This document shows, in pieces, positions 1 to 48,865 of a DNA stretch of 48,865 nucleotides. The stretch is from Candidatus Methanomethylicia archaeon. Its GTDB lineage: Archaea > Thermoproteota > Methanomethylicia > Nezhaarchaeales > B40-G2. Made by a program: the position numbers and the translations under genes. Where the stretch lies: contig JAPDJI010000018.1 in NCBI GenBank assembly GCA_029259155.1, positions 1 through 48,865 on the forward strand, written 5' to 3'. How positions within the stretch are numbered: the stretch's first letter is position 1; the number at the start of each line of letters is the position of its first letter. A model generated the notes under the pieces. The model was not told where the DNA came from, ran no database searches, and worked only from the letters and a program-made list of their open reading frames with translations.

Positions 1-1
1 C

Positions 2-679
2 CAGGGAGTAGAAGTGGTTTCCATGCAGACCCACGGTGCTCTCTTAACCGAGAGGACCGTAGAGGAGCTTGAAGAAGCTGGTTTATCTAGAGTAAACCTA
101 TCCATCGATGCACTCGATGAGGAATTAGCTAGAAAGTTGTCCGATACGCCTAGCTACGATATAGAGAGGATTACATGGATAGCGGAGTACATAGCTAAAT
201 CCACCAACATAGACCTTTTGATCTCCCCTGTATGGGTGCCTAGTTTAAACGATGGAGAGATACCCAAGATCATCGAGTTTGCCTTGAAGATAGGAGCAGG
301 TAAGCGTTGGCCTCCCCTAGGGATCCAGAAGATGGAGGTGCATAAGTATGGTAGGAAGCCTAAAGGGGTCAAAGCTATGACTTGGTATAGGTTCTATAGG
401 TCCCTGAAGGAGCTTGAAGCCAGGTTCAAAGTTAAGCTCATACTCTCCCCTCGGGACTTCGGTATCCATAAGAGGGTTAAGGTGCCCTCGCCCTTCCGCA
501 GGTTTGAGAAGGTAAGGGTTAGGGTGGTTGGGCCAGGTTGGCTCAAAGGAGAAAAGCTAGGCGTCGCTAAGGGTAGGACCTTGACGCTAGTAGATGCCGA
601 TCAAGTTAAGATCGGCAGTACAGTCAGCGTTACAGTAATAGGAGTTAAAGACGGACTTTACATAGCTAGGCCTGTGTAG
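2..679 (+). CDS. Radical SAM protein with C-terminal TRAM domain (5'-truncated by window edge)
   Basis: Frame open from base 2; 'QTHG', 'RVNLSIDAL' radical-SAM barrel motifs; C-terminal TRAM-like beta domain (GEKLGVAKGRTLTLV...YIARPV). Confidence 0.75.
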   Translation, partial: QGVEVVSMQTHGALLTERTVEELEEAGLSRVNLSIDALDEELARKLSDTPSYDIERITWIAEYIAKSTNIDLLISPVWVPSLNDGEIPKIIEFALKIGAGKRWPPLGIQKMEVHKYGRKPKGVKAMTWYRFYRSLKELEARFKVKLILSPRDFGIHKRVKVPSPFRRFEKVRVRVVGPGWLKGEKLGVAKGRTLTLVDADQVKIGSTVSVTVIGVKDGLYIARPV

Positions 680-682
680 ACC

Positions 683-1153
683 GTGAAGCTAACTATGTTG
701 CAGATTCGAGTCATTAGGGAAGAAGACCTTAAACACATATACTTGATCGAGGAGAGGTGTTTCGGGAAAGAAGCCTACCCTAGACCGTTACTTTTCTGGT
801 TATATCACCTTCACCGTGACGAGTTCTTCGTAGCCGAGGTGAAGGGGAAGGTCGTGGGTTATGCTGTAGGAGCTGTGATGAAGGGGAGGGGGCATATCAT
901 ATCCATAGCTGTAGACCCTGAACATCAACGTAAAGGGATCGGAACGAGGCTCTTGACTGCCCTCATGGAGCAGCTTGAAAAGAGAAAAGTGAAAGGCTTT
1001 AGGCTCGAAGTTAAAGTAGATAATGAAGCTGCCAGGAGGTTCTATGAGAAGCATGGGTTTAAGCAGGTAGGCTTTGTAGAGGGCTACTACCGTGATGGGA
1101 CAGGCGCAGTGATCTATGAGAAGAGCAGTAAACCCAAATCCAGCCCCGCCTAG
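683..1153 (+). CDS. rimI: RimI/Ard1-family N-acetyltransferase (GNAT)
   Basis: GHIISIAVDPEHQRKGIG acetyl-CoA motif; LEVKVDNEAARRFYEKHGF; GYYRDG. Confidence 0.9.
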   Translation: MKLTMLQIRVIREEDLKHIYLIEERCFGKEAYPRPLLFWLYHLHRDEFFVAEVKGKVVGYAVGAVMKGRGHIISIAVDPEHQRKGIGTRLLTALMEQLEKRKVKGFRLEVKVDNEAARRFYEKHGFKQVGFVEGYYRDGTGAVIYEKSSKPKSSPA

Positions 1154-1173
1154 TTAGGTTAGGGGGAGGTTTT

Positions 1174-3552
1174 TTGGAGCTTACCTTTTGGCTCCTTGAT
1201 CCCTCCTATACCGTGGTGGAGGGGGTCCCTGAGGTTAGGTTATGGGGTATCACAGACGATGGGAGAAGGGTGTTAGTTAAGGATCGAGGGTTTAGACCCT
1301 ACTTCTATGTTCTGCCCAAAAGAGAGGCTGACTTAAGCAAGCTTAAGGAAAACATCTTAGCTTTATCCCTACCTGACCATCCTATTCTAAGCGTTGAAGA
1401 AGTGGAGAAAAAGTATCTAGGAAAACCGGTGAAAGTACTTAAAGTAACTTGTCAGCAGCCACCATCCATCCCTACCTATAGGGAAAAAGTCAAGAGGCTT
1501 AGCTCCGTTGAAGAGGTATTAGAAGCTGATATAAGGTTTTACATAAGGTACATGATAGATAACCAAGTAGAGCCGTGTGGTTGGCATCAAGTAAAGGTTA
1601 GGGAGGTGCCTCCTTCAGAAGCTAAGGGGTTTAAGGTAGACGCGGTGTACGAGGCTTTAGAGCCACCTAAACCTCTACCTCCAGCTCCTCCACCTAAGCT
1701 TAAGGTTTTAGCTTTCGACATAGAATGCTACAGCGAGACTGGGACACCTAAGCCCCATAAAGACCCTGTCATAATCATATCCGTGGTCACGAACAGCGGA
1801 GATAAAAGACATTTTTTAGCGGACGGCAAAGATGATAGGAAAGTTCTCGAGGGTTTCGTCTCCTTTGTCAAGGAATTTGACCCCGACGTCATAGTGGGAT
1901 ACAACAGCAACTTCTTTGACTGGCCGTACCTTGTTGATAGAGCTAAAAAGGTAGGTATTAAGCTCGACGTAAGCCGAGAAGGCACAGAGCCTCAACCGAG
2001 CGTTTATGGACATTATTCCATAGTTGGGAGAGGGTCCGTAGACCTGTATAATTATGCTGAGGGGTTAACCGAGGTAAAGGTGAAGACCCTTGAAAACGTA
2101 GCTGACTACTTGAAGGTCATGTCCAAGGATCGCAGGACCATGATAGAGTACACAGAGCTATACAGGTACTGGGATGATCCTTCTAAGCGCGACTTACTGC
2201 TTAAATACGCCATGGAGGATGCAGAGTCAACCTTTGGTATAGCAGAGAAAACCTTACCCTTCCTCATACAACTCTCCAATCTAACAGGCTTACCTTTAGA
2301 CCAGGTAGTAGCCGCCTCGGTGGGTTTCAGGGTTGAGTTCCACCTGTTACGTCACGCTTATCTCGAAGGCGAGCTAGCCCCAAATAGAGTGGAGAGGCCT
2401 TATTCTCCGTATAGAGGCGCGATAGTTCTTAAACCTAGGCCAGGGATACATGAAAACATAGCTGTCATAGACTTCTCCTCCATGTATCCTCACCTCATGA
2501 TAAAGTATAACATAGGCTTCGATTCCTACTTACCGCCAGGTGAACCACCACCAGATGAAGGCTTCTATGAAGCACCCGAAGTCAAACATAGATTTAAGAA
2601 AACGCCCCCAAGCCTATATCGAAGAATGCTTGAAAAACTTCTCGAAGCTCGAGCAAAGATAAGGGAACAGATGAAGGGTCTCGACCCACATAGCCCCGAG
2701 TACACTATCCTCGATAATAGGCAGCAGGCGGTTAAGGTACTTGCCAACGCCTCTTACGGCTATCTAGGCTGGGTGGGGGCTAGGTTCTACATGAAGCCTT
2801 GCGCTGAAGCGACGGCAGCTTACGGCAGGCAGACCATAATGAAAGCCAACCAGCTAGCTAAGGAGTATGGCCTCGACGTTATATACTCCGACACCGACAG
2901 CCTCTTCGTTAAGTACGAGGAGGGTAAGGTGGAGGAGTTCATCAATAGAGTGGAGAAGGAGGTAGAAATAGAGCTCAAGGTAGACAAGATCTACTCGGTG
3001 CTTTTCTTCACTGAAGCCGCCAAGAAGTACGCAGGTCTACTGAGCGACGGCACCATAGACGTAGTAGGATTCGAAGCCGTCCGAGGCGATTGGTGCAGTC
3101 TAGCCCAAGAAGTTCAAACGAGAGTACTCGAGCTGGTATTAAAGGAAAAATCGGTGCAGGCAGCCGTCAGGTATGTACAAGACGTAGTGACAAAGCTTAG
3201 GAAGGGAGAGGTGCCTTTAAAGGAGCTCGTTATATGGAAGACCTTAACAAAGAGTTTTGAAGAGTATGAAGTAGAAGCTGCCCATGTAACCGCTGCTAAA
3301 AAGCTCCTTGAAGCTGGTTATGGGCTTGAGGTGGGAGATAAGGTAGGTTACGTCATAGTTAAAGGACCATCCGATAAGCTAGCCGATAAAGCGATGCCCT
3401 ACATCATGGTTAAGCCTGAGGACGTAGACTATGAATACTACGCTACTAGACAAGTAGTGCCGTCAGCCCTCAGAGTATTGAGGTACTTTAACGTGAAGGA
3501 AGATGAGCTATTAGCCGGCAGGAAGCAGACATCGCTCTTCGACTTTACTTAG
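1174..3552 (+). CDS. polB: Family B DNA polymerase (PolB3 type)
   Basis: Exonuclease FDIE and GYNS motifs; polymerase DFSSMYP, KVLANASYGY, YSDTDS, KKYA; C-terminal PIP box QTSLFDF. Confidence 0.97.
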   Translation: MELTFWLLDPSYTVVEGVPEVRLWGITDDGRRVLVKDRGFRPYFYVLPKREADLSKLKENILALSLPDHPILSVEEVEKKYLGKPVKVLKVTCQQPPSIPTYREKVKRLSSVEEVLEADIRFYIRYMIDNQVEPCGWHQVKVREVPPSEAKGFKVDAVYEALEPPKPLPPAPPPKLKVLAFDIECYSETGTPKPHKDPVIIISVVTNSGDKRHFLADGKDDRKVLEGFVSFVKEFDPDVIVGYNSNFFDWPYLVDRAKKVGIKLDVSREGTEPQPSVYGHYSIVGRGSVDLYNYAEGLTEVKVKTLENVADYLKVMSKDRRTMIEYTELYRYWDDPSKRDLLLKYAMEDAESTFGIAEKTLPFLIQLSNLTGLPLDQVVAASVGFRVEFHLLRHAYLEGELAPNRVERPYSPYRGAIVLKPRPGIHENIAVIDFSSMYPHLMIKYNIGFDSYLPPGEPPPDEGFYEAPEVKHRFKKTPPSLYRRMLEKLLEARAKIREQMKGLDPHSPEYTILDNRQQAVKVLANASYGYLGWVGARFYMKPCAEATAAYGRQTIMKANQLAKEYGLDVIYSDTDSLFVKYEEGKVEEFINRVEKEVEIELKVDKIYSVLFFTEAAKKYAGLLSDGTIDVVGFEAVRGDWCSLAQEVQTRVLELVLKEKSVQAAVRYVQDVVTKLRKGEVPLKELVIWKTLTKSFEEYEVEAAHVTAAKKLLEAGYGLEVGDKVGYVIVKGPSDKLADKAMPYIMVKPEDVDYEYYATRQVVPSALRVLRYFNVKEDELLAGRKQTSLFDFT

Positions 3553-4804
3553 ACATGAAATCAAATAAGGATAGGGAGCGGGCAGGTTTTCCTCCACCCA
3601 CTAATAGGTTCATTTTTTCAATGAAAACAAACTCCATCCCCTTAGGTATTATACCACTAGCTGCAACACTATGTCCATCCCCAAAACCACCAACCGCTTT
3701 GGCTGCCTCTGGAAGGAGTGTAGAAAGCGGAGGTCGTGAACCGTCGTTAATGAGGCTTGCTAACACGTCTGGAGCCCTTGCTGAAACTTTAACGTAACTT
3801 CTCTTCAACTGGCCTAAACCTGGAATTTCAGGGCTCATGTTCATGAAGCCGACAAGGTACATTCCCCTATCAATAAGGCGCCTTTGGAATGAGAGGTAGG
3901 AAAGAAAGGTGCCTATCACCTTGGTACCCATGCCTTTGAAGGCGTCACCTACATGAAGCCACTGTATTGAACCATCCTTCTTAAGCCCTTCACTCCGCAC
4001 CCTAGATAGTAGCTGTTGATTAACGTTCTTACGGTCCCCCTCAAGCTTAGCTATAAACTCCTCCACACCACTTGGCGGAGAGCCTAAGCATAGATCAATC
4101 GCCATCCTTGGCCCTCCGCTATAGTAACCCACAGAGCTAAGTACTGTGAGCTTTGTAGACCATCTTTCACGAGAAACCTTCTCGCCTCCGAGCAGGACTG
4201 TTATCTTAACTCCGGCCTTAGACTCCGAAACTTCAGCTAATCCAGCGTTAACTGCATCCCTCAAAGCCTCCTCATTCAACCCTTTAGGCTCGCCTGGAAC
4301 CTCCGTTGAACCTATGACGGCCAACACAGCTAACTGAGGGTCTGCGATGCCTAATGCTTTGGAGAAAGCATAGCATACTGTAGCACCTGAAGCATAGGTT
4401 TCCCCGCTTACGCCATGCAACTCAGGGTTAAGGTTAAGTACTAAGTGACTAGGTGATGGTACCGCGTCGTGGTGGTCTAAGATTAAGGTTAAGTTACGAT
4501 CTTCGTTAAGCCTAGCTATCAGCTCAGCGTGCGCCGAGCCTATATCAACGTAGAGTATAAGACCCCCTTCACCAGCCTGTATGAGTTCTAAAGCTTCAGG
4601 GAAGGCCTTCTCAAGACATATTAGCTCTGCCTCTAAGCCTAAATGCTGGATGGCCTTGTAGGTTATGGATGCTGCAGTCACGCCGTCAGCGTCATCGTGA
4701 AAAATGATCTTAACCCATTTAGGCTCGTAACTGCTCAGTCTTCGCGCAGCTTCAACAAGCTGTTCCTTAAATGAAAGCAATCCCTCAGGGCTAAAAGAAG
4801 ACAT
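3545..4804 (-). CDS. RecJ/Cdc45-like DHH family phosphoesterase
   Basis: HDDADG, VDIGS, ILDHH and GDGHSVAASG (DHHA1) motifs; ATG at 4804 follows dnaG. Confidence 0.85.
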   Translation of the reverse strand: MSSFSPEGLLSFKEQLVEAARRLSSYEPKWVKIIFHDDADGVTAASITYKAIQHLGLEAELICLEKAFPEALELIQAGEGGLILYVDIGSAHAELIARLNEDRNLTLILDHHDAVPSPSHLVLNLNPELHGVSGETYASGATVCYAFSKALGIADPQLAVLAVIGSTEVPGEPKGLNEEALRDAVNAGLAEVSESKAGVKITVLLGGEKVSRERWSTKLTVLSSVGYYSGGPRMAIDLCLGSPPSGVEEFIAKLEGDRKNVNQQLLSRVRSEGLKKDGSIQWLHVGDAFKGMGTKVIGTFLSYLSFQRRLIDRGMYLVGFMNMSPEIPGLGQLKRSYVKVSARAPDVLASLINDGSRPPLSTLLPEAAKAVGGFGDGHSVAASGIIPKGMEFVFIEKMNLLVGGGKPARSLSLFDFMSK

Positions 4805-4808
4805 GGAG

Positions 4809-5966
4809 TTAACCCAGCACCTCATTAAGCGTAGCTATCTCAAGGCTTTCAGGCTTCTTAGCTATGTCCCCGACCCTCGCGCACACCAAGAGCGACACTC
4901 CTTTACGTTCAGCTATATCCACCAACCTTTGAGTAGCCACACCGTCATACACCACGTATTTAACTCCGTCCAAGCTTTGGAGAGTCTCAGCAAGATCTCT
5001 TACAGGCACTTTTTGTAGGAGGTTCCAGTCACCATCAAAGAGAAGAGCTTCAAGCGTGCCTAGTAGCTCCTTAGCTTCATCGATAACATGGCTTGGAAAC
5101 TCCAGCTTCTTAGTAGGTTCCTTAGGAACATGTGGTTTCTCAAGAACTAGGTGTGCTTGGTCTACAGGTACCTTATCACGCAGACACTTAGCTATCTCCT
5201 TGCCAGTTAACTCCTCTACTTCTCTGCCCGGTGGAGCTCTAGCTATGAAATCTATATCGGCTAGTTGTAACAGCTCCTTTAATACTAGTTCTCCTCCACG
5301 GTCCCCGTCTACGAAGGCTATGACAGTCTTCTCCTTGGTCAAATCTATGATCGTTTGCGGCACCACAGCCCCCTCCATGGCTATAACGTTCCTATAATCA
5401 TGTCTTAGAAGGTTGATCACGTCAGCTCTACCCTCAACCACGATTATAGTATCGCTACTATCAATGTCAGGGCCTGCCGGCAATCTATCTGGACCATAGA
5501 AAGTCAACTGAGCTTCCCTTACAGCTTTAAGCACCTCTTCTAAAAGCTCCTTAGATTCAGGAGCTCCCTCGCTCCTCCACTTCAATAAGAGCTCCTTAGC
5601 CCTTTCCACTATTTTCTTACGCTTCTCTTCACGTACATCCTCTATCCTCGTTACCTTAATCCTGGCGTCGCAAGGCCCCACCTTATCCACAGACTCTATG
5701 GCAGCTGCTATGAGAGCAGTCTCTACCTTATCTAGGCTCGAAGGAATTTCCATGGTCCCCTTAGACTTACCACCCTTAGACTCTATGTTTACCTGAACCC
5801 TCCCTATTCTTCCAGCTTTCTGAAGCTCTCTCAGGTCGAGTTTATCGCCAAGTAAGCCTTCAGTTTGTCCAAAGATTGCACCTATCACGTCAGACTTCTC
5901 GATCACACCATCCACTTCAATAGTAGCATAGATCAAGTACTTAGGTGTAACCGCAACACCTCCCAT
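4809..5966 (-). CDS. dnaG: Archaeal DnaG (Toprim; exosome-associated)
   Basis: IGAIFGQTEGLLG, IVVEGRADV, DGDRGG; SD GAGGTGA upstream. Confidence 0.96.
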   Translation of the reverse strand: MGGVAVTPKYLIYATIEVDGVIEKSDVIGAIFGQTEGLLGDKLDLRELQKAGRIGRVQVNIESKGGKSKGTMEIPSSLDKVETALIAAAIESVDKVGPCDARIKVTRIEDVREEKRKKIVERAKELLLKWRSEGAPESKELLEEVLKAVREAQLTFYGPDRLPAGPDIDSSDTIIVVEGRADVINLLRHDYRNVIAMEGAVVPQTIIDLTKEKTVIAFVDGDRGGELVLKELLQLADIDFIARAPPGREVEELTGKEIAKCLRDKVPVDQAHLVLEKPHVPKEPTKKLEFPSHVIDEAKELLGTLEALLFDGDWNLLQKVPVRDLAETLQSLDGVKYVVYDGVATQRLVDIAERKGVSLLVCARVGDIAKKPESLEIATLNEVLG

Positions 5967-6236
5967 TCAATTCACCTCAAATCATGTTCTCCCATATACA
6001 AGTGAACTACAAACCTTTTCTAGCAGAGAGGCTACCCTTAACCTTTCCCCCTATTGCATCCATCATAACATGCTTTCAGGAAAAAGCCACACAGTGCTCC
6101 TCGCCCCTTCTTTTCCATGCAACGACAAAGCAAAATGTCCTTGAACCCGCACTTGGGTAGAGCTTTTGTTTCAAGCTTAAGGTTTATATAGCCTTGAAGT
6201 AGCTTAGCGGGTGCTGGGGGATCGGTATTTACCGAG

Positions 6237-7304
6237 ATGAGGCTAAACTTAGTCTTAAGGAACACCGAGGAAGTGATCTCACAAGAGGAGCTTAAGAGAC
6301 TTCTCGAGGAGAAACCCAGGCCTAAGGCGTATTGGGGTTTTGAGTGTTCAGGGCTCATGCATATAGGGATGGGGCTCATTACAGGGTCTAAGATCAAAGA
6401 CCTAGTCGATGCAGGCTTCGACTATGTCATCTTCCTGGCCGACTGGCACTCTTGGATTAACAATAAGCTTGGAGGAGACATGGAGAAGATTAGACTTGTA
6501 GGAGAATACTTCAAACACTGCTTCACAGCTCTAGGTATCCCACCAGATAAGGTACGCTACATCTGGTCTTCGGAGCTCACAAGCGATTCCAGGTACTGGG
6601 AGATCGTGATAAAGGTCGCTAAGAACTCCACGTTGAACCGTATTAGAAGGTCTTTACCAATCATGGGCAGAGGGTTAACGGAGGGAGGTGACATAGAAGC
6701 AGCTTGGCTAATCTATCCATGTATGCAGGTGGCTGATATTTTCTACATGGATCTTGACGTGGCCTGTGGAGGCATAGATCAACGCAAAGCTCACATGTTA
6801 GCTAGAGACGTAGCTGATAAGCTAGGGTTTAAGAAGCCTATATGCGTCCATACCCCTCTCCTCATGGGTCTAGAGGGACCTGGTGAAGTTAAAGGAGAGT
6901 TCGATGAAGACCAAAAGACAGACTTGAACATAGCATCTAAAATGTCTAAGAGCCTCCCCGAGCGCTGTATCTTCATCCACGACGAGCCAGAGGAAATCAA
7001 GTTAAAGCTTAGAAAAGCATACTGTCCTCCACGAGAAAGCACAGGCAACCCTGTGATGGAGCTGGCAAGGCTGGTGGTCTACCCAAAACTAGGTAAACTG
7101 ATGGTTAAGAGACCAAGCGGCGAAGTAGAGTTTGTGAGTTATGGAGAGCTTGAAGCAGCATATCTTAAAGGAGAAGTTCATCCTCTAGATCTTAAAGAAG
7201 CCATAGCAGAGGCTTTAATCGAAATCTTGAAGCCTGTAAGAGAGTACTTCAAGGGTCGAAGTAAGCTACTAGAAAAGGTTAAGGCGATCGAGGCGACGCG
7301 TTGA
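6237..7304 (+). CDS. tyrS: Tyrosyl-tRNA synthetase
   Basis: YWGFECSGLMHIG (HIGH), YPCMQVAD, GGIDQRKAH, KMSKS. Confidence 0.96.
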   Translation: MRLNLVLRNTEEVISQEELKRLLEEKPRPKAYWGFECSGLMHIGMGLITGSKIKDLVDAGFDYVIFLADWHSWINNKLGGDMEKIRLVGEYFKHCFTALGIPPDKVRYIWSSELTSDSRYWEIVIKVAKNSTLNRIRRSLPIMGRGLTEGGDIEAAWLIYPCMQVADIFYMDLDVACGGIDQRKAHMLARDVADKLGFKKPICVHTPLLMGLEGPGEVKGEFDEDQKTDLNIASKMSKSLPERCIFIHDEPEEIKLKLRKAYCPPRESTGNPVMELARLVVYPKLGKLMVKRPSGEVEFVSYGELEAAYLKGEVHPLDLKEAIAEALIEILKPVREYFKGRSKLLEKVKAIEATR

Positions 7305-7305
7305 G

Positions 7306-7320
7306 GAAACCCTTTATCTT
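7306..7320 (+). promoter_or_regulatory. Putative BRE/TATA promoter for the downstream structured RNA
   Basis: GAAACC-CTTTATCT about 25 nt upstream of the GC-rich stem starting at 7342. Confidence 0.5.
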
Positions 7321-7341
7321 TGAGATCTTAATTGTATAGAT

Positions 7342-7453
7342 GGGGCTGCCCCTGCCGAGAAAGACCGTGTACGAGAGTCCTCGCTGAGGGGGCCTTAAGG
7401 CCTGTCGAGGAAGCTGGGTGAGTCAATGCACGGTTACAGGCAGGGCCGCCCCC
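7342..7453 (+). ncRNA. H/ACA-like guide RNA enclosed by a terminal stem
   Basis: Outer stem GGGGCtGCCcCTGCC/GGCAGGGCcGCCCC; lower stem GACCGTGTA/TGCACGGTT followed by ACA (7436-7438); internal pocket; GCT-GA...GAG-GA-AGC K-turn-like motif; followed by TTCTTTT. Confidence 0.6.
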
Positions 7454-7458
7454 TTCTT

Positions 7459-7580
7459 TTAACCGTCGACTGGGGTTGGTGTGCCGTAGCTGGGTAAGGC
7501 CTAACTCATCGCGCGGGGCCTAAGCCCCGCCTACTCGTTAAGGCCCCTGTCACTACGGCCTCTTCTCCCCCGACGGTTAA
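7459..7580 (-). ncRNA. H/ACA-like guide RNA inside a bulge-helix-loop processing stem
   Basis: Minus strand: stem GCCGTAG/CTACGGC then ACA; pocket; AAC-GA...GAT-GA-GTT K-turn; apical GCGGGGC-TTAG-GCCCCGC; flanked by 10-bp stem TTAACCGTCG/CGACGGTTAA, GGGG/CCCC helix and AGT bulge. Confidence 0.7.
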
Positions 7581-7608
7581 GAGAAAAACCGCACACGTGC
7601 TCTTATCC

Positions 7609-9276
7609 TTAACCTCGCTTAAGCTCTAAAAGCTTAGAAACATCAAGCTCGAAAGCCGCTACAGGGTTTTCCAATCTAAACGAAGACAAGACTGCTGGAT
7701 TAATCTCCCCGAGCAAAGCCACCTTGGATCCCTTCACGACCAGCCAGGCTACCCTCCCCTTAATGAAGGAAGGATGGTCTTCAGCCTCCACCGACCATTC
7801 TTCGAAGCCTAGGTTCCTGAGCAACGAGTATAACACCGCCTGCACGTCCTCGTAACCTACCTCACGGTCGCAGATGGCGCAGGCAATCTTTCTTATCATC
7901 CTAGTTTTCGTAGGCTTATCCTCATCTATCACTACGACGTCTCCACACTCGAAAATACGTTGAGGAAGCGAAGCATGTCTATTATGGCTTAGAAACTCGA
8001 GAAGCAAAGGTAGGAGCCAATTTCGTAGACAAGTATAGTCACGCGACACCGGGTTTTCAAGGATAACCGCTGAGCCAGGGTTAAGTAACATGTTATGGAA
8101 AAGTACCTCCTCAGACGTTAATACGTAGCTCAGTACCTCTTGAAAGCCGAAGCCTATCATCAACTCCCTGATCTTCGATGAAAAGACCGTCACCTCAAGC
8201 TCTTTTCCGACCTGAGTTGAAGGGGGGATTAATGGTGATAGTTTATCGTAGCCGTAGCCTATGGCTATGTCCTCTATTATATCTACAGCGTGAAGTATGT
8301 CACATCGGTAAGGTGGAGCCCACGCACGTATTGAACGGTCATCGACCTTCTCTACGAAGTACCCCATCTTAGTTAAACAGGCCTCAGCCTCCTTAACGTT
8401 CACCTCAATACCTATGAGCTTAGATGCCTCAACTAGATCAACTTCAACCCCTATAGGAGAGAGGAAAGGAGGGTTGAGGAGCCTGTCAGGATAAGCCACT
8501 TCTACGCTCTCTATTACTCCACCGCGCTCAGCCAGGTTTAAGGCCATGACGTTTAGGACCTTACTCACCGCCTCCATATCCACACCGGTTACGTCGAGAA
8601 GGATATCGGTGGTCGAAGAGGACACTCTTGTAAGGTTTCCGTTTATGATAGGCGGCATCGATAACACCCTGCCCTCAGAGTCGTAGAGGAGAGGATACTT
8701 TTGAAAACCTCGTAAAAGATGAGCATACTCCCTCCCCTTCTCGGTCTTTGTTAAAATCTCGTCACCGCTCATCTCCTCCACTTCATCGAGAGGAGTGAAC
8801 CTGATCTGCGATGGAGGTAGGGCTGCATAGATTATCTCGTTGCCTACCGCCTTTAAGTCGTGGACACCGATGGACACCTTCATCCTTCTCCTACAGTAAG
8901 TCAAATGAAGTTTTTCCTGCAACATCATTACTTGCCTAACCGCCTCTTCAGAAAGCTTAACCCCCCTGACCACCGCGCATAGAATGAAGGGCCTAACCTC
9001 CAAGACAGAGGAGTCAACCTTAACCTTCACGGGCCCCCTGATAGCTGAATAACCTCGAGGACCTTCGAGCCCCATAAAGAGCCTTAAAGCCCTAGCGATA
9101 CCTTCAGCACTCAGCATGTCAGGTCTATCAGCATTGACCTCTATGGTAACCTCGTCATCGACCACAGACTCCACCAAACACTTATGTAGGAAAAGACATT
9201 CGCTCAGCTCCTCTATAGTCACTTCCTTGCCTATCAAGGAGGTTAAATCGTCATAGCTTGTAGTGATAGTGGGCAT
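7609..9276 (-). CDS. pheT: Phenylalanyl-tRNA synthetase beta subunit
   Basis: NADRPDMLSAEGIAR, QEKLH, SMPPIING, YRCDILHAVDIIEDIAIGYGY. Confidence 0.97.
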   Translation of the reverse strand: MPTITTSYDDLTSLIGKEVTIEELSECLFLHKCLVESVVDDEVTIEVNADRPDMLSAEGIARALRLFMGLEGPRGYSAIRGPVKVKVDSSVLEVRPFILCAVVRGVKLSEEAVRQVMMLQEKLHLTYCRRRMKVSIGVHDLKAVGNEIIYAALPPSQIRFTPLDEVEEMSGDEILTKTEKGREYAHLLRGFQKYPLLYDSEGRVLSMPPIINGNLTRVSSSTTDILLDVTGVDMEAVSKVLNVMALNLAERGGVIESVEVAYPDRLLNPPFLSPIGVEVDLVEASKLIGIEVNVKEAEACLTKMGYFVEKVDDRSIRAWAPPYRCDILHAVDIIEDIAIGYGYDKLSPLIPPSTQVGKELEVTVFSSKIRELMIGFGFQEVLSYVLTSEEVLFHNMLLNPGSAVILENPVSRDYTCLRNWLLPLLLEFLSHNRHASLPQRIFECGDVVVIDEDKPTKTRMIRKIACAICDREVGYEDVQAVLYSLLRNLGFEEWSVEAEDHPSFIKGRVAWLVVKGSKVALLGEINPAVLSSFRLENPVAAFELDVSKLLELKRG

Positions 9277-10833
9277 CTACCTCACCTCCCTTAGGTATAG
9301 GGGCCTCGATCTAAGCCATTCCAATCTTCTAGTATGTAGTTCTCTTATGTCGTCTATGTCTAGGACCACCATCGCCAGCCTCTCTATGCCAATGCCCCAG
9401 GCAGCTACAGGGAAATCTATTCCTAAAGGTTTAAGGACCTCAGGCCTAAACATGCCTGCCCCGACGAACTCCACCCATCCAAGCTTAGGGTGTTTAATGA
9501 AGCCCTCCACGCTGGGCTCAGTGAAGGGGAAGTAACCTGGTTTGAATTTAACTTCCCCAAGCCCCAACGCTGAAGCAAGGCCCTCTATAACCCCTAGTAG
9601 GTGGCGTAAGCTTACACCAACGTCACCGTAAATGCCCTCAAGTTGCATGAACTCCATGGAGTGCTTAGCATCTAAAACATCAGGCCTAAACACCTTAGAC
9701 AGACAGAACATACGTACAGGCGGTGTAGGATGAGTGGCTAAGTATCTCATAGACACAGCGGTGGTTTGAGTCCTCAGTACCAGCCTCCTAGCCACTTCAG
9801 GGTCCCAACGATATCTCCACCCTGTCGATCCAGTTATCCAGCCATCCTCATGTACTCTTTGAACCTTCTCCTCAAGCTCCTTTATCTCGATACAGCCTCG
9901 ATTAGGTTTCTTCACCCTGAAGCTATCATGTATTTCACGGGCAGGATGATCTTGTGCCTGAAAGAGTACATCAAAGTTCCAGAACTCGGTTTCAACGAAA
10001 GGTCCATCCTGCTCCTCGAAGCCCATAGCAAGCAAAACTTTCCTAACTTCCTCTAGGAACATCAAGTACGGATGTTTCTTTCCAGGGTATATGATGGGGG
10101 GTTCAGCCATTACATTGTACGGCTTAAACCTAACAGAGGACCAAAGCCCTGATTTAAGGAGATCAGGAGTTAAAGCTGTAACCTCTAATGGTACCTCAGC
10201 CAATTCTTCGAGAAACCTCTTACCATGTTCTGTGAGCTTAACCTTAAAGGTCGATCGACACTTAGCCTGAACAAGCTTTCTTTCCTTCAACCTGCTTAGG
10301 CTACTTACATAGGCATTAAGCTCGGAGGCTGGCGTTAATCCTCTCCTTGAAAGTTCGCGTAAAACTCGATGATCTTCATCCTCCTCAGGATTCGCCTTCT
10401 TAGCTTTGACTAGTCTTCCTTCGATGCTCACCCATCCTTTACGACGCGCCCAGCCTAGAGCTATGGTTAGGCTCCTCTCATCAACCTTGAGCCTAGCTGA
10501 GAGCTCTTGAGGCGTAGCTGCGCCTCCAAGTGCTGCAAGTTCTTCATACAAGCGTTGCTCAGGAAGCTTCTGCTCAGCGTAGACCCTACCTTCACTAGTT
10601 AGGTCGAAAAGCTCCTCCTCAGTCTTCTCAAGTTCCAATAGGTCTCTACTTGAAAGCCTATTGAGAGCTGACATTAATGAGCTCCTATCAATCTGACAGG
10701 CATGAGTCAGGTCATCAGCTGAGGCCATCCCCCCTAGCTCACTGAGCTTCCTCAATACCTTGAGCTCAAGAGAGCTTAGCCCAGCCTCCACCGCACTCAC
10801 CTTCTCATCGAAGGAATACCCTTGCAGATACAT
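9277..10833 (-). CDS. pheS: Phenylalanyl-tRNA synthetase alpha subunit (true start probably a GTG about 40 nt downstream of the ORF start)
   Basis: FWNFDVLFQAQDHPAREIHD, LRTQTT, YFPFTEPS, GAGMFRPEVL, WGIGIERL. Confidence 0.97.
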   Translation of the reverse strand: MYLQGYSFDEKVSAVEAGLSSLELKVLRKLSELGGMASADDLTHACQIDRSSLMSALNRLSSRDLLELEKTEEELFDLTSEGRVYAEQKLPEQRLYEELAALGGAATPQELSARLKVDERSLTIALGWARRKGWVSIEGRLVKAKKANPEEDEDHRVLRELSRRGLTPASELNAYVSSLSRLKERKLVQAKCRSTFKVKLTEHGKRFLEELAEVPLEVTALTPDLLKSGLWSSVRFKPYNVMAEPPIIYPGKKHPYLMFLEEVRKVLLAMGFEEQDGPFVETEFWNFDVLFQAQDHPAREIHDSFRVKKPNRGCIEIKELEEKVQRVHEDGWITGSTGWRYRWDPEVARRLVLRTQTTAVSMRYLATHPTPPVRMFCLSKVFRPDVLDAKHSMEFMQLEGIYGDVGVSLRHLLGVIEGLASALGLGEVKFKPGYFPFTEPSVEGFIKHPKLGWVEFVGAGMFRPEVLKPLGIDFPVAAWGIGIERLAMVVLDIDDIRELHTRRLEWLRSRPLYLREVR

Positions 10834-10923
10834 CTCCGTGATAATATAAATCTTAGAGTTGCCAAGGATATCAACTCACAGAGCTTAGGAGCTTCATCAA
10901 CGTATTGGCCGCCTTCATAGAGT

Positions 10924-11742
10924 CTATGAGGAAACTTGGAGAGTTTCGAGGCCATGAATCCTCCAGGGATGTGAATATACGTTAAACCTCTTACCCCTAA
11001 CAAAGCCAATCAGCGTGACCTTATTCTGGTCGGCTGCCTCTATTCCTAAGCTAGTGGGGGCTGATATCGAGGAGACTATAGGGATACCCACCCTGATGGC
11101 TTTTAGGACGACTTCTAAAGAGAGCCTACCACTACAGAATAGAAAGGAGCTCTCTAGATCTATGTTCCTTAAAACCGCCGAGCCTATCGCTTTATCCACA
11201 GCATTGTGTCTACCTATATCCTCAGCGAACGATAGGAGCTCAGCCTCGGAGTTAAAGATGGCTGCAGAATGCGTACCACCAGTTTTCCTGTAGATCTTCG
11301 AGTATCCACGTAGCTTAGAAGCTGCTTCGAGTATTGATTCCTGGTTTACCTTTAGGTTAGAGGGTATAGGTTTAACGGTCAAGGAATCTAAAGCTCTAAG
11401 TTTAAAGCCTACGTTAAGCCCTCCACCACAAGTCGGCTTTGAAGGCTTTAGCTTACGGTATGACCTTAACCTCGATTCAATGGAATGAGAAGCTTGCACG
11501 TATATCTTTTTATCCTCAATATCTACTGACTCTAGATCGCTCAGCTTCTCCAAGATCCCCTCAGATAAAAGAAGACCCACAGCGAGCTCCTTCAATTCTT
11601 CAGGAGTAGCCGTGAAGCTGAAAAGAAGCTCGTCGTTAACGTAAAGCTCAATAAAAGCCTCTACTACCACTTCATCATCCTTAACCTCTCGAAAATCTTT
11701 CGAAAGGTTTATCTTCAATATTCTCCTTGACGAGGTCCCCAT
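10924..11742 (-). CDS. fdhD: Formate dehydrogenase accessory sulfurtransferase FdhD
   Basis: TGGTHSAA, EDIGRHNAVDKAIG, SGRLS, SAPTSLG, GFVRG. Confidence 0.93.
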   Translation of the reverse strand: MGTSSRRILKINLSKDFREVKDDEVVVEAFIELYVNDELLFSFTATPEELKELAVGLLLSEGILEKLSDLESVDIEDKKIYVQASHSIESRLRSYRKLKPSKPTCGGGLNVGFKLRALDSLTVKPIPSNLKVNQESILEAASKLRGYSKIYRKTGGTHSAAIFNSEAELLSFAEDIGRHNAVDKAIGSAVLRNIDLESSFLFCSGRLSLEVVLKAIRVGIPIVSSISAPTSLGIEAADQNKVTLIGFVRGKRFNVYSHPWRIHGLETLQVSS

Positions 11743-11880
11743 GTCACTCTAAGAGGAAAACCCCTGCATCCTTTAATGTCTACCTATCATAAACCAACCA
11801 GGTAGTTCAACATTTATGCTATGCCTAAAACTTTTAGAAGCTCTGAAAAGATCTGTCACAAGAAAGAGGCAGGGAACAGC

Positions 11881-13020
11881 TTGACCTACAACGAGAAGTC
11901 TCAGCGTTTCACGCTTGACCCTTGGAGCAGCGACTTAAAGGTAGAGGACTACGAGAGGTTATGTCAAGAATTTGGTATTAAACCTCTGAAGCCTCTCCTA
12001 CCCATGATTGAGAACCCTCCCCACTTCATTAGACGAGGCATAATCTTCGGTCACCGAGACTTAGAATTGATCTTAGAGGCTGCGAAGAAAAATGAGCCCT
12101 TCGCAGTCATGAGCGGCATTAAACCCACAGGCGACTTCCACCTAGGCACCCTGCTCACCATGAGAGAGATCATATATTTCCAGAAAGCCGGAGGATTAGC
12201 GGTCTACTGCATCGCCGATATTGAGGCTTACGAAGATAACAACATACCCTTCGATGAAAGCAGGCAGATAGCCATAGGCAACATAGCCGATGCCCTAGCA
12301 CTAGGCTTAGATCCTAAGCGGGCCTACATCTATCGGCAGTCCAAGGAACGTAGAGTTAAAGACCTTGCCTACCTCTTCGGGCGTGGGATAACGCTATCCA
12401 CTATAACCGCTATCTACGGTGAACGCCACCTAGGCTTATACATGTCAGCCTTAATACAGGTAGCCGACATACTCCTCCCCCAGCTCAAGGACCTTGGAGG
12501 GCCGAAACCGACAGTTGTCCCCGTAGGAATAGACCAAGACCCCCACATCAGGTTCGCCAGGGACGTAGCGCACCGTTTCCATGAGAAGCTTGGCTTCATT
12601 CCTCCTTCATCCACGTACCATAGAATAATGAGGGGGTTGGACGGATCCCCAAAGATGAGCAAGCGAAACCCCATGAGCTACTTCACCCTCAATGAGGACC
12701 TAGAGAGCATAAAGTGGAAGCTCATGAATGCTTACACAGGTGGTAGAGCGACAGCCAAAGAACAACGTGAGCTTGGAGGGATACCAGAACAGTGTTGTAT
12801 CTATGAGCTATGCGTCTTCTACTTCGTCGAGGACGACAAGGAACTCCTAGACATGTATATGAAGTGTAGGCGAGGAGAAGTCCTATGCGGCGACTGTAAA
12901 ATTAAGGTAGTAGAGAAAGTGATTAAGTTTATAGAGGAGCACCAGCGACGAAGAAATCGCTTCATAGACACAGCGAGGAGCCTGATCGAAGAGGAAGACC
13001 AGAAACCTAGCTATCTATAA
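11881..13020 (+). CDS. trpS: Tryptophanyl-tRNA synthetase
   Basis: LDPW, RRGIIFGHRD, GIKPTGDFHLG, PVGIDQDPHIR, KMSK; TTG at 11881 preferred over the ORF start 11821. Confidence 0.95.
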   Translation: MTYNEKSQRFTLDPWSSDLKVEDYERLCQEFGIKPLKPLLPMIENPPHFIRRGIIFGHRDLELILEAAKKNEPFAVMSGIKPTGDFHLGTLLTMREIIYFQKAGGLAVYCIADIEAYEDNNIPFDESRQIAIGNIADALALGLDPKRAYIYRQSKERRVKDLAYLFGRGITLSTITAIYGERHLGLYMSALIQVADILLPQLKDLGGPKPTVVPVGIDQDPHIRFARDVAHRFHEKLGFIPPSSTYHRIMRGLDGSPKMSKRNPMSYFTLNEDLESIKWKLMNAYTGGRATAKEQRELGGIPEQCCIYELCVFYFVEDDKELLDMYMKCRRGEVLCGDCKIKVVEKVIKFIEEHQRRRNRFIDTARSLIEEEDQKPSYL

Positions 13021-13117
13021 ACTGAACTTGGCCTCTACATCACCTCTCCATCAAAGCGAAACCCTCTTATAGGATACGTAGGCCCGAGTACTCTTTGAAG
13101 ACTAAGGTGTTCACTTT

Positions 13118-13729
13118 ATGGACCCAAACACTAAAGCCTTCGACGTAGCACTAGCTGAGCTTTCAAGTTTCATCTCTCAGTTATCATCCTCCATAGATAG
13201 AGAGCAAGTGGAGAAAATGCTGGGCATGTTGATAGAGGCGTGGAGCTGGGGCAAAGTAGTGCTCGTTGTAGGCGCAGGCAGGAGTGGGCTTGTCGGTAGA
13301 GCTTTCGCCATGAGGTTGATGCACCTCGGCTTCAGGACCTATGTGGTCGGTGAAACCATTACTCCAGGTGTGGGGGTAAACGACCTACTTCTCGCTATTT
13401 CAGGCTCAGGCACCACAGGAGTGGTGGTAGCTGCTGCTGAAGCAGCTAAGCGTGTAGAGGCGAAAGTGATAGCTATCACTACCTTCTCCGACAGCCCTCT
13501 CGCTAAATTGGCGGATCACGTAGTGATAATTCCTGGAAGGGCCAAGACCAGCGAAGAAACCGACTATTTCTCTAGACAAATCTTAGGGATGCATGAACCC
13601 TTAGCTCCGCTAGGTACATTATTTGAGATTGCCACCATGATTTTCCTAGACAGCGTCATTGCCGAACTCATGCACAGGCTAGGGAAAACAGAAAGGGAAA
13701 TGCGGAGCCGACACGCCATAATAGAGTAG
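13118..13729 (+). CDS. hxlB: 6-phospho-3-hexuloisomerase (SIS domain)
   Basis: GAGRSGLVGRAFAMRLMHLG, ISGSG, APLGTLFE. Confidence 0.93.
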   Translation: MDPNTKAFDVALAELSSFISQLSSSIDREQVEKMLGMLIEAWSWGKVVLVVGAGRSGLVGRAFAMRLMHLGFRTYVVGETITPGVGVNDLLLAISGSGTTGVVVAAAEAAKRVEAKVIAITTFSDSPLAKLADHVVIIPGRAKTSEETDYFSRQILGMHEPLAPLGTLFEIATMIFLDSVIAELMHRLGKTEREMRSRHAIIE

Positions 13730-13819
13730 CATGTAGGAAAATCTATTTATATCAGAGCAAGTAAGCAGCCTCCACCTAGGAGGGCGCTGTAGTGAGGGAT
13801 CGACAAATTCGACCTAGCG

Positions 13820-15415
13820 TTGAAACAAGTAGAGGTCTACGACACCACGCTTAGAGATGGCGCTCAAGGTAGAGGAGTAAGCTTCTCGCTTCAAGATAAG
13901 ATTAGCTTGACGCTTAAGCTAGACGAATTCGGCGTCCATTTCATTGAAGGTGGATGGCCCAGCTCAAACCCTAAAGACCTAGAGTATTTTAGAGTAATTA
14001 GCGGCTATAGATTATCCAATGCTAAGGTAGTAGCCTTTACAAGTACACGTAGGAAAGACATTAAGGTTGAGGAAGACCCCAACCTAAACGAGGTGCTTCG
14101 TAGCGGAGTGGAAGTAGCCACTGTTGTCGGTAGTAGTTCTCAGTTCCACGTTGAGAAAGTCCTTAAAACCAGCTTAGAAAACAACCTTGAAATGATCTAC
14201 GATACCATAAAGTACCTTGAAAGTCATGGACTTAAAGTGGTGTTCGACGCCGAGCACTTCTATGATGGCTTTAAGGCCAACCCCTTCTATGCCTTAAAGG
14301 CCGTTAAAGCCGCTGAGGAAGCTGGAGCCTTCAGAATAGTGCTCTGCGATACAAATGGTGGAAGCCTACCTCACGAAGTACAAGAAGTGACTAGGAAAGT
14401 AAAGGGGGAGGTTAAAGCGGCTCTAGGGGTTCACTGCCACAACGACGCAGGGATGGCTGTAGCCAATACTTTAGCCGCAGTCATGGCAGGTGCCATACAG
14501 GTTCAAGGAACCATAAACGGCTTCGGTGAGCGTTGCGGTAATGCAGACCTATGCCAGGTCATACCCGCGCTCGAGCTTAAATTAGGGATTAAAGCATTAG
14601 CGGTGGATAAGCCAATAGATGAAAGACTAAAAGGATTAACTAAGCTCTCTGCATATGTCTATGAGCTAGCTCATGTCCCACCAAACCCCTACCAGCCTTA
14701 CGTGGGCGAGTACGCCTTTGCCCATAAAGCAGGAATACACATAGATGCTGTGATGAAAGCTTTCAGTGCATATGAACATGTTAACCCAGAGCTTGTGGGC
14801 AACCGCCGTTTAATAACCGCCTCTGAAGTAGTTGGCAAGGCAGGCGTGGTGAGCAAGGCTAGAGAGATGGGGCTTCCTCTAAGCGAGAACGATCCAGCAG
14901 CACTAAATATCCTTAAGGAAATCAAGGACCTAGAATATCAAGGATACCAGTTAGAGAACGCTGACGCTACTCTCTATCTCATAATGCTCAAACATATGGG
15001 AATTTACGAAGAATTCTTCAAAGTTCTAGCGTGGAGAACAGTAACCGAAGCCAAAAACAACGAGGTAGTTGCAGAGTGCTCGGTCAAAGTTAAGGTAGGT
15101 GCTGAGATCATGCATGATATATCAGAGGGCCTAGGCCCAGTTCACGCCCAGGACCTAGCGATTCGGAAAGCACTATCAAAAACCTATCCTGAAGCTCTAA
15201 ACGTTCAACTCGTCAACTATAAGGTATCAGTAATAGACAGCGGAATGGGCACTGCGTCAAAAGTAAGGGTATTCATCGAGTTTAGCGACGGCAACCGTAC
15301 TTGGGGCACCGTAGGAGTATCTACTAACGTACTCGAAGCTAGCAAGAAAGCACTAGCCGACGGCTACGATTACTACTTACAGCTAATGAGAAATCCTTGG
15401 TTAAAACTTCTCTAG
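13820..15415 (+). CDS. cimA: Citramalate synthase (LeuA/CimA family)
   Basis: DTTLRDGAQG, IEGGWPSSNPKD, FDAEHFYDG, LCDTNGG, HCHND, GERCGNA. Confidence 0.9.
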   Translation: MKQVEVYDTTLRDGAQGRGVSFSLQDKISLTLKLDEFGVHFIEGGWPSSNPKDLEYFRVISGYRLSNAKVVAFTSTRRKDIKVEEDPNLNEVLRSGVEVATVVGSSSQFHVEKVLKTSLENNLEMIYDTIKYLESHGLKVVFDAEHFYDGFKANPFYALKAVKAAEEAGAFRIVLCDTNGGSLPHEVQEVTRKVKGEVKAALGVHCHNDAGMAVANTLAAVMAGAIQVQGTINGFGERCGNADLCQVIPALELKLGIKALAVDKPIDERLKGLTKLSAYVYELAHVPPNPYQPYVGEYAFAHKAGIHIDAVMKAFSAYEHVNPELVGNRRLITASEVVGKAGVVSKAREMGLPLSENDPAALNILKEIKDLEYQGYQLENADATLYLIMLKHMGIYEEFFKVLAWRTVTEAKNNEVVAECSVKVKVGAEIMHDISEGLGPVHAQDLAIRKALSKTYPEALNVQLVNYKVSVIDSGMGTASKVRVFIEFSDGNRTWGTVGVSTNVLEASKKALADGYDYYLQLMRNPWLKLL

Positions 15416-15721
15416 TAAAGACAGCTCAACCACAAATAAAACTAGCATGCAGATCAACAAAAATTCTATTCAGCATTTCTAAGGCCGAACGTTTCATTGA
15501 AATACATTAGAACGGGGAGGTAGGGCCCCCCTATTCATCCTCAGCCGTTCGGCAGCGTTGTAGGAGGGAAACAGGCATTTGTAAAGTGTCCAGCAGGAGG
15601 TATTTTAGGTTTACACGCCTCAATTTAGAGCCTTAGCCCACCTTGACGATAAGGTTTAATTGATCCACCTCGACTCCTTAAGCTAGGCCTCCCGTAGCGG
15701 TTTTTAAGGAGGGTTTAAGGC

Positions 15722-17098
15722 TTGTCCGAGATCGTTAAGACAGGAATTGAAGGTTTTGATGAGGCTTTCGGAGGGTTCTGTAAAGGACAGGTCATAATGG
15801 TGCTGGGCAACGCAGGCAGCGGTAAGACCACGTTCTGTGCAAAGTTTCTCTATGAAGGAGCCAGGAAGTTTAAGGAGCCAGGAGTGTTCATCAACACCAT
15901 CGAGAACAAGAAGGAGTTTTACGAGTACATGAAGGAGCTAGGCATGGACTTCGAGAGTCTCGAGAGAGAAGGGTTGTTTAGGTACGTGGAAATATTGACG
16001 CCCACGTCAAAGGACGCGTTGATGAACCTCTCAAAGGAATTGACCAAGCATGCGATAGAGTGCAACGCGAAGAGGATAGTCGTGGACTCCATAACACCTA
16101 TATTCATGCTAGGACCATCCATAGAGGCCAGAGCAATACTACATAATGCCCTAAAAACCCTCGTAAGGGAGCTAGGCGCCGTGCTACTCATAACTGGCGA
16201 GATGCCGCTAGGCAATGAGAGGATAGGCCACGGAGTTGAGGAATTCGTCGTCGACGGTATTATAAAGCTGAAGCTTGAAGTACCTGAGGCAGGAGCCCCA
16301 AGGAGGATCATGGAGGTCTTAAAGCTAAGAGGACGTCCGCTCAGTAGAGCCTTCTACGACTTCGAGATAGGTGCACCAACAGGCTTCAAGGTATACCTAT
16401 CAGGAGTCCTAGAGGAGCTTGAATCCAGCATAAACCTAGAGGATAGGATAAACACTGGAGTCGAGGGAATCGATGAAATGCTGGGCGGAGGTTTGGTAAG
16501 GAACACCTCAACGCTAATAGTGGGACCGCCCGGCTCAGGGAAAACTCTCTTCATGTTAACTTTAGCAGCGGAGAACACATTGAAGGGAGAAAGGGTGGCT
16601 TTCATCACCTTCGAGGAGCCGAGACAACAGATCTACGCTACCTTAAAGTTTCTCCGCTACGACCCAGACGAACTTGAGAGGAAGGGGCTTAGGGTCTTAA
16701 GTCTAAACCCTAGAGCCATCACCATGAGGGCCTTCTACGACGTTGTTCAGGGCTTTAGTAGGCTAAGCGAAGGCAAAGGTTCACTGCTAATAGTGGACGG
16801 CATAAATTCACTTAGAAAAGAGTTCGGAGTCAACTTCCATAGAGTCGTGAGGGACCTTGTGCTTCAAGCCAAGAAAGCGGAGGTCACCGTCATATTCTCG
16901 ATTCTAAAGGAGAGAGAAGCCACAAGCAAGGAAGCCTTAACTTACCTAAGCACCTTAGCAGACAACATCATAGAGTTCAGAGTCGCCGAAAAGGAGAGAG
17001 TGAGAAGGGAGGTCTTCGTGCTCAAGGCGAGGATGAGTTCGATATCCACCGAGATACGTGAGCTTGAGCTTAAGGAAGGCAGGCTTAAGGTTAGGTGA
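15722..17098 (+). CDS. KaiC-like tandem RecA-fold ATPase
   Basis: Two domains each beginning TG(I/V)EG.DE..GG; Walker A GNAGSGKT and GPPGSGKT; C-domain YLSTLADNII, LKAR. Confidence 0.88.
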   Translation: MSEIVKTGIEGFDEAFGGFCKGQVIMVLGNAGSGKTTFCAKFLYEGARKFKEPGVFINTIENKKEFYEYMKELGMDFESLEREGLFRYVEILTPTSKDALMNLSKELTKHAIECNAKRIVVDSITPIFMLGPSIEARAILHNALKTLVRELGAVLLITGEMPLGNERIGHGVEEFVVDGIIKLKLEVPEAGAPRRIMEVLKLRGRPLSRAFYDFEIGAPTGFKVYLSGVLEELESSINLEDRINTGVEGIDEMLGGGLVRNTSTLIVGPPGSGKTLFMLTLAAENTLKGERVAFITFEEPRQQIYATLKFLRYDPDELERKGLRVLSLNPRAITMRAFYDVVQGFSRLSEGKGSLLIVDGINSLRKEFGVNFHRVVRDLVLQAKKAEVTVIFSILKEREATSKEALTYLSTLADNIIEFRVAEKERVRREVFVLKARMSSISTEIRELELKEGRLKVR

Positions 17099-17535
17099 GC
17101 GGTATGGCTGAGAGCGAGAAGTTCATAAAGGAACTCATGGAGGAGTTCGAGAACAGGGGGTTCATGGTCAATAGGCGAGGCTTCATAGAGGGCATCTCAG
17201 GCATCAGACACTACTTTGACATCATCCTAGAGGACCCAAAGAGCGGGAGAAAAATAGCCTTCTCGTTGACCGACAGGATAAGGTACGAACACGTCTTATC
17301 CATACTGGCCATGAGGATAGATTCAGACACCCCCCACGTCATAGTCGCTAACGAGGTCGAACCCAGCATAGAGGAACTTCTAAGGAAATACAACGTGTTC
17401 ACTATATCTTTCAATCGGCCCAAGTTCTCCATGTTAATGAGCCTACCCACCAAGGACATCAAGCAGTTCACCAAGATGGTTACCAGCGAAATCTTAAGGT
17501 TCCTATCAACAATAAGTGGAGGAAGTGTTACGTGA
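17095..17535 (+). CDS. Hypothetical protein with restriction-endonuclease-like fold (probably inactive)
   Basis: Overlaps both neighbours; 'GISGIRHYFDI' resembles the archaeal Mrr-like motif but no clear E-x-K. Confidence 0.5.
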   Translation: MSGMAESEKFIKELMEEFENRGFMVNRRGFIEGISGIRHYFDIILEDPKSGRKIAFSLTDRIRYEHVLSILAMRIDSDTPHVIVANEVEPSIEELLRKYNVFTISFNRPKFSMLMSLPTKDIKQFTKMVTSEILRFLSTISGGSVT

Positions 17536-18335
17536 AGGAGAAGCCTTTAGCCATAAACTCGTTCCTCGAAGGGGAGCACGTGCGTGGATACTACGTGGAG
17601 GCAGTAGATAAGCCCGGCGTGTTATGGAGCATACTCGACGTGTTCAGAAAACATGAGGTCAACGTTTTATCCATCAACTTCTCGCCGACCTCTAAATCAG
17701 AGAGAGTAGGCTTACTGTTCATAGTGGCTGACTTAAAAGGAGCAGAAGGCCTAGAGGAGAAGATCTTAAAGGAGCTACGAGATACTCAGGACGTCTTAAA
17801 CGTCGAGCTAGAGAAACCTCAATATTTCGGCATATTAGCCGACCACCTCCACTTCCCCCTAGTGGACGGAAATGGACGTAGATGCCTATTAACCTCCGAG
17901 AAGGAGTACGAGTACACCTTGAAATTGATAAGGGAGAGACTTGGAAGCCCAGGGTTAGCCCTGCTCTACCATGAAGGTAGAGCTATAGGTTCAGGCTATG
18001 CCAAGCTATTCGCGGAACTAGGCATAGAGAACCTAAAAGACCTCATCACGCTCTTCTTAATCTACATAAGAGGATACGGAATACTTAAAGGAGAATTAGT
18101 GGAATGCTCATTCGATCAATCAGCGAGGAAAGGTAAGATCATAGTTAGGGCCTATAGGTTATGGGAGTGCGAAGCTGCTAAGAAAGCCGGCATTAATGAA
18201 CCGTCAAGTCATAAGACCCGAGGGGTACTGGCGGGGTTAATTGAAGATTACGTCAAGGCTAGGGTTCACGTCCGCGAAGTAAAATGCATAGCTAAAGGAG
18301 ACCCCTACTGCGAGTTTCTAGCGGAAATAGGTTAG
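17532..18335 (+). CDS. ACT domain + V4R domain protein
   Basis: N-terminal DKPGVLWSILDVF (ACT); C-terminal ECE...EVKCIAKGDPYCEF (V4R). Confidence 0.85.
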   Translation: MKEKPLAINSFLEGEHVRGYYVEAVDKPGVLWSILDVFRKHEVNVLSINFSPTSKSERVGLLFIVADLKGAEGLEEKILKELRDTQDVLNVELEKPQYFGILADHLHFPLVDGNGRRCLLTSEKEYEYTLKLIRERLGSPGLALLYHEGRAIGSGYAKLFAELGIENLKDLITLFLIYIRGYGILKGELVECSFDQSARKGKIIVRAYRLWECEAAKKAGINEPSSHKTRGVLAGLIEDYVKARVHVREVKCIAKGDPYCEFLAEIG

Positions 18336-18336
18336 C

Positions 18337-18398
18337 AAGGTCAGCTTTTGCGCCGTTACCTCACCTTTTCAGTGTGGGCAACAGCCGCATCATCCCCC
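18337..18398 (-). ncRNA. Box C/D sRNA (2'-O-methylation guide)
   Basis: Minus strand: GG-ATGATG(C)-guide-CTGA-aaag-GTGAGG(T)-guide-CTGA-CC, i.e. C, D', C', D boxes with 13-15 nt guides. Confidence 0.7.
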
Positions 18399-18663
18399 AG
18401 GCTTACGCGTAGCGGAAAGCTCACCCTGCGCGGGTCAGTAATCGAAGAAAAACTGCTTTTTAAGTTACCTACATAGACTTAAGCTCAGCACACATGACCT
18501 TAATCCTATCCTTCTCCAAGGCCGTCTGCAAGCTTATGGTCTCTAACCAGCTTCAAACTTCACCTTACTAAACATCAAACTAGAACTTGTAGAAGACTCA
18601 GAAGAGTAAAGTTATCATCAGGATAAAAAACTCGATGATAACAAAATAGTGAAAAGTTTAAGA

Positions 18664-20112
18664 TTACTTCTCAATCTCGCCCACAACAGCCTCTGCAGGA
18701 ATCACGCCGCGCTTACGCTGCTCATAGTAGTCACGGAGCTTCTTAATCATATCAGGATCAATACGCTTCCACTCACTCTCAGGGATAAACTCGCTCAATA
18801 AGTCGAGGGCAATGCCGATAGTCGTGTCAAGGTCACGGTTCTCATAAACACCCTGATTAATATAACGCTTCTCAAACGCGTCAGCGAACGCCAAATAAGC
18901 ACGGTCACGCTCACTGATTGCCTCCTCACCAACCACCGCTACCAAGCTACGGAGATCCATACCCTCGCTATAACAGTAATAAAGCTGATCACTCACAGGC
19001 ATATGCCATGGCCTTGTATAACGAGTAGCCTCCTTCATCAACCGGCTAAGCGAAGGCAACGGGTTCAACGGCGGATAAATGCCCTTCCTATGAAGCTCAC
19101 GACTCAAGATCAGCTGGCCTTCAGTTATGTACCCGGTCAAGTCCACCACCGGGTGGGTGATATCGCCGCCTGGCATGGTTACGACTGGCATGAGCGTGAT
19201 GGTTCCTTTGCGTCCTTGGATACGTCCGCATCGTTCGTATACTTGGGCTAAAGCGGTGTATAGGTAGCCTGGGTAGCCTCGGCGCCCTGGTACTTCTGCA
19301 CGTGCGGCGCTGATTTCTCGTAGTGCTTCTCCGAAGTTTAGCATGTCGGTTAAGATGACAAGTACGTGCATGTCGTAGGTATAGGCTAGGGCTTCGGCTG
19401 TGGTTAGGGCTACGTGTGGGGTTACAATACGTTCGATGGCTGGATCTTCGGCTAGGTTGAGGAAAGTTACGAGCCTCTCTACGGCGCCTGTCTTCTCAAA
19501 CTCGTTCTTGAAGAACATGGCTTCTTCAGCGGTTACGCCCAGGGCGGCGAAGACAATGGCAAATTCCTCGGCTTTGCCTGGGATGGTGGCTTGCCTGGCG
19601 ATTTGAGCAGCTAGGACGTTGTGAGGCAGTCCAGACTCAGTGAATATTGGTAGCTTTTGGCCTCGGCTTAGGGTGTTCATGCCATCGATGGTGGAAATAC
19701 CTGTCTGGATGAATTCACGTGGATATTCACGTGCATATGGGTTGATGGGTGCTCCGTAGACGTCGAGGGTTTCGTCGGGTATGATTGGTGGGCCACCATC
19801 GATGGGAGTCCCCTTGCCGTCAAAGATCCTACCCACCATTTCAGCGCCTACGGGGACTTTGAGTGTGTCTCCTAGGAATGTGACGCTGGTTCCTTCTAGA
19901 TCTAGCCCTCGGGTGCCTTCGAAGACCTGGACGACGGCGTAGCCGTCGGCGGCTTCGAGGACGACACCTGTTCTTATCTCGCCAGTGGCTGTTTCCACGC
20001 GGACGAGCTCGTTATACATGGCGTCTTTAACGGCCCTTATGATCAAGAGAGGGCCGCTGACGTCCGAGATGGTTTTGAACTTGCGCGCAGACTTGATGAA
20101 AGCTGAGCTCAT
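18664..20112 (-). CDS. atpB: A/V-type ATP synthase subunit B
   Basis: [55 protein letters not shown]. Confidence 0.97.
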
Positions 20113-20433
20113 ATGCGTGCGCCTACCTATGTGTCTTCTTGACGCGGAGAGAGTTAACGCAGCTGGGTATTTAAGATTTAACTTTATTTAGGCACGGAGG
20201 GTTTCGGATAGCAGGCGCTTAACTGTCTTCGTTGCTTAACCTTAAAGTCGCGTCAGCTCAGCCTAGCTGATCCTTACATAACTCTCTTGAGGTTTAACGC
20301 GTCATTAAGTTCCTTAACGTCTCCAATAGCAATTTAAGGCTTGTCCTAATCGATGTTACGCATGGCTTTATGGAGTACATCTCGTTAAGTCAAAAAACCT
20401 TGTTGCTAAGTACAGAGTATAGTATCCATATAG

Positions 20434-20685
20434 CTATGGAGGGACTTTACATCGGTAGTCGTCGGTCGAGAAAACTTGTTTCAGTAGTTCCTCGCAGTCT
20501 TTAGCTAAGTGGCTTAATATGCGTAGGTGTTTATGTAATGCATCCATTAACTTCGCTAAGCTCAACGTTGATACTTCGTCTACCTCTAAGCCCCTCCTGA
20601 TCTCCTTTAATGCCTCAGCCAGGCTGTTAGCCGATTCAGTTAAAGCTTTACCTATGACCTCGAGTAACTTGGCCAGCCTGTTCAT
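20434..20685 (-). CDS. Small helical hypothetical protein downstream of CooC-like gene
   Basis: 83-aa ORF overlapping the cooC stop (ATGA), preceded by GGAGGT SD. Confidence 0.55.
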   Translation of the reverse strand: MNRLAKLLEVIGKALTESANSLAEALKEIRRGLEVDEVSTLSLAKLMDALHKHLRILSHLAKDCEELLKQVFSTDDYRCKVPP

Positions 20686-21440
20686 TTACCTCCAGCCTTT
20701 AGGCTCAGGGTGGTTAACAGTTCATTAACTAGCCTCCTTGAATCCATGGCTGCTGGACCTGCCTTTAGCGGGCCTCCTTGAAGCGACGACCAATATATTA
20801 ATGGATCAAACCTCACTAGGCCCATAACCTTGAAGCCGAGCCCTTGAAACCTATTAGTTATACTTGAGCCCTCCATGTAGGTCTTATTTACAACAACTAT
20901 GAAGTTTGGTATACCTAGCTCAGCGCACATCCTTTCAATCCTAACAGCAAGCTCCACGTTCTCCTGAGCGCCATCAGCTACGAAAAGCGCTAAGTCAATT
21001 AGGCCTCCACTTAACCCCCTACCTAGGAACTCGACGCTAGACCCTGTATCGATTATGACAGGTTCCTTGAAGCTATCTTTAAGGCTTCTAAGGAGGCTTA
21101 GCGCAGCTAAATGAATAGGACATGCACAGCCCTCACCTCCAACCATCAATTTCCCTGCCTGGATCAACGTTATTCCATCACTTGACTTTATCAAGCAGCC
21201 ACATAGCGGAATTACTCGTCGCAGGACGCCATGTACTACCTTATAAACCTCCTCAGAGCCACCCATAGCTTCAATTAGCCACGCAGGCTCAGGTACACCT
21301 AATAGCTTAGTGATGCCTCGATTAGACTCATCCGCGTCTATGATGAGCGGCTTAAAGCCTATCTTAGCCAATTCACGAGCCAAAAGTACCGATAAAGTAG
21401 TTCTACCACACCCCCCTCTACCTAACATCAAAACTCTCAA
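20682..21440 (-). CDS. CooC/AcsF-like nickel-insertion ATPase (MinD class) with atypical P-loop
   Basis: GRGGCGRTT, IDADESN, GEGCACP (CXC), DTGSSVEFLGRG, VVNK. Confidence 0.8.
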   Translation of the reverse strand: MRVLMLGRGGCGRTTLSVLLARELAKIGFKPLIIDADESNRGITKLLGVPEPAWLIEAMGGSEEVYKVVHGVLRRVIPLCGCLIKSSDGITLIQAGKLMVGGEGCACPIHLAALSLLRSLKDSFKEPVIIDTGSSVEFLGRGLSGGLIDLALFVADGAQENVELAVRIERMCAELGIPNFIVVVNKTYMEGSSITNRFQGLGFKVMGLVRFDPLIYWSSLQGGPLKAGPAAMDSRRLVNELLTTLSLKAGGK

Positions 21441-21480
21441 GCAAACACCTCAAGGTTCCAAGAATTGAGGAAGTATAAAA

Positions 21481-21507
21481 GTGTTACTAAAAAATTTTTA
21501 GTAACAC
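21481..21507. promoter_or_regulatory. Perfect palindromic operator GTGTTAC-N13-GTAACAC (NikR-like)
   Basis: gtgttactaaaaa-a-tttttagtaacac: 13-bp arms, 40 bp upstream of the cooC-like start. Confidence 0.65.
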
Positions 21508-21707
21508 ATATGTGACGTCGCATACGATTGCAACGTGGCCTAGAAGGCCTTAGAACTCAACATAGCTCAAGGCCACTAGTTAATGTTACACGTAGCGCTA
21601 TGAAATAAACCTCGATTACAGGCCTAAACATAAGAAGCTATACATTAAAGTTTAAGGCTAAGGTAAAGCCTTAAAGGCTAGCTCTACGTTAACAAGGAGG
21701 ACTAAGC

Positions 21708-22280
21708 TTGGAGAACTGGGTAGATAAGCTTAGAGTTTACTTGCTCGTCTCCTTGATCATCTTCGCCTCCTCAGCGCTGCTTGGATGTTACGTCGGCTTG
21801 GCCTATCCCGGTTTGACGGAGAACTTCGTGGAGAAACTCAGAGAAAGCTTCGCCCCCCTCTCTGATCAGGATCCTCTTCAGCTAGCTTTAATTATTCTTC
21901 TAAACAATGCTGTCAAGTGTTTAGGAGCCGTTTTACTAGGCCCTCTATTTGGGCTTGCCCCTATAGCTTTGGGAACTATAAACGGTTTTGTGCTCGGCCT
22001 TGTCTCCATAGCCGTGTCAGAAGCAAGAGGGTCGTTTTACATAGTGGTTGCCATAGCTCCTCACGGCGTCCTTGAAGTGCCAGCTATGCTGCTTAGCATA
22101 GCTATAGGGTTGAGGGAAGGCTGGTTATTGGTTAGGAAACTTAACGGAGAGAAAGTAGAGCTAAAAAGGGAGGTTAAGGCCGGGCTTAGTCTTTACGTTA
22201 AGCTGGTGTTGCCATTACTGATAGCTGCAGCCTTCACTGAGTCCTTCATAACTCCTTTACTGATGGAAATAATATTTTAA
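21708..22280 (+). CDS. SpoIIM/DUF95-like membrane protein
   Basis: Hydrophobic; ILLNN, NGFVLG, PHGVLEVPA, AAFTESFITP. Confidence 0.85.
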   Translation: MENWVDKLRVYLLVSLIIFASSALLGCYVGLAYPGLTENFVEKLRESFAPLSDQDPLQLALIILLNNAVKCLGAVLLGPLFGLAPIALGTINGFVLGLVSIAVSEARGSFYIVVAIAPHGVLEVPAMLLSIAIGLREGWLLVRKLNGEKVELKREVKAGLSLYVKLVLPLLIAAAFTESFITPLLMEIIF

Positions 22281-22284
22281 AAAT

Positions 22285-24054
22285 TTAAGGGGTAGGTTTG
22301 AGGAGCTCGTCGAACTGCTCCTCCATCTTACGCTCTATCTCGCCATAGACCTCGTTTATCTTATCGTACGGCACGATCTTCATCCTAGCGATGTCTTCCT
22401 TGATAGGTAGCCTTAACACCTTGGCTAGAGGCACCCCTTTGTCTATGGCTTCCTTCATCCTAGCATTGAATCTCAAGATGATCTTTAACATCCTGTACAT
22501 CTTTTCAGGCGAGCAGTATGAGTCAACAGGATGGTAGGCATGCTGCATTAAGTAGTCCTCCCTTATCATCCTGGCGGCTTCCAGTGTAGCTCTATCAGCT
22601 TCTGGTAGAGCGTCTGGGCCTACTAGCCTGACGATCTCTAGGAGCTCAGCTTCCTTCTGAAGAATAGCCATGGCCTCCTTTCTAACCTCAGGCCAGTCCT
22701 CAGCCGCGTTCTTCTTGAACCAGTCCTCCAACGTGTCTAAGTACAGCGAATAGCTAGTCAACCAGTTGATGGCTGGGAAGTGGCGCCTAAAGGCTAGGGC
22801 CGTGTCGAGAGCCCAGAACACCTTCACTACGCGCAGCGTATTTTGGACTACAGGCTCTGAGAAGTCTCCGCCAGGCGGTGATACAGCACCTATCACTGAA
22901 ACTGAGCCTATACGTTCACCTTTACCCAGCGTTATTACCCTGCCAGCCCTCTCATAGAACTCAGCTAGCCTAGCTCCAAGGTATGGCGGGAAGCCCTCCT
23001 CACCTGGCATCTCCTCTAAGCGGCCCGAAATCTCCCTTAAGGCTTCAGCCCAACGACTTGTGGAATCAGCCATTAAAGCTACGTCGTAGCCCTGGTCCCT
23101 GAAGTACTCGGCTATCGTTATACCTGTGTAGACGCTAGCTTCCCTGGCAGCTACAGGCATGTTGCTGGTGTTGGCTATCATCACCGTCCTCTCCATCAAG
23201 GGCCTCCCTGTCCTAGGATCGTTGAGCTTGGGGAAGCGCTCCAACATCTCAGTCATCTCGTTGCCTCGTTCACCACAACCTATGTAAACGATCACGTTGG
23301 CGTCGGCCCACTGGGCAAGTTGATGTTGGGTCACAGTCTTACCTGTCCCGAAACCACCAGGGATAGCAGCGGTCCCACCCTTAGCAAGAGGGAAGAAAGT
23401 GTCTATGATGCGTTGCCCGGTAAGCAGAGGTGTCACTGGGTCGAGTCTGACCTTATATGGCCTAGGCTCCCTTACAGGCCAGCGATGAGCCATTTTAAGC
23501 TCTACTTCTTCACCTGCATCCGTCCTAACCAGAGCGACGGTTTCATCAACCGTGAACTTTCCTTCATAGATCTCTGCTACCTCTCCCTTAACCCATGAAG
23601 GCACCAACACGCGGTGAACAATAAGCTCAGTTTCAGGTACCGTGCCTAGGATATCGCCTGGCTCCACCTTTTCTCCACGCTTAACTGTAGGAGTGAACTC
23701 CCACTTAACGTCCCTGGGTAAAGCTGGAGCTGCTGCCCCCCTCTTAACGAAGTCACCTGTCTGCTCCTTTAAGGCGGGGAGCGGTCTCTGTACACCGTCG
23801 TAAATCTGCTTTAAAATACCTGGACCAAGCTCAACTGCAAGTAGTTCTCCAGTGGCCACTACTTTGTCGCCGGGGCCTATACCTGAAGTCTCTTCGTAGA
23901 CCTGGATGTATGCCTTATCACCCTCAAGCCTAATAATCTCGCCTACGAGGTTGAGTTCACCTACCTTAACTACCTCATACATCTTAGAGCCTCTAAGGCC
24001 AGAAGCCACTACGAGTGGGCCAGCTATCCTAACTATCTTACCCACACGCTGCAA
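22285..24054 (-). CDS. atpA: A/V-type ATP synthase subunit A (no intein)
   Basis: [52 protein letters not shown]. Confidence 0.98.
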
Positions 24055-24060
24055 GCGCGC

Positions 24061-24378
24061 TCACCCCACGCTAACTTCCACTCCAATCGCCCTTCTCAAG
24101 AGCTCCCTTATAGGGTCTTCCCTCTCCTCTACAGCCCCTGACTTGCTGGGAACCTCAACGATAGCAGGGCGAGGCCTAAGGTAGAGTTCTTGGAGAAGAC
24201 TCGGAGCCTTAGAGGCTACGTCCTCAGTGATTATGACAACCGCAACCTCCTCATCCCTCGCCGCCTCCTTAAGAGCAGCTTCGACCTCTTCAGGCGTCTT
24301 AGCTACTTTACCTTCTGAGACCCCGGCTAGCTTAAAGCCAGCTACTGCGTCTTCATCTCCTATCGCAACTATCTTCAA
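24061..24378 (-). CDS. atpF: A/V-type ATP synthase subunit F
   Basis: KIVAIGDEDAVAGFKLAG...IRELLRRAIG; TTG start after GAGGTG. Confidence 0.92.
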   Translation of the reverse strand: MKIVAIGDEDAVAGFKLAGVSEGKVAKTPEEVEAALKEAARDEEVAVVIITEDVASKAPSLLQELYLRPRPAIVEVPSKSGAVEEREDPIRELLRRAIGVEVSVG

Positions 24379-24388
24379 CTCCTCCACC

Positions 24389-25003
24389 TCAAGCAAAGAG
24401 TATTTTAGCCGCTGTTAGCCGTAGAGCGCTCTCCTGTCTCCTCACTCTAGACTCCAAGGTATTATCGTAAATGAAGCTTCCATCCCTCGTAGATACTACA
24501 GCCCCTCCCATGCACTGCACTTTAACTTCTGATAGCTGGATCTTAGTATCCACGCCCGTCTTCTCCTTGACCCTCTTAGCAATGCCTTCAAGGTCTAAGC
24601 TTAACTTAGCGTCCCTTTCATTAAGTTGTACAAGGAGGTCGCCTCCACCTATAGCTACGGCAGCCTCCTCTATGAGAGCCTCCAAGGACTTAGCGTAGTC
24701 AGGGGACCCGACTAGGCGAGCTAGCCTTTCCTTAACTTTATCTATTGCTTGGTTTATCAAAGCCTCTCTTTCCTTAAGCCAACGCTCCTTAGCTTTTATC
24801 CTAGCTTCCATCACAGCCCTCTTTACCTCCTCCTCCTTCGCCTGCCTAAACTTAGATACCTCAGCCTGCACAACCTCGTCCGCTTTCTTCTTGGCCTCCT
24901 CCTCCATGGAGGCCGCTATAGACTTAGCCTCATTTAAGATACGAGCAGCCTCTTCCTTGGCATCCCCTATGATCTTACCCACTATTTTATCTAGCGAAGA
25001 CAA
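24389..25003 (-). CDS. atpE: A/V-type ATP synthase subunit E
   Basis: N-terminal coiled coil; GGAVV...YDNTLESR. Confidence 0.92.
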   Translation of the reverse strand: MSSLDKIVGKIIGDAKEEAARILNEAKSIAASMEEEAKKKADEVVQAEVSKFRQAKEEEVKRAVMEARIKAKERWLKEREALINQAIDKVKERLARLVGSPDYAKSLEALIEEAAVAIGGGDLLVQLNERDAKLSLDLEGIAKRVKEKTGVDTKIQLSEVKVQCMGGAVVSTRDGSFIYDNTLESRVRRQESALRLTAAKILFA

Positions 25004-25006
25004 GAA

Positions 25007-25321
25007 CTACGCACCTCCTGGGAGGACGAGTTTCAAGAGTTCCTCCACGGCTTTATCCATGTTCCTCGAAGCAGCTTCCTTAAATTTAGAAACCTTAGCC
25101 TCGAGCTCCTCCTCGACCGCTTTAACCTCCTCCTTCATCTTAGCTTCAAGCTCACTGGCTACCCTCTTCTTAGCCTCCTCAACTTCCTTAGCTACATCCA
25201 CCTTCAAGCCTTCAGCTTTACGTTTAATCTCTTCAGCTTCTTTCTTAGCTGATTCTATGATTTTTTTAGCTTCCTCTTCAGCCTCCAAGACTTTACGTAT
25301 CTCTTCAACCAAGCCTACCAA
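25007..25321 (-). CDS. A/V-type ATP synthase subunit H/G (peripheral stalk)
   Basis: Charged coiled coil (EAEEEAKKIIESAKKEA), first gene of the H-E-F-A operon. Confidence 0.8.
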   Translation of the reverse strand: MVGLVEEIRKVLEAEEEAKKIIESAKKEAEEIKRKAEGLKVDVAKEVEEAKKRVASELEAKMKEEVKAVEEELEAKVSKFKEAASRNMDKAVEELLKLVLPGGA

Positions 25322-25403
25322 GGTAAAGAGACCTCCGCTAAACTGTTTCTACTCTTTGGAGCGTTTAAAGCTAGGAGAATTAGGATTTAAAGCTTCTTGC
25401 AAG

Positions 25404-27662
25404 TTAAAGCTCGTACCTATAAGCCCTTGTAATGGAGTCCCTCTCCTCAGGGGACCATAGCACTGAGGGCTTGTAGAGGGGGCTGGACCTTCCATAGTAT
25501 GTTATAGTTCTACCTGACGCCCCACACGAAGGACACCTAGTCTTAAGGCCATTGAAGGTACGTTGACACGAAGAGCAGGAGGTTAAGGCCTTATCGTATG
25601 CTAAGGCACCAACGCCATACTCCTCGAAAAGCCTACGCGTAAGGATGGTCAAGTCCTCCAGAGCGACATCGCCAATACCTAGCAGCATTACATGCCCTCC
25701 AAGCGTCAAGGAGTGGAAGACACCTTCAAGTTTCGCTCTCCTCTTCAAGGGCATGTACGTCGACCTTACGCTAGGCTGGTTCACCGTATAGTAAGGCTTC
25801 TCCCTAGAGCCCTGGAACACAAGCTTAAACTTATCAAACCTCTTCGTATCAGCAAGTGCAAACCTAGCTGAAGGATCTTCACAGGGGGCTACGGAAGCTA
25901 ACAGTCTTAGCCCAGTTTCTCCGGAGAGCTTATTCAGGTAGGTTTCAAGAGACCTTAGAACCTTCACGGCGAAAGAAGAGGCTAGCCGGCTTTCATGGGG
26001 GTACTCTCCTGTATGAGCCTTCACGGCTTCAGGTAGACCTACCATAGAAACGTTGAAGGAACATGCATCCAACCTTAAGTAGTAGCCGTCTTCAAAGGGA
26101 GAGGATAACATGGGTAGTAGCCCTTCAGATAAGCCCTCGGCAATGGAGTCGCGCTTAACAAGGAAGGCGTTGACAGCGGTTTCTACGCGATCCCAGAGCC
26201 CTTCCATGAAAAGCTCGTCGCTACCTCCAGCCTCATAAGCTAGCCTAGGCACGTTTACAGCCACCTCACCCATACATCCAGCCCTAAGAGTATCAAGCTC
26301 CCAGTCCCCCCTCCACTCTGAGCCTAACCTAGAGAATAACGCGGAGTAGCTTGCTCCTTCACCCTGCCACCCTACAGTTAAGTTGACGAAACAGGGAATA
26401 CCCCATCTGGCACAGGCTTCATGAGCTTTACGGAAAAGCTCCTCAGCCCTAGAACTCAGGTGAAGAGATCTAAGAGCTACTATTACCTGAGGGGTTACGT
26501 AAACTCCGCCTTCAGGAGACCCCTCCATCAATAAGTTCAGTAAAGCCTCAACTATTAGCTGAGCTTCCTCTTCATACTCTCCATACAGATCTCCCTGAGG
26601 AGACTCTAAAGCTGAAAGGCCTCTAGGTATGGTGAACTCAATGCCTAAGGAGGCCGCTGGTCCTAGATGTCGTCTATAGCCATAGGCCCAGTTAAGCTCA
26701 TTGATGAAGTAGGAGAGCTCTTCCTTCACTTCCTCTAGGCTTAATCCCCTAACAAAGGGGGCTAAGATCACATTGAAAAACTCCACTCCCTGACCAACGC
26801 CTATATGGCTTTCAAAGGCTCTAAGAAGCTTTACAAGAGCTCTAAGCACCCTTCCCAATCTTACCTCCTTGGTGAAGGATAGTCTGCTTAAGCGTAAAAG
26901 GGCTCTAAGGTCATGATGTAGGCTACCAACCCTAAGTGCCCAGCCTGGGAGATCACAGACATGGATGGAGCCTGATAAATGGGCGTCAGCTACATGTCTA
27001 GGCAACACCTTAAGTAAGGTGTATTCCGCTAAGATAGCCTCGCCAGCCCTTCTATACAGGTATTCAGGGCAGGAAAGACGGGAGGAAAACTTAACCAGGT
27101 TGGCGACGTCATGTACTGGAAGCCCAAGCCTAGTCAAGCTATGCCTATAGTCTTCAAAGCCTCTCTCTATCAAGATGGTGTTTACAAGCTCACGGATTAA
27201 AGGAGCGGTGAGGTACTTCACGTTTAACCTTAGAATCCTCTCCTCAGCTTCCCTTGCTATGTCAGCTGCTAATCTCCTAGGGACATTCGCTTCCCTTTCG
27301 AGAGCTTCAGCTATCTTGTTCCTATTGAAAGGCTCCATCTGAAGCCTAGAAGTCCTAACTACCAGCGATCTCGCTCCGCCAGCGGTATCCTCTAACGTCG
27401 AGATGAGGTCAGCTATATGTCGACCTAGCTCCGTCAGTTCATATTTCTTCGCTGAAGGATTGAGCCTGACCACCCCTTCATCTATGAGCCTTCTAAGATG
27501 ATAACCGAAGCGTCCCGTGTCAACTTTAACGTCTAGCCCTAGCCTCCTCATAAGGTCAGTGAAGGAGAGGAGGGATTCCTTAGTCAAGGATCTAACGATA
27601 TCGAGCCTGACAGGGTTGGAGAGACATGATAGTAATCTGTCTGCAGCCCTCTCTTGCTTCAT
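25404..27662 (-). CDS. ArsR-like wHTH + ATP-cone + class III ribonucleotide reductase (NrdD)-like protein, catalytic residues degenerate
   Basis: N-terminal SNPVRLDIV...GYHLRRL (wHTH); VRTSRLQMEPFNRNKI...LTAPLIRELVN (ATP cone); AHLSGSIHVCDL; C-terminal CSSC/CPSC. Confidence 0.85.
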   Translation of the reverse strand: MKQERAADRLLSCLSNPVRLDIVRSLTKESLLSFTDLMRRLGLDVKVDTGRFGYHLRRLIDEGVVRLNPSAKKYELTELGRHIADLISTLEDTAGGARSLVVRTSRLQMEPFNRNKIAEALEREANVPRRLAADIAREAEERILRLNVKYLTAPLIRELVNTILIERGFEDYRHSLTRLGLPVHDVANLVKFSSRLSCPEYLYRRAGEAILAEYTLLKVLPRHVADAHLSGSIHVCDLPGWALRVGSLHHDLRALLRLSRLSFTKEVRLGRVLRALVKLLRAFESHIGVGQGVEFFNVILAPFVRGLSLEEVKEELSYFINELNWAYGYRRHLGPAASLGIEFTIPRGLSALESPQGDLYGEYEEEAQLIVEALLNLLMEGSPEGGVYVTPQVIVALRSLHLSSRAEELFRKAHEACARWGIPCFVNLTVGWQGEGASYSALFSRLGSEWRGDWELDTLRAGCMGEVAVNVPRLAYEAGGSDELFMEGLWDRVETAVNAFLVKRDSIAEGLSEGLLPMLSSPFEDGYYLRLDACSFNVSMVGLPEAVKAHTGEYPHESRLASSFAVKVLRSLETYLNKLSGETGLRLLASVAPCEDPSARFALADTKRFDKFKLVFQGSREKPYYTVNQPSVRSTYMPLKRRAKLEGVFHSLTLGGHVMLLGIGDVALEDLTILTRRLFEEYGVGALAYDKALTSCSSCQRTFNGLKTRCPSCGASGRTITYYGRSSPLYKPSVLWSPEERDSITRAYRYEL

Positions 27663-27730
27663 CGCGATCCGCCGCTGTCTATTAGTTGTCGACGTAGGTA
27701 GATTTAGGGGTTATGACTGGCTCCGTCAAG

Positions 27731-28066
27731 CTAGTTAACGCTTCGCCATTCCTCTATAAGCCTCTCCCCTTCACTATCCTCTACCTTAAACTCCTCGTAC
27801 TTACCTTCACGCTCCGCGATCTCTTGAGCTTTCAAGTGGTAGCATTCCTTTACCTTAGACCTAGCAACCACGTTGATAAAAAAGTCGTCACATGAACAAT
27901 ACCTGCCTGGGATCACCCAATAGTCACGCCCCCTACCTACAACCACCCAATACACTCTCCCGCTGGGGATAAAGACGTATTTTTTAACCCTGCCTTGGTT
28001 AACGGCCTCTATAGCTTTCCTCAACCTCTCCTCCTTGACTTCATGGGGGATTGAGGGCACCAACAA
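27731..28066 (-). CDS. SWIM zinc-finger protein
   Basis: YCSCDDF...CYHLKA. Confidence 0.85.
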   Translation of the reverse strand: MLVPSIPHEVKEERLRKAIEAVNQGRVKKYVFIPSGRVYWVVVGRGRDYWVIPGRYCSCDDFFINVVARSKVKECYHLKAQEIAEREGKYEEFKVEDSEGERLIEEWRSVN

Positions 28067-28104
28067 ACAGATAACCTCCAGTTCTAGGTTAGTAGTGTAG
28101 AACT

Positions 28105-28896
28105 ATGCTTAAAATCGTTCCCGGAGAGCCTGCAGCGCTAATTAAGGGTAAGGAAAAGGTCTTGGTAGCGGCAGACCTACATATAGGTTTTGAGAAGGAG
28201 CTCTCTAGGATAGGCGTCAATATACCGTCACAGACCGAGAAGCTCTTCCTAAAGCTTAAGTCCCTCATCAATCGTCTAAAGCCAGATAGGGTAATATTGC
28301 TAGGCGACGTGAAACACGGGGTACCAGCAATATCAGACCAAGAATGGGCTGACCTGCCTTTATTCTTCGAGAAACTTTTAGAGTCCGGGGTATCCGTGGA
28401 GGTGGTCCCTGGAAACCACGACGGCAACCTTGAACCATTGACGCCTCGTGGCGTAGTTATCCATGACTCCAGGGGGGTTGAGGTAGAGGGTGTAGCTTTA
28501 TTACATGGACATACGTGGCCTTCCCCTAGGCTCTTAGCGTGTAAAACGATGTTGATGGGGCATAATCACTTAGTAGTTGAATTGAGAGATGGACTAGGTT
28601 TTAGGGAGGTTGTGCCTGTTTGGTTAATGGTGGAGGTCCCACCACCCTCAGCCAAGGAGTTATGCATGAAAGTAACGAGGAATAGAGAGGAGTGGAGCAG
28701 GTTGAAGATAAGTAGGCTTGTAGTTATGCCAGCCTTTAACACTTTACTTTCAGGTAAGCCCGTTAACTCTGAGGAGCGAAGTTTCCTCGGACCTATATTG
28801 GAATCAGGGTTACTGGAGCTTCAAGACTCTGAGGTTTACATGATCGACGGTACCTATATGGGAAGAGTAGGTGAAATACCTAGGCTGCCATATTAG
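28105..28896 (+). CDS. Calcineurin-like metallophosphoesterase
   Basis: ADLHIG, LGDVKH, GNHD, HGH, GHNH, MPAFN. Confidence 0.9.
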   Translation: MLKIVPGEPAALIKGKEKVLVAADLHIGFEKELSRIGVNIPSQTEKLFLKLKSLINRLKPDRVILLGDVKHGVPAISDQEWADLPLFFEKLLESGVSVEVVPGNHDGNLEPLTPRGVVIHDSRGVEVEGVALLHGHTWPSPRLLACKTMLMGHNHLVVELRDGLGFREVVPVWLMVEVPPPSAKELCMKVTRNREEWSRLKISRLVVMPAFNTLLSGKPVNSEERSFLGPILESGLLELQDSEVYMIDGTYMGRVGEIPRLPY

Positions 28897-29169
28897 CCTC
28901 TAGCAGAGTAGACCCTAAGGTTAAGCGTGAGGAAAACAAGGCGCAAACACACCGGAAGTTACCTTGCCATCCATGTAGGAGTGTAGGCTTAAATCGGTGT
29001 AAATAGGATAGACTGCTTATCGCCAACAACTATCATGTTTCGTGACCATTACTAGCAGCTTTTCATTAGCTCGTCGATCATGGGGAACTTCTAATAAAAT
29101 AGTTATCCTTAAATAACCTCGCTCGCCAGCTACGGTGAAAAACCTAGCAGGACGTAGGGGTGCAGCACG

Positions 29170-29334
29170 ACGGGGAAGTATAAGCCGCCCAAAGAACGAA
29201 AGTATGGTAAGGGCTCTAGGACCTGTAGGATCTGTGGTACTCATGAGGCTTTAATCAGGAAGTACGGGTTGCTGATCTGTAGACGATGCTTCAGAGAGGT
29301 CGCTGAGAAGTTAGGCTTTAAGAAGTATTGGTAG
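29170..29334 (+). CDS. rps14: 30S ribosomal protein uS14 (missed by ORF track; ACG start)
   Basis: Translates (M)[53 protein letters not shown]; in-frame TAG at 29155 and no ATG/GTG/TTG before the conserved N-terminus. Confidence 0.95.
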
Positions 29335-29347
29335 AGAGGCGGTTAAC

Positions 29348-29740
29348 ATGACCATGAACGACGTGCTTTCTAACGCCCTCGCTGTAATTATGAACGGCGA
29401 GGAGGGAGGTAAGAACGAGTGCTTAGTCATCCCTGCGTCAAAGCTGGTAGCCAACGTGTTGAGAGTGTTGCTCAAGGCAGGTTACATCGGGAACTTCGAG
29501 TACATCGATGACGGGAGACAGGGTAAACTAAAGGTACAGCTTTTAGGTAGGATCAATAAGATAGGTGCCATTAAACCTAGGAGGCCGGTCAAAGTAAAGG
29601 ATTATGAAGCAGTGGAGAAGGAATACCTACCGTCTTTTAACGTTGGATTGTTGATAGTATCAACGCCCCAAGGAATTATGTCACACGTGGAAGCAAAGCA
29701 GCGTGGCCTTGGAGGAATCCTGCTAGCCTACGTTTATTAA
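29348..29740 (+). CDS. rps8: 30S ribosomal protein uS8
   Basis: [42 protein letters not shown]. Confidence 0.97.
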
Positions 29741-29760
29741 TGGGAGAGGGGTGAAGATTT

Positions 29761-30318
29761 ACGGTCAAGCTACTCGTTATTCCTCCTCACCAAGCACAGG
29801 TCAGGATAGAGGATGATGTAGAAGTAGAGGTGGAAGGTAACGTAGTTACTGCTAAAGGCCCTCTAGGCAGCTTAACAAAGGATTTCTCTAAACATCATGT
29901 AGAGATTGAGAAAAGCGACGGAGTATTAGTGGTTAAGTCAAGAGTGAAGGGGAAGAGGGGGAAGGCACTGGTAGGAACTATCGCTGCCCACCTTGAAAAC
30001 ATGATGAAAGGTGTGAAGAAAGGTTATACCTATAAGTTAAAGATAGTTTATTCACACTTCCCCATCTCCGTGCATGTGGATAAAGATAAAGTAATCGTGG
30101 AGAACTTTAGGGGAGAGAAACGGAAACGTATCGCCAAGGTGCTTGAAGGAGTCGAGGTTAAGGTAGAGGGGGACGACATAGTCGTTAAAGGAATAGACAT
30201 AAACGCTGTAAGCCAGACCGCAGCTAATATAGAGCTGGCTGCCAAATCTAGGGGTTACGATCCAAGGGTCTTCCTGGACGGGATCTACGTTTACAGAAAG
30301 GAGGAGGGTATGGCGTGA
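29761..30318 (+). CDS. rpl6: 50S ribosomal protein uL6 (probable ACG start at 29761)
   Basis: KGPLG, HLENMMKGV, YSHFPI, DPRVFLDGIY; frame extends 23 codons upstream of the ORF start to ACG after GGGGTGA. Confidence 0.95.
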   Translation, partial: TVKLLVIPPHQAQVRIEDDVEVEVEGNVVTAKGPLGSLTKDFSKHHVEIEKSDGVLVVKSRVKGKRGKALVGTIAAHLENMMKGVKKGYTYKLKIVYSHFPISVHVDKDKVIVENFRGEKRKRIAKVLEGVEVKVEGDDIVVKGIDINAVSQTAANIELAAKSRGYDPRVFLDGIYVYRKEEGMA

Positions 30319-30686
30319 GGAGGCTGCTTAGGCTTAGAAACCTCATGAATAGAAAGAGGCCCAGATTCATGAGGATGAACGTCCAAGGATTGAAGAGGCT
30401 TGAGGACTCATGGAGGAGGCCTAGAGGACTCGACAATAAGATAAGGATTTGTCGAAGAGGTTATCCTGAGATTGTAAGCATAGGTTTTCGAGGACCTAGA
30501 GCTGTAAGGGGACTTCACCCTTCAGGGTTGAGAGAGGTGCTTGTATATAACCCAGGTCAGCTCGAAGGCCTAAACCCTAGGAGGCACTGTGTAAGGATAG
30601 CTAGCAGCGTGAGTAGACGTAAACGAGCAGAGATCATGGAGAGAGCCTCAAAGATGAAGCTTCGAGTACTAAATCCTTCAATCTAA
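30315..30686 (+). CDS. rpl32e: 50S ribosomal protein eL32
   Basis: WRRPRGLDNKIR, RGLHPSG, LRVLN. Confidence 0.95.
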   Translation: MRRLLRLRNLMNRKRPRFMRMNVQGLKRLEDSWRRPRGLDNKIRICRRGYPEIVSIGFRGPRAVRGLHPSGLREVLVYNPGQLEGLNPRRHCVRIASSVSRRKRAEIMERASKMKLRVLNPSI

Positions 30687-30701
30687 GGAGGAGATGGAAG
30701 G

Positions 30702-31151
30702 TTGTCGGCTGTAGACAGCGTGAAACGAATGGCTTCTAGCATATTAGGCGTAGGTATAAGCAGAGTCTGGATAGACCCGGAACAGCTCGATAGAGTGTCT
30801 ACCGCCATAACTAGGGAAGATGTCAGGAAGCTTATTAAGGAAGGAGTGATCAAGGCCAAACCTAAAAGAGAGATTTCAAGAGCCCGGTGGAGGGAGGCTA
30901 AAAGTAAGCGTCGTAAAGGGCTTAGGAAAGGACCTGGCAGCCGTAAAGGAAGGATAGTCGACGAAAAAGAGCTTTGGATGGCTAAGGTTAGAGCTTTAAG
31001 AAAACTCCTAGCCACGCTTAAGAGGCGTCGCATCATAACCCGCTCGACCTATAGGAAGCTGTACATAATGGTGAAGAGCGGGGCCTTTCAAAATAAAGCT
31101 CAGCTAAAAACCTACATCAAAGAGAAGGGGTTAGCTAGGACTCTACCATAG
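30702..31151 (+). CDS. rpl19e: 50S ribosomal protein eL19
   Basis: RVWIDP, AITREDVRKLI, GPGSRKG, YRKLY. Confidence 0.96.
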   Translation: MSAVDSVKRMASSILGVGISRVWIDPEQLDRVSTAITREDVRKLIKEGVIKAKPKREISRARWREAKSKRRKGLRKGPGSRKGRIVDEKELWMAKVRALRKLLATLKRRRIITRSTYRKLYIMVKSGAFQNKAQLKTYIKEKGLARTLP

Positions 31152-31162
31152 GAGGGTAAGGG

Positions 31163-31762
31163 TTGGCTAGAGGAGCTCTATATCGTGTACCTTTTAGACG
31201 TAGGAGGATGGGGCTAACTAACTATAAGCTTAGGAGAGGCCTACTCCTTTCGAGGAAACCTCTACTTGTTTTACGTAAGACTAACATGCATATCATAGCC
31301 CAGCTCGTTAAGCCTAGGCCACAAGGGGACGAAGTACTAGCCTCAGCTACCAGTATGGAACTTAGGAGAGGCTATGGCTGGAAAGCTTCCTGCAAGAACA
31401 GTTCAGCTGCATACCTGACAGGCTACCTCTTAGGGGTTAAGGCTTCTAAGCTTGGGATAAAAGAAGCGGTACTTAACCTAGGTCTCCACAGACCCGTTAA
31501 GGGATCCACCCTGTTCGCCGCCTTAAAAGGAGCTTTAGACGCAGGTCTAGAAATTCCTCACAGCGAAGAGATCTTGCCAAGCGAGGATAGAATTAGAGGA
31601 AAGCATGTAGAGGAGTATGCTACTAGGCTCGCCAGCGAAGACCCTGAACTATACGCTAAGAGGTTTTCGGGGTATTTAGCAAGAGGCCTTAAGCCGGAGG
31701 AGCTAACTAAACACTTCGAGAAAGTTTTAGCTAAGATAAAGGAAGCCACTAAAACTTTATAG
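31163..31762 (+). CDS. rpl18: 50S ribosomal protein uL18
   Basis: [38 protein letters not shown]. Confidence 0.96.
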
Positions 31763-31809
31763 GCTACCCACGATCTCTAGCCTCAGCTCATCGAGGGAGG
31801 TGATGGTAG

Positions 31810-32461
31810 ACGGCGCACAGCATAGAGTACTGGGTGCCTAAGACTGCAATAGGTAGGATGGTTAAGGAAGGCCTAATAACCAGCATAGACCAAGTCTTCG
31901 CTATGAATCAAACCATTAAGGAGCCTGAGATAGTTGACATATTGATACCAGGGCTAAGCCACGAGATCATCGACGTCAGCCTCGTCCAGAAACAGACGGA
32001 TACCGCCTAATCGCCTTAGGCGGCCGTAAGCTGGGGAGCTCTCCAGGTTTAAGGTAGTGGTAGCTATAGGTAACGGAGATGGCTACATAGGTTTAGGCAG
32101 CGCTAAGGCCAAGCAGATGCGCAACGCCATCGATAAAGCCATAATTGATGCGAAGCTAAACATAATACCTGTTAGGAGAGCTTGTGGAAGCTGGGAGTGT
32201 AGGTGTAATGAACCTCATAGCGTACCATTTAAGGTCACGGGAAAAGCTGGAAGCGTAGAGATAACTCTCATCCCTGCTCCTCGTGGAACAGGACTTGTAG
32301 CCGGAGACGTAGGTAAAATAGTGCTACGCTTAGCTGGCATAAAGGATGTATGGACTAAGACCAAGGGAGAGACGAGGACCGCGCCTAACTTTGCTAAAGC
32401 CATTTACGAAGCCCTCAAACAAACCTATAAAGTCAAAACAGTCTCTAAGTGGGCTGCATAG
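31810..32461 (+). CDS. rps5: 30S ribosomal protein uS5, join(31810..32001,32030..32461), 207 aa, ACG start, contains an intron
   Basis: Exon 1 ...[15 protein letters not shown]...EPEIVD...VQKQTD; exon 2 [15 protein letters not shown]...CGSWEC; frames join after removing 28 nt. Confidence 0.93.
32002..32029 (+). other. 28-nt BHB intron in rps5 mRNA
   Basis: CAG-ACGG-AT^A-CCGCCTAA-tcgcc-TTAGGCGG-CCGT-AA^G-CTG: perfect bulge-helix-bulge. Confidence 0.92.
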
Positions 32462-32463
32462 CC

Positions 32464-32934
32464 ATGGCTAAGCTCCTAGCAGCCATCAGGCTCAGAGGCA
32501 TAGTAGGAGTACCAGAAGATATAGAAGTCACTCTAAAGCTCCTAAGGTTAAACAAGAAGAACCATGCTACTATAGTGGAGGATACCCCGACCTATAGAGG
32601 GATGCTCCAGAAAGCTTCAGGCTACTTGACGTATGGTGAAATAGACCTAGAAACCTTAGCCATGTTGCTTAGGAGAAGAGGAAGACTAAGAGGAAATAAA
32701 CCTGTAACCGACGAGTACGCTAAGAAGTTAGGGCTTAACAGTGTGGAGGAGTTAGCCTCAGCCTTGATGGAGGCGAAGCTTAAGCTTAAAGACCTGCCAA
32801 ACTTTAAACCAGTCTTCAGGCTACACCCTCCAAGCAAAGGCTTCAAGCAAAGCCTCAAAAAACCTTATGGAGCTGGTGGAGAGCTAGGATATAGAGGAGA
32901 AACCATAAATGAGTTGCTTAAAAGGATGATGTGA
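32464..32934 (+). CDS. rpl30: 50S ribosomal protein uL30
   Basis: AIRLRG, TLKLLRL, FRLHPPSKGF, GELGYRGETINELLKRM. Confidence 0.96.
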   Translation: MAKLLAAIRLRGIVGVPEDIEVTLKLLRLNKKNHATIVEDTPTYRGMLQKASGYLTYGEIDLETLAMLLRRRGRLRGNKPVTDEYAKKLGLNSVEELASALMEAKLKLKDLPNFKPVFRLHPPSKGFKQSLKKPYGAGGELGYRGETINELLKRMM

Positions 32935-32937
32935 CGC

Positions 32938-35177
32938 TTATTTAGGCATGAAGTCCTCTGGCTTAGGTATCTCCTTGGGAAGACCTTTACGTTCTCTAAC
33001 CTTCATTATCGTCGGTACGAGCAAGCTCTCAGGTATAGGCTCCCATCCTCTTACTTCTAAAGCCCAGAATGCTCTACCGGCCGTGGCACTCCTTATCTCG
33101 TTCGCTAGATCAAAGGTTTCAGCTACGGGTATCTCTCCTTTAACAGACATTAGCATCCCAGCGGACTCCAAGTTCAAGATCTTGCCTCTCCTCGTAACTA
33201 TTACTCTTGTAAGCCCTGAAATGTAGTCTGGAGGGCATTTGGCCTCTATCTTCATTATGGGCTCAAGTAACGTAGGCTTAGCCGAGAGGAAGCCGCACAT
33301 GATAGCGTCTTTGAGAGCTGGCATCATCTGGGCTGGACCACGGTGTGCTGGGTCTTCATGGATTTGAGCGTCTACCAGTACTACTTTAACCCCTCTAACC
33401 GGCTCGTGACATAATGGCCCCTCAGCCATGGTCCAGTGGAAGCCGGAGATTAGCGTGTCCTTAACTTCTCTCAGGTGCTGTAAGCCCTTCGTTACGTCAA
33501 CGAAGATGTTGAGGTGTTCATCAATCGACCAGATGTTACGCGCTTCATCGGCATCCCAGCCAGCTTTTTCACGTAGTATCTTAGCTCTAACCCTCCAGTC
33601 CTGTCCATCGTAGATCTCGCTGCGCTCGAGCAGTTCCATGGTGGCTGAGTCTAGAGGCTCTACCTTAATGTAGACCCTATTGTGTTTATTAGGGCTCTTA
33701 CCTTCAAAGGGACCAGCTGACTTCCTGATAGTTTCCCTGTAAACCACTATGGGCGGCGAGGTTACGACCTCTAAGCCACCTGTACGCTGTTGAAGATCCC
33801 ATAGTGCTATTTCGAGATGTAATTGACCCATGCCAGCGATCAGATACTCCCCGGTCTCCTCGTTAATCTTCACGTAGAGCGTAGGATCCTCTATGGCCAT
33901 CCTTCTAAGAGCATCCACCAGCTTAGGCAGGTCGCTTGTATGTTTAGGCTCTATGGCCATCGTAACGACAGGCTCGCTTATGTAGCGCAGCCTCTCAAAG
34001 GGCACCATAACCCCTTTCAGTACCTTATCAACTATGGTCTCACCTGCCCTCGCCCTATCCAAGCCCAGCATAGCCACTATGTTGCCTGCCACGACAGAGT
34101 CGCAGACCTCTCTATAAGGACCCATGTAGAGACCTACCTGCTGTATCTTACCGTCATCACGGGCCATAACCAAGTATACATCCTCACCGGTGTATGCCGT
34201 ACCGGAAAACACTCTTCCCGTAGCTACGAGACCTGCATGCGGATCAGAGATTACCTTGCTGACACAGATGACCGTTGGGCCTTTGTCGTCGCAGTTTAAC
34301 ATGGCCTTACCTACTTCGCTTTCCAGATCACCCTTCCACAACTTAGGTATACGGTACTTCTGAGCCTCGAGAGGGTTCGGAACATGCTCAACTATCATGT
34401 CCAGTATAGCTTCGTAAAGCGGGGCCTCCTTGGCCAGCTCCTCTACGTAGCCTTTTTCATAAGCGTCAACTATATTGGAGAACTTGAACCCTTTCCTCTG
34501 CGCTATGGGTACTGTAAGCCCCCATTTATGTAAAGCTGAGCCGAAGGCTACTTGGCCCTTGGCGAAGTCAACCTTCCATACCTTTTTGAACTCAGGCTCA
34601 GCGTAAAGTTCTATGAGCGAGTTGAAGTCCTTCACAATCTCTATGAAGCGCTGCTGAATTTCGTTAGGGGATAATTTAAGTTCCTTGATTAGTCTGTCCA
34701 CCTTATTGATGAATAGAAGGGGCCTGATACGCTCCTCTAAGCCTTGGCGCAGTACGGTCTCGGTCTGGGTCATAACTCCCTCGACTGCATCGCAAACCAC
34801 GAGCCCACCATCCATTACCCTTAGGGAGCGGGTCACGTGGCCTGTAAAGTCGACGTGGCCAGGCGTATCTACCAGGTTTATCACGTAGGGTTTACCTTGC
34901 CACTCGTGGTAGAGAGAGACGTTGGCCGCCTTAACGGTCATCTGTCTTAACTGAGCGCAGGGAGGGAAGAGCCCTCCATGCTCTGCTCTATCTCTACATA
35001 ATCTAAGGCCAACGCCTTCCCCGCTACCTTAGGCGAAAGCATGCCGGCAGCCATCAACAGGCTGTCGCTGGTAGTGGTCTTACCATGGTCTACGTGAGCT
35101 AACGTGCCTATGTTACGTACCTTCTCCCTATCCTTCATCAGCCTTAGTACTTCCTCGGTCTGCTTGAACTTCACCAT
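32938..35177 (-). CDS. fusA: Translation elongation factor EF-2, join(complement 34983..35177, 32938..34950), 735 aa, contains an intron
   Basis: Exon 1 AHVDHGKTT...ALDYVEIEQ; exon 2 [10 protein letters not shown]...DTPGHVDF...NKVD...[11 protein letters not shown] (diphthamide His). Confidence 0.95.
34951..34982 (-). other. 32-nt BHB intron in EF-2 mRNA
   Basis: Minus strand TA-GAGC-AG^A-GCAtGGAGGG-ctctt-CCCTCCcTGC-GCTC-AG^T-TA. Confidence 0.9.
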
Positions 35178-35311
35178 CCCATCTCACCCTCCTTAACATT
35201 GTAGCTAAAGAGCTAGCTTGATGGTCTTATTTAAACCTAGCCCTTGCATCCCCAAGAGAGAGCGATCGAAAGCTTTTCTAGGCCTAACTCTAACTGGTTG
35301 GTGGGTAAGCT

Positions 35312-35947
35312 ATGAGCGCTGGCGGACTCGATTTTAAGCCTACCAGAATGGAGCTCATAGCATTGAGGAGGAAACGCAAGTTAGCAGAGAGAGGCCTTTC
35401 ACTATTAAAGGAGAAGAGAGACGCCCTGGTCATGGAGCTCCTCGAAGTTCTCAGGGAATATAGGACATTAAAAGAGGGTGTTACGAAAATAGTAACTGAG
35501 GCCTACAAGAAACTTGCCGAGGCTAAAATGGAGCTTGGCCCTCTCAAAGTAATGGAGATCGCAGCTTCATCACCTACTTCATACGACGTCAAGCTTCGTT
35601 TAAGGAGTATAATGGGTGTCAAGGTGCCAACCTTAACCTTAAACGAGATTACAGATACCTCGAAGCCTACCTATAGCTTAGCTGACACTTGCAGTAGCCT
35701 CGATGAGGCTGTCAAGGCTTTCAGGGATGCCTTGAACTCCATTGTAAGGCTAGCGGAGATTGAAGCCTCCATCAGAGGTCTCGCAGAGGAAGTCAAAAAA
35801 GCTAAGAGGAGAGTTAACGCGCTTGAAACAGTTATAATACCAAGGTTCGATAAAGCCATTAAGTACATAGAGCTCTACCTAGATGAACGCGCAAGAGAAG
35901 ACGTGTTTAGGATAAGGATCCTTAAGAGTCGTAGAGCTAAGCGTTAA
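35312..35947 (+). CDS. atpD: A/V-type ATP synthase subunit D
   Basis: KPTRMEL, LLKEKRDAL, IMGVKVP, KRRVNALE. Confidence 0.95.
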   Translation: MSAGGLDFKPTRMELIALRRKRKLAERGLSLLKEKRDALVMELLEVLREYRTLKEGVTKIVTEAYKKLAEAKMELGPLKVMEIAASSPTSYDVKLRLRSIMGVKVPTLTLNEITDTSKPTYSLADTCSSLDEAVKAFRDALNSIVRLAEIEASIRGLAEEVKKAKRRVNALETVIIPRFDKAIKYIELYLDERAREDVFRIRILKSRRAKR

Positions 35948-36291
35948 CCTTTAGTCTTCAACATGAGGATAGCCCTAGCCAAGTCCCCTCCCGATTCTTC
36001 AAGAGCTCTACGCGCTTCCTCTAAGCTAACACCTGCCTGAGCTGCCACTAACTGCACATCTTCTTCAGGTATTTCAGGAGCTTCTTCGAGCTCAACTAGT
36101 TCCACTGCTTCCCCTACGACTTGGTATATGGATTGACCAGCCATTTTAATAAGCGATACCTGAGGGTCCTTTATCACGAGCGTCTTGTCCTGAAGCTTGA
36201 AGATAACTTCGTTAACTCCCTCCATAGGCTCAACTTCCATGCCCATGCGCTGCATCATCCTCTTAACTTCCCTCGGGCTAAGCCTCCTCAA
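35944..36291 (-). CDS. nac: Nascent polypeptide-associated complex protein (aNAC)
   Basis: RMMQRMG, YQVVG, C-terminal UBA (EDVQLVA...GDLARAI). Confidence 0.93.
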   Translation of the reverse strand: MRRLSPREVKRMMQRMGMEVEPMEGVNEVIFKLQDKTLVIKDPQVSLIKMAGQSIYQVVGEAVELVELEEAPEIPEEDVQLVAAQAGVSLEEARRALEESGGDLARAILMLKTKG

Positions 36292-36767
36292 TCCTTAATC
36301 CCCCTCCTTACCTTAACTGCAACACCTTCCTTAAAGCTTAACATTTCCAGTCCACTTAGCACAGCCTTGCCTACAGCTAAGAGCTCGCCATGGCTATCTA
36401 CAACCAAGACCTCCTCGCCAGGCCTTAGCTCAGGGTCGGCATCACTTACATGCTTTGCCAACACGTCTCTACCCTCAGAAACATACTCTTCAACTCCTTC
36501 TAACACCTTCACTCTAAGGCGAGGAGGCGTCAAGATAGTTAAGAGGCGTCTACCCCCCTCAACCGTTAAGGCTAGGAGGCCGTCGCTCGGCCTTAAGGTA
36601 GCTAGTAGTACGCCATCGAGGTATATGTGGCGTACCCTGCCTGTTTTGGGGGAAAACTTGAGCTCAATACCTTCAGGAAAGAGCCTAAAACCGACTCCTT
36701 CACCAAATTGATAGTCAGCTACAGCTCTAACCCTACGAAGACCTAGTAGGAGGCTTAGCTCAGTCAC
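36288..36767 (-). CDS. PUA-domain protein (C-terminal part of split archaeosine tRNA-guanine transglycosylase type)
   Basis: ADYQFG, SPKTGRVR, LATLRPSDG, AVKVRRG. Confidence 0.85.
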   Translation of the reverse strand: MTELSLLLGLRRVRAVADYQFGEGVGFRLFPEGIELKFSPKTGRVRHIYLDGVLLATLRPSDGLLALTVEGGRRLLTILTPPRLRVKVLEGVEEYVSEGRDVLAKHVSDADPELRPGEEVLVVDSHGELLAVGKAVLSGLEMLSFKEGVAVKVRRGIKD

Positions 36768-37255
36768 GCTTCCTCCTTCCGCCCCTTATCCTTTATCACC
36801 ACCACGTCGCCTAAAAGCACCTCGACCTTCCTTTCCTTCACCGATACGCCGACGTCGCTAGCCACATCGCTTAGCAGCGTGACCTTAAGAACCTTCTCGA
36901 GCTTCTTAGCTAATTCTATAGTCGGTTTAAGCTTACCCATCTCAATACGCTTTATGACAGACACCTTCTCCCCTACATATTTAGCTAATACCTCTTGTGT
37001 TAGACCCATCTCTTCGCGCGCCTTCCTTATCTTCGAGTCGTAATCAGGGACTATTTCAGGCAGTTTATCTCTATCCGCTTTCCTAGGCAAAGGAGCAGTG
37101 GGTACTGTTAGCTTAGGTTTAGGCCTCTGAGATACGGGAACCCCGTAACGTGCACACCTACTACAGACAAGGAGGGTAGCGGTGTCTACGAGTATTCGAT
37201 GAGGAGAGCCTTGTATTGGTCTGCCACAGATTTCACAGCGCACTTGAAACCCCAA
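36764..37255 (-). CDS. Multiprotein bridging factor aMBF1 (Zn ribbon + HTH)
   Basis: CEICG...CSRC; IRKAREEMGLTQE...IEMGKLKP. Confidence 0.92.
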   Translation of the reverse strand: MGFQVRCEICGRPIQGSPHRILVDTATLLVCSRCARYGVPVSQRPKPKLTVPTAPLPRKADRDKLPEIVPDYDSKIRKAREEMGLTQEVLAKYVGEKVSVIKRIEMGKLKPTIELAKKLEKVLKVTLLSDVASDVGVSVKERKVEVLLGDVVVIKDKGRKEEA

Positions 37256-37305
37256 CCTAACTAAAAAAGCTAGGCGTTATAAAAGCGACCCCACTTCGAA
37301 AAACC

Positions 37306-38391
37306 TTAACTGAGGTTCATTAAGAGCTCCTTAAGCTTAAGCAGAACTTCCTCGACATGGTCTCCTCTACGGGCACTAATAGGTATTATAGGGGTGGAGG
37401 GGAAAAGGTCCTCCACCACCCTGCGACCGGCTTCAAGCCCCTCCTCCCCGACAAGATCTACCTTGTTGAGAGCTATTATGAGGGGGAGACCTGGAGCTAC
37501 GCGGTAAAGCACTTCTTTAGACGAGGAAACCTTCCTCCTTAGTATGTCGGGTGGGTCGCTGGCATCGATAATGAGGAGGATGGCGTCGGACATGCCGATT
37601 TCACTCAGCGTGGCGTGGAAAGCATCGAGGATTAATGGGTGGAGGTCTTCGATGAAGCCTATGGAATCGACGATTATGAAATCCATGCCCTCAATGCTAA
37701 TCCTCCTGGCAAAAGTAGAAAGAGTGGTGAAGAGGCCTAAGCCGACAGGCTTAGACTCCCCAGCCACCAGGTTGAAGAAAGTAGTCTTGCCAGCCTGCGT
37801 ATAGCCAGTGAGGGAGACAACTGGTAGGCCTGCTTCATGCCTCTTCTTTACCCTCAAGAAAGTCTTGAGCCTTGCTTTACGGAGCTCCTCTTTTAACGCC
37901 TTTATCCTCCGCCTAGCGTTAGCTTCGTAGACTTTGTGCAGATACTCACCCATAGCGCTGAAGCCTACCTGTTCGCCGTAGAGGTTACGGTACCTGACAA
38001 ACTCCCTCGCCCAAGGTAGAGTATAGCGAAGCCTTGCCAGCTCGATCTGAAGCTTTGCCTCCTTCGTCATAGCTCGCTGCTCGAATATTTCTAAGACTAA
38101 GAGGTTGCGGTCGATGACGTTTACTCTCCATCCAAGCTCCCTTCTTATCCTAAAAGCTTGGCCAGCTTTGAGCGTGTTGGCGAAGATGACATTATCGGCC
38201 CCAGTCTCCATAACTAGCCGTTTAAGCTCAGCAAGCTTCCCCCTACCTATAACGTAGGCCGCATCAGGTTTGCCTCTACGCTGAATAAGCTTCTTGAGGA
38301 CAAAATAACCCCTACTTCTAGCTAAATCCTCAAGCTCCTCTATCTTTGGAGGGATACCTGGAACTTGACACTCCACTAGTATAGCTGACAT
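37306..38391 (-). CDS. hflX: GTPase HflX
   Basis: LEIFEQRA, EAKLQIELARL, GYTQAGKTT, DSIGF, NKVD; ATG at 38391 preferred. Confidence 0.93.
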   Translation of the reverse strand: MSAILVECQVPGIPPKIEELEDLARSRGYFVLKKLIQRRGKPDAAYVIGRGKLAELKRLVMETGADNVIFANTLKAGQAFRIRRELGWRVNVIDRNLLVLEIFEQRAMTKEAKLQIELARLRYTLPWAREFVRYRNLYGEQVGFSAMGEYLHKVYEANARRRIKALKEELRKARLKTFLRVKKRHEAGLPVVSLTGYTQAGKTTFFNLVAGESKPVGLGLFTTLSTFARRISIEGMDFIIVDSIGFIEDLHPLILDAFHATLSEIGMSDAILLIIDASDPPDILRRKVSSSKEVLYRVAPGLPLIIALNKVDLVGEEGLEAGRRVVEDLFPSTPIIPISARRGDHVEEVLLKLKELLMNLS

Positions 38392-38455
38392 CCAAGAAGT
38401 CCTACGCGGGAGCTTAATATAAGTCCTGATGACCACGATAGTTGGGTGAACCATA

Positions 38456-38989
38456 CTGGTTCAAGTAGTGGTCCTCAGGATGGGACACCGTATACCTAGA
38501 GACCAACGAATAACTACTCATGTCTGTTTAACAGCTAGAGCTTTCGGCGCAGATGGAGTGATAGTCTCCGACGTAGTAGATGGGAAGCTTGAGGAGACCG
38601 TAAACAAAGTGGTGGAGACCTGGGGAGGACCCTTCTTCGTTAGAACAGGGCTTCCTTGGAGAAGAATAGTTAAGGAATGGCTTTCTAAAGGAGGAGAGGT
38701 CATACATCTAACACAGTACGGTGTACCGCTCCCCCAAGTTATAGATCAAGTTAGAGCAAGTGGACGGGATAAGCTGGTAATCGTAGGGGCGAAGAAGCAG
38801 CCCAGAGAGGTATACGATTTAGCTACATATAACGTCTCTATCACCACGCAGCCCCATAGCGAAGTAGCCGCCCTATGCCTCTTCCTCCACTATTTATGGG
38901 AGGGCGGCGAGTTTAATAGGGAATTCGAGAACGCCAAGCTGAAGGTGATACCCCAAGAGAGAGGGAAGAAGGTAGTGAAACTACGTTAA
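38456..38989 (+). CDS. trm56: tRNA (cytidine56-2'-O)-methyltransferase (possible CTG start)
   Basis: LRMGHRIPRDQRITTHVCLTARAFGA, HLTQYG, QPHSEVAAL. Confidence 0.93.
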   Translation: MVQVVVLRMGHRIPRDQRITTHVCLTARAFGADGVIVSDVVDGKLEETVNKVVETWGGPFFVRTGLPWRRIVKEWLSKGGEVIHLTQYGVPLPQVIDQVRASGRDKLVIVGAKKQPREVYDLATYNVSITTQPHSEVAALCLFLHYLWEGGEFNREFENAKLKVIPQERGKKVVKLR

Positions 38990-39101
38990 GCTACTTTTCT
39001 TCAGTAACCTTAGTTGTATTATAGAGTTTATTAAAGCAGCGTATTTAAACTTCGGGGAGAAAATACATACAACTCCCTACCGAGTAAAAGGGACCTCAAA
39101 G

Positions 39102-39623
39102 ATGTCGAAGGAGAAAACTATAGAAGATGTAATACTTTGCATAGTTAATGAAATAGCTGGTCCTGACGCTGTAAAGGTAGCCTCGGTGCTGCTTAATGAA
39201 GACTGGCTAACGGATGAGGTCATAGCTTCTAAAACCTTGCTTAAACTCAACCAGGTTAGGAAGATACTTTACAGCCTCCTAGATAACCAGCTGATGCTAT
39301 ACAAGAAGGTACGCGACGAAAATAGCGGATGGTACACCTACTACTGGACACTTAACCGGGAAGGCATCGAAGGATTGGCGCTCTTAAAGAAGCGTCAAGT
39401 ATTGAAGAAACTTAAGGAAAGACTTGAATTCGAGCAAAGCCATAACCTTTATCGCTGTACCCGCTGTGAAGGGGTTCTCTTAACCTTCGAGGAAGCCGTG
39501 GAGACCTACTTCAGGTGTCCTAGCTGTGGCCAACAACTTGAAGCTTACGACAACGCCGGGGCCATCAAGGTCCTTGAAAGAAAGATAAGCATCTTAGAAG
39601 AAGAGTTAAGGAAACTTTCTTGA
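39102..39623 (+). CDS. tfe: Transcription factor E (TFE alpha)
   Basis: wHTH VRKILY..., GWYTYYW, Zn ribbon CTRC...CPSCG. Confidence 0.93.
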   Translation: MSKEKTIEDVILCIVNEIAGPDAVKVASVLLNEDWLTDEVIASKTLLKLNQVRKILYSLLDNQLMLYKKVRDENSGWYTYYWTLNREGIEGLALLKKRQVLKKLKERLEFEQSHNLYRCTRCEGVLLTFEEAVETYFRCPSCGQQLEAYDNAGAIKVLERKISILEEELRKLS

Positions 39624-39625
39624 AG

Positions 39626-40102
39626 TTAAACCTCTTCACTAAGCCTCTTAACTGTTCTATGGAGAGCGATAGCCGCAGAGCCTATACATCCAATCTCGCC
39701 TGGAGTCCCTAGATGTACAGGCTTCCCGACTTCAAGTTCCTTCGAGGAGAAACCTGGCTCAGAGCCGGAGAAGAAGAAGGCTACGACACCGCCTTCTCTA
39801 AGCTTACTAACCACCTCCTCCTCGCTGAAAAGCTCGCCTCTACTCTTTTCAACGAAGAATAAGGCCTCGGAAGGTTTAATGAGCTCTAAGGCATCATTCA
39901 CATCAGGAACCACGAGTAAACCCTTACCTAGCTTAAAGGCTAACCTATGAACCTCAGGAACCCCCGTCTGAGCCGCTGCAGAGGTGGGTTTGGAGAGGAC
40001 AAATAGAGATAAGCCGAAGCCGTATACCAACCTGGCCATCTGCTTGACAATCTCCACTCCATGAGCGTTATGGAGGACAACGGTCAGCTTCTCCAGCGCC
40101 AT
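39626..40102 (-). CDS. DUF2122-like conserved crenarchaeal protein (SPOUT-like)
   Basis: VLHN, AAQTGVPEV, FSGSEPGFSSKEL. Confidence 0.65.
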   Translation of the reverse strand: MALEKLTVVLHNAHGVEIVKQMARLVYGFGLSLFVLSKPTSAAAQTGVPEVHRLAFKLGKGLLVVPDVNDALELIKPSEALFFVEKSRGELFSEEEVVSKLREGGVVAFFFSGSEPGFSSKELEVGKPVHLGTPGEIGCIGSAAIALHRTVKRLSEEV

Positions 40103-40136
40103 ATACTTTCCCTGCTGAGAGGCGTTGTGTTAAACG

Positions 40137-41105
40137 TTACGGGTTCATGGCTTGAAGGTTTTTAATTATCTCTGAGGCAACGGCGGCTGCTAAGGGTATC
40201 GGCACGGCTTCACCCACCATATCATACTGCGATTCTCTACCCCCAAGGAACACATGATCGTCAGGGAAGCCCATGAGCCTGGCATGCTCCCTTACGGTCA
40301 ACAACCTATTCTCGAAGGGATGGATAAACCTAGAATTCCCTAGTACGGGCGGTGCAGGCTTAAACGGGTGGAGCTTAACCCAATTCGTATACGTACGTCC
40401 AGCAGACCCAGCATATCGTATCAAGGAGCCGCCCCACCTCAACTTAACCGCTCTCCTATACTTACGGGGTGGCATGGGCACGTATTCGTGGTTAGGTACT
40501 TCTCCGTCAGGCTCAGGTAGGCCTTCTAAGGCATCGATAACTCTGATCCTCTTCTTATGCGGAGTCGGCTTAATCCTAACATTAGAGATGAATACTCTCG
40601 TACGCCTCGAAGGGGAGCCATAGTTCTCGGCTTTAAGTATGTTAAAGAAAACCTCCCTGAAGCCGACTCTTGCCAACTCTTTTCTCAAGGCATCCTTTAG
40701 CCCTCCTTCCATGATGTGGGGCACATTCTCTATAACGAAGAATTTTGGGCTTAGATCCCCTATCAGCCTAATAGCATGAAGCGTCAACCTACCTACAGGG
40801 TCGGTGTAAAGTCTATCAAGCGGGTCCTTCATGCGTTTAACGTTAGCTGCCGTATAAGCTTCGCATGGAGGGCTGGCGATGACTACGTCAGGTATGTCTC
40901 CAGCTAGTTCTAGAAGCCTCCAACCCTCGACCTCCTGGATATCCTCATCGAGGAACACCACGTTCGGGAAATTGAGCTTATAAGTCTTAGCGACGGGAGG
41001 GGCGTTATCTATAGCGGCTAGAACCTTAAAGCCAACATTCATAAAGCCTCGAGAGAAACCTCCAGCCCCACTAAAGAGGTCGATGACAGTGGGGGTGTGG
41101 TTCAA
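40137..41105 (-). CDS. C5 cytosine methyltransferase (Dcm/DNMT family)
   Basis: DLFSGAGG, SPPCE, ENV, RTRVF, RLLTVREHARLMGFPD. Confidence 0.92.
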   Translation of the reverse strand: MNHTPTVIDLFSGAGGFSRGFMNVGFKVLAAIDNAPPVAKTYKLNFPNVVFLDEDIQEVEGWRLLELAGDIPDVVIASPPCEAYTAANVKRMKDPLDRLYTDPVGRLTLHAIRLIGDLSPKFFVIENVPHIMEGGLKDALRKELARVGFREVFFNILKAENYGSPSRRTRVFISNVRIKPTPHKKRIRVIDALEGLPEPDGEVPNHEYVPMPPRKYRRAVKLRWGGSLIRYAGSAGRTYTNWVKLHPFKPAPPVLGNSRFIHPFENRLLTVREHARLMGFPDDHVFLGGRESQYDMVGEAVPIPLAAAVASEIIKNLQAMNP

Positions 41106-41352
41106 GCTTAACCTCCATCCATGAAAAAGAGGCCGCCCATTAAAACCCTTCCCGTTTTGAGGTTGTTTACCAGCCAGGACACCTGCTTCCCTGGCGCCAC
41201 AGCAGATCTGATACTTAGCTGTAGAGAGCTCAGGTCGTTAAGAAGAAGCGTCTTCAAGGTCTCTGATAAGTGCGAAGCAATATCGAGCGCCGGGAATAGG
41301 TTCACATCCTCGTTCGAACCCTCAATTCCATAGGTATTTTGGCTTATTTAAT

Positions 41353-42456
41353 TTATGTCAACTTAATAAGTCCCACTCCCTTCATGATCTTTGTTCTGAG
41401 AGTTTCTCGTAGATTAGGATCATTTAGTGCGTTTTCCATTACGAAGTACAGATCAGTAGTTGTGATGAGACAGAAGCCCTTTCTCTGAGCTAGCTCCATT
41501 GCCCCATCTGTGTATGGCTTTTCCTTCCTTTTAGGCTCCATTCTACGATAGTGGTTCACGATGAATATACCCTTCAACTCGGGCTGTTTATCCACGTTAG
41601 CATCGTAATAGTCGAGAAGTGCCCGCATGTCATCGCGATCGGCATGTGTTTTCAGCCCTTTAACTTCGACTATACCCGTGAAGTGACCATAGCGGATATA
41701 AATATCCGGTTCGGTCCCTCTACCACCCATCTTCACTTCAAACCCTAGGATCCTAAACGCCTCAGCTACGGCCTTACATAGCTCCCTGTCGTTTCCATAA
41801 AGCAGTTTTTCAAGAATGTTAATCGTCTTAAGCTTCGCCAACAAGTCTCCTTTCTCTCTGTACTGGTATTTCTCTACCCAATCGGGCTTCCTGCTTATCC
41901 AGATCTCAAGCCAATTCTCCAGAAAGAACTTTTTGTTCTTGAACTGTGGCAAGCATATGACTTCTCCTTCTCCAAGCTCCATGGAAAAAGCGATTACTTC
42001 CTCAAGTCCTGTAGTCGCCATTACCTCAGCATTTGGTATATCTCTAATATCGCGAAAATGGCACTCTACGTTAATGTTATCTCTCTGACGATCGAGAAAT
42101 CTATCTAATAGGGATCTCTTGATCTTCAAACTGTGGGCTTCGCTAGCGATTATTTTGACTTTGGATGAAAGAGGTCTTGGTAGCCATCCATAGGATTTAT
42201 ATCCCCCATAATTCTTAGGCCTACAGCAAAGACATACCAGAATGCCACCATGCTCAACAAACTCTTGGAATTCATTTCTAGCTTTTACAGCTATCCTCGC
42301 AGTCTTGGAATTAACAGAAGTATTATCCACGATCACCATGTCGTACCAGTGTAGTGGCGTTAAGTACTCCCACGTCGTTTTCTCAATTTTTACATCTAAC
42401 CCCTTAAGATTTTCTTGAAGTCCCCCCATCCCAATTAGAAGCACGCGATAAGTCAT
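41353..42456 (-). CDS. Protein with N-terminal GATase1-like alpha/beta domain and C-terminal PD-(D/E)xK nuclease
   Basis: YDMVIV...FVEHGGILV; C-terminal EAFRILGF...EPDI...IVEVKG. Confidence 0.7.
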   Translation of the reverse strand: MTYRVLLIGMGGLQENLKGLDVKIEKTTWEYLTPLHWYDMVIVDNTSVNSKTARIAVKARNEFQEFVEHGGILVCLCCRPKNYGGYKSYGWLPRPLSSKVKIIASEAHSLKIKRSLLDRFLDRQRDNINVECHFRDIRDIPNAEVMATTGLEEVIAFSMELGEGEVICLPQFKNKKFFLENWLEIWISRKPDWVEKYQYREKGDLLAKLKTINILEKLLYGNDRELCKAVAEAFRILGFEVKMGGRGTEPDIYIRYGHFTGIVEVKGLKTHADRDDMRALLDYYDANVDKQPELKGIFIVNHYRRMEPKRKEKPYTDGAMELAQRKGFCLITTTDLYFVMENALNDPNLRETLRTKIMKGVGLIKLT

Positions 42457-42466
42457 TTTAGTTGCC

Positions 42467-43174
42467 TCATTCTAGCTCTATCTCCTCTTTGGCCAGTCTC
42501 TTTCCATGCTTCCTAACGAATTCCTTTAGAGCCTCAACCTCAACGATGAAGGACTCTTCACCTATAGTTACCTTGATAACGTCCTTATCCTCGGGAAGCT
42601 TCACTTCCCTACTTCTAACACCCCTTATCAATTCTTGGTTCAGCTTGAAATTTCCCTCCTCGTCCTGAACTATGATTTTACTTAGCTCGAGCAACTTTAC
42701 AATAGCTCTGAGAGATTTAACTGTCGTGTTATCTCGTTTCACAGCCTGTGAGGCTGAACCTAAAACGTTAATCAAATCGTCTTCATTCATAGAGGCCCTA
42801 ACTTTAAACGCAGATAACACGCTTTCACCAAACCATGTCCTAGCTAGGTGTCTGCGCATTAGAGACCAAGCGCCGTCCTCGTCCCCCCATTCCAGCTTTC
42901 TAAAAAACTCTACGGTAACATCAGAAGCTCTATATCCCTTATTCTCCTTTTCTAACAACCCTATAGAGTACCAGAACTTTAAACATGCACTAACGTTAGT
43001 TTTGCTTCTGATTCCTGCTAAAGGAGCAACGTCCTTGTAGGAGACGCCTACCTTCCCTTTTTCCCTTAATACGGTAAAAGCCTTAAGGATATCGAGTTGC
43101 TTTTCTATCTTAACAACATGGAAGAGTAAAACCTTTTCTTCTTCCTTTGCATTTTGCCCCGCCACGGCTCTCAC
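42467..43174 (-). CDS. Tandem winged-helix hypothetical protein
   Basis: Helix-turn-helix/wing pattern (VSYKDVA...LKFWYSIGLLEK; LLELSKIIVQDEEGNFKL). Confidence 0.55.
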   Translation of the reverse strand: MRAVAGQNAKEEEKVLLFHVVKIEKQLDILKAFTVLREKGKVGVSYKDVAPLAGIRSKTNVSACLKFWYSIGLLEKENKGYRASDVTVEFFRKLEWGDEDGAWSLMRRHLARTWFGESVLSAFKVRASMNEDDLINVLGSASQAVKRDNTTVKSLRAIVKLLELSKIIVQDEEGNFKLNQELIRGVRSREVKLPEDKDVIKVTIGEESFIVEVEALKEFVRKHGKRLAKEEIELE

Positions 43175-44499
43175 CCTCTTCCAAAAGAAAGGTTCAGCTT
43201 CTCCCGCACTCTTTTACTGACAAATTCAACATTACCTCTGTAAACCTCAGAGTTTCTCGTCTCGATGGCAAGTTGAAAGTTCGTCTTCAGCATGTCTAGC
43301 ATAGCGCCTATGTCTGCGTGATCCTTCAGCAACGATCTTAGCATGGAGACTTTATCCTCAAAATCTTTCCTAGATTCCTCACTAGGAATGATGGCCTCTA
43401 GGGCGCCTAAAATTCTGCCTATTTCATAGATCATTGAAGGCTCCACAGATGCTTCTCGCTCTTTGCGCGTGGTTACTGCTTCCTTAAGTTCGACCTCTTT
43501 GAACTTGAACTTATTTGGGGCTATTTTTTCAATAAGCCCCGCTGCACTTAACCAGCTAACAAACTTTTTACCATAGAGCTTCTTAGTTAGTGCTGTCCAG
43601 TTTCTCCTCAAAATATAGGCTAATCCTTCTCCAAAATCTTCATATGTTAGTTCCCTCTTCCTCTCAGCTATCTTTAAAATCAGGTCTCCGTATGGACTTG
43701 AAAGTAGGCATTCTCTGAATACTCTCGCCCTTTCCTCCCTTGGAAGTAAGGGGTCTATCAACCTGCTTCCCATCTCGGTTATCTGATAAGCTCCGGTAGC
43801 GTCCTTGCTGACTAGGCCGAGAAGTACACATACAGAGATTTCGGAAGCTACTCTACCCTCTTTAACGCCCAATTTTTTAGCTAGATCTGGGATTCTGGAC
43901 CTTTTAAACGAGTATAATCCCTTTAGAAGACGGATTATGGATTTAAATCCTACTTCGGGGGCATAAAGTTCGACTCTAGCTTGAGCAGTCGACGATTTTA
44001 ATGAAAGCACACCATCATGATAAATCCCAAAACCAGCAAACCCTATTATAGAAGCACAACTATTGCCATAAGTTCTATAAGATGCTATAGCCTTCCACTT
44101 CTTTCCAAATCTATCAGCCAATGCTCTGCCTATCTCTTCACCTGTAAGCTGAACTCTCGCCTCCAATAGCGATTTAACGAATTGAAGAGCCTCGCTTTGT
44201 TCTATACCCTTCCTTACGATTTCCCTAGCCTTCTCAATCTCGCCAGCATTAAGGGCCCTAATAAATTCCATACCGTCGCTTGTGATGGAGATCTTCCCAT
44301 CCTTTACCTCAGCGAGCTTCAACAACCTTAATGTGGGAGTTATGTTGTTTATGTTACTGAGACCACATCTTAGAAGAGAGGACAGTTCCTTAGCATCGAC
44401 CTCCCTTACACCCCTCCTATACATTACTTTTAAACACTCAATCACTCGATCTATGCCTACATAAGGTATGACGGTGTGTCCCCCCTTCTTCATATCCAT
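43171..44499 (-). CDS. Multi-winged-helix protein (internally duplicated wHTH pairs)
   Basis: Repeats: PYVGIDRVI...LKLAEVKDGKISITSDG...KKW...YG and PEVGFKSII...LGLVSKDATGAYQITEMG...RNW...YG. Confidence 0.6.
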   Translation of the reverse strand: MDMKKGGHTVIPYVGIDRVIECLKVMYRRGVREVDAKELSSLLRCGLSNINNITPTLRLLKLAEVKDGKISITSDGMEFIRALNAGEIEKAREIVRKGIEQSEALQFVKSLLEARVQLTGEEIGRALADRFGKKWKAIASYRTYGNSCASIIGFAGFGIYHDGVLSLKSSTAQARVELYAPEVGFKSIIRLLKGLYSFKRSRIPDLAKKLGVKEGRVASEISVCVLLGLVSKDATGAYQITEMGSRLIDPLLPREERARVFRECLLSSPYGDLILKIAERKRELTYEDFGEGLAYILRRNWTALTKKLYGKKFVSWLSAAGLIEKIAPNKFKFKEVELKEAVTTRKEREASVEPSMIYEIGRILGALEAIIPSEESRKDFEDKVSMLRSLLKDHADIGAMLDMLKTNFQLAIETRNSEVYRGNVEFVSKRVREKLNLSFGRG

Positions 44500-44531
44500 T
44501 CATTCTACATATTCATTTTCACCCTTTTAAA

Positions 44532-44604
44532 TGTTACTACTATTTGTAACAAGAGGCATAAGATGCTACGCAAATTTTTTAAAATAGACCAAAATATAGT
44601 AACA
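44532..44604. promoter_or_regulatory. Inverted TGTTAC/GTAACA operator-like sites in divergent promoter
   Basis: TGTTAC-N8-GTAACA at 44532-44551 and a further ATAGTAACA ending 44604. Confidence 0.4.
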
Positions 44605-44609
44605 ATTGT

Positions 44610-45341
44610 ATGAAGGTCTCAGGCGTGATTGAAAGGAAAGCCCTGGAAATCTTGCGCCTCCTCGAGAAAGAGTCTCTGCACATTAGAGGACTACATAGGC
44701 AAGTAGGTGGAAGTTTAACTACGGTGGTGCAAAGGGTAGACGAGCTCGTTAAAGCTGGATTAGTAAAGCAAAAAGAAGTAGGAAATCGTAAGGTTCTACA
44801 GCTCACTTCTAGAGGTAAAATGGTACTAGCAATACTGAGGAGCATGGGCGTAGTTCCTGGAGAGAAAAGAGTAGAAAAGATTGACATTGCAGGCCGTGCT
44901 AAGTGGATACTCTTTCTCCTATACGCCTTAGGCGGGAGGATCAAAGGAAGCACAAGACTTGAGAAGCTCCTATTCCTTCTAAGTAAGAAGCTTAAAATCA
45001 TCGAAGATGGTATCTACGAGTTTAGGCCTTATCTCTTTGGTCCATTCTCCGCCCAGATTTTGAGTGATGCGCGAGGCTTAGAGTCCATGGGCCTAATTGA
45101 AATCGAGGATGAGGCCTTTGAAGCACATGATATAAGCGACTTCATTTACATCCGTAAAAACTACAAGCTCACTCTAGAAGGAGCAAAGATGGCTAGGAAA
45201 ATATACGAACAACTCATCTCGAGAGGCGACGTAAGAAAAGTTCTGTCAGAACTTCGGAGGCTTAACTCTATGCCGCTACATGAGCTTCTAGATTATGTCT
45301 ACAAAGAGTTCCCCGAGTATGCAGGGGAGGAATATGTCTAA
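44610..45341 (+). CDS. wHTH + SocA/Panacea(DUF4065)-like antitoxin domain protein
   Basis: N-terminal MarR-like wHTH; TRLEKLLFL, YEFRPYLFGPFS, LLDYVYKEFP. Confidence 0.7.
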   Translation: MKVSGVIERKALEILRLLEKESLHIRGLHRQVGGSLTTVVQRVDELVKAGLVKQKEVGNRKVLQLTSRGKMVLAILRSMGVVPGEKRVEKIDIAGRAKWILFLLYALGGRIKGSTRLEKLLFLLSKKLKIIEDGIYEFRPYLFGPFSAQILSDARGLESMGLIEIEDEAFEAHDISDFIYIRKNYKLTLEGAKMARKIYEQLISRGDVRKVLSELRRLNSMPLHELLDYVYKEFPEYAGEEYV

Positions 45342-45353
45342 TGGTGAGTCAGA

Positions 45354-45665
45354 ATAGTTGAGAGTCGAGAACACTTTGAATTGAAGAAATGTCTAGCCGG
45401 GATTTTCGGAGGACATACTGAGAAGGTGATAGATGGTAGGGTCGATGTGATGGCCCGCGGTTTTTGCGTAGAGATAGAGCTTTCAGATAGAACCGATAGG
45501 CTTAGACATGCTATCGACAAGCTTTCGTCGTCAGCTTGCGGAGGAGGTTTCCTAGTGGTCAGGCCTGAAGCGCTGAATAAGGCGGTTGAGCTTTCCAAGA
45601 AAAGGGATAACGTTATTGTGGTTTCGAGTGATAGGTTAAGGAGGATCTGCCGTAACTCTGTCTGA
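45354..45665 (+). CDS. Small PD-(D/E)xK-like protein (start uncertain: ATA 45354 or TTG 45381)
   Basis: ESREH...TEKVIDGRVDV...VEIE. Confidence 0.55.
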   Translation: MVESREHFELKKCLAGIFGGHTEKVIDGRVDVMARGFCVEIELSDRTDRLRHAIDKLSSSACGGGFLVVRPEALNKAVELSKKRDNVIVVSSDRLRRICRNSV

Positions 45666-45743
45666 CGAAAGGTTAGCTCTTGGGTAAACAATACGGTCAA
45701 AACATAAATAGGCTCAAGCGTCTATCTTAATTGAGGATATTTT

Positions 45744-45956
45744 ATGCCGAGGGAATACGGCAACCTAAAGGCTAGGATTTTAAAACTCCTAGATGAGAAT
45801 CCGGGTCAGAGCGTCAAGGAGCTTGCTAAGCAGCTTAAGGTTAACAGGAGCTTCGTCGCCGGCTACCTTCAGGCCCTAGAGGATCAGGGATACGTGAGAT
45901 CCAAGAGAATGGGGCCTGCCAAGGTCTATTTCAATAAAAAACGCGAGGGAGGATAG
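45744..45956 (+). CDS. Small wHTH transcription regulator
   Basis: ILKLL..NPGQSVKELAKQLKVNRSFVAGYLQALE..GYV. Confidence 0.8.
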   Translation: MPREYGNLKARILKLLDENPGQSVKELAKQLKVNRSFVAGYLQALEDQGYVRSKRMGPAKVYFNKKREGG

Positions 45957-45961
45957 CTATC

Positions 45962-46180
45962 ATGCTGAACGAGGAGGAAACCAGAGCACAATTGGTCGAT
46001 CCCAAGCTTCGCGAAAGCGGATGGAAGGATAACATGATAGAGAGGGACTGCTTCATCACCAAGGGCATGATCATAAACGAGAGCTGAGATAGACTACCCC
46101 CAAGGAAGCCGGACTACATACTCTACTATCCCGATAAGAGCGGAGTGCCTATAGCTGTGATAGAAGCTGAGGCCGAAAGC
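45962..46180 (+). pseudogene. hsdR: Type I restriction enzyme HsdR N-terminal fragment
   Basis: MLNEEETRAQLVDPKLRESGW...FITKGMIINES*DRLPPRKPDYILY...PIAVIEAE; in-frame TGA at 46085; similarity ends near 46180. Confidence 0.8.
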
Positions 46181-47046
46181 AAATCTTTCTCGCTTACCAC
46201 GTGCATCCTCGACTTCAAATCAAAGGGAATTATGGCATCCTTTAAAGTTATCACAGGAACCTTACAGACCATGGCTTCGACTATTGGTAAACCATAGCCC
46301 TCTATCCTCGAGGGAAAGACGAATACGTCAAGAGAGCTGTAGAAGTCCACAAGCTTTTCGTCGGGAACGAAGCCTAAGAACTTTATGCGGTTGTCACCAT
46401 TAGCTATTCGCCTCAGCCTAGGACTATCCACGCCCTCGCCCGCTATCCAAAGCTCGGCATCACGATCATGGAGCCTTCTAAATGCTTTAATTAAGATGTC
46501 TATTCGCTTTCGCGGATCCAGATAGCTCAACGTTCCTACTATGAACTTGTCATGCCTTCGTTTCTTAGGTCTGAGAAAGGGATGAATCCCCATTCTTATT
46601 ACGGTCGTTTTGTCCTCGGGTATGGAGAACTTTTCAGTGACCTCTCGCTTCGTCTGCTCCGAGATACAGATTATGTGCGCGGCCTTCGCGGCTCGCTTGC
46701 ACGCAAACAAAAACCAGTAATAGCCTATCCACCTGCGCGGGTTGAATCCATTTCTGTACTCGGGAAGCAGGGGAATTAAATCGTGGAAGGTTACAACACT
46801 TTTTTCTTTGGGCAGGTAGATGGCTTCAGCCGGGGAGAGGGCATGGTAAACTTCTACATCCTTTGGTATCCTGAACCTCATGTCAATAAGCGTGTAGAGG
46901 AAGTAGCCCGCTGCGGAACGCCAAGTCGTGGCGACAACGTCTATTTCGTGTCCTCTTCCCATAAGCTCGCGGAGCAGGTTCTTGGAGTAAACCCCTATGC
47001 CCCCGTTCCTCGAATTGAAGAAGCGCGTGAAAAGCGCTATCCTCAT
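46126..47046 (-). CDS. GT4 glycosyltransferase, probably 3'-truncated
   Basis: GGIGVY, TFHDL, PRKRID, FVFPSRIEGYGLPIVEAM; last ~17 codons are antisense hsdR. Confidence 0.85.
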   Translation of the reverse strand: MRIALFTRFFNSRNGGIGVYSKNLLRELMGRGHEIDVVATTWRSAAGYFLYTLIDMRFRIPKDVEVYHALSPAEAIYLPKEKSVVTFHDLIPLLPEYRNGFNPRRWIGYYWFLFACKRAAKAAHIICISEQTKREVTEKFSIPEDKTTVIRMGIHPFLRPKKRRHDKFIVGTLSYLDPRKRIDILIKAFRRLHDRDAELWIAGEGVDSPRLRRIANGDNRIKFLGFVPDEKLVDFYSSLDVFVFPSRIEGYGLPIVEAMVCKVPVITLKDAIIPFDLKSRMHVVSEKDLLSASASITAIGTPLLSG

Positions 47047-47140
47047 TCTCTGGTTTTTCTGTCAAGCTTTTAAATCGTATGCCAATCTTATGCGTTCTTT
47101 ATGGCAACTCAATACTTTCGATCAACGGCACAACTAATCA

Positions 47141-47434
47141 ATGTCATGGAAGGATCTAGCATTCATTCTGGGAAGTCCTTTGAGAAGGAGGATTCTTGAA
47201 TGTCTGGCGAGATCCAAATATCCGCTGACACCCAAGGAAATAGCTAGGCAGATAGGCATCGCTAGGTCCAACGTCTCGACAAAGCTCTGCCAGCTGAGGC
47301 GTAGAAATCTCGTAACTTGCTTGAATCCCGAGGACAAGAAGCCGCGATTTTATGTCCTTACGAGAAAGGGCAAAGGTATCTTAAGAAGGATCGGGATGTT
47401 AGAAATGAAAAGGAAGGAACAGGAACACCCTTAG
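47141..47434 (+). CDS. ArsR/MarR-like wHTH regulator
   Basis: SPLRRRILECL, TPKEIA...SNVS..L..L, RFYVLTRKG. Confidence 0.8.
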   Translation: MSWKDLAFILGSPLRRRILECLARSKYPLTPKEIARQIGIARSNVSTKLCQLRRRNLVTCLNPEDKKPRFYVLTRKGKGILRRIGMLEMKRKEQEHP

Positions 47435-47549
47435 ATTTCTTGACCTTCGGAAAGATGATTACCTTCGACTTAAAAATGTGCTCGTAAATCGCGAATCTTG
47501 AGCTTAAAATTGCGAGGTGCGGCTTATTAAAAATTATTTCCTTTCCTAG

Positions 47550-48455
47550 CTACGATCTTCTCAGTGTTTTCTCCGTCAGGATAAATGTCCTATGGAAGTT
47601 ATTTCTCCACCATTCGCATATTTTACTGATCTCTTTCCTTAAATCCTCAAATCTCCAAACCAGAATCGCGTAGAGGAGATCCAGCGTCTTAAAGTAAAAG
47701 GCCAAGGATAGCTTGAACAGGCCATCGTTAAAGCCCTCCAAAAAACAAAATCCCGGATCTTCAATAATAGCTTCGAGATAGGGATAGGAGAAGTGGAGAT
47801 ATTTTGAAAGTTCATGCCATAGCTCCTTCATTTCTCTGACATCATCCTCATCGAGTTTGAGAAAACTGCAGCATTCCTCTATCATCTTGCTGGTTGTTAG
47901 ATAGAGTTTCCTGTTTGAAAGTATCCTTGTGTAGACTTCAATGTATTCCTGCGCGACCTCTTTTTTGGAGGGATCTATATTTTTGTCGATGAAATCTGTA
48001 ACTATTCTCCTAACCATCTCCTTATCTATTTTCCCCTTTCTGCAGACTTTCTTCCTTTTACATTCCTCCCAGAGCCGAAAGATCTCTGCCTTCAGGGAAA
48101 GCGCACTCAATCCTCCCCACTTCTCGAAAACTGTGCTTTCAATTGCATCCTCAAGAATTACGGCGAAAACACAACCTTCAAAGACGAACCTGAGGTTTCT
48201 TATAGCTTCGAAATACCTTCCGTTTAGGATCTCATACGTGATCCAGTTGGTCAGCTTCCAAGAGTTGAGCAGAATTATCCCGGAAATCGAGTTGGTGGCC
48301 TGAAAGAACCTTTCCCTGTCTCTCGGGATGAGATCTATCCAGTTATCGATGAATTCGAACAGCATGCCCGTTTCAGACGGATATTTTTGATAGGTTTCTT
48401 CCCTAACCTCCCGGAGAATCTGGGCGTACACACTGATGTAGTTTTCAGCAGGCAT
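47550..48455 (-). CDS. Hypothetical all-helical protein (HEPN/DUF5677-like, tentative)
   Basis: ATG at 48455 with GGAGGGGTG SD; motifs A.RNLRFVFE and WHELSKYLH. Confidence 0.55.
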   Translation of the reverse strand: MPAENYISVYAQILREVREETYQKYPSETGMLFEFIDNWIDLIPRDRERFFQATNSISGIILLNSWKLTNWITYEILNGRYFEAIRNLRFVFEGCVFAVILEDAIESTVFEKWGGLSALSLKAEIFRLWEECKRKKVCRKGKIDKEMVRRIVTDFIDKNIDPSKKEVAQEYIEVYTRILSNRKLYLTTSKMIEECCSFLKLDEDDVREMKELWHELSKYLHFSYPYLEAIIEDPGFCFLEGFNDGLFKLSLAFYFKTLDLLYAILVWRFEDLRKEISKICEWWRNNFHRTFILTEKTLRRS

Positions 48456-48495
48456 CCGCCAGCACCCCTCCGGACAAAATATAAACCTCGAAACA

Positions 48496-48846
48496 TTAAT
48501 CCTTGGACAATTTGAAGGACTTTGATTGATTGACATAACAATCCACGTTGAATAGAACAAGGGTTAAGTCCATCAGGGGATATAGTGAAACGGGAAGCGC
48601 GTTGCAACTTATCCCTATAACTCTTATCTCCCTCAGATCGTTTAACCCGCTGGGTGCGGAGGAGATACGGCATAGTAGAGGAGCCGTACTGGTGACCAAG
48701 GGAGGGGCTTCTTTTTGAAGCTCTGGAAACCTTACTAACAAGCAAAGAATTCTCTCCTCTAGTTTAGCCTCCCGTGATTTGCTTTCTTCTTTTACCTGCT
48801 CTTCTTCTATCTGAGAAACTTCTTCTTCCTTTTGATATTTTGCCAT
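48496..48846 (-). CDS. Hypothetical protein, possibly degraded
   Basis: Plausible acidic N-terminus with GGAG SD; C-terminal half looks non-coding. Confidence 0.3.
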   Translation of the reverse strand: MAKYQKEEEVSQIEEEQVKEESKSREAKLEERILCLLVRFPELQKEAPPLVTSTAPLLCRISSAPSGLNDLREIRVIGISCNALPVSLYPLMDLTLVLFNVDCYVNQSKSFKLSKD

Positions 48847-48865
48847 CTCCTGATATACAGCCTCT

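Follow-up and report, generated by a model that had tools for sequence, protein, structure and literature searches.

In the introns of archaeal tRNA and rRNA genes the intron's 3′ end is base-paired with the 5′ exon, the arrangement seen in the anticodon arm, and the inserts described here have the same topology. In the HAC1/XBP1 system of eukaryotes, an endonuclease and the tRNA ligase remove a short insert from a coding mRNA without the spliceosome, with a change of reading frame; Ire1, rather than the tRNA endonuclease, makes the cuts, and the splicing is regulated by stress. XBP-1 and RtcB are named together in PMC8718801. In archaea, an intron in the cbf5 pre-mRNA has been described from Desulfurococcales and Sulfolobales (Watanabe 2002; Yokobori 2009, PMC2738675), and in the literature searched it has been the sole example of a coding-region bulge-helix-bulge (BHB) intron in archaea since 2002. 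Besides cbf5, a BHB intron in the 5′ untranslated region of Haloferax volcanii HVO_1309 makes this mRNA a substrate of the splicing endonuclease, as confirmed in vivo and in vitro (Schwarz 2020, PMC7714728).

The inserts found in uS5 and aEF-2 on a 48,865-nucleotide contig of a Candidatus Methanomethylicia archaeon (the window) are new examples of this known intron type. Geometry, frame restoration, conservation, covariation, and the presence of the enzyme genes, all established in silico, make it very probable that both are archaeal BHB introns in protein-coding genes, excised by the tRNA-splicing endonuclease (EndA) and joined by RtcB. Each gene is single-copy in the genome (one match apiece) and is split, uS5 into open reading frames (ORFs) at 31834..32010 and 32057..32461 (plus strand) and aEF-2 into ORFs at 34947..35177 and 32938..34941 (minus strand); each insert carries or causes an early stop. 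A sequence-only reading had proposed two unrelated BHB-type micro-introns about 3 kb apart in translation genes, neither a multiple of 3 in length. This is borne out: the inserts lie 2.9 kb apart, have no common sequence, and measure 28 nt (uS5) and 32 nt (aEF-2), and the BHB assignment is supported by geometry, restored frames, and conservation with compensatory changes.

Table 1. Positions of the inserts, their motif parts, and the H/ACA-like RNA in the window (a slash within a peptide marks the splice junction)
Feature	Position	Strand	Basis or remark
uS5 exon 1	31834..32001	+	ORF; NF003125 positions 12-67; end ...QKQTD set by BHB cut and intron-less homologues (QKQTD/AGE)
uS5 BHB intron, 28 nt	32002..32029	+	Sequence and fold; in-frame TAA is third codon
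uS5 BHB motif, whole	31993..32033	+	Sequence reading
uS5 helix h1	31993-31995/32031-32033	+	Motif part
uS5 central helix H	31996-31999/32024-32027	+	Motif part
uS5 bulges	32000-32002, 32028-32030	+	Motif part
uS5 helix h2	32003-32010/32016-32023	+	Motif part
uS5 exon 2, start AGELSRF...	32030..32461	+	Open frame from 32030; Pfam S5 N- and C-domains
aEF-2 exon 1, end ...LDYVEIEQ	34983..35177	-	ORF; TIGR00490 positions 4-65; intron-less homologues EIEQ/LRQMTVK
aEF-2 BHB intron, 32 nt	34951..34982	-	Sequence and fold
aEF-2 central helix H	34985-34988/34953-34956	-	Motif part
aEF-2 bulges	34982-34984, 34950-34952	-	Motif part
aEF-2 exon 2, start LRQMTVK...	32938..34950	-	ORF; TIGR00490 positions 68-719
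H/ACA-like small RNA in outer stem	7459..7580	-	Sequence; fold z-score -6.4
H/ACA-like RNA parts	Hairpin 7483-7559; ACA 7480-7482; GAUGA K-turn-like element	-	
Outer stem around H/ACA-like RNA	10 bp 7459-7468/7571-7580; 3-nt bulge 7469-7471; 4 bp 7472-7475/7567-7570	-	

Both inserts have two 3-nt bulges on opposite strands with a 4-bp helix between them, each bulge lying 3′ of its helix strand (Table 1). BHB motifs are classed as strict, with both flanking helices, or relaxed. The uS5 motif is a full BHB, with a 3-bp h1 (CAG/CUG), a central helix ACGG/CCGU, bulges AUA and AAG, and a perfect 8-bp stem as h2. In the aEF-2 motif the central helix is GAGC/GCUC, the bulges read AGA and AGU, and h2 spans 9 bp with a single mismatch; the outer helix is weak, the fold yielding only GAU/GUU with a mismatch. 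It is a relaxed BHB form and, having no solid outer helix, therefore needs an enzyme of relaxed specificity.

EndA cuts inside the bulge, and what backs the exact position here is its consistency over cases. Cutting each bulge behind its second base gives exactly the conserved protein in uS5 and aEF-2 alike; these symmetric in-silico cuts reproduce the sequence of intron-less homologues, and profile positions run contiguously over both breaks. The second NF003125 match in uS5 covers positions 76-207 (from the listed ORF), the two TIGR00490 matches in aEF-2 are likewise contiguous, and Pfam GTP_EFTU matches aEF-2 at positions 1-52 and 55-187. The spliced aEF-2 junction peptide aligns without gaps to the intron-less gene of a relative (G008), with 12/12 and 12/12 residues identical on the two sides.

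In the mechanism that we propose, uS5 and aEF-2 would be transcribed with the insert included, and the 4-bp helix between two 3-nt bulges would arise from pairing of the last bases of exon 1 with the insert's 3′ end. The tRNA-splicing endonuclease, composed of a catalytic alpha and a non-catalytic second subunit, would then cut each bulge after its second base (predicted bonds 32001/32002 and 32029/32030 in uS5, 34983/34982 and 34951/34950 in aEF-2), and RtcB would ligate the exons into mRNA for intact uS5 (...QKQTD/AGELSRF...) or aEF-2 (...VEIEQ/LRQMTVK...). Since unspliced RNA would yield truncated protein only, production of uS5 and aEF-2 should need the tRNA-splicing enzymes; this dependence on EndA and RtcB is predicted directly from the sequence. 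We infer that both pre-mRNAs are cleaved and ligated, and that splicing is constitutive.

A relaxed-specificity EndA had been expected, and the genome does encode a two-subunit enzyme of crenarchaeal type, together with RtcB (593 bits). Its two tRNA_int_endo genes have products of 183 aa and 209 aa. The alignment of the 183-aa protein with 3P1Z_B, the A. pernix alpha subunit, extends from end to end (E 2.6e-53). It has no gap in the Crenarchaea-specific loop and places K39/K41 opposite K44/R46; the role of this loop in the endonuclease is treated in PMC3241643. The catalytic His is missing from the 209-aa subunit in the alignment. The endonuclease is predicted to be a broad-specificity (alpha-beta)2 heterotetramer of crenarchaeal type, with a catalytic alpha and a structural subunit. 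ARAGORN reports introns in 13 of 41 tRNA calls, several of them dubious, which indicates that the genome makes heavy use of the tRNA-splicing pathway.

The uS5 insert is present at 14 of the 20 related loci with sequence displayed (family f1, 4/4; family f3, 10/10); the six without it (f2, f4, f6, f7, and f8) read QxQTD/AGE, and at the remaining 10 related loci the frame stays open for at least 203 aa and the matches are contiguous. Short uS5 frames occur in three of 121 genomes in a phylum sample, all f1. Insert length ranges from 22 to 34 nt across the 14 genomes. Five of the inserts are multiples of 3, yet the frames there are still short (144-150 aa), so these inserts must be removed as well. 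The uS5 pairing is maintained in 98.1% of cells, versus 13-44% with a slid partner, and 0/500 shuffles score as high; seven pairs have changed on both sides, one of them within the central helix, where ACGG/CCGU has become ACAG/CUGU in two of the 14 genomes. The aEF-2 insert occurs at the same site in all four f1 genomes (32, 32, 29, and 29 nt) and in none of the other related loci that reach the site. Here 98.2% of cells are paired versus 31-61% when slid, one of 500 shuffles is as high, and four pairs have changes on both sides.

Many more introns had been foreseen genome-wide; more do exist, although a genome-wide search added just three, in cbf5, aIF5B, and a radical-SAM gene, for a total of five among comparable genes. 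The cbf5 insert (23 nt) breaks its gene within a codon; its covariation is not significant, the helices being nearly invariant. All five genes regain the conserved protein with a 4-bp helix and cuts after the second base of the 3-nt bulges, and a script check found that the same rule works for seven introns of six other genomes. In a chance control, true BHB geometry gave four loci with a gapless, homology-supported junction, versus one weak locus for a mirrored decoy.

Related genomes, where further BHB inserts had also been anticipated, do contain them. Small samples of other families of the phylum have BHB inserts at three further sites in aEF-2 and two sites in aIF5B, bringing the separate sites in Thermoproteota to at least four in aEF-2 and two in aIF5B, plus uS5 and cbf5; the P-loop and switch-I regions of these paralogous GTPases have received several independent insertions. 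Nested distribution over related families suggests a stepwise gain of the five introns, the order of which appears to be cbf5, aIF5B, uS5, and then aEF-2 and the radical-SAM gene. A combined reading would hold that BHB introns repeatedly colonized core translation genes of Thermoproteota and accumulated stepwise, placing an EndA/RtcB checkpoint on the synthesis of ribosomes and factors; we regard it as speculative and rather doubtful.

As the sequence-only reading suggested, the introns might also be a regulatory device instead of constitutive passengers, with the rate of EndA/RtcB splicing setting the output of uS5, aEF-2, aIF5B, and Cbf5 and thereby coupling the translation apparatus to tRNA processing. 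Four of the five introns are in genes for translation or ribosome biogenesis, introns of other families again fall in aEF-2 and aIF5B, and introns persist across related families. However, detection favors highly conserved genes, which skews the count in favor of translation genes; one intron is in a radical-SAM gene; and relatives manage without single introns, that of uS5 being absent from genome G004 and that of cbf5 from families f5 and f6. A regulatory device is thus improbable, and the reading of these introns as a regulatory system is unsupported.

Two readings dispense with EndA. In one, the RNA would stay unspliced and the ribosome would skip the insert through programmed frameshifting or translational bypassing. 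The last exon codon of aEF-2 matches the last three bases of the intron, with a hairpin between, and the two change together (CAG/CAG here, CAA/CAA in three relatives). Matched take-off and landing codons are known from phage T4 gene 60; the aEF-2 pair, which BHB geometry does not need, resembles such a pair. Bypassing is nevertheless very unlikely: the uS5, cbf5, aIF5B, and radical-SAM inserts have no matched codons, cbf5 is broken inside a codon, a single BHB rule fits all cases, and covariation preserves a 4-bp helix and bulge spacing that bypassing does not require. Removal from RNA by another route, through self-splicing or a nuclease other than EndA, is just as hard to credit, as 22-34 nt is far below the size of group I/II ribozymes, Rfam yields no family match for the window, and the inserts have precisely the geometry of EndA substrates, with a co-varying exon-intron helix.

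The uS5 and aEF-2 inserts are not an assembly artefact, since contigs from independent public DNA runs carry them: the uS5 insert is in contigs of four runs, three of which also bridge the aEF-2 insert, and these contigs, which agree among several runs, show no gaps and no intron-less joint (this DNA may itself come from three of the runs). Of the public runs, none recorded as RNA contains this stretch. Although the metagenome-assembled genome is in 47 contigs, 94% complete with 2.6% contamination, and has several frameshift-like breaks of 1-2 bases, and although a relative has gene-breaking tandem duplications of 19 and 16 nt, it is barely conceivable that the breaks reflect pseudogenes, strain mixtures, or assembly errors, because uS5 and aEF-2 are single-copy and essential and up to 14 species have inserts at these sites that differ in sequence and show compensatory changes.

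A putative small RNA elsewhere in the window resembles an H/ACA RNA, whose architecture combines a hairpin enclosing a pocket, a K-turn or K-loop within the upper stem, and an ACA immediately 3′ of the lower stem; the candidate shows a lower stem, internal loops, a GAUGA element, and an ACA. Rfam assigns the element to no family at gathering score, and the sole sub-threshold match in 7250-7650, PhotoRC-I at 7438-7470 (19.4 bits versus a cut-off of 45), touches its edge only. In G001, the one relative with the same RNA, the homologue has compensatory changes and retains the hairpin, the ACA, and the K-turn-like element, and is without the outer stem and bulge. The outer stem around this putative guide RNA is there as the sequence-only reading gave it, but it does not amount to a BHB frame: helix, 3-nt bulge, and helix occur on the 3′ side only, the 5′ side being a 7/7-nt internal loop, which makes half a BHB with one canonical bulge, and the frame, absent in G001, is not conserved.

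BHB inserts interrupt the essential, universally conserved uS5, aEF-2, and aIF5B genes in many uncultivated genomes, and gene callers will list such marker genes as missing, split, or frameshifted. For archaeal metagenome-assembled genomes this has consequences for annotation, for estimates of completeness, and for phylogenies built on marker genes. The inserts also make gains and losses of introns in prokaryote protein genes datable, and the repeated GTPase insertions bear on the spread of introns through relaxed endonuclease specificity. They are concrete substrates for asking whether archaea regulate protein output via tRNA-type splicing; if the combined colonization and checkpoint reading were true, a cell with no working EndA/RtcB would make no new ribosomes or factors.

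Among known systems, the published cbf5 intron is similar in being a short protein-gene insert (16-44 bp there, 22-34 nt here) with a BHB-like motif, cleavage by a hetero-oligomeric endonuclease (predicted here), and lineage-specific gain and loss (PMC2738675); the cbf5 intron of the present genome is likened to it by host gene, not by site. The introns here differ in their hosts (uS5, aEF-2, aIF5B, and the radical-SAM gene), in lineage, and in occurring several per genome, and uS5 and aIF5B have strict BHB motifs, whereas the cbf5 motifs as described in PMC2738675 are mostly unconventional. HVO_1309 likewise has an mRNA as substrate of the splicing endonuclease (predicted here); unlike the present introns, its intron, as PMC7714728 presents it, is outside the translated part of the transcript, interrupts no frame, and comes from a euryarchaeon whose enzyme is homodimeric. 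Non-spliceosomal removal of a short insert with a change of reading frame, predicted here, is the likeness to HAC1/XBP1. With the BHB introns of tRNA and rRNA, the inserts share the motif and the predicted use of EndA and RtcB; they are unlike them in that their motif is not embedded in a tRNA or rRNA body, their exons have to join in frame, and they would yield an mRNA.

The 1.55-Mb genome under study (G000) lies in 47 contigs, and the window, one entire contig (C13), carries a ribosomal-protein cluster with the gene for aEF-2 adjoining it on the opposite strand. The genes for uS5 and aEF-2, each with a single match in the genome, are split by a short insert into two open reading frames, across which the protein profiles run contiguously (NF003125 at positions 12-67 and 76-207 in uS5; TIGR00490 at 4-65 and 68-719, and Pfam GTP_EFTU at 1-52 and 55-187, in aEF-2). 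Direct reading of the DNA and folding give a single geometry for both inserts, that of the bulge-helix-bulge (BHB) motif: a 4-bp helix joins the end of exon 1 to the 3′ end of the insert, each of its strands is followed by a 3-nt bulge, and the remainder of the insert forms a hairpin. The uS5 motif has outer helix CAG/CUG, central helix ACGG/CCGU, and bulges AUA and AAG, with a hairpin of a perfect 8-bp stem and 5-nt loop; that of aEF-2 has central helix GAGC/GCUC, bulges AGA and AGU, a weak outer helix, and a 9-bp insert stem with one mismatch. The archaeal splicing endonuclease cuts after the second base of each bulge. Exons joined in silico (exon 1 ending QKQTD in uS5 and VEIEQ in aEF-2) give the sequence that intron-less relatives encode at these sites.

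Both inserts are conserved in relatives, 30 of whose genomes were searched for each gene. The aEF-2 insert occurs at the same site in all four genomes of the family of G000 (f1), with lengths of 32, 32, 29, and 29 nt; in these four sequences 98.2% of cells are paired, versus 31-61% when the partner is slid, and four stem pairs have changed on both sides. The uS5 insert is found in 14 genomes (four of four in f1 and ten of ten in family f3) at lengths of 22-34 nt, and 98.1% of cells in the 14 sequences are paired versus 13-44% when slid; seven pairs have changed on both sides, none of 500 shuffles reached the observed values, and the central helix itself covaries (G-C to A-U in two genomes). 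A short uS5 frame appears in only three of 121 genomes of a phylum sample spread over 36 families, f3 not included, and all three belong to f1. The sole genome of family f2 (locus L007, about 3600-3625) has no uS5 intron, and its aEF-2 P-loop is interrupted by a BHB insert of 25 nt between HGKTTT and SD. The aEF-2 gene of another relative, G029 (locus L022, about 1490-1510), lacks ~20 nt, reading INLLD and then TGHVTRSL with loss of the DTPGHVDF motif; direct repeats flank the gap, which resembles a deletion or a collapse in assembly rather than an intron.

Contigs from four public runs of four studies carry the uS5 insert unaltered, and contigs in three of these runs bridge the aEF-2 insert; three of the four runs are a possible source of the window DNA, and only one is clearly independent. 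No intron-less joint at uS5 or aEF-2 was seen in the contigs of the four runs, and none of the runs listed as holding this stretch was an RNA run. In run X6 no contig spans the aEF-2 insert, one ending at 34950 and another starting at 34985, which carries no evidential weight.

Features of the window and of other contigs of G000, with the occurrence of each intron in relatives (positions without a contig prefix are in the window)
Feature	Position	Strand	Remarks	Occurrence and basis
uS5 split ORFs	31834..32010 and 32057..32461			
uS5 insert	32002-32029		28 nt; would be removed by cuts after second base of each bulge	Present f1, f3; absent f2 and all other families of the 30 related genomes; 20 loci by sequence, 10 (L052-L058, L060-L062) by frame length and contiguous hits
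aEF-2 split ORFs	34947..35177 and 32938..34941			
aEF-2 insert	34951-34982		32 nt; would be removed by cuts after second base of each bulge	f1 only; absent from all other loci reaching this site (30 genomes searched); sequence
cbf5 intron	C2:28850-28872	-	23 nt, inside the GGTLD-PK motif, after GGTLD	Present in 21/30 loci (f1, f2, f3, f4, f7, f8), excluding G013, which has no full cbf5 match; absent f5, f6; sequence
aIF5B intron	C2:13183-13211	-	29 nt	G000, G008, G016 by sequence; all 15 genomes of the order and 5/7 f5 genomes by frame length only
Radical-SAM intron (AmmeMemoRadiSam-type gene)	C7:47511-47540	+	30 nt, in frame, with stop	f1 only; absent from other families; frame length
H/ACA-like RNA	7459-7580	-		
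Second H/ACA-like RNA	7342-7453	+	ACA at 7436-7438, then T-run	
Frameshift-like breaks in conserved genes	C2:57709-60353, C2:106817-107250, C20:329-1329, C12:72-678, C22:599-2579, C1:71086-71440			

Structure alone cannot find BHB introns, true and mirrored geometries (the latter a chance control) being equal in number at every filter. The whole-genome scan returned 466,640 BHB geometries versus 465,486 decoys, and 6,809 versus 6,805 after open-frame filters; a short-intron scan gave 1,562 versus 1,566, with compact hairpins at 223 versus 211. Because these scans were uninformative, comparison with reference genomes was used instead, the references being G016 (complete, of a different family, 1,521,743 b) and G008 (73% fetched). 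Matches in G000 were found for 1,283 of 5,634 G016 ORFs (E below 1e-10); of 17 split hits, only the three in uS5, aEF-2, and cbf5 contained an insert of intron size (23 nt in cbf5). The reverse search found no intron-sized insert in G016, and no additional candidate survived reading with G008 as reference. The split-hit scan is blind to in-frame introns and to introns common to the reference, and it missed those of aIF5B and the radical-SAM gene. For a junction-peptide test, 29,189 true and 28,993 mirrored candidates were spliced in silico and a gapless alignment to a reference was required; lax forms were flat (161 versus 173, 292 versus 304, and 40 versus 39 loci). Only a strict form separated the geometries, with four true loci (uS5, aEF-2, cbf5, and radical-SAM) versus one weak decoy locus; it demanded gapless alignment, identity at 6 or more of the 12 residues to either side of the junction, and the absence of an opposite-strand ORF of 100 codons or more, and excluded the rRNA contigs C26 and C42.

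The aIF5B intron surfaced as a junction at which both references have a stop-containing insert of their own (33 nt in G008, 27 nt in G016). The three inserts share an identical central helix (GCCA/UGGU) and bulges (UGA and AAA), and their stems differ with compensation. Profiles are again contiguous over the breaks, NF003078 (IF-2) at 6-44 and 45-342 and TIGR04337 (radical-SAM) at 4-57 and 60-336. Five protein-gene introns are detectable in G000, of which four interrupt genes for translation or ribosome biogenesis, within a census that covered inserts of 12-120 nt with a strict 4-bp helix and h2 of at least 3 bp, in genes with a homologue in G016 or the fetched 73% of G008, shared introns being visible only with very conserved flanks. 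The sequence-only reading had foreseen many more introns genome-wide; the homology scan for BHB motifs at breaks added three, and five in total are not many.

Several other candidates proved not to be introns. The break at C4:52098-52166 of G000 is a gene fission into two adjacent genes with overlapping TTG start and TAA stop; in G008 the two are a single 1,247-aa ORF, so that either fission or fusion may be involved. Two breaks on contig C1 of G008, a 2-contig genome, are perfect tandem duplications of 19 nt (near 257,750) and about 16 nt (near 497,165) that put two conserved genes out of frame. Two further candidates were intergenic repeats on reading, and breaks of 1-8 extra or missing bases relative to the two references are frameshift-like. 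G008 C1 also has, at about 1,285,650-1,285,890, a ~240-nt in-frame insertion in a 700-750-aa protein, compared with two G000 paralogues.

Open-frame length by itself does not reliably indicate an intron, as two genomes (G084 and G137) have short aIF5B frames yet intact genes. Limited sampling of further families in the phylum (L247, L249-L254) revealed aIF5B inserts at the same site, between GG(I/M) and TQHIG, in f21, f22, and f31, and a second aIF5B insert in f21 between GH and VDHGKT. Inserts in aEF-2 lie between AH and VDHGKT in f23 and between IR and NIGIIAH in f16 and f27. The BHB cut rule, applied by script, restored the conserved motif in these seven introns. Two more inserts were read by eye only: one in f22 aEF-2, between IR and NIGIIAH, has an A-C mismatch in the stem, and one in the f31 P-loop does not fit the strict rule. 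Six further families of the phylum have BHB inserts at other aEF-2 and aIF5B sites, and one genome has two 18-nt introns in aIF5B.

G000 encodes RtcB and two tRNA-intron endonucleases, of 183 and 209 aa. The 183-aa protein can be aligned in full to 3P1Z_B (E 2.6e-53), the catalytic alpha subunit of the heterotetrameric enzyme of Aeropyrum pernix, including the Crenarchaea-specific loop, with K39 and K41 at the positions of K44 and R46. This loop and its lysine are described as conferring broad substrate specificity (PMC3241643). The relaxed-specificity endonuclease (EndA) that had been expected is accordingly matched by this subunit, in its alignment through the loop and its K39. The 209-aa protein has the endonuclease fold and, in alignment, no histidine at the catalytic position, as expected of a putative structural subunit. 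ARAGORN flagged 13 of 41 tRNA calls in G000 as intron-bearing, some of them doubtful, and called no tRNA in the window. An intron-containing tRNA-Ser(GGA) (C2:27933-28038, minus strand) lies ~35 nt downstream of cbf5, itself intron-bearing.

Two aminoacyl-tRNA-synthetase genes that converge on each other are separated by 304 nt, in which lie two RNAs with strong structure (z-scores -6.4 and -4.3). Both resemble H/ACA guides of one hairpin: the lower stem is directly followed by ACA, and there are internal loops and a kink of the GAUGA or UGA type. Rfam gave no match at gathering score in the window, and over 7250-7650 nothing but a sub-threshold PhotoRC-I hit. The frame around the minus-strand RNA, previously read as BHB-like, consists of helices of 10 and 4 bp separated by a 3-nt bulge; this amounts to half a BHB, and the opposite side of the frame is a 7/7-nt internal loop. 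Its homologue in the related genome G001 keeps the hairpin and ACA without the frame. The RNA was not counted as a splicing substrate. The plus-strand RNA has a long outer stem, GGGGCUGCCCCUGCC / GGCAGGGCCGCCCC, which places its ACA in an internal loop; RNA and outer stem are conserved in G001-G003 with changed sequence.

BHB geometry, exact restoration of the protein, and conservation with compensatory changes in relatives uphold the micro-introns proposed for uS5 and aEF-2. By these comparisons both are genuine BHB introns, conserved and located in essential translation genes, and their splicing is predicted. Only aEF-2 hints at translational bypassing of the insert, its last three insert bases matching the codon ahead of the insert and co-varying with it; no such matched pair occurs at the other four inserts. 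Regulation through splicing is possible but not supported by present evidence, and nothing points to removal of the inserts by a nuclease other than EndA. Pseudogenes or assembly error are excluded by single-copy essential genes, cross-species conservation, and agreement among runs.

A literature search, subscription papers and supplements aside, found BHB introns described neither for uS5, aEF-2, or aIF5B nor for this lineage. Two sources (PMC2738675, PMC7714728) give cbf5 as the only confirmed case of an intron in an archaeal protein-coding region; they also mention one of BHB type in the 5′ UTR of a Haloferax gene, together with older, unconfirmed predictions concerning other genes. The uS5 and aEF-2 introns are new cases of this already known type of BHB intron.

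Follow-up and report, generated by a model that had tools for sequence, protein, structure and literature searches.

We found that the sole uS5 (rpsE) gene of this genome, which sits inside a ribosomal-protein operon, is broken by a 28-nt insert that is very probably a genuine spliced archaeal intron of the bulge-helix-bulge (BHB) type within a coding sequence. The insert occupies positions 32002–32029 on the forward strand of the window—the whole stretch of 48,865 nucleotides analyzed here—and lies in phase 0 between an Asp codon (GAT, 31999–32001) and the Ala codon that starts at 32030. A BHB motif spans the junctions and is conserved and covaries in relatives; excision leaves an in-frame junction, the gene is single-copy, the splicing enzymes are encoded in the same genome, and a gene known to be spliced carries the same motif. 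The sequence-only reading had claimed that the VQKQTD-AGE motif of uS5 is split by a frame-shifting insert at this site, with which the sequence agrees exactly. Its second claim, that cuts placed behind the second bulge base on either side take out exactly 28 nt and join Asp to Ala in frame, is borne out by two NCBIfam uS5 profiles that are contiguous over the junction (66/67 in NF003125 and 65/66 in TIGR01020).

Left in place, the insert shifts the frame and introduces TAA (32008–32010) as its third codon. The open frame alone amounts to 143 aa, and the predicted length of spliced uS5 is about 200–205 aa. Profile positions 16 and 17 of the Pfam S5 N-terminal domain flank the break: the match to PF00333 positions 17–65 starts exactly at 32030 and is followed by PF03719, the S5 C-terminal domain. 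Both NCBIfam profiles run through unbroken, TIGR01020 with positions 5–65 before and 66–204 after the insert, NF003125 as given in Table 1. The start of the gene is less certain. An ACG at 31810 lies 6 nt downstream of the Shine-Dalgarno-like GGAGGTGA, and the first canonical candidate, GTG at 31834, is already past a conserved Trp; exon 1 may thus use a non-canonical start codon in this genome, and the gene model is perhaps not fully clean.

Table 1 Coordinates of the interrupted genes, their introns and the uS5 BHB motif. Positions refer to the window unless a contig (C) is named.
Feature	Position	Strand	Details
uS5 exon 1	31810..32001	+	Open frame, last residues VSLVQKQTD; NF003125 7-66
uS5 intron	32002..32029	+	28 nt, phase 0; EndA cuts predicted behind 32001 and 32029
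uS5 exon 2	32030..32461	+	Starts AGELSRFK; stop 32459-32461 included; PF00333, PF03719, NF003125 67-207
uS5 BHB motif	31993..32033	+	Outer, central and inner helices, two 3-nt bulges; covariation in relatives
Outer helix	CAG 31993-31995 / CTG 32031-32033	+	3 bp
Central helix	ACGG 31996-31999 / CCGT 32024-32027	+	4 bp
Bulges	ATA 32000-32002; AAG 32028-32030	+	3 nt each
Inner stem	32003-32010 / 32016-32023	+	8 bp; loop 32011-32015 (5 nt)
aEF-2 exon 1	34983..35177	-	ATG 35177-35175; ends LDYVEIEQ; TIGR00490 4-64
aEF-2 intron	34951..34982	-	32 nt, BHB
aEF-2 exon 2	32938..34950	-	Stop codon included; TIGR00490 66-719 from residue 2
aIF5B intron	C2 13183-13211	-	29 nt; NF003078 44/45
Radical-SAM gene intron	C3 38302-38324	+	23 nt, phase 1; 28/30 orthologous loci uninterrupted
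Cbf5 intron	C2 28850-28872	-	23 nt; NF003280 66 and 68 on either side of Asp67
AmmeMemoRadiSam-type gene intron	C7 47511-47540	+	30 nt; TIGR04337 58/59

EndA cleaves after the second base of each bulge, a rule that finds indirect support here in that the cuts it predicts coincide with the exon limits seen in intron-less orthologs. In the encoded RNA, exon bases 31993–32001 and 32030–32033 can pair with the 3′ end of the insert, which can also fold on itself. Between the 5′ and the 3′ exon, the elements follow one another as outer helix, central helix, bulge, inner hairpin, central helix, bulge, and outer helix, an order that is also that of archaeal pre-tRNA introns. The junctions had been said to fold as a canonical BHB—two 3-nt bulges and a 4-bp helix, the textbook EndA substrate as defined in the accessible text of PMC6379350. 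In the computed minimum-free-energy fold of 31985–32042, the central helix, both 3-nt bulges and the 8-bp inner stem are all present, but the outer helix is drawn otherwise, as UCCAG/CUGGG (leaving a 6-nt bulge) and not as CAG/CUG. The outer helix is the weakest part of the motif. This fold has an energy of −22 kcal/mol, and six of 200 shuffles fold as well (z = −2.07). This single-sequence statistic is weak by itself; the case against chance rests on the comparison among genomes.

An insert at the same site, between the same Asp and Ala codons, was found in at least 17 genomes, with lengths of 19–34 nt. Within the Nezhaarchaeales-like order, 14 of 15 genomes carry it (families f1 and f3; 22–34 nt), and the uS5 gene of the remaining one (G004, family f2) is uninterrupted. 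None of the 47 matched genomes from the rest of the class has it: 46 lack the insert and show open frames of at least 201 aa, and one (G048) is fragmentary. In a named genome collection, three of 50 loci have the insert, 32 are contiguous, 14 carry a separate in-frame protein insertion of 42–45 nt further upstream, and one gave no exon-1 match. Finally, the best 150 of 399 matches from a phylum sample of 401 genomes contained at least three new carriers—G357 (f55, 24 nt), G332 (f49, 23 nt), and G312 (f49, 19 nt)—and the comparators G317, G352, and G402 from that sample have an uninterrupted uS5. The 17 genomes conserve the protein sequence of both exons, and an in-frame stop is present in all 17 inserts, as read by eye from the sequences. 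As for G004, the intron may have been lost there or may have been gained after this genome split off.

Alignment of the 17 homologous inserts revealed a covarying BHB at the same site. Across these sequences, 94.3% of pair cells are paired, compared with 18–45% when partners are slid by one to three columns, and 11 of 18 base pairs have changed on both sides (32 cells). None of 500 shuffles reached the observed covariation score (0.315, versus 0.116 for shuffles); over all five measures, none reached the observed value on four and 13 did on the fifth—counts that do not equal probabilities as the sequences are related; the slid-partner control, in which that relatedness is preserved, gives an equally clear result. 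No cell of the central helix is unpaired. All 14 inserts of the order and the three further inserts have 3-nt bulges, and the inner stem comprises 5–11 contiguous base pairs in 14 of 14. The outer helix has 3 bp in 15 of the 17 and an A–G mismatch in the other two (G002 and G003). The most telling pair is the sole variable one of the central helix: G005 and G008 have ACA in place of ACG as the exon Thr codon and CTGT in place of CCGT in the intron, so that a synonymous exon site covaries with the intron. Moreover, all 17 carriers use CAG for the exon Gln codon that contributes to the outer helix, compared with five of 13 inspected non-carriers. The intron is old and has been passed on vertically in most of the order, its stem sequence drifting and its geometry kept, as is to be expected when imprecise loss would be lethal.

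One could instead regard the locus as broken, that is, as a pseudogene or an assembly or sequencing artefact from which no functional uS5 is made. The reading frame does contain a break, and the sequence comes from an incomplete metagenome assembly (1.55 Mb in 47 contigs, 94% complete). Nevertheless, the assembly has no other copy of this universal ribosomal protein gene: a single S5 N-terminal domain match and a single exon-2 match were obtained across the 47 contigs, with no second intact uS5 in this 94%-complete assembly. The insert is also contained, with zero gaps, in Logan DNA contigs of four runs from four studies (X1, X4, and X5 spanning 31700–32500, X6 spanning 31700–32127), one or more of which may be the source of the assembly itself; an intron-less joint was not seen in them. 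Together with exons conserved in 17 genomes and an insert that evolves by compensatory change, not by decay, this leaves a broken gene with a virtually negligible probability, and the earlier judgement that pseudogenization is implausible holds.

All 47 contigs were scanned for further coding-sequence introns. The final scan asked for the 3/4/3 geometry, a hairpin-forming insert of 15–70 nt whose excision under the same cut rule joins two open frames with at least 30 open codons on each side, and a constrained fold within 1 kcal/mol of the unconstrained one. Out of 7436 candidates, 22 were kept, seven of them at E/nt ≤ −0.43; wrong-geometry controls with bulges of 5, 4, and 2 nt gave 0, 0, and 1 candidates at this threshold. 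Six of the seven are real genes with a contiguous profile or contiguous orthologs over the junction (uS5, aEF-2, aIF5B, Cbf5, a radical-SAM gene, and an AmmeMemoRadiSam-type gene; Table 1). The predicted complement of this genome is thus at least six coding-sequence BHB introns including that of uS5, a lower bound given that the census covers canonical geometry, introns of 15–70 nt, and at least 30 open codons per side. In Cbf5, the phase-1 intron directly follows the first base of the catalytic Asp codon, and the crenarchaeal cbf5 intron occupies the same position according to the accessible methods of PMC2738675; by recovering this published site, the scan provides its own positive control.

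The BHB motif alone is not enriched in the genome (1009 matches versus 1037 in the reversed sequence), and a first scan, with 1040 candidates, was too loose. A hairpin-only filter returned three true cases out of three but missed aEF-2, Cbf5, and the AmmeMemoRadiSam-type gene; a filter that demanded the complete motif in the minimum-free-energy fold of insert and flanks left two candidates, uS5 not among them; and intermediate filters lost aEF-2 because they demanded a stop shortly before exon 2. The seventh top candidate (C12 5262–5331) was rejected, as its translations look non-coding by eye. Lower-ranked candidates of the final scan were likewise set aside by eye from their translations as gene boundaries or non-coding. 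Among the rejected sites, C6 82973–82995 is a gene boundary (a binding protein, then a permease), C9 31881–31932 joins two different genes, C1 62178–62253 and C1 117788–117865 are gene boundaries or non-coding, and so is C3 88681–88712, which adjoins the start of TBP (all by eye).

The aEF-2 intron lies 3 kb from that of uS5 in the same window, and the TIGR00490 profile is contiguous over its junction (64/65). Its motif consists of a central helix GAGC/GCTC, the bulges AGA and AGT, a 10-bp inner stem with one mismatch, and a 2-bp outer helix. In a comparison of the window with eight of 14 loci, made from nucleotide strings and exon-1-frame translations, same-site inserts were present in G000–G003 (32, 32, 29, and 29 nt) and four f3 genomes were uninterrupted. 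The aEF-2 gene of G004 has a different insert of 25 nt, located after the P-loop (parsed by eye).

The remaining introns vary in their spread. Every one of the 15 genomes in the order has a same-site aIF5B insert, as do G041 (f9) and seven f5 genomes, for a total of 23 of 30 class loci. These inserts measure 22–33 nt and have varying stems; the non-carriers are five loci in f7 and f8 plus G033 (f4) and G034 (f5). Of the 30 class loci examined for Cbf5, 26 have the insert, belonging to the order and to f4, f7, and f8, while G041 and three f5 genomes lack it. By comparison, the radical-SAM intron on contig C3 is restricted to two of 30 loci, G000 and G004, the latter with a 26-nt insert parsed by eye. 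A quick aIF5B tree placed the order together (SH-aLRT 97), with f2 beside f1 at SH-aLRT 90 on a long branch. By these distributions, the coding-sequence introns of the lineage differ in age and show gain, loss, or both.

All six introns map to profile positions 44–67, roughly within the first 70 codons of genes that are 200–740 codons long, and four of the six hosts (uS5, aEF-2, aIF5B, and Cbf5) function in translation or ribosome biogenesis. This 5′-proximal bias may stem from 3′-biased intron loss via reverse-transcribed mRNA, an idea raised for cbf5 in the accessible text of PMC2738675, or else from a functional connection to translation.

Does this organism have the means to process such transcripts? 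The genome contains two EndA-family genes (PF01974), located on contigs C1 and C6. The best matches of the 183-aa ORF are the PDB chains 3p1z_B, 3ajv_B, and 2zyz_B (E 1e-45 to 1e-53); the 209-aa ORF has weaker matches that include 3p1z_A, 3ajv_A, 2zyz_A, and eukaryotic Sen54. We take these 3p1z, 3ajv, and 2zyz chains to be catalytic and structural EndA subunits, and the two ORFs fit the two-subunit (alpha-beta) enzyme of Crenarchaeota; the EndA of Haloferax volcanii is of the homodimeric type. RtcB is encoded as well, on contig C17 (PF01139, 593 bits). ARAGORN flagged introns in 14 of 42 tRNA genes of the genome, some of them doubtful, and found no tRNA gene in the window.

With these enzymes at hand, the route of removal can be considered. 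Under the proposed mechanism, a heteromeric EndA of the alpha-beta type would cut after the second base of each bulge, RtcB would join the exons so that Ala follows Asp in frame and a complete uS5 of about 200 residues can be made, and the 28-nt intron would be released, probably as a circle. On unspliced mRNA, translation would end at the TAA three codons into the intron and yield an N-terminal fragment only, so that production of uS5 would depend on splicing. Nothing in the data points to a function of the intron in its own right. Removal from the RNA by a different route, be it another nuclease and ligase pair or a self-cleaving activity, strikes us as exceedingly unlikely. Group I and group II self-splicing introns have a catalytic RNA core of hundreds of nucleotides, and both types are ruled out by the size of the insert (28 nt, and 19–34 nt in relatives) and by the lack of any Rfam match in 31700–35300 at E ≤ 1. 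The geometry is instead that of the textbook EndA substrate, and both EndA subunits and RtcB are encoded.

On another reading, the insert is kept in the mRNA and uS5 is made without splicing, either by ribosomes that bypass the hairpin in a hop or as two polypeptides that assemble in the ribosome. A strong hairpin preceded by an in-frame stop does resemble known bypass signals, and archaeal translation is coupled to transcription, which would leave little time for splicing. However, all 17 inserts conserve what EndA needs (a 4-bp helix flanked by two 3-nt bulges) and not matched take-off and landing codons, and the length of the insert varies. This reading is also disfavored by the position of the break within the S5 N-terminal domain and by exon 2, which has no start codon at its 5′ end and whose first candidate, GTG at 32057, already lies within the conserved domain. 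Further, five other genes share the geometry of the break, the known spliced site in Cbf5 among them. We therefore hold production of uS5 without splicing to be very unlikely, and retain EndA-dependent removal of a BHB intron as the preferred explanation.

A pre-mRNA intron in the cbf5 gene of Crenarchaeota was reportedly described by Watanabe in 2002, and the list of archaeal coding-sequence introns has since consisted essentially of cbf5 alone. The initial assessment, in which cbf5 is the main established case of an archaeal mRNA intron, is in line with the accessible parts of the literature. Yokobori 2009, on the cbf5 intron, names no gene other than cbf5 for a BHB intron in coding sequence in the text available (PMC2738675); Schwarz 2020 states that only cbf5 had been reported before and adds a BHB intron in the 5′ UTR of the Haloferax volcanii HVO_1309 mRNA (accessible text of PMC7714728); and the reference list of a 2025 structural paper, as far as accessible, cites only work on cbf5 for BHB introns in coding sequences (PMC12397907). 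For circular RNAs from within Sulfolobus ORFs, the available part of PMC3326292 did not support an intron origin. Within open-access full text, we found no published BHB intron in uS5, aEF-2, or aIF5B in the main papers, and no literature tying Nezhaarchaeota or Methanomethylicia to introns. The uS5 intron thus apparently belongs to a wider set of protein-gene introns in this lineage, a set that appears to be undescribed.

The introns of uS5 and cbf5 are alike in being short, lineage-restricted BHB introns in coding sequence, and each breaks an essential residue or domain, so that removal is required. They differ in several respects: uS5 is a ribosomal protein gene in a ribosomal-protein operon and its intron is in phase 0, whereas that of cbf5 is in phase 1; and in contrast to the crenarchaeal cbf5 intron, the uS5 intron is hosted by the Nezhaarchaeales-like order and two further families. 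The uS5 motif is also canonical, whereas most cbf5 motifs are described as unconventional BHBs in the accessible text of PMC2738675, according to which the cbf5 intron is thought to be cut by hetero-oligomeric EndA and is lineage-restricted, with gains and losses. The HVO_1309 intron likewise parallels that of uS5 as an EndA substrate in mRNA, reported there (PMC7714728, accessible text) and predicted here, but it lies in the untranslated leader of a euryarchaeon, while the uS5 intron lies in the reading frame. With BHB introns of archaeal tRNAs and rRNAs, the uS5 intron shares the recognition motif (accessible text of PMC6379350) and, presumably, the enzymes. Yet its host RNA is translated, so that removal must restore the reading frame and would compete with ribosomes.

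A more distant likeness exists to eukaryotes. The HAC1 and XBP1 mRNAs undergo unconventional splicing by Ire1 together with a tRNA ligase or RtcB, in what is a regulated stress switch. Both that process and the one proposed for uS5 entail protein-only, spliceosome-independent removal of a short frame-changing intron and a tRNA-splicing ligase, although the endonuclease Ire1 and the stem-loop signals differ from the uS5 case. One may speculate that Nezhaarchaeales and their relatives are the first archaea known in which introns interrupt a whole group of protein genes, with a preference for the translation apparatus and all within the first 70 or so codons; that synthesis of ribosomes and translation factors would thereby be tied to EndA and RtcB; and that the set, not being neutral passengers, would act as a checkpoint or feedback between RNA-processing and translation capacity, an archaeal counterpart of HAC1/XBP1-type regulated splicing. 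Taken as a whole, we consider this scenario rather unlikely.

There are practical consequences, too. uS5, aEF-2, and aIF5B are standard marker genes, and as the introns break their frames (143 aa instead of about 205 for uS5), gene callers will truncate them; truncated calls can distort completeness estimates, annotation, and marker-gene trees of these lineages. Because cultured relatives of the lineage have been described (PMC12700198, in whose accessible text the word "intron" was not found), the splicing prediction is testable at the bench. To a list long confined to cbf5, the candidates reported here would add a ribosomal protein gene, two translation GTPases, and two radical-SAM genes as hosts. 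Their varied spread—14 of 15 genomes of the order for uS5, and 23, 26, and two of 30 loci for aIF5B, Cbf5, and the radical-SAM gene, respectively—makes the gain and loss of introns in archaea amenable to study, and, given their place within reading frames, one may ask how splicing keeps pace with coupled translation in competition for the same transcripts.

The window holds a second split gene, encoding aEF-2, 3 kb downstream of that for the ribosomal protein uS5. Its first exon closes with ...LDYVEIEQ directly before a predicted bulge-helix-bulge (BHB) intron, and across the exon junction the match to profile TIGR00490 runs on contiguously (64|65, the profile positions matched by the end of exon 1 and the start of exon 2). 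Inserts of 32, 29 and 29 nt, with differing stems, occupy the identical site in the related genomes G001, G002 and G003, respectively, and aEF-2 is uninterrupted in four genomes of family f3. Among the 15 Nezhaarchaeales-like genomes of the order, the uS5 intron is missing from G004 only; the aEF-2 gene of this genome (locus L152) harbors a 25-nt BHB-like insert, parsed by eye, that is located elsewhere in the gene, following the P-loop HGKTTT.

The 5′ end of the uS5 gene lacks a canonical start codon ahead of the conserved Trp (window 31796-31836). The reading frame contains a TAG at 31807-31809; from there on, no ATG, GTG or TTG precedes the GTG at 31834, which comes shortly after the Trp codon on its 3′ side. 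A Shine-Dalgarno-like GGAGGTGA at 31796-31803 is followed, 6 nt on, by an ACG at 31810. This 'TAG ACG' arrangement is common to the contig's own genome and G001; at the homologous position, G002, G003 and family f3 carry TTG or ATG. Judged from these features, uS5 of this genome could be initiated at ACG or could have a shortened N-terminus.

All six predicted coding-sequence introns identified in the genome fall at family profile positions 44-67—roughly the first 70 codons—of host genes that are 200-740 codons long. The intron scan demanded at least 30 open codons on each side and had otherwise no bias toward gene starts. Predicted introns and two strongly folding stretches are compiled below.

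Predicted BHB introns and BHB-like stretches in the window and other contigs (C) of the genome; L, locus
Feature	Length (nt)	Location	Strand	Details
aEF-2 intron	32	window 34951-34982	minus	exon 1 35177-34983, exon 2 34950-32938
aIF5B (IF-2) GTPase intron	29	C2 13183-13211, L087	minus	NF003078 contiguous at 44|45
Cbf5 intron	23	C2 28850-28872, L085	minus	within catalytic Asp codon
Radical-SAM gene intron	23	C3 38302-38324, L088	plus	phase 1 in Ile codon
AmmeMemoRadiSam-type radical-SAM gene intron	30	C7 47511-47540, L164	plus	TIGR04337 58|59
Strongly folding stretch, BHB-like ends		C26 14066-14256		between frames that look non-coding
Strongly folding stretch, BHB-like ends		C12 5541-5704		between frames that look non-coding

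The two folding stretches, 164-191 nt in length, may be processing sites of rRNA or other RNAs rather than mRNA introns. Of 30 loci orthologous to the radical-SAM gene on C3, 28 lack its intron, those of the three closest relatives among them, and G004 (L124) has a 26-nt insert, parsed by eye, at the same site; this patchy presence and the shared site suggest either recent gain or repeated loss.

Two further introns reside in translation-related genes. That of aIF5B lies between ...REVGAM and TQHIGAS, and inserts of 22-33 nt recur at this site in 23/30 loci across Methanomethylicia genomes, with all 15 order genomes represented. The Cbf5 intron sits at the published crenarchaeal site. Across the class, Cbf5 inserts (19-29 nt) were present in 26 of 30 loci, the exceptions being G041 and three genomes of family f5, and these class-level carriers add to the hosts in which a cbf5 intron is known.

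Follow-up and report, generated by a model that had tools for sequence, protein, structure and literature searches.

How could a complete EF-2, an essential translation factor, be made in an uncultured hot-spring-type archaeon whose EF-2 gene is split by a 32-nt insert on the minus strand? An initial annotation, made from the sequence alone, had read the insert as a bulge-helix-bulge (BHB) intron. BHB introns are usual in tRNA genes and rare in protein-coding genes. Coordinates below refer to the window, by which we mean the whole 48,865-nt stretch of DNA that was analysed.

EF-2 gene layout and predicted spliced product

34983..35177, minus strand: aEF-2 exon 1; 65 codons, from the ATG at 35177 to Gln65, with the P-loop AHVDHGKT
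34951..34982, minus strand: predicted BHB intron, 32 nt; runs from the final base of the 5' bulge through the inner hairpin and the 3' strand of the central helix to the second base of the 3' bulge
32938..34950, minus strand: aEF-2 exon 2; 670 codons and a stop, from Leu66 (LRQMTV, switch I / G2 region)

As annotated, the minus strand carries a 76-aa open reading frame (34947..35177) and a 667-aa one (32938..34941), and we recovered both at the lengths first given. The insert lies directly after ALDYVEIEQ, as had been claimed, and the unspliced frame runs into a stop 11 codons past the junction, in agreement with the earlier statement that translation of unspliced mRNA would end after 76 codons. 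Predicted cuts between the second and third bases of each bulge would restore a single 735-aa EF-2, again as proposed, in which all GTPase motifs are present: AHVDHGKT (27), DTPGH (93), NKVD (147) and HEDPAHRG (596), the histidine of the last loop being the diphthamide site. The predicted junction is in phase 0 (Gln65|Leu66), with the switch-I threonine four codons downstream, and it is the same as in uninterrupted homologues.

Profile matches place the insert inside one domain: the single Pfam domain GTP_EFTU is divided between exon 1 (profile positions 1-51 of 188) and exon 2 (53-187 of 188). Exon 2 contains DTPGH, NKVD, domains II-V and HEDPAHRG, has further Pfam matches to EFG_III, EFG_IV, EFG_C and D2, and covers positions 66-719 of 720 of the NCBIfam aEF-2 model TIGR00490 with 838 bits (cut-off 738).

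Distribution of the insert among relatives

We compared the locus across related genomes, as the initial annotation had suggested. All of the genomes compared are metagenome bins. The insert occupies an identical codon boundary in four of four family f1 genomes, which represent three genera, and a targeted pattern scan detected it in five metagenome contigs, one of which is 99.9% identical to genome G001, leaving four distinct; in total, eight distinct sequences from as many assemblies carry it (four family f1 genomes and four contigs). These eight are closely related, with exon identities of about 86-95%, and the protein sequence flanking the insert is identical among them. The insert is absent from the EF-2 site in 23 of the 27 relatives' loci that include the N-terminus, of 60 genomes of the class with a match, 47 show an EF-2 frame that stays open for at least 728 aa, and three loci bearing the labels Thermofilaceae, Infirmifilum and Thermoproteales likewise have no interruption.

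Insert length varies among the eight sequences (32, 32, 29, 29, 30, 30, 29 and 31 nt), giving remainders of 2, 2, 2, 2, 0, 0, 2 and 1 on division by three, and every unspliced reading meets a stop within 4-16 codons. Since all three length classes are present and stops come early throughout, removal of the whole insert is the only single rule that serves all eight.

These data also bear on whether the gene is simply broken, being a pseudogene, a split gene encoding two polypeptides, or an assembly artefact. The annotation of the frame in two pieces and the origin of every sequence from metagenome bins or contigs would fit such an explanation, but the same insert recurs in eight distinct assemblies, and a split gene would leave the P-loop on a different polypeptide from the remainder of its GTPase domain. 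Pairwise differences among the eight sequences at first, second and third codon positions number 162/61/764 in exon 1 and 187/42/1160 in exon 2, which indicates strong purifying selection on both exons. A second complete EF-2 gene, which had been named as one finding that would speak against splicing, is absent: there is one EF-2 locus in the source genome (94% complete) and one each in G001-G003, the four family f1 genomes being 92-98% complete. Together with the covarying structure retained in the insert (see below), these observations make a broken gene extremely improbable.

Sister-family genome G004 has a different BHB insert, of 25 nt, just past the EF-2 P-loop. The broken EF-2 of genome G029 was considered as a third intron and rejected: a deletion of about 23 nt between two similar GH-coding stretches has removed DTPGH, and the locus is either misassembled or a dead gene rather than one with a BHB intron.

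Structure and covariation of the insert

The elements of the BHB motif, all of which had been correctly described in the initial annotation, are listed here in transcript order.

34990-34989 with 34949-34948, minus strand: outer helix, 2 bp; exon-exon, invariant
34985..34988, minus strand: 5' strand of the central helix, GAGC; exon 1 (Glu64 codon and the initial base of Gln65); partner strand 34953-34956; the same in all eight sequences
34982..34984, minus strand: 5' bulge AGA; predicted cut 34983/34982; AGA or AAA in the eight sequences
34957..34981, minus strand: inner hairpin (helix h'); stem of 10 pairs, one of them mismatched, and a 5-nt loop, 98.6% of cells paired over the eight sequences
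34953..34956, minus strand: 3' strand of the central helix, GCTC; intronic, invariant in 8/8
34950..34952, minus strand: 3' bulge AGT; predicted cut 34951/34950; AGT or AAT in the eight sequences

The position of this motif coincides exactly with the insert borders set by homology. In the inner stem, 34981-34972 pair with 34966-34957, the single mismatch being U/C. Across the eight sequences 99.2% of cells in the structure are paired, and six of the ten inner-stem pairs have changed on both sides while remaining paired. This combination of paired cells and two-sided changes was matched by none of 500 shuffles, a statistic that exaggerates independence because the sequences are close kin. When the 3' partners were slid by 1-3 columns as a control, 29-57% of cells paired. 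The central helix and outer pairs are invariant and are thus uninformative on covariation, either way.

The two sides of the motif differ in how firmly they are defined. Every one of the eight sequences has all four pairs of the central helix, which is flanked by a 3-nt bulge on each strand. The minimum free energy fold shows GAGC/GCUC with bulges AGA and AGU for the 5' side, with the 3' bulge depending on the weak outer helix. Of the flanking helices, the inner is strong and covarying, whereas the outer consists of two invariant base pairs for which RNAalifold prefers another pairing: three base pairs between columns 10-12 and 51-53, with a 1x1 loop in place of the 3' bulge. We therefore describe the 3' site as a relaxed, non-canonical motif. 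The available portion of one review describes a "relaxed" motif for cbf5, and the flanking-helix pattern of EF-2 is compatible with that description (PMC10485636).

Single-sequence folding energy is only modestly better than that of shuffled sequences and is unremarkable (76 nt: z -1.16, 28/200 shuffles as good; 49 nt: z -2.14, 7/200 as good). Genome-wide, a BHB of equal quality, defined as four Watson-Crick central pairs, at least nine inner pairs and at least two outer pairs, occurred at 70 of the 161,018,676 (position, length) pairs tested. We also considered whether the insert is a repeat or mobile element and rejected this, as both its 32-mer (up to 7 mismatches) and the 49-nt core (up to 12 mismatches) occur once in the genome. 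ARAGORN predicted no tRNA genes in the window.

The lack of a clean 3' bulge in the consensus fold is what would favour removal of the insert from RNA by a process that does not use EndA and RtcB, for instance a different structure-specific nuclease, or self-cleavage followed by ligation. However, the invariant 4-bp helix, the 3-nt bulges and the cuts after the second bulge base are what EndA measures, the insert is far below the size of group I or II introns, and an Rfam search of 31500-35500 at E <= 1 gave no family matches. The two-subunit endonuclease type is, moreover, reported to tolerate relaxed motifs in the available parts of two studies (PMC5829648; PMC2738675). We consider removal by such another process very unlikely.

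Similar predicted introns in other genes

The initial annotation had labelled the EF-2 insert the second BHB intron of this stretch, and the gene for uS5 in the same window does carry one, at 32002-32029, in the part encoding the N-terminal domain; it is found in four of four family f1 genomes and is absent in G004. A BHB intron directly before the switch-I threonine of aIF5B is present in 17 of 17 examined genomes of families f1, f2, f3 and f5. In cbf5 of the source genome, an intron separates the first letter of the catalytic Asp codon from the other two, and this site is the published site of the experimentally spliced crenarchaeal cbf5 intron, as given in the accessible text of PMC2738675. 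One BHB cut rule restores EF-2, uS5, aIF5B and cbf5, reproducing the homology-defined junctions in all four genes.

The same four genes bear on translational recoding, in which the insert would be kept in the mRNA and the ribosome would either hop from the Gln codon to a matching Gln-like triplet or shift frame inside the insert. Ribosome hopping between matching triplets is known from phage T4 gene 60, where bypass of this type is defined by matching take-off and landing codons together with a stop right after take-off. The EF-2 insert resembles gene 60 in being a short untranslated gap with end-matching triplets and a hairpin: the last triplet of exon 1 equals that of the insert (CAG/CAG or CAA/CAA) in seven of the eight sequences, and the hairpin follows the would-be take-off codon. 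Yet the triplets are unequal in contig L042 (CAG versus CAA), and the codon after take-off is AGC or AGU rather than a stop, so that the definition of gene 60-type bypass does not apply. The triplet repeat is itself explained by the symmetry of the BHB, because each helix strand has C as its last base and each bulge opens with A-purine. The uS5, aIF5B and cbf5 inserts follow the same cut rule without matching triplets, a frameshift would have to differ between inserts of 29/32, 30 and 31 nt, and the insert has evolved as an RNA stem rather than as codons. Recoding is thus extremely unlikely. On the same grounds we rejected the 3-nt repeat at the insert ends as either a target-site duplication or a hop.

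A first genome-wide scan for a BHB within an open frame gave 9521 matches under loose settings and 101 after an inner-stem filter of at least 4, which missed EF-2. A tuned scan (lengths 14-65) gave 158 matches compared with 141-181 at six decoy cut positions, showing no excess; the BHB motif alone therefore cannot identify introns, whereas homology can, and as the tuned scan lacks statistical power we make no claim as to the number of introns in the genome. When the 38 short candidates of the tuned scan were read by eye, aIF5B, cbf5 and a radical-SAM gene stood out, while most of the other short candidates appeared, by eye only, to be gene boundaries (e.g., L34e/kinase and proteasome/CPSF). 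A candidate in FeoA lies on contig C4 near 78100.

Splicing enzymes and comparable systems

The genome encodes two PF01974 proteins above cut-off (EndA subunits), one matching the catalytic half and the other the N-terminal/beta half in the NCBIfam endonuclease models, as well as RtcB (593 bits). The putative alpha subunit (183 aa) lies on contig C1, the beta subunit (209 aa) on contig C6 and RtcB on contig C17. ARAGORN predicts introns in 14 of the 42 tRNA genes.

A close published parallel is the intron in cbf5 pre-mRNA of Crenarchaeota (Desulfurococcales and Sulfolobales), which the available sections of two papers describe as cut between the second and third bulge residues by a hetero-oligomeric splicing endonuclease, with a variable internal region and lineage-specific presence (PMC2738675; PMC10485636). 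The cut rule, variable interior and lineage-specific presence are shared with the EF-2 intron, which differs in its host gene, its site in the GTPase switch-I region, a lineage outside the orders treated in the available text of PMC2738675, and splicing that is predicted. HVO_1309 mRNA of Haloferax volcanii is, according to the portion available of PMC10485636, a target of the tRNA splicing endonuclease, the spliced form being the major product. It resembles the EF-2 case as an archaeal mRNA that is a substrate of this enzyme (predicted for EF-2), but the euryarchaeal enzyme is of the homodimeric alpha2 type, unlike the two-subunit enzyme here. Archaeal tRNA and rRNA BHB introns share motif geometry and the expected enzymes (EndA and RtcB) with the EF-2 intron, whose size falls inside the 11-175 nt of tRNA introns given in the available part of PMC2738675; they differ in that the EF-2 substrate is a translated mRNA, in which splicing must restore the frame and compete with ribosomes.

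Outside Archaea, IRE1-dependent splicing of XBP1/HAC1 mRNA also joins exons around a very short, frame-changing intron independently of the spliceosome, using a protein endonuclease (PMC13149111, in the text available), features held in common with the EF-2 intron. It differs in its nuclease and recognition motif and in being a stress-regulated process. The XBP1 intron is 26 nt, and the ligase is RtcB.

Discussion

Taken together, the comparative data are all fitted by the reading of the EF-2 insert as a BHB intron, which is the one reading supported by every line: the shared site, variable length, stem covariation, invariant 4-bp helix, purifying selection on exon 1, single locus, and presence of genes for EndA alpha/beta and RtcB. 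The interpretation first advanced for this locus thus holds up well, and we consider it very probable that the insert is a genuine EndA-type mRNA intron. EF-2 would then be a previously unreported host gene for a known intron class. A search for RNA sequencing runs matching 32900-35300 found none.

In the mechanism that we propose, EF-2 pre-mRNA would be transcribed with the 32-nt intron, and GAGC at the end of exon 1 would pair with GCUC at the intron 3' end to form the 4-bp central helix with a 3-nt bulge on each strand. The 10-pair hairpin of the intron would close one side of the motif and the 2-bp exon-exon helix the other. An (alpha-beta)2-type two-subunit endonuclease would cleave both bulges between their second and third bases, and the exons would be ligated by RtcB at the phase-0 Gln65/Leu66 junction to give the 735-aa EF-2, with the intron presumably circularised, while unspliced mRNA would yield at most the 76-aa fragment. 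The intron may also have a regulatory use.

A broader idea, to which we give rather low credence, is that the EF-2 intron belongs to a set of short BHB introns that, in this class of archaea, lie exactly at the catalytic or best-conserved motifs of genes central to translation, making the translation apparatus dependent on EndA and RtcB and creating a feedback gate between tRNA maturation and the supply of ribosomes and factors, with a logic comparable to that of IRE1/XBP1. The set may comprise EF-2 switch I (one family), the EF-2 P-loop (sister family), aIF5B (four families), the uS5 N-terminal domain and the Cbf5 catalytic Asp. Alternatively, its members may be selfish BHB elements, formerly mobile, that persist only at sites where an imprecise loss would be lethal.

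In the available text of a 2023 review, cbf5 and HVO_1309 are the only archaeal mRNAs counted as spliced by the endonuclease, and further cases are expected (PMC10485636). Our full-text searches of the literature, confined to main texts and to part of the subscription papers, turned up no such intron in EF-2, aIF5B or uS5, and none for Nezhaarchaeota. If the EF-2 intron is real, EF-2, which is commonly used as a phylogenetic marker, will be listed by gene callers as a truncated gene or a pseudogene in such lineages. The intron would also provide a clean, covariation-backed substrate for studying the motif tolerance of the two-subunit endonuclease, and introns would have been gained at two different EF-2 sites in sister families. 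A translation factor that is essential and very highly expressed would rely on the tRNA-splicing machinery, and the question would arise of how splicing outpaces coupled translation.

Elongation factor 2 is encoded by two reading frames

The gene for elongation factor 2 (EF-2) is interrupted by a short insert and read as two open reading frames (ORFs):

34947..35177, minus strand, EF-2 ORF of 76 aa
34982-34951, minus strand, EF-2 insert of 32 nt, directly after the ..ALDYVEIEQ codons
32938..34941, minus strand, EF-2 ORF of 667 aa

ORF and DNA readings confirm both frames and the insert, as the initial annotation had described them. When 35177-34983 and 34950-32938 are joined by coordinates, a single frame of 735 aa results, the length expected in that annotation from bulge-helix-bulge (BHB) cuts, and this frame carries the P-loop AHVDHGKT (at 27), DTPGH (93), NKVD (147) and HEDPAHRG (596). 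Exon 1 falls on positions 1-51 of 188 of the Pfam GTP_EFTU profile, and exon 2 resumes this profile at 53-187 and continues through EF-G domains II-V; exon 2 also matches the NCBIfam aEF-2 model at positions 66-719 of 720 with 838 bits, above the cut-off. On these profile positions, the two ORFs are adjoining parts of one domain and of one protein. The break lies four codons upstream of the switch-I threonine. All 27 EF-2 genes examined in the class read R-Q-M-T at this threonine, unlike the R-G-I-T known from other archaeal EF-2s.

A bulge-helix-bulge motif at the insert borders

The 49-nt core folds at minimum energy into a 4-bp helix, in which GAGC from the end of exon 1 pairs with GCUC near the end of the insert, accompanied by a 3-nt AGA bulge and a 10-pair hairpin with one mismatch. 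An AGU bulge and a 2-bp outer helix complete a BHB motif with the geometry of tRNA introns: along the 5′ strand the outer helix leads through the central helix and the bulge to the inner helix, and along the 3′ strand the inner helix is followed by the central helix, the bulge and the outer helix. The fold thus recovers the helix, AGA bulge and inner stem of the structure initially proposed, and its AGT bulge and 2-bp outer helix also hold. Cuts behind the second bulge base on both strands, the rule given for cbf5 introns in PMC2738675, excise the 32 nt and nothing else. Taken by itself, the fold energy is unremarkable (z -1.16 and -2.14). Of 161,018,676 (position, length) pairs across the genome, only 70 hold a BHB as good as this one, and the EF-2 motif matches borders set independently by homology; these borders are ambiguous over 4 registers, as exon 1 and the insert close with the same triplet. 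The outer helix comprises only two A-U pairs, and RNAalifold favours three other pairs (columns 10-12 with 51-53). Since that pairing replaces the 3′ bulge with a 1x1 loop, the 3′ site is best regarded as relaxed; cbf5 motifs are described likewise in a 2023 review (PMC10485636).

Distribution of the EF-2 insert

Of 41 relatives, only the four genomes of family f1, which includes the genome under study, and the single genome of its sister family f2 (G004) have a short EF-2 open frame. Comparison of EF-2 across related genomes, as suggested in the initial annotation, placed an insert between the same two codons in each of the four f1 genomes (32, 32, 29 and 29 nt in the DNA); the EF-2 N-terminus was present in 27 of 30 relatives' loci, and in the other 23 of these the switch-I insert is absent and E-Q-(L/M)-R-Q-M-T reads uninterrupted. 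EF-2 is also uninterrupted in three more loci, labelled Thermofilaceae, Infirmifilum and Thermoproteales. Class-wide, 60 of 62 genomes had an EF-2 match: 47 with an open frame of 728 aa or more, five with an interrupted frame (four of f1, one of f2) and eight with a partial or broken gene (five ended by a contig end, genome G029 and two others). We rejected an intron in G029 (locus L023, G029:C38, about 6700-6730): some 23 nt are missing between two similar Gly-His-coding stretches, a gap that removes DTPGH and shifts the frame, so that either the assembly collapsed here or the gene is dead. A targeted pattern scan found five further copies of the insert in metagenome contigs, although the pattern demanded conserved flanks and so could detect only close relatives; one copy, 99.9% identical to the f1 genome G001, was dropped, leaving four distinct inserts of 30, 30, 29 and 31 nt.

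Evidence for a probable removal of the insert from RNA

The lengths of the eight distinct inserts modulo 3 are 2, 2, 2, 2, 0, 0, 2 and 1, both 30-nt inserts contain an in-frame TAG, every unspliced reading reaches a stop within 4-16 codons, in line with the early termination initially predicted from the 76-aa ORF, and all eight share their flanking residues. Given these length classes, stops and flanks, no single frameshift rule fits all eight sequences, whereas removal of the whole insert does; frameshifting within the insert is incompatible with the length classes. Ribosomes might instead hop across the insert, as the identical triplets at its two ends in seven of the eight sequences would allow, but the triplets differ in one contig, the take-off codon is not followed by a stop, and the uS5, aIF5B and cbf5 inserts described below lack such triplets.

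A split or dead gene is at odds with purifying selection on EF-2: differences in exon 1 among the eight sequences number 162, 61 and 764 at codon positions 1, 2 and 3, and this concentration at position 3 indicates translation in the predicted frame. A second, complete EF-2 gene, which could have supplied the function, was looked for, but each of the four f1 genomes (92-98% complete) has a single copy. The covarying insert structure also speaks against a dead gene. In the eight-sequence alignment of the insert region, 99.2% of cells are paired, and six of ten inner-stem pairs show both-sided changes; none of 500 shuffles reached these values, a control that overstates independence as the sequences are kin. 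Shifting the 3′ partners by 1-3 columns leaves only 29-57% of cells paired. No changes occur in the central helix or in the two outer pairs, an invariance that offers no covariation proof either way and agrees with a measured geometry. Removal of the insert as a predicted BHB mRNA intron, of the type cut by the tRNA splicing endonuclease (EndA), is thus very probable.

Processing enzymes and tRNA introns

The genome under study (a 1.55-Mb bin of 47 contigs, 94% complete) encodes two endonuclease genes, one of 183 aa matching the catalytic C-terminal half of fused-enzyme models and one of 209 aa matching the N-terminal half and, weakly, beta-subunit models; its splicing endonuclease would accordingly be classed by homology as a two-subunit type. 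A gene for the RNA ligase RtcB was also found. Removal of the EF-2 insert by a nuclease other than EndA is improbable, and nothing in the data calls for one. ARAGORN predicted introns in 14 of 42 tRNA genes, two of them (1.5 and 2.5 kb) not credible, and no tRNA gene in the window. The intron-bearing predictions include a 'tRNA-Stop (tta)' call.

Further inserts under the same cut rule

The same cut rule restores uS5, aIF5B, cbf5 and the EF-2 of G004, which strengthens the intron reading of EF-2; a radical-SAM gene is listed with them as a candidate:

32002-32029, plus strand, 28-nt insert in the uS5 gene (31834-32461 of the window), splitting ..VQKQTD / AGELSRFK..
contig C2:13183-13211 (loci L047/L050), minus strand, 29-nt insert in aIF5B (IF-2), directly before the switch-I threonine, ..REVGAM / TQHIGA..
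contig C2:28850-28872 (L046), minus strand, 23-nt insert in cbf5, between the first and second bases of the catalytic Asp codon
contig C3:38302-38324 (L048), plus strand, 23-nt candidate insert in a radical-SAM gene, just before CxxxCxxC, ..RWYGG / IATADCVGC..
L005 3596-3620 (G004), minus strand, 25-nt insert in EF-2, just after the P-loop, GKTT/TSD region

The uS5 motif consists of the central helix ACGG/CCGU, bulges ATA and AAG, a hairpin of 8 bp and an outer helix of 3 bp. All four f1 genomes carry the insert, at lengths of 28, 31, 31 and 34 nt, and its stem shows compensating changes; G004 lacks it. The initial annotation had called the EF-2 insert the 'second BHB intron' of the window, a label that the uS5 insert bears out and whose 'first' it probably is.

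An equivalent aIF5B insert was found in all 17 genomes examined in families f1, f2, f3 and f5 (relatives L051-L064, L066 and L067), with lengths of 27-33 nt, a central helix GCCA/UGGY and an outer helix of 3-6 bp; one f6 genome and one f4 genome lack it. This insert predates the EF-2 intron and has a much broader distribution. The crenarchaeal cbf5 intron, whose cleavage by the hetero-oligomeric enzyme is demonstrated in PMC2738675, has the same border as the cbf5 insert of the genome under study, which we use as an internal positive control for the cut rule.

G004 EF-2 lacks the f1 switch-I insert, and its own motif combines CACG/CGUG as central helix with AGA and AUU bulges and a strong exon-exon outer helix of 8-9 bp. 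The canonical register restores ..TTSDS.., whereas the minimum-energy register, one base off, would create a stop. The insert of this single genome would represent a second, independent intron gain in the same gene. In the radical-SAM gene, only the downstream half matches Pfam Radical_SAM, from profile position 5; this half-match and reading by eye make the insert a candidate BHB intron. A crude genome-wide motif scan gave no excess over decoys and so supports no total count of mRNA introns.

All of these inserts (EF-2 twice, aIF5B, uS5, cbf5 and radical SAM) lie at or adjoin a highly conserved motif, among them the P-loop, switch I, the catalytic Asp and the Fe-S cysteine motif. In the genome under study or G004, the introns of all six genes begin with A; those of aIF5B in L051-L053 begin with T.

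Relation to known archaeal mRNA introns

According to the 2023 review (PMC10485636), 'at least two archaeal genes' undergo splicing by the endonuclease, namely cbf5 and HVO_1309; a 2026 review of non-canonical splicing (PMC13149111), in the parts consulted, names archaea only for tRNA. We found no report of introns in EF-2, aIF5B or uS5, or of introns in Nezhaarchaeota, in the full-text literature, whose coverage is incomplete, such that an earlier mention is possible. The predicted mechanism of the EF-2 intron is the known one; the host gene and site are new. The cbf5 insert would widen the range of the crenarchaeal cbf5 intron to the Nezhaarchaeales lineage, and the presence of inserts at the most conserved motifs of several core translation genes would be of high interest if the pattern is confirmed.
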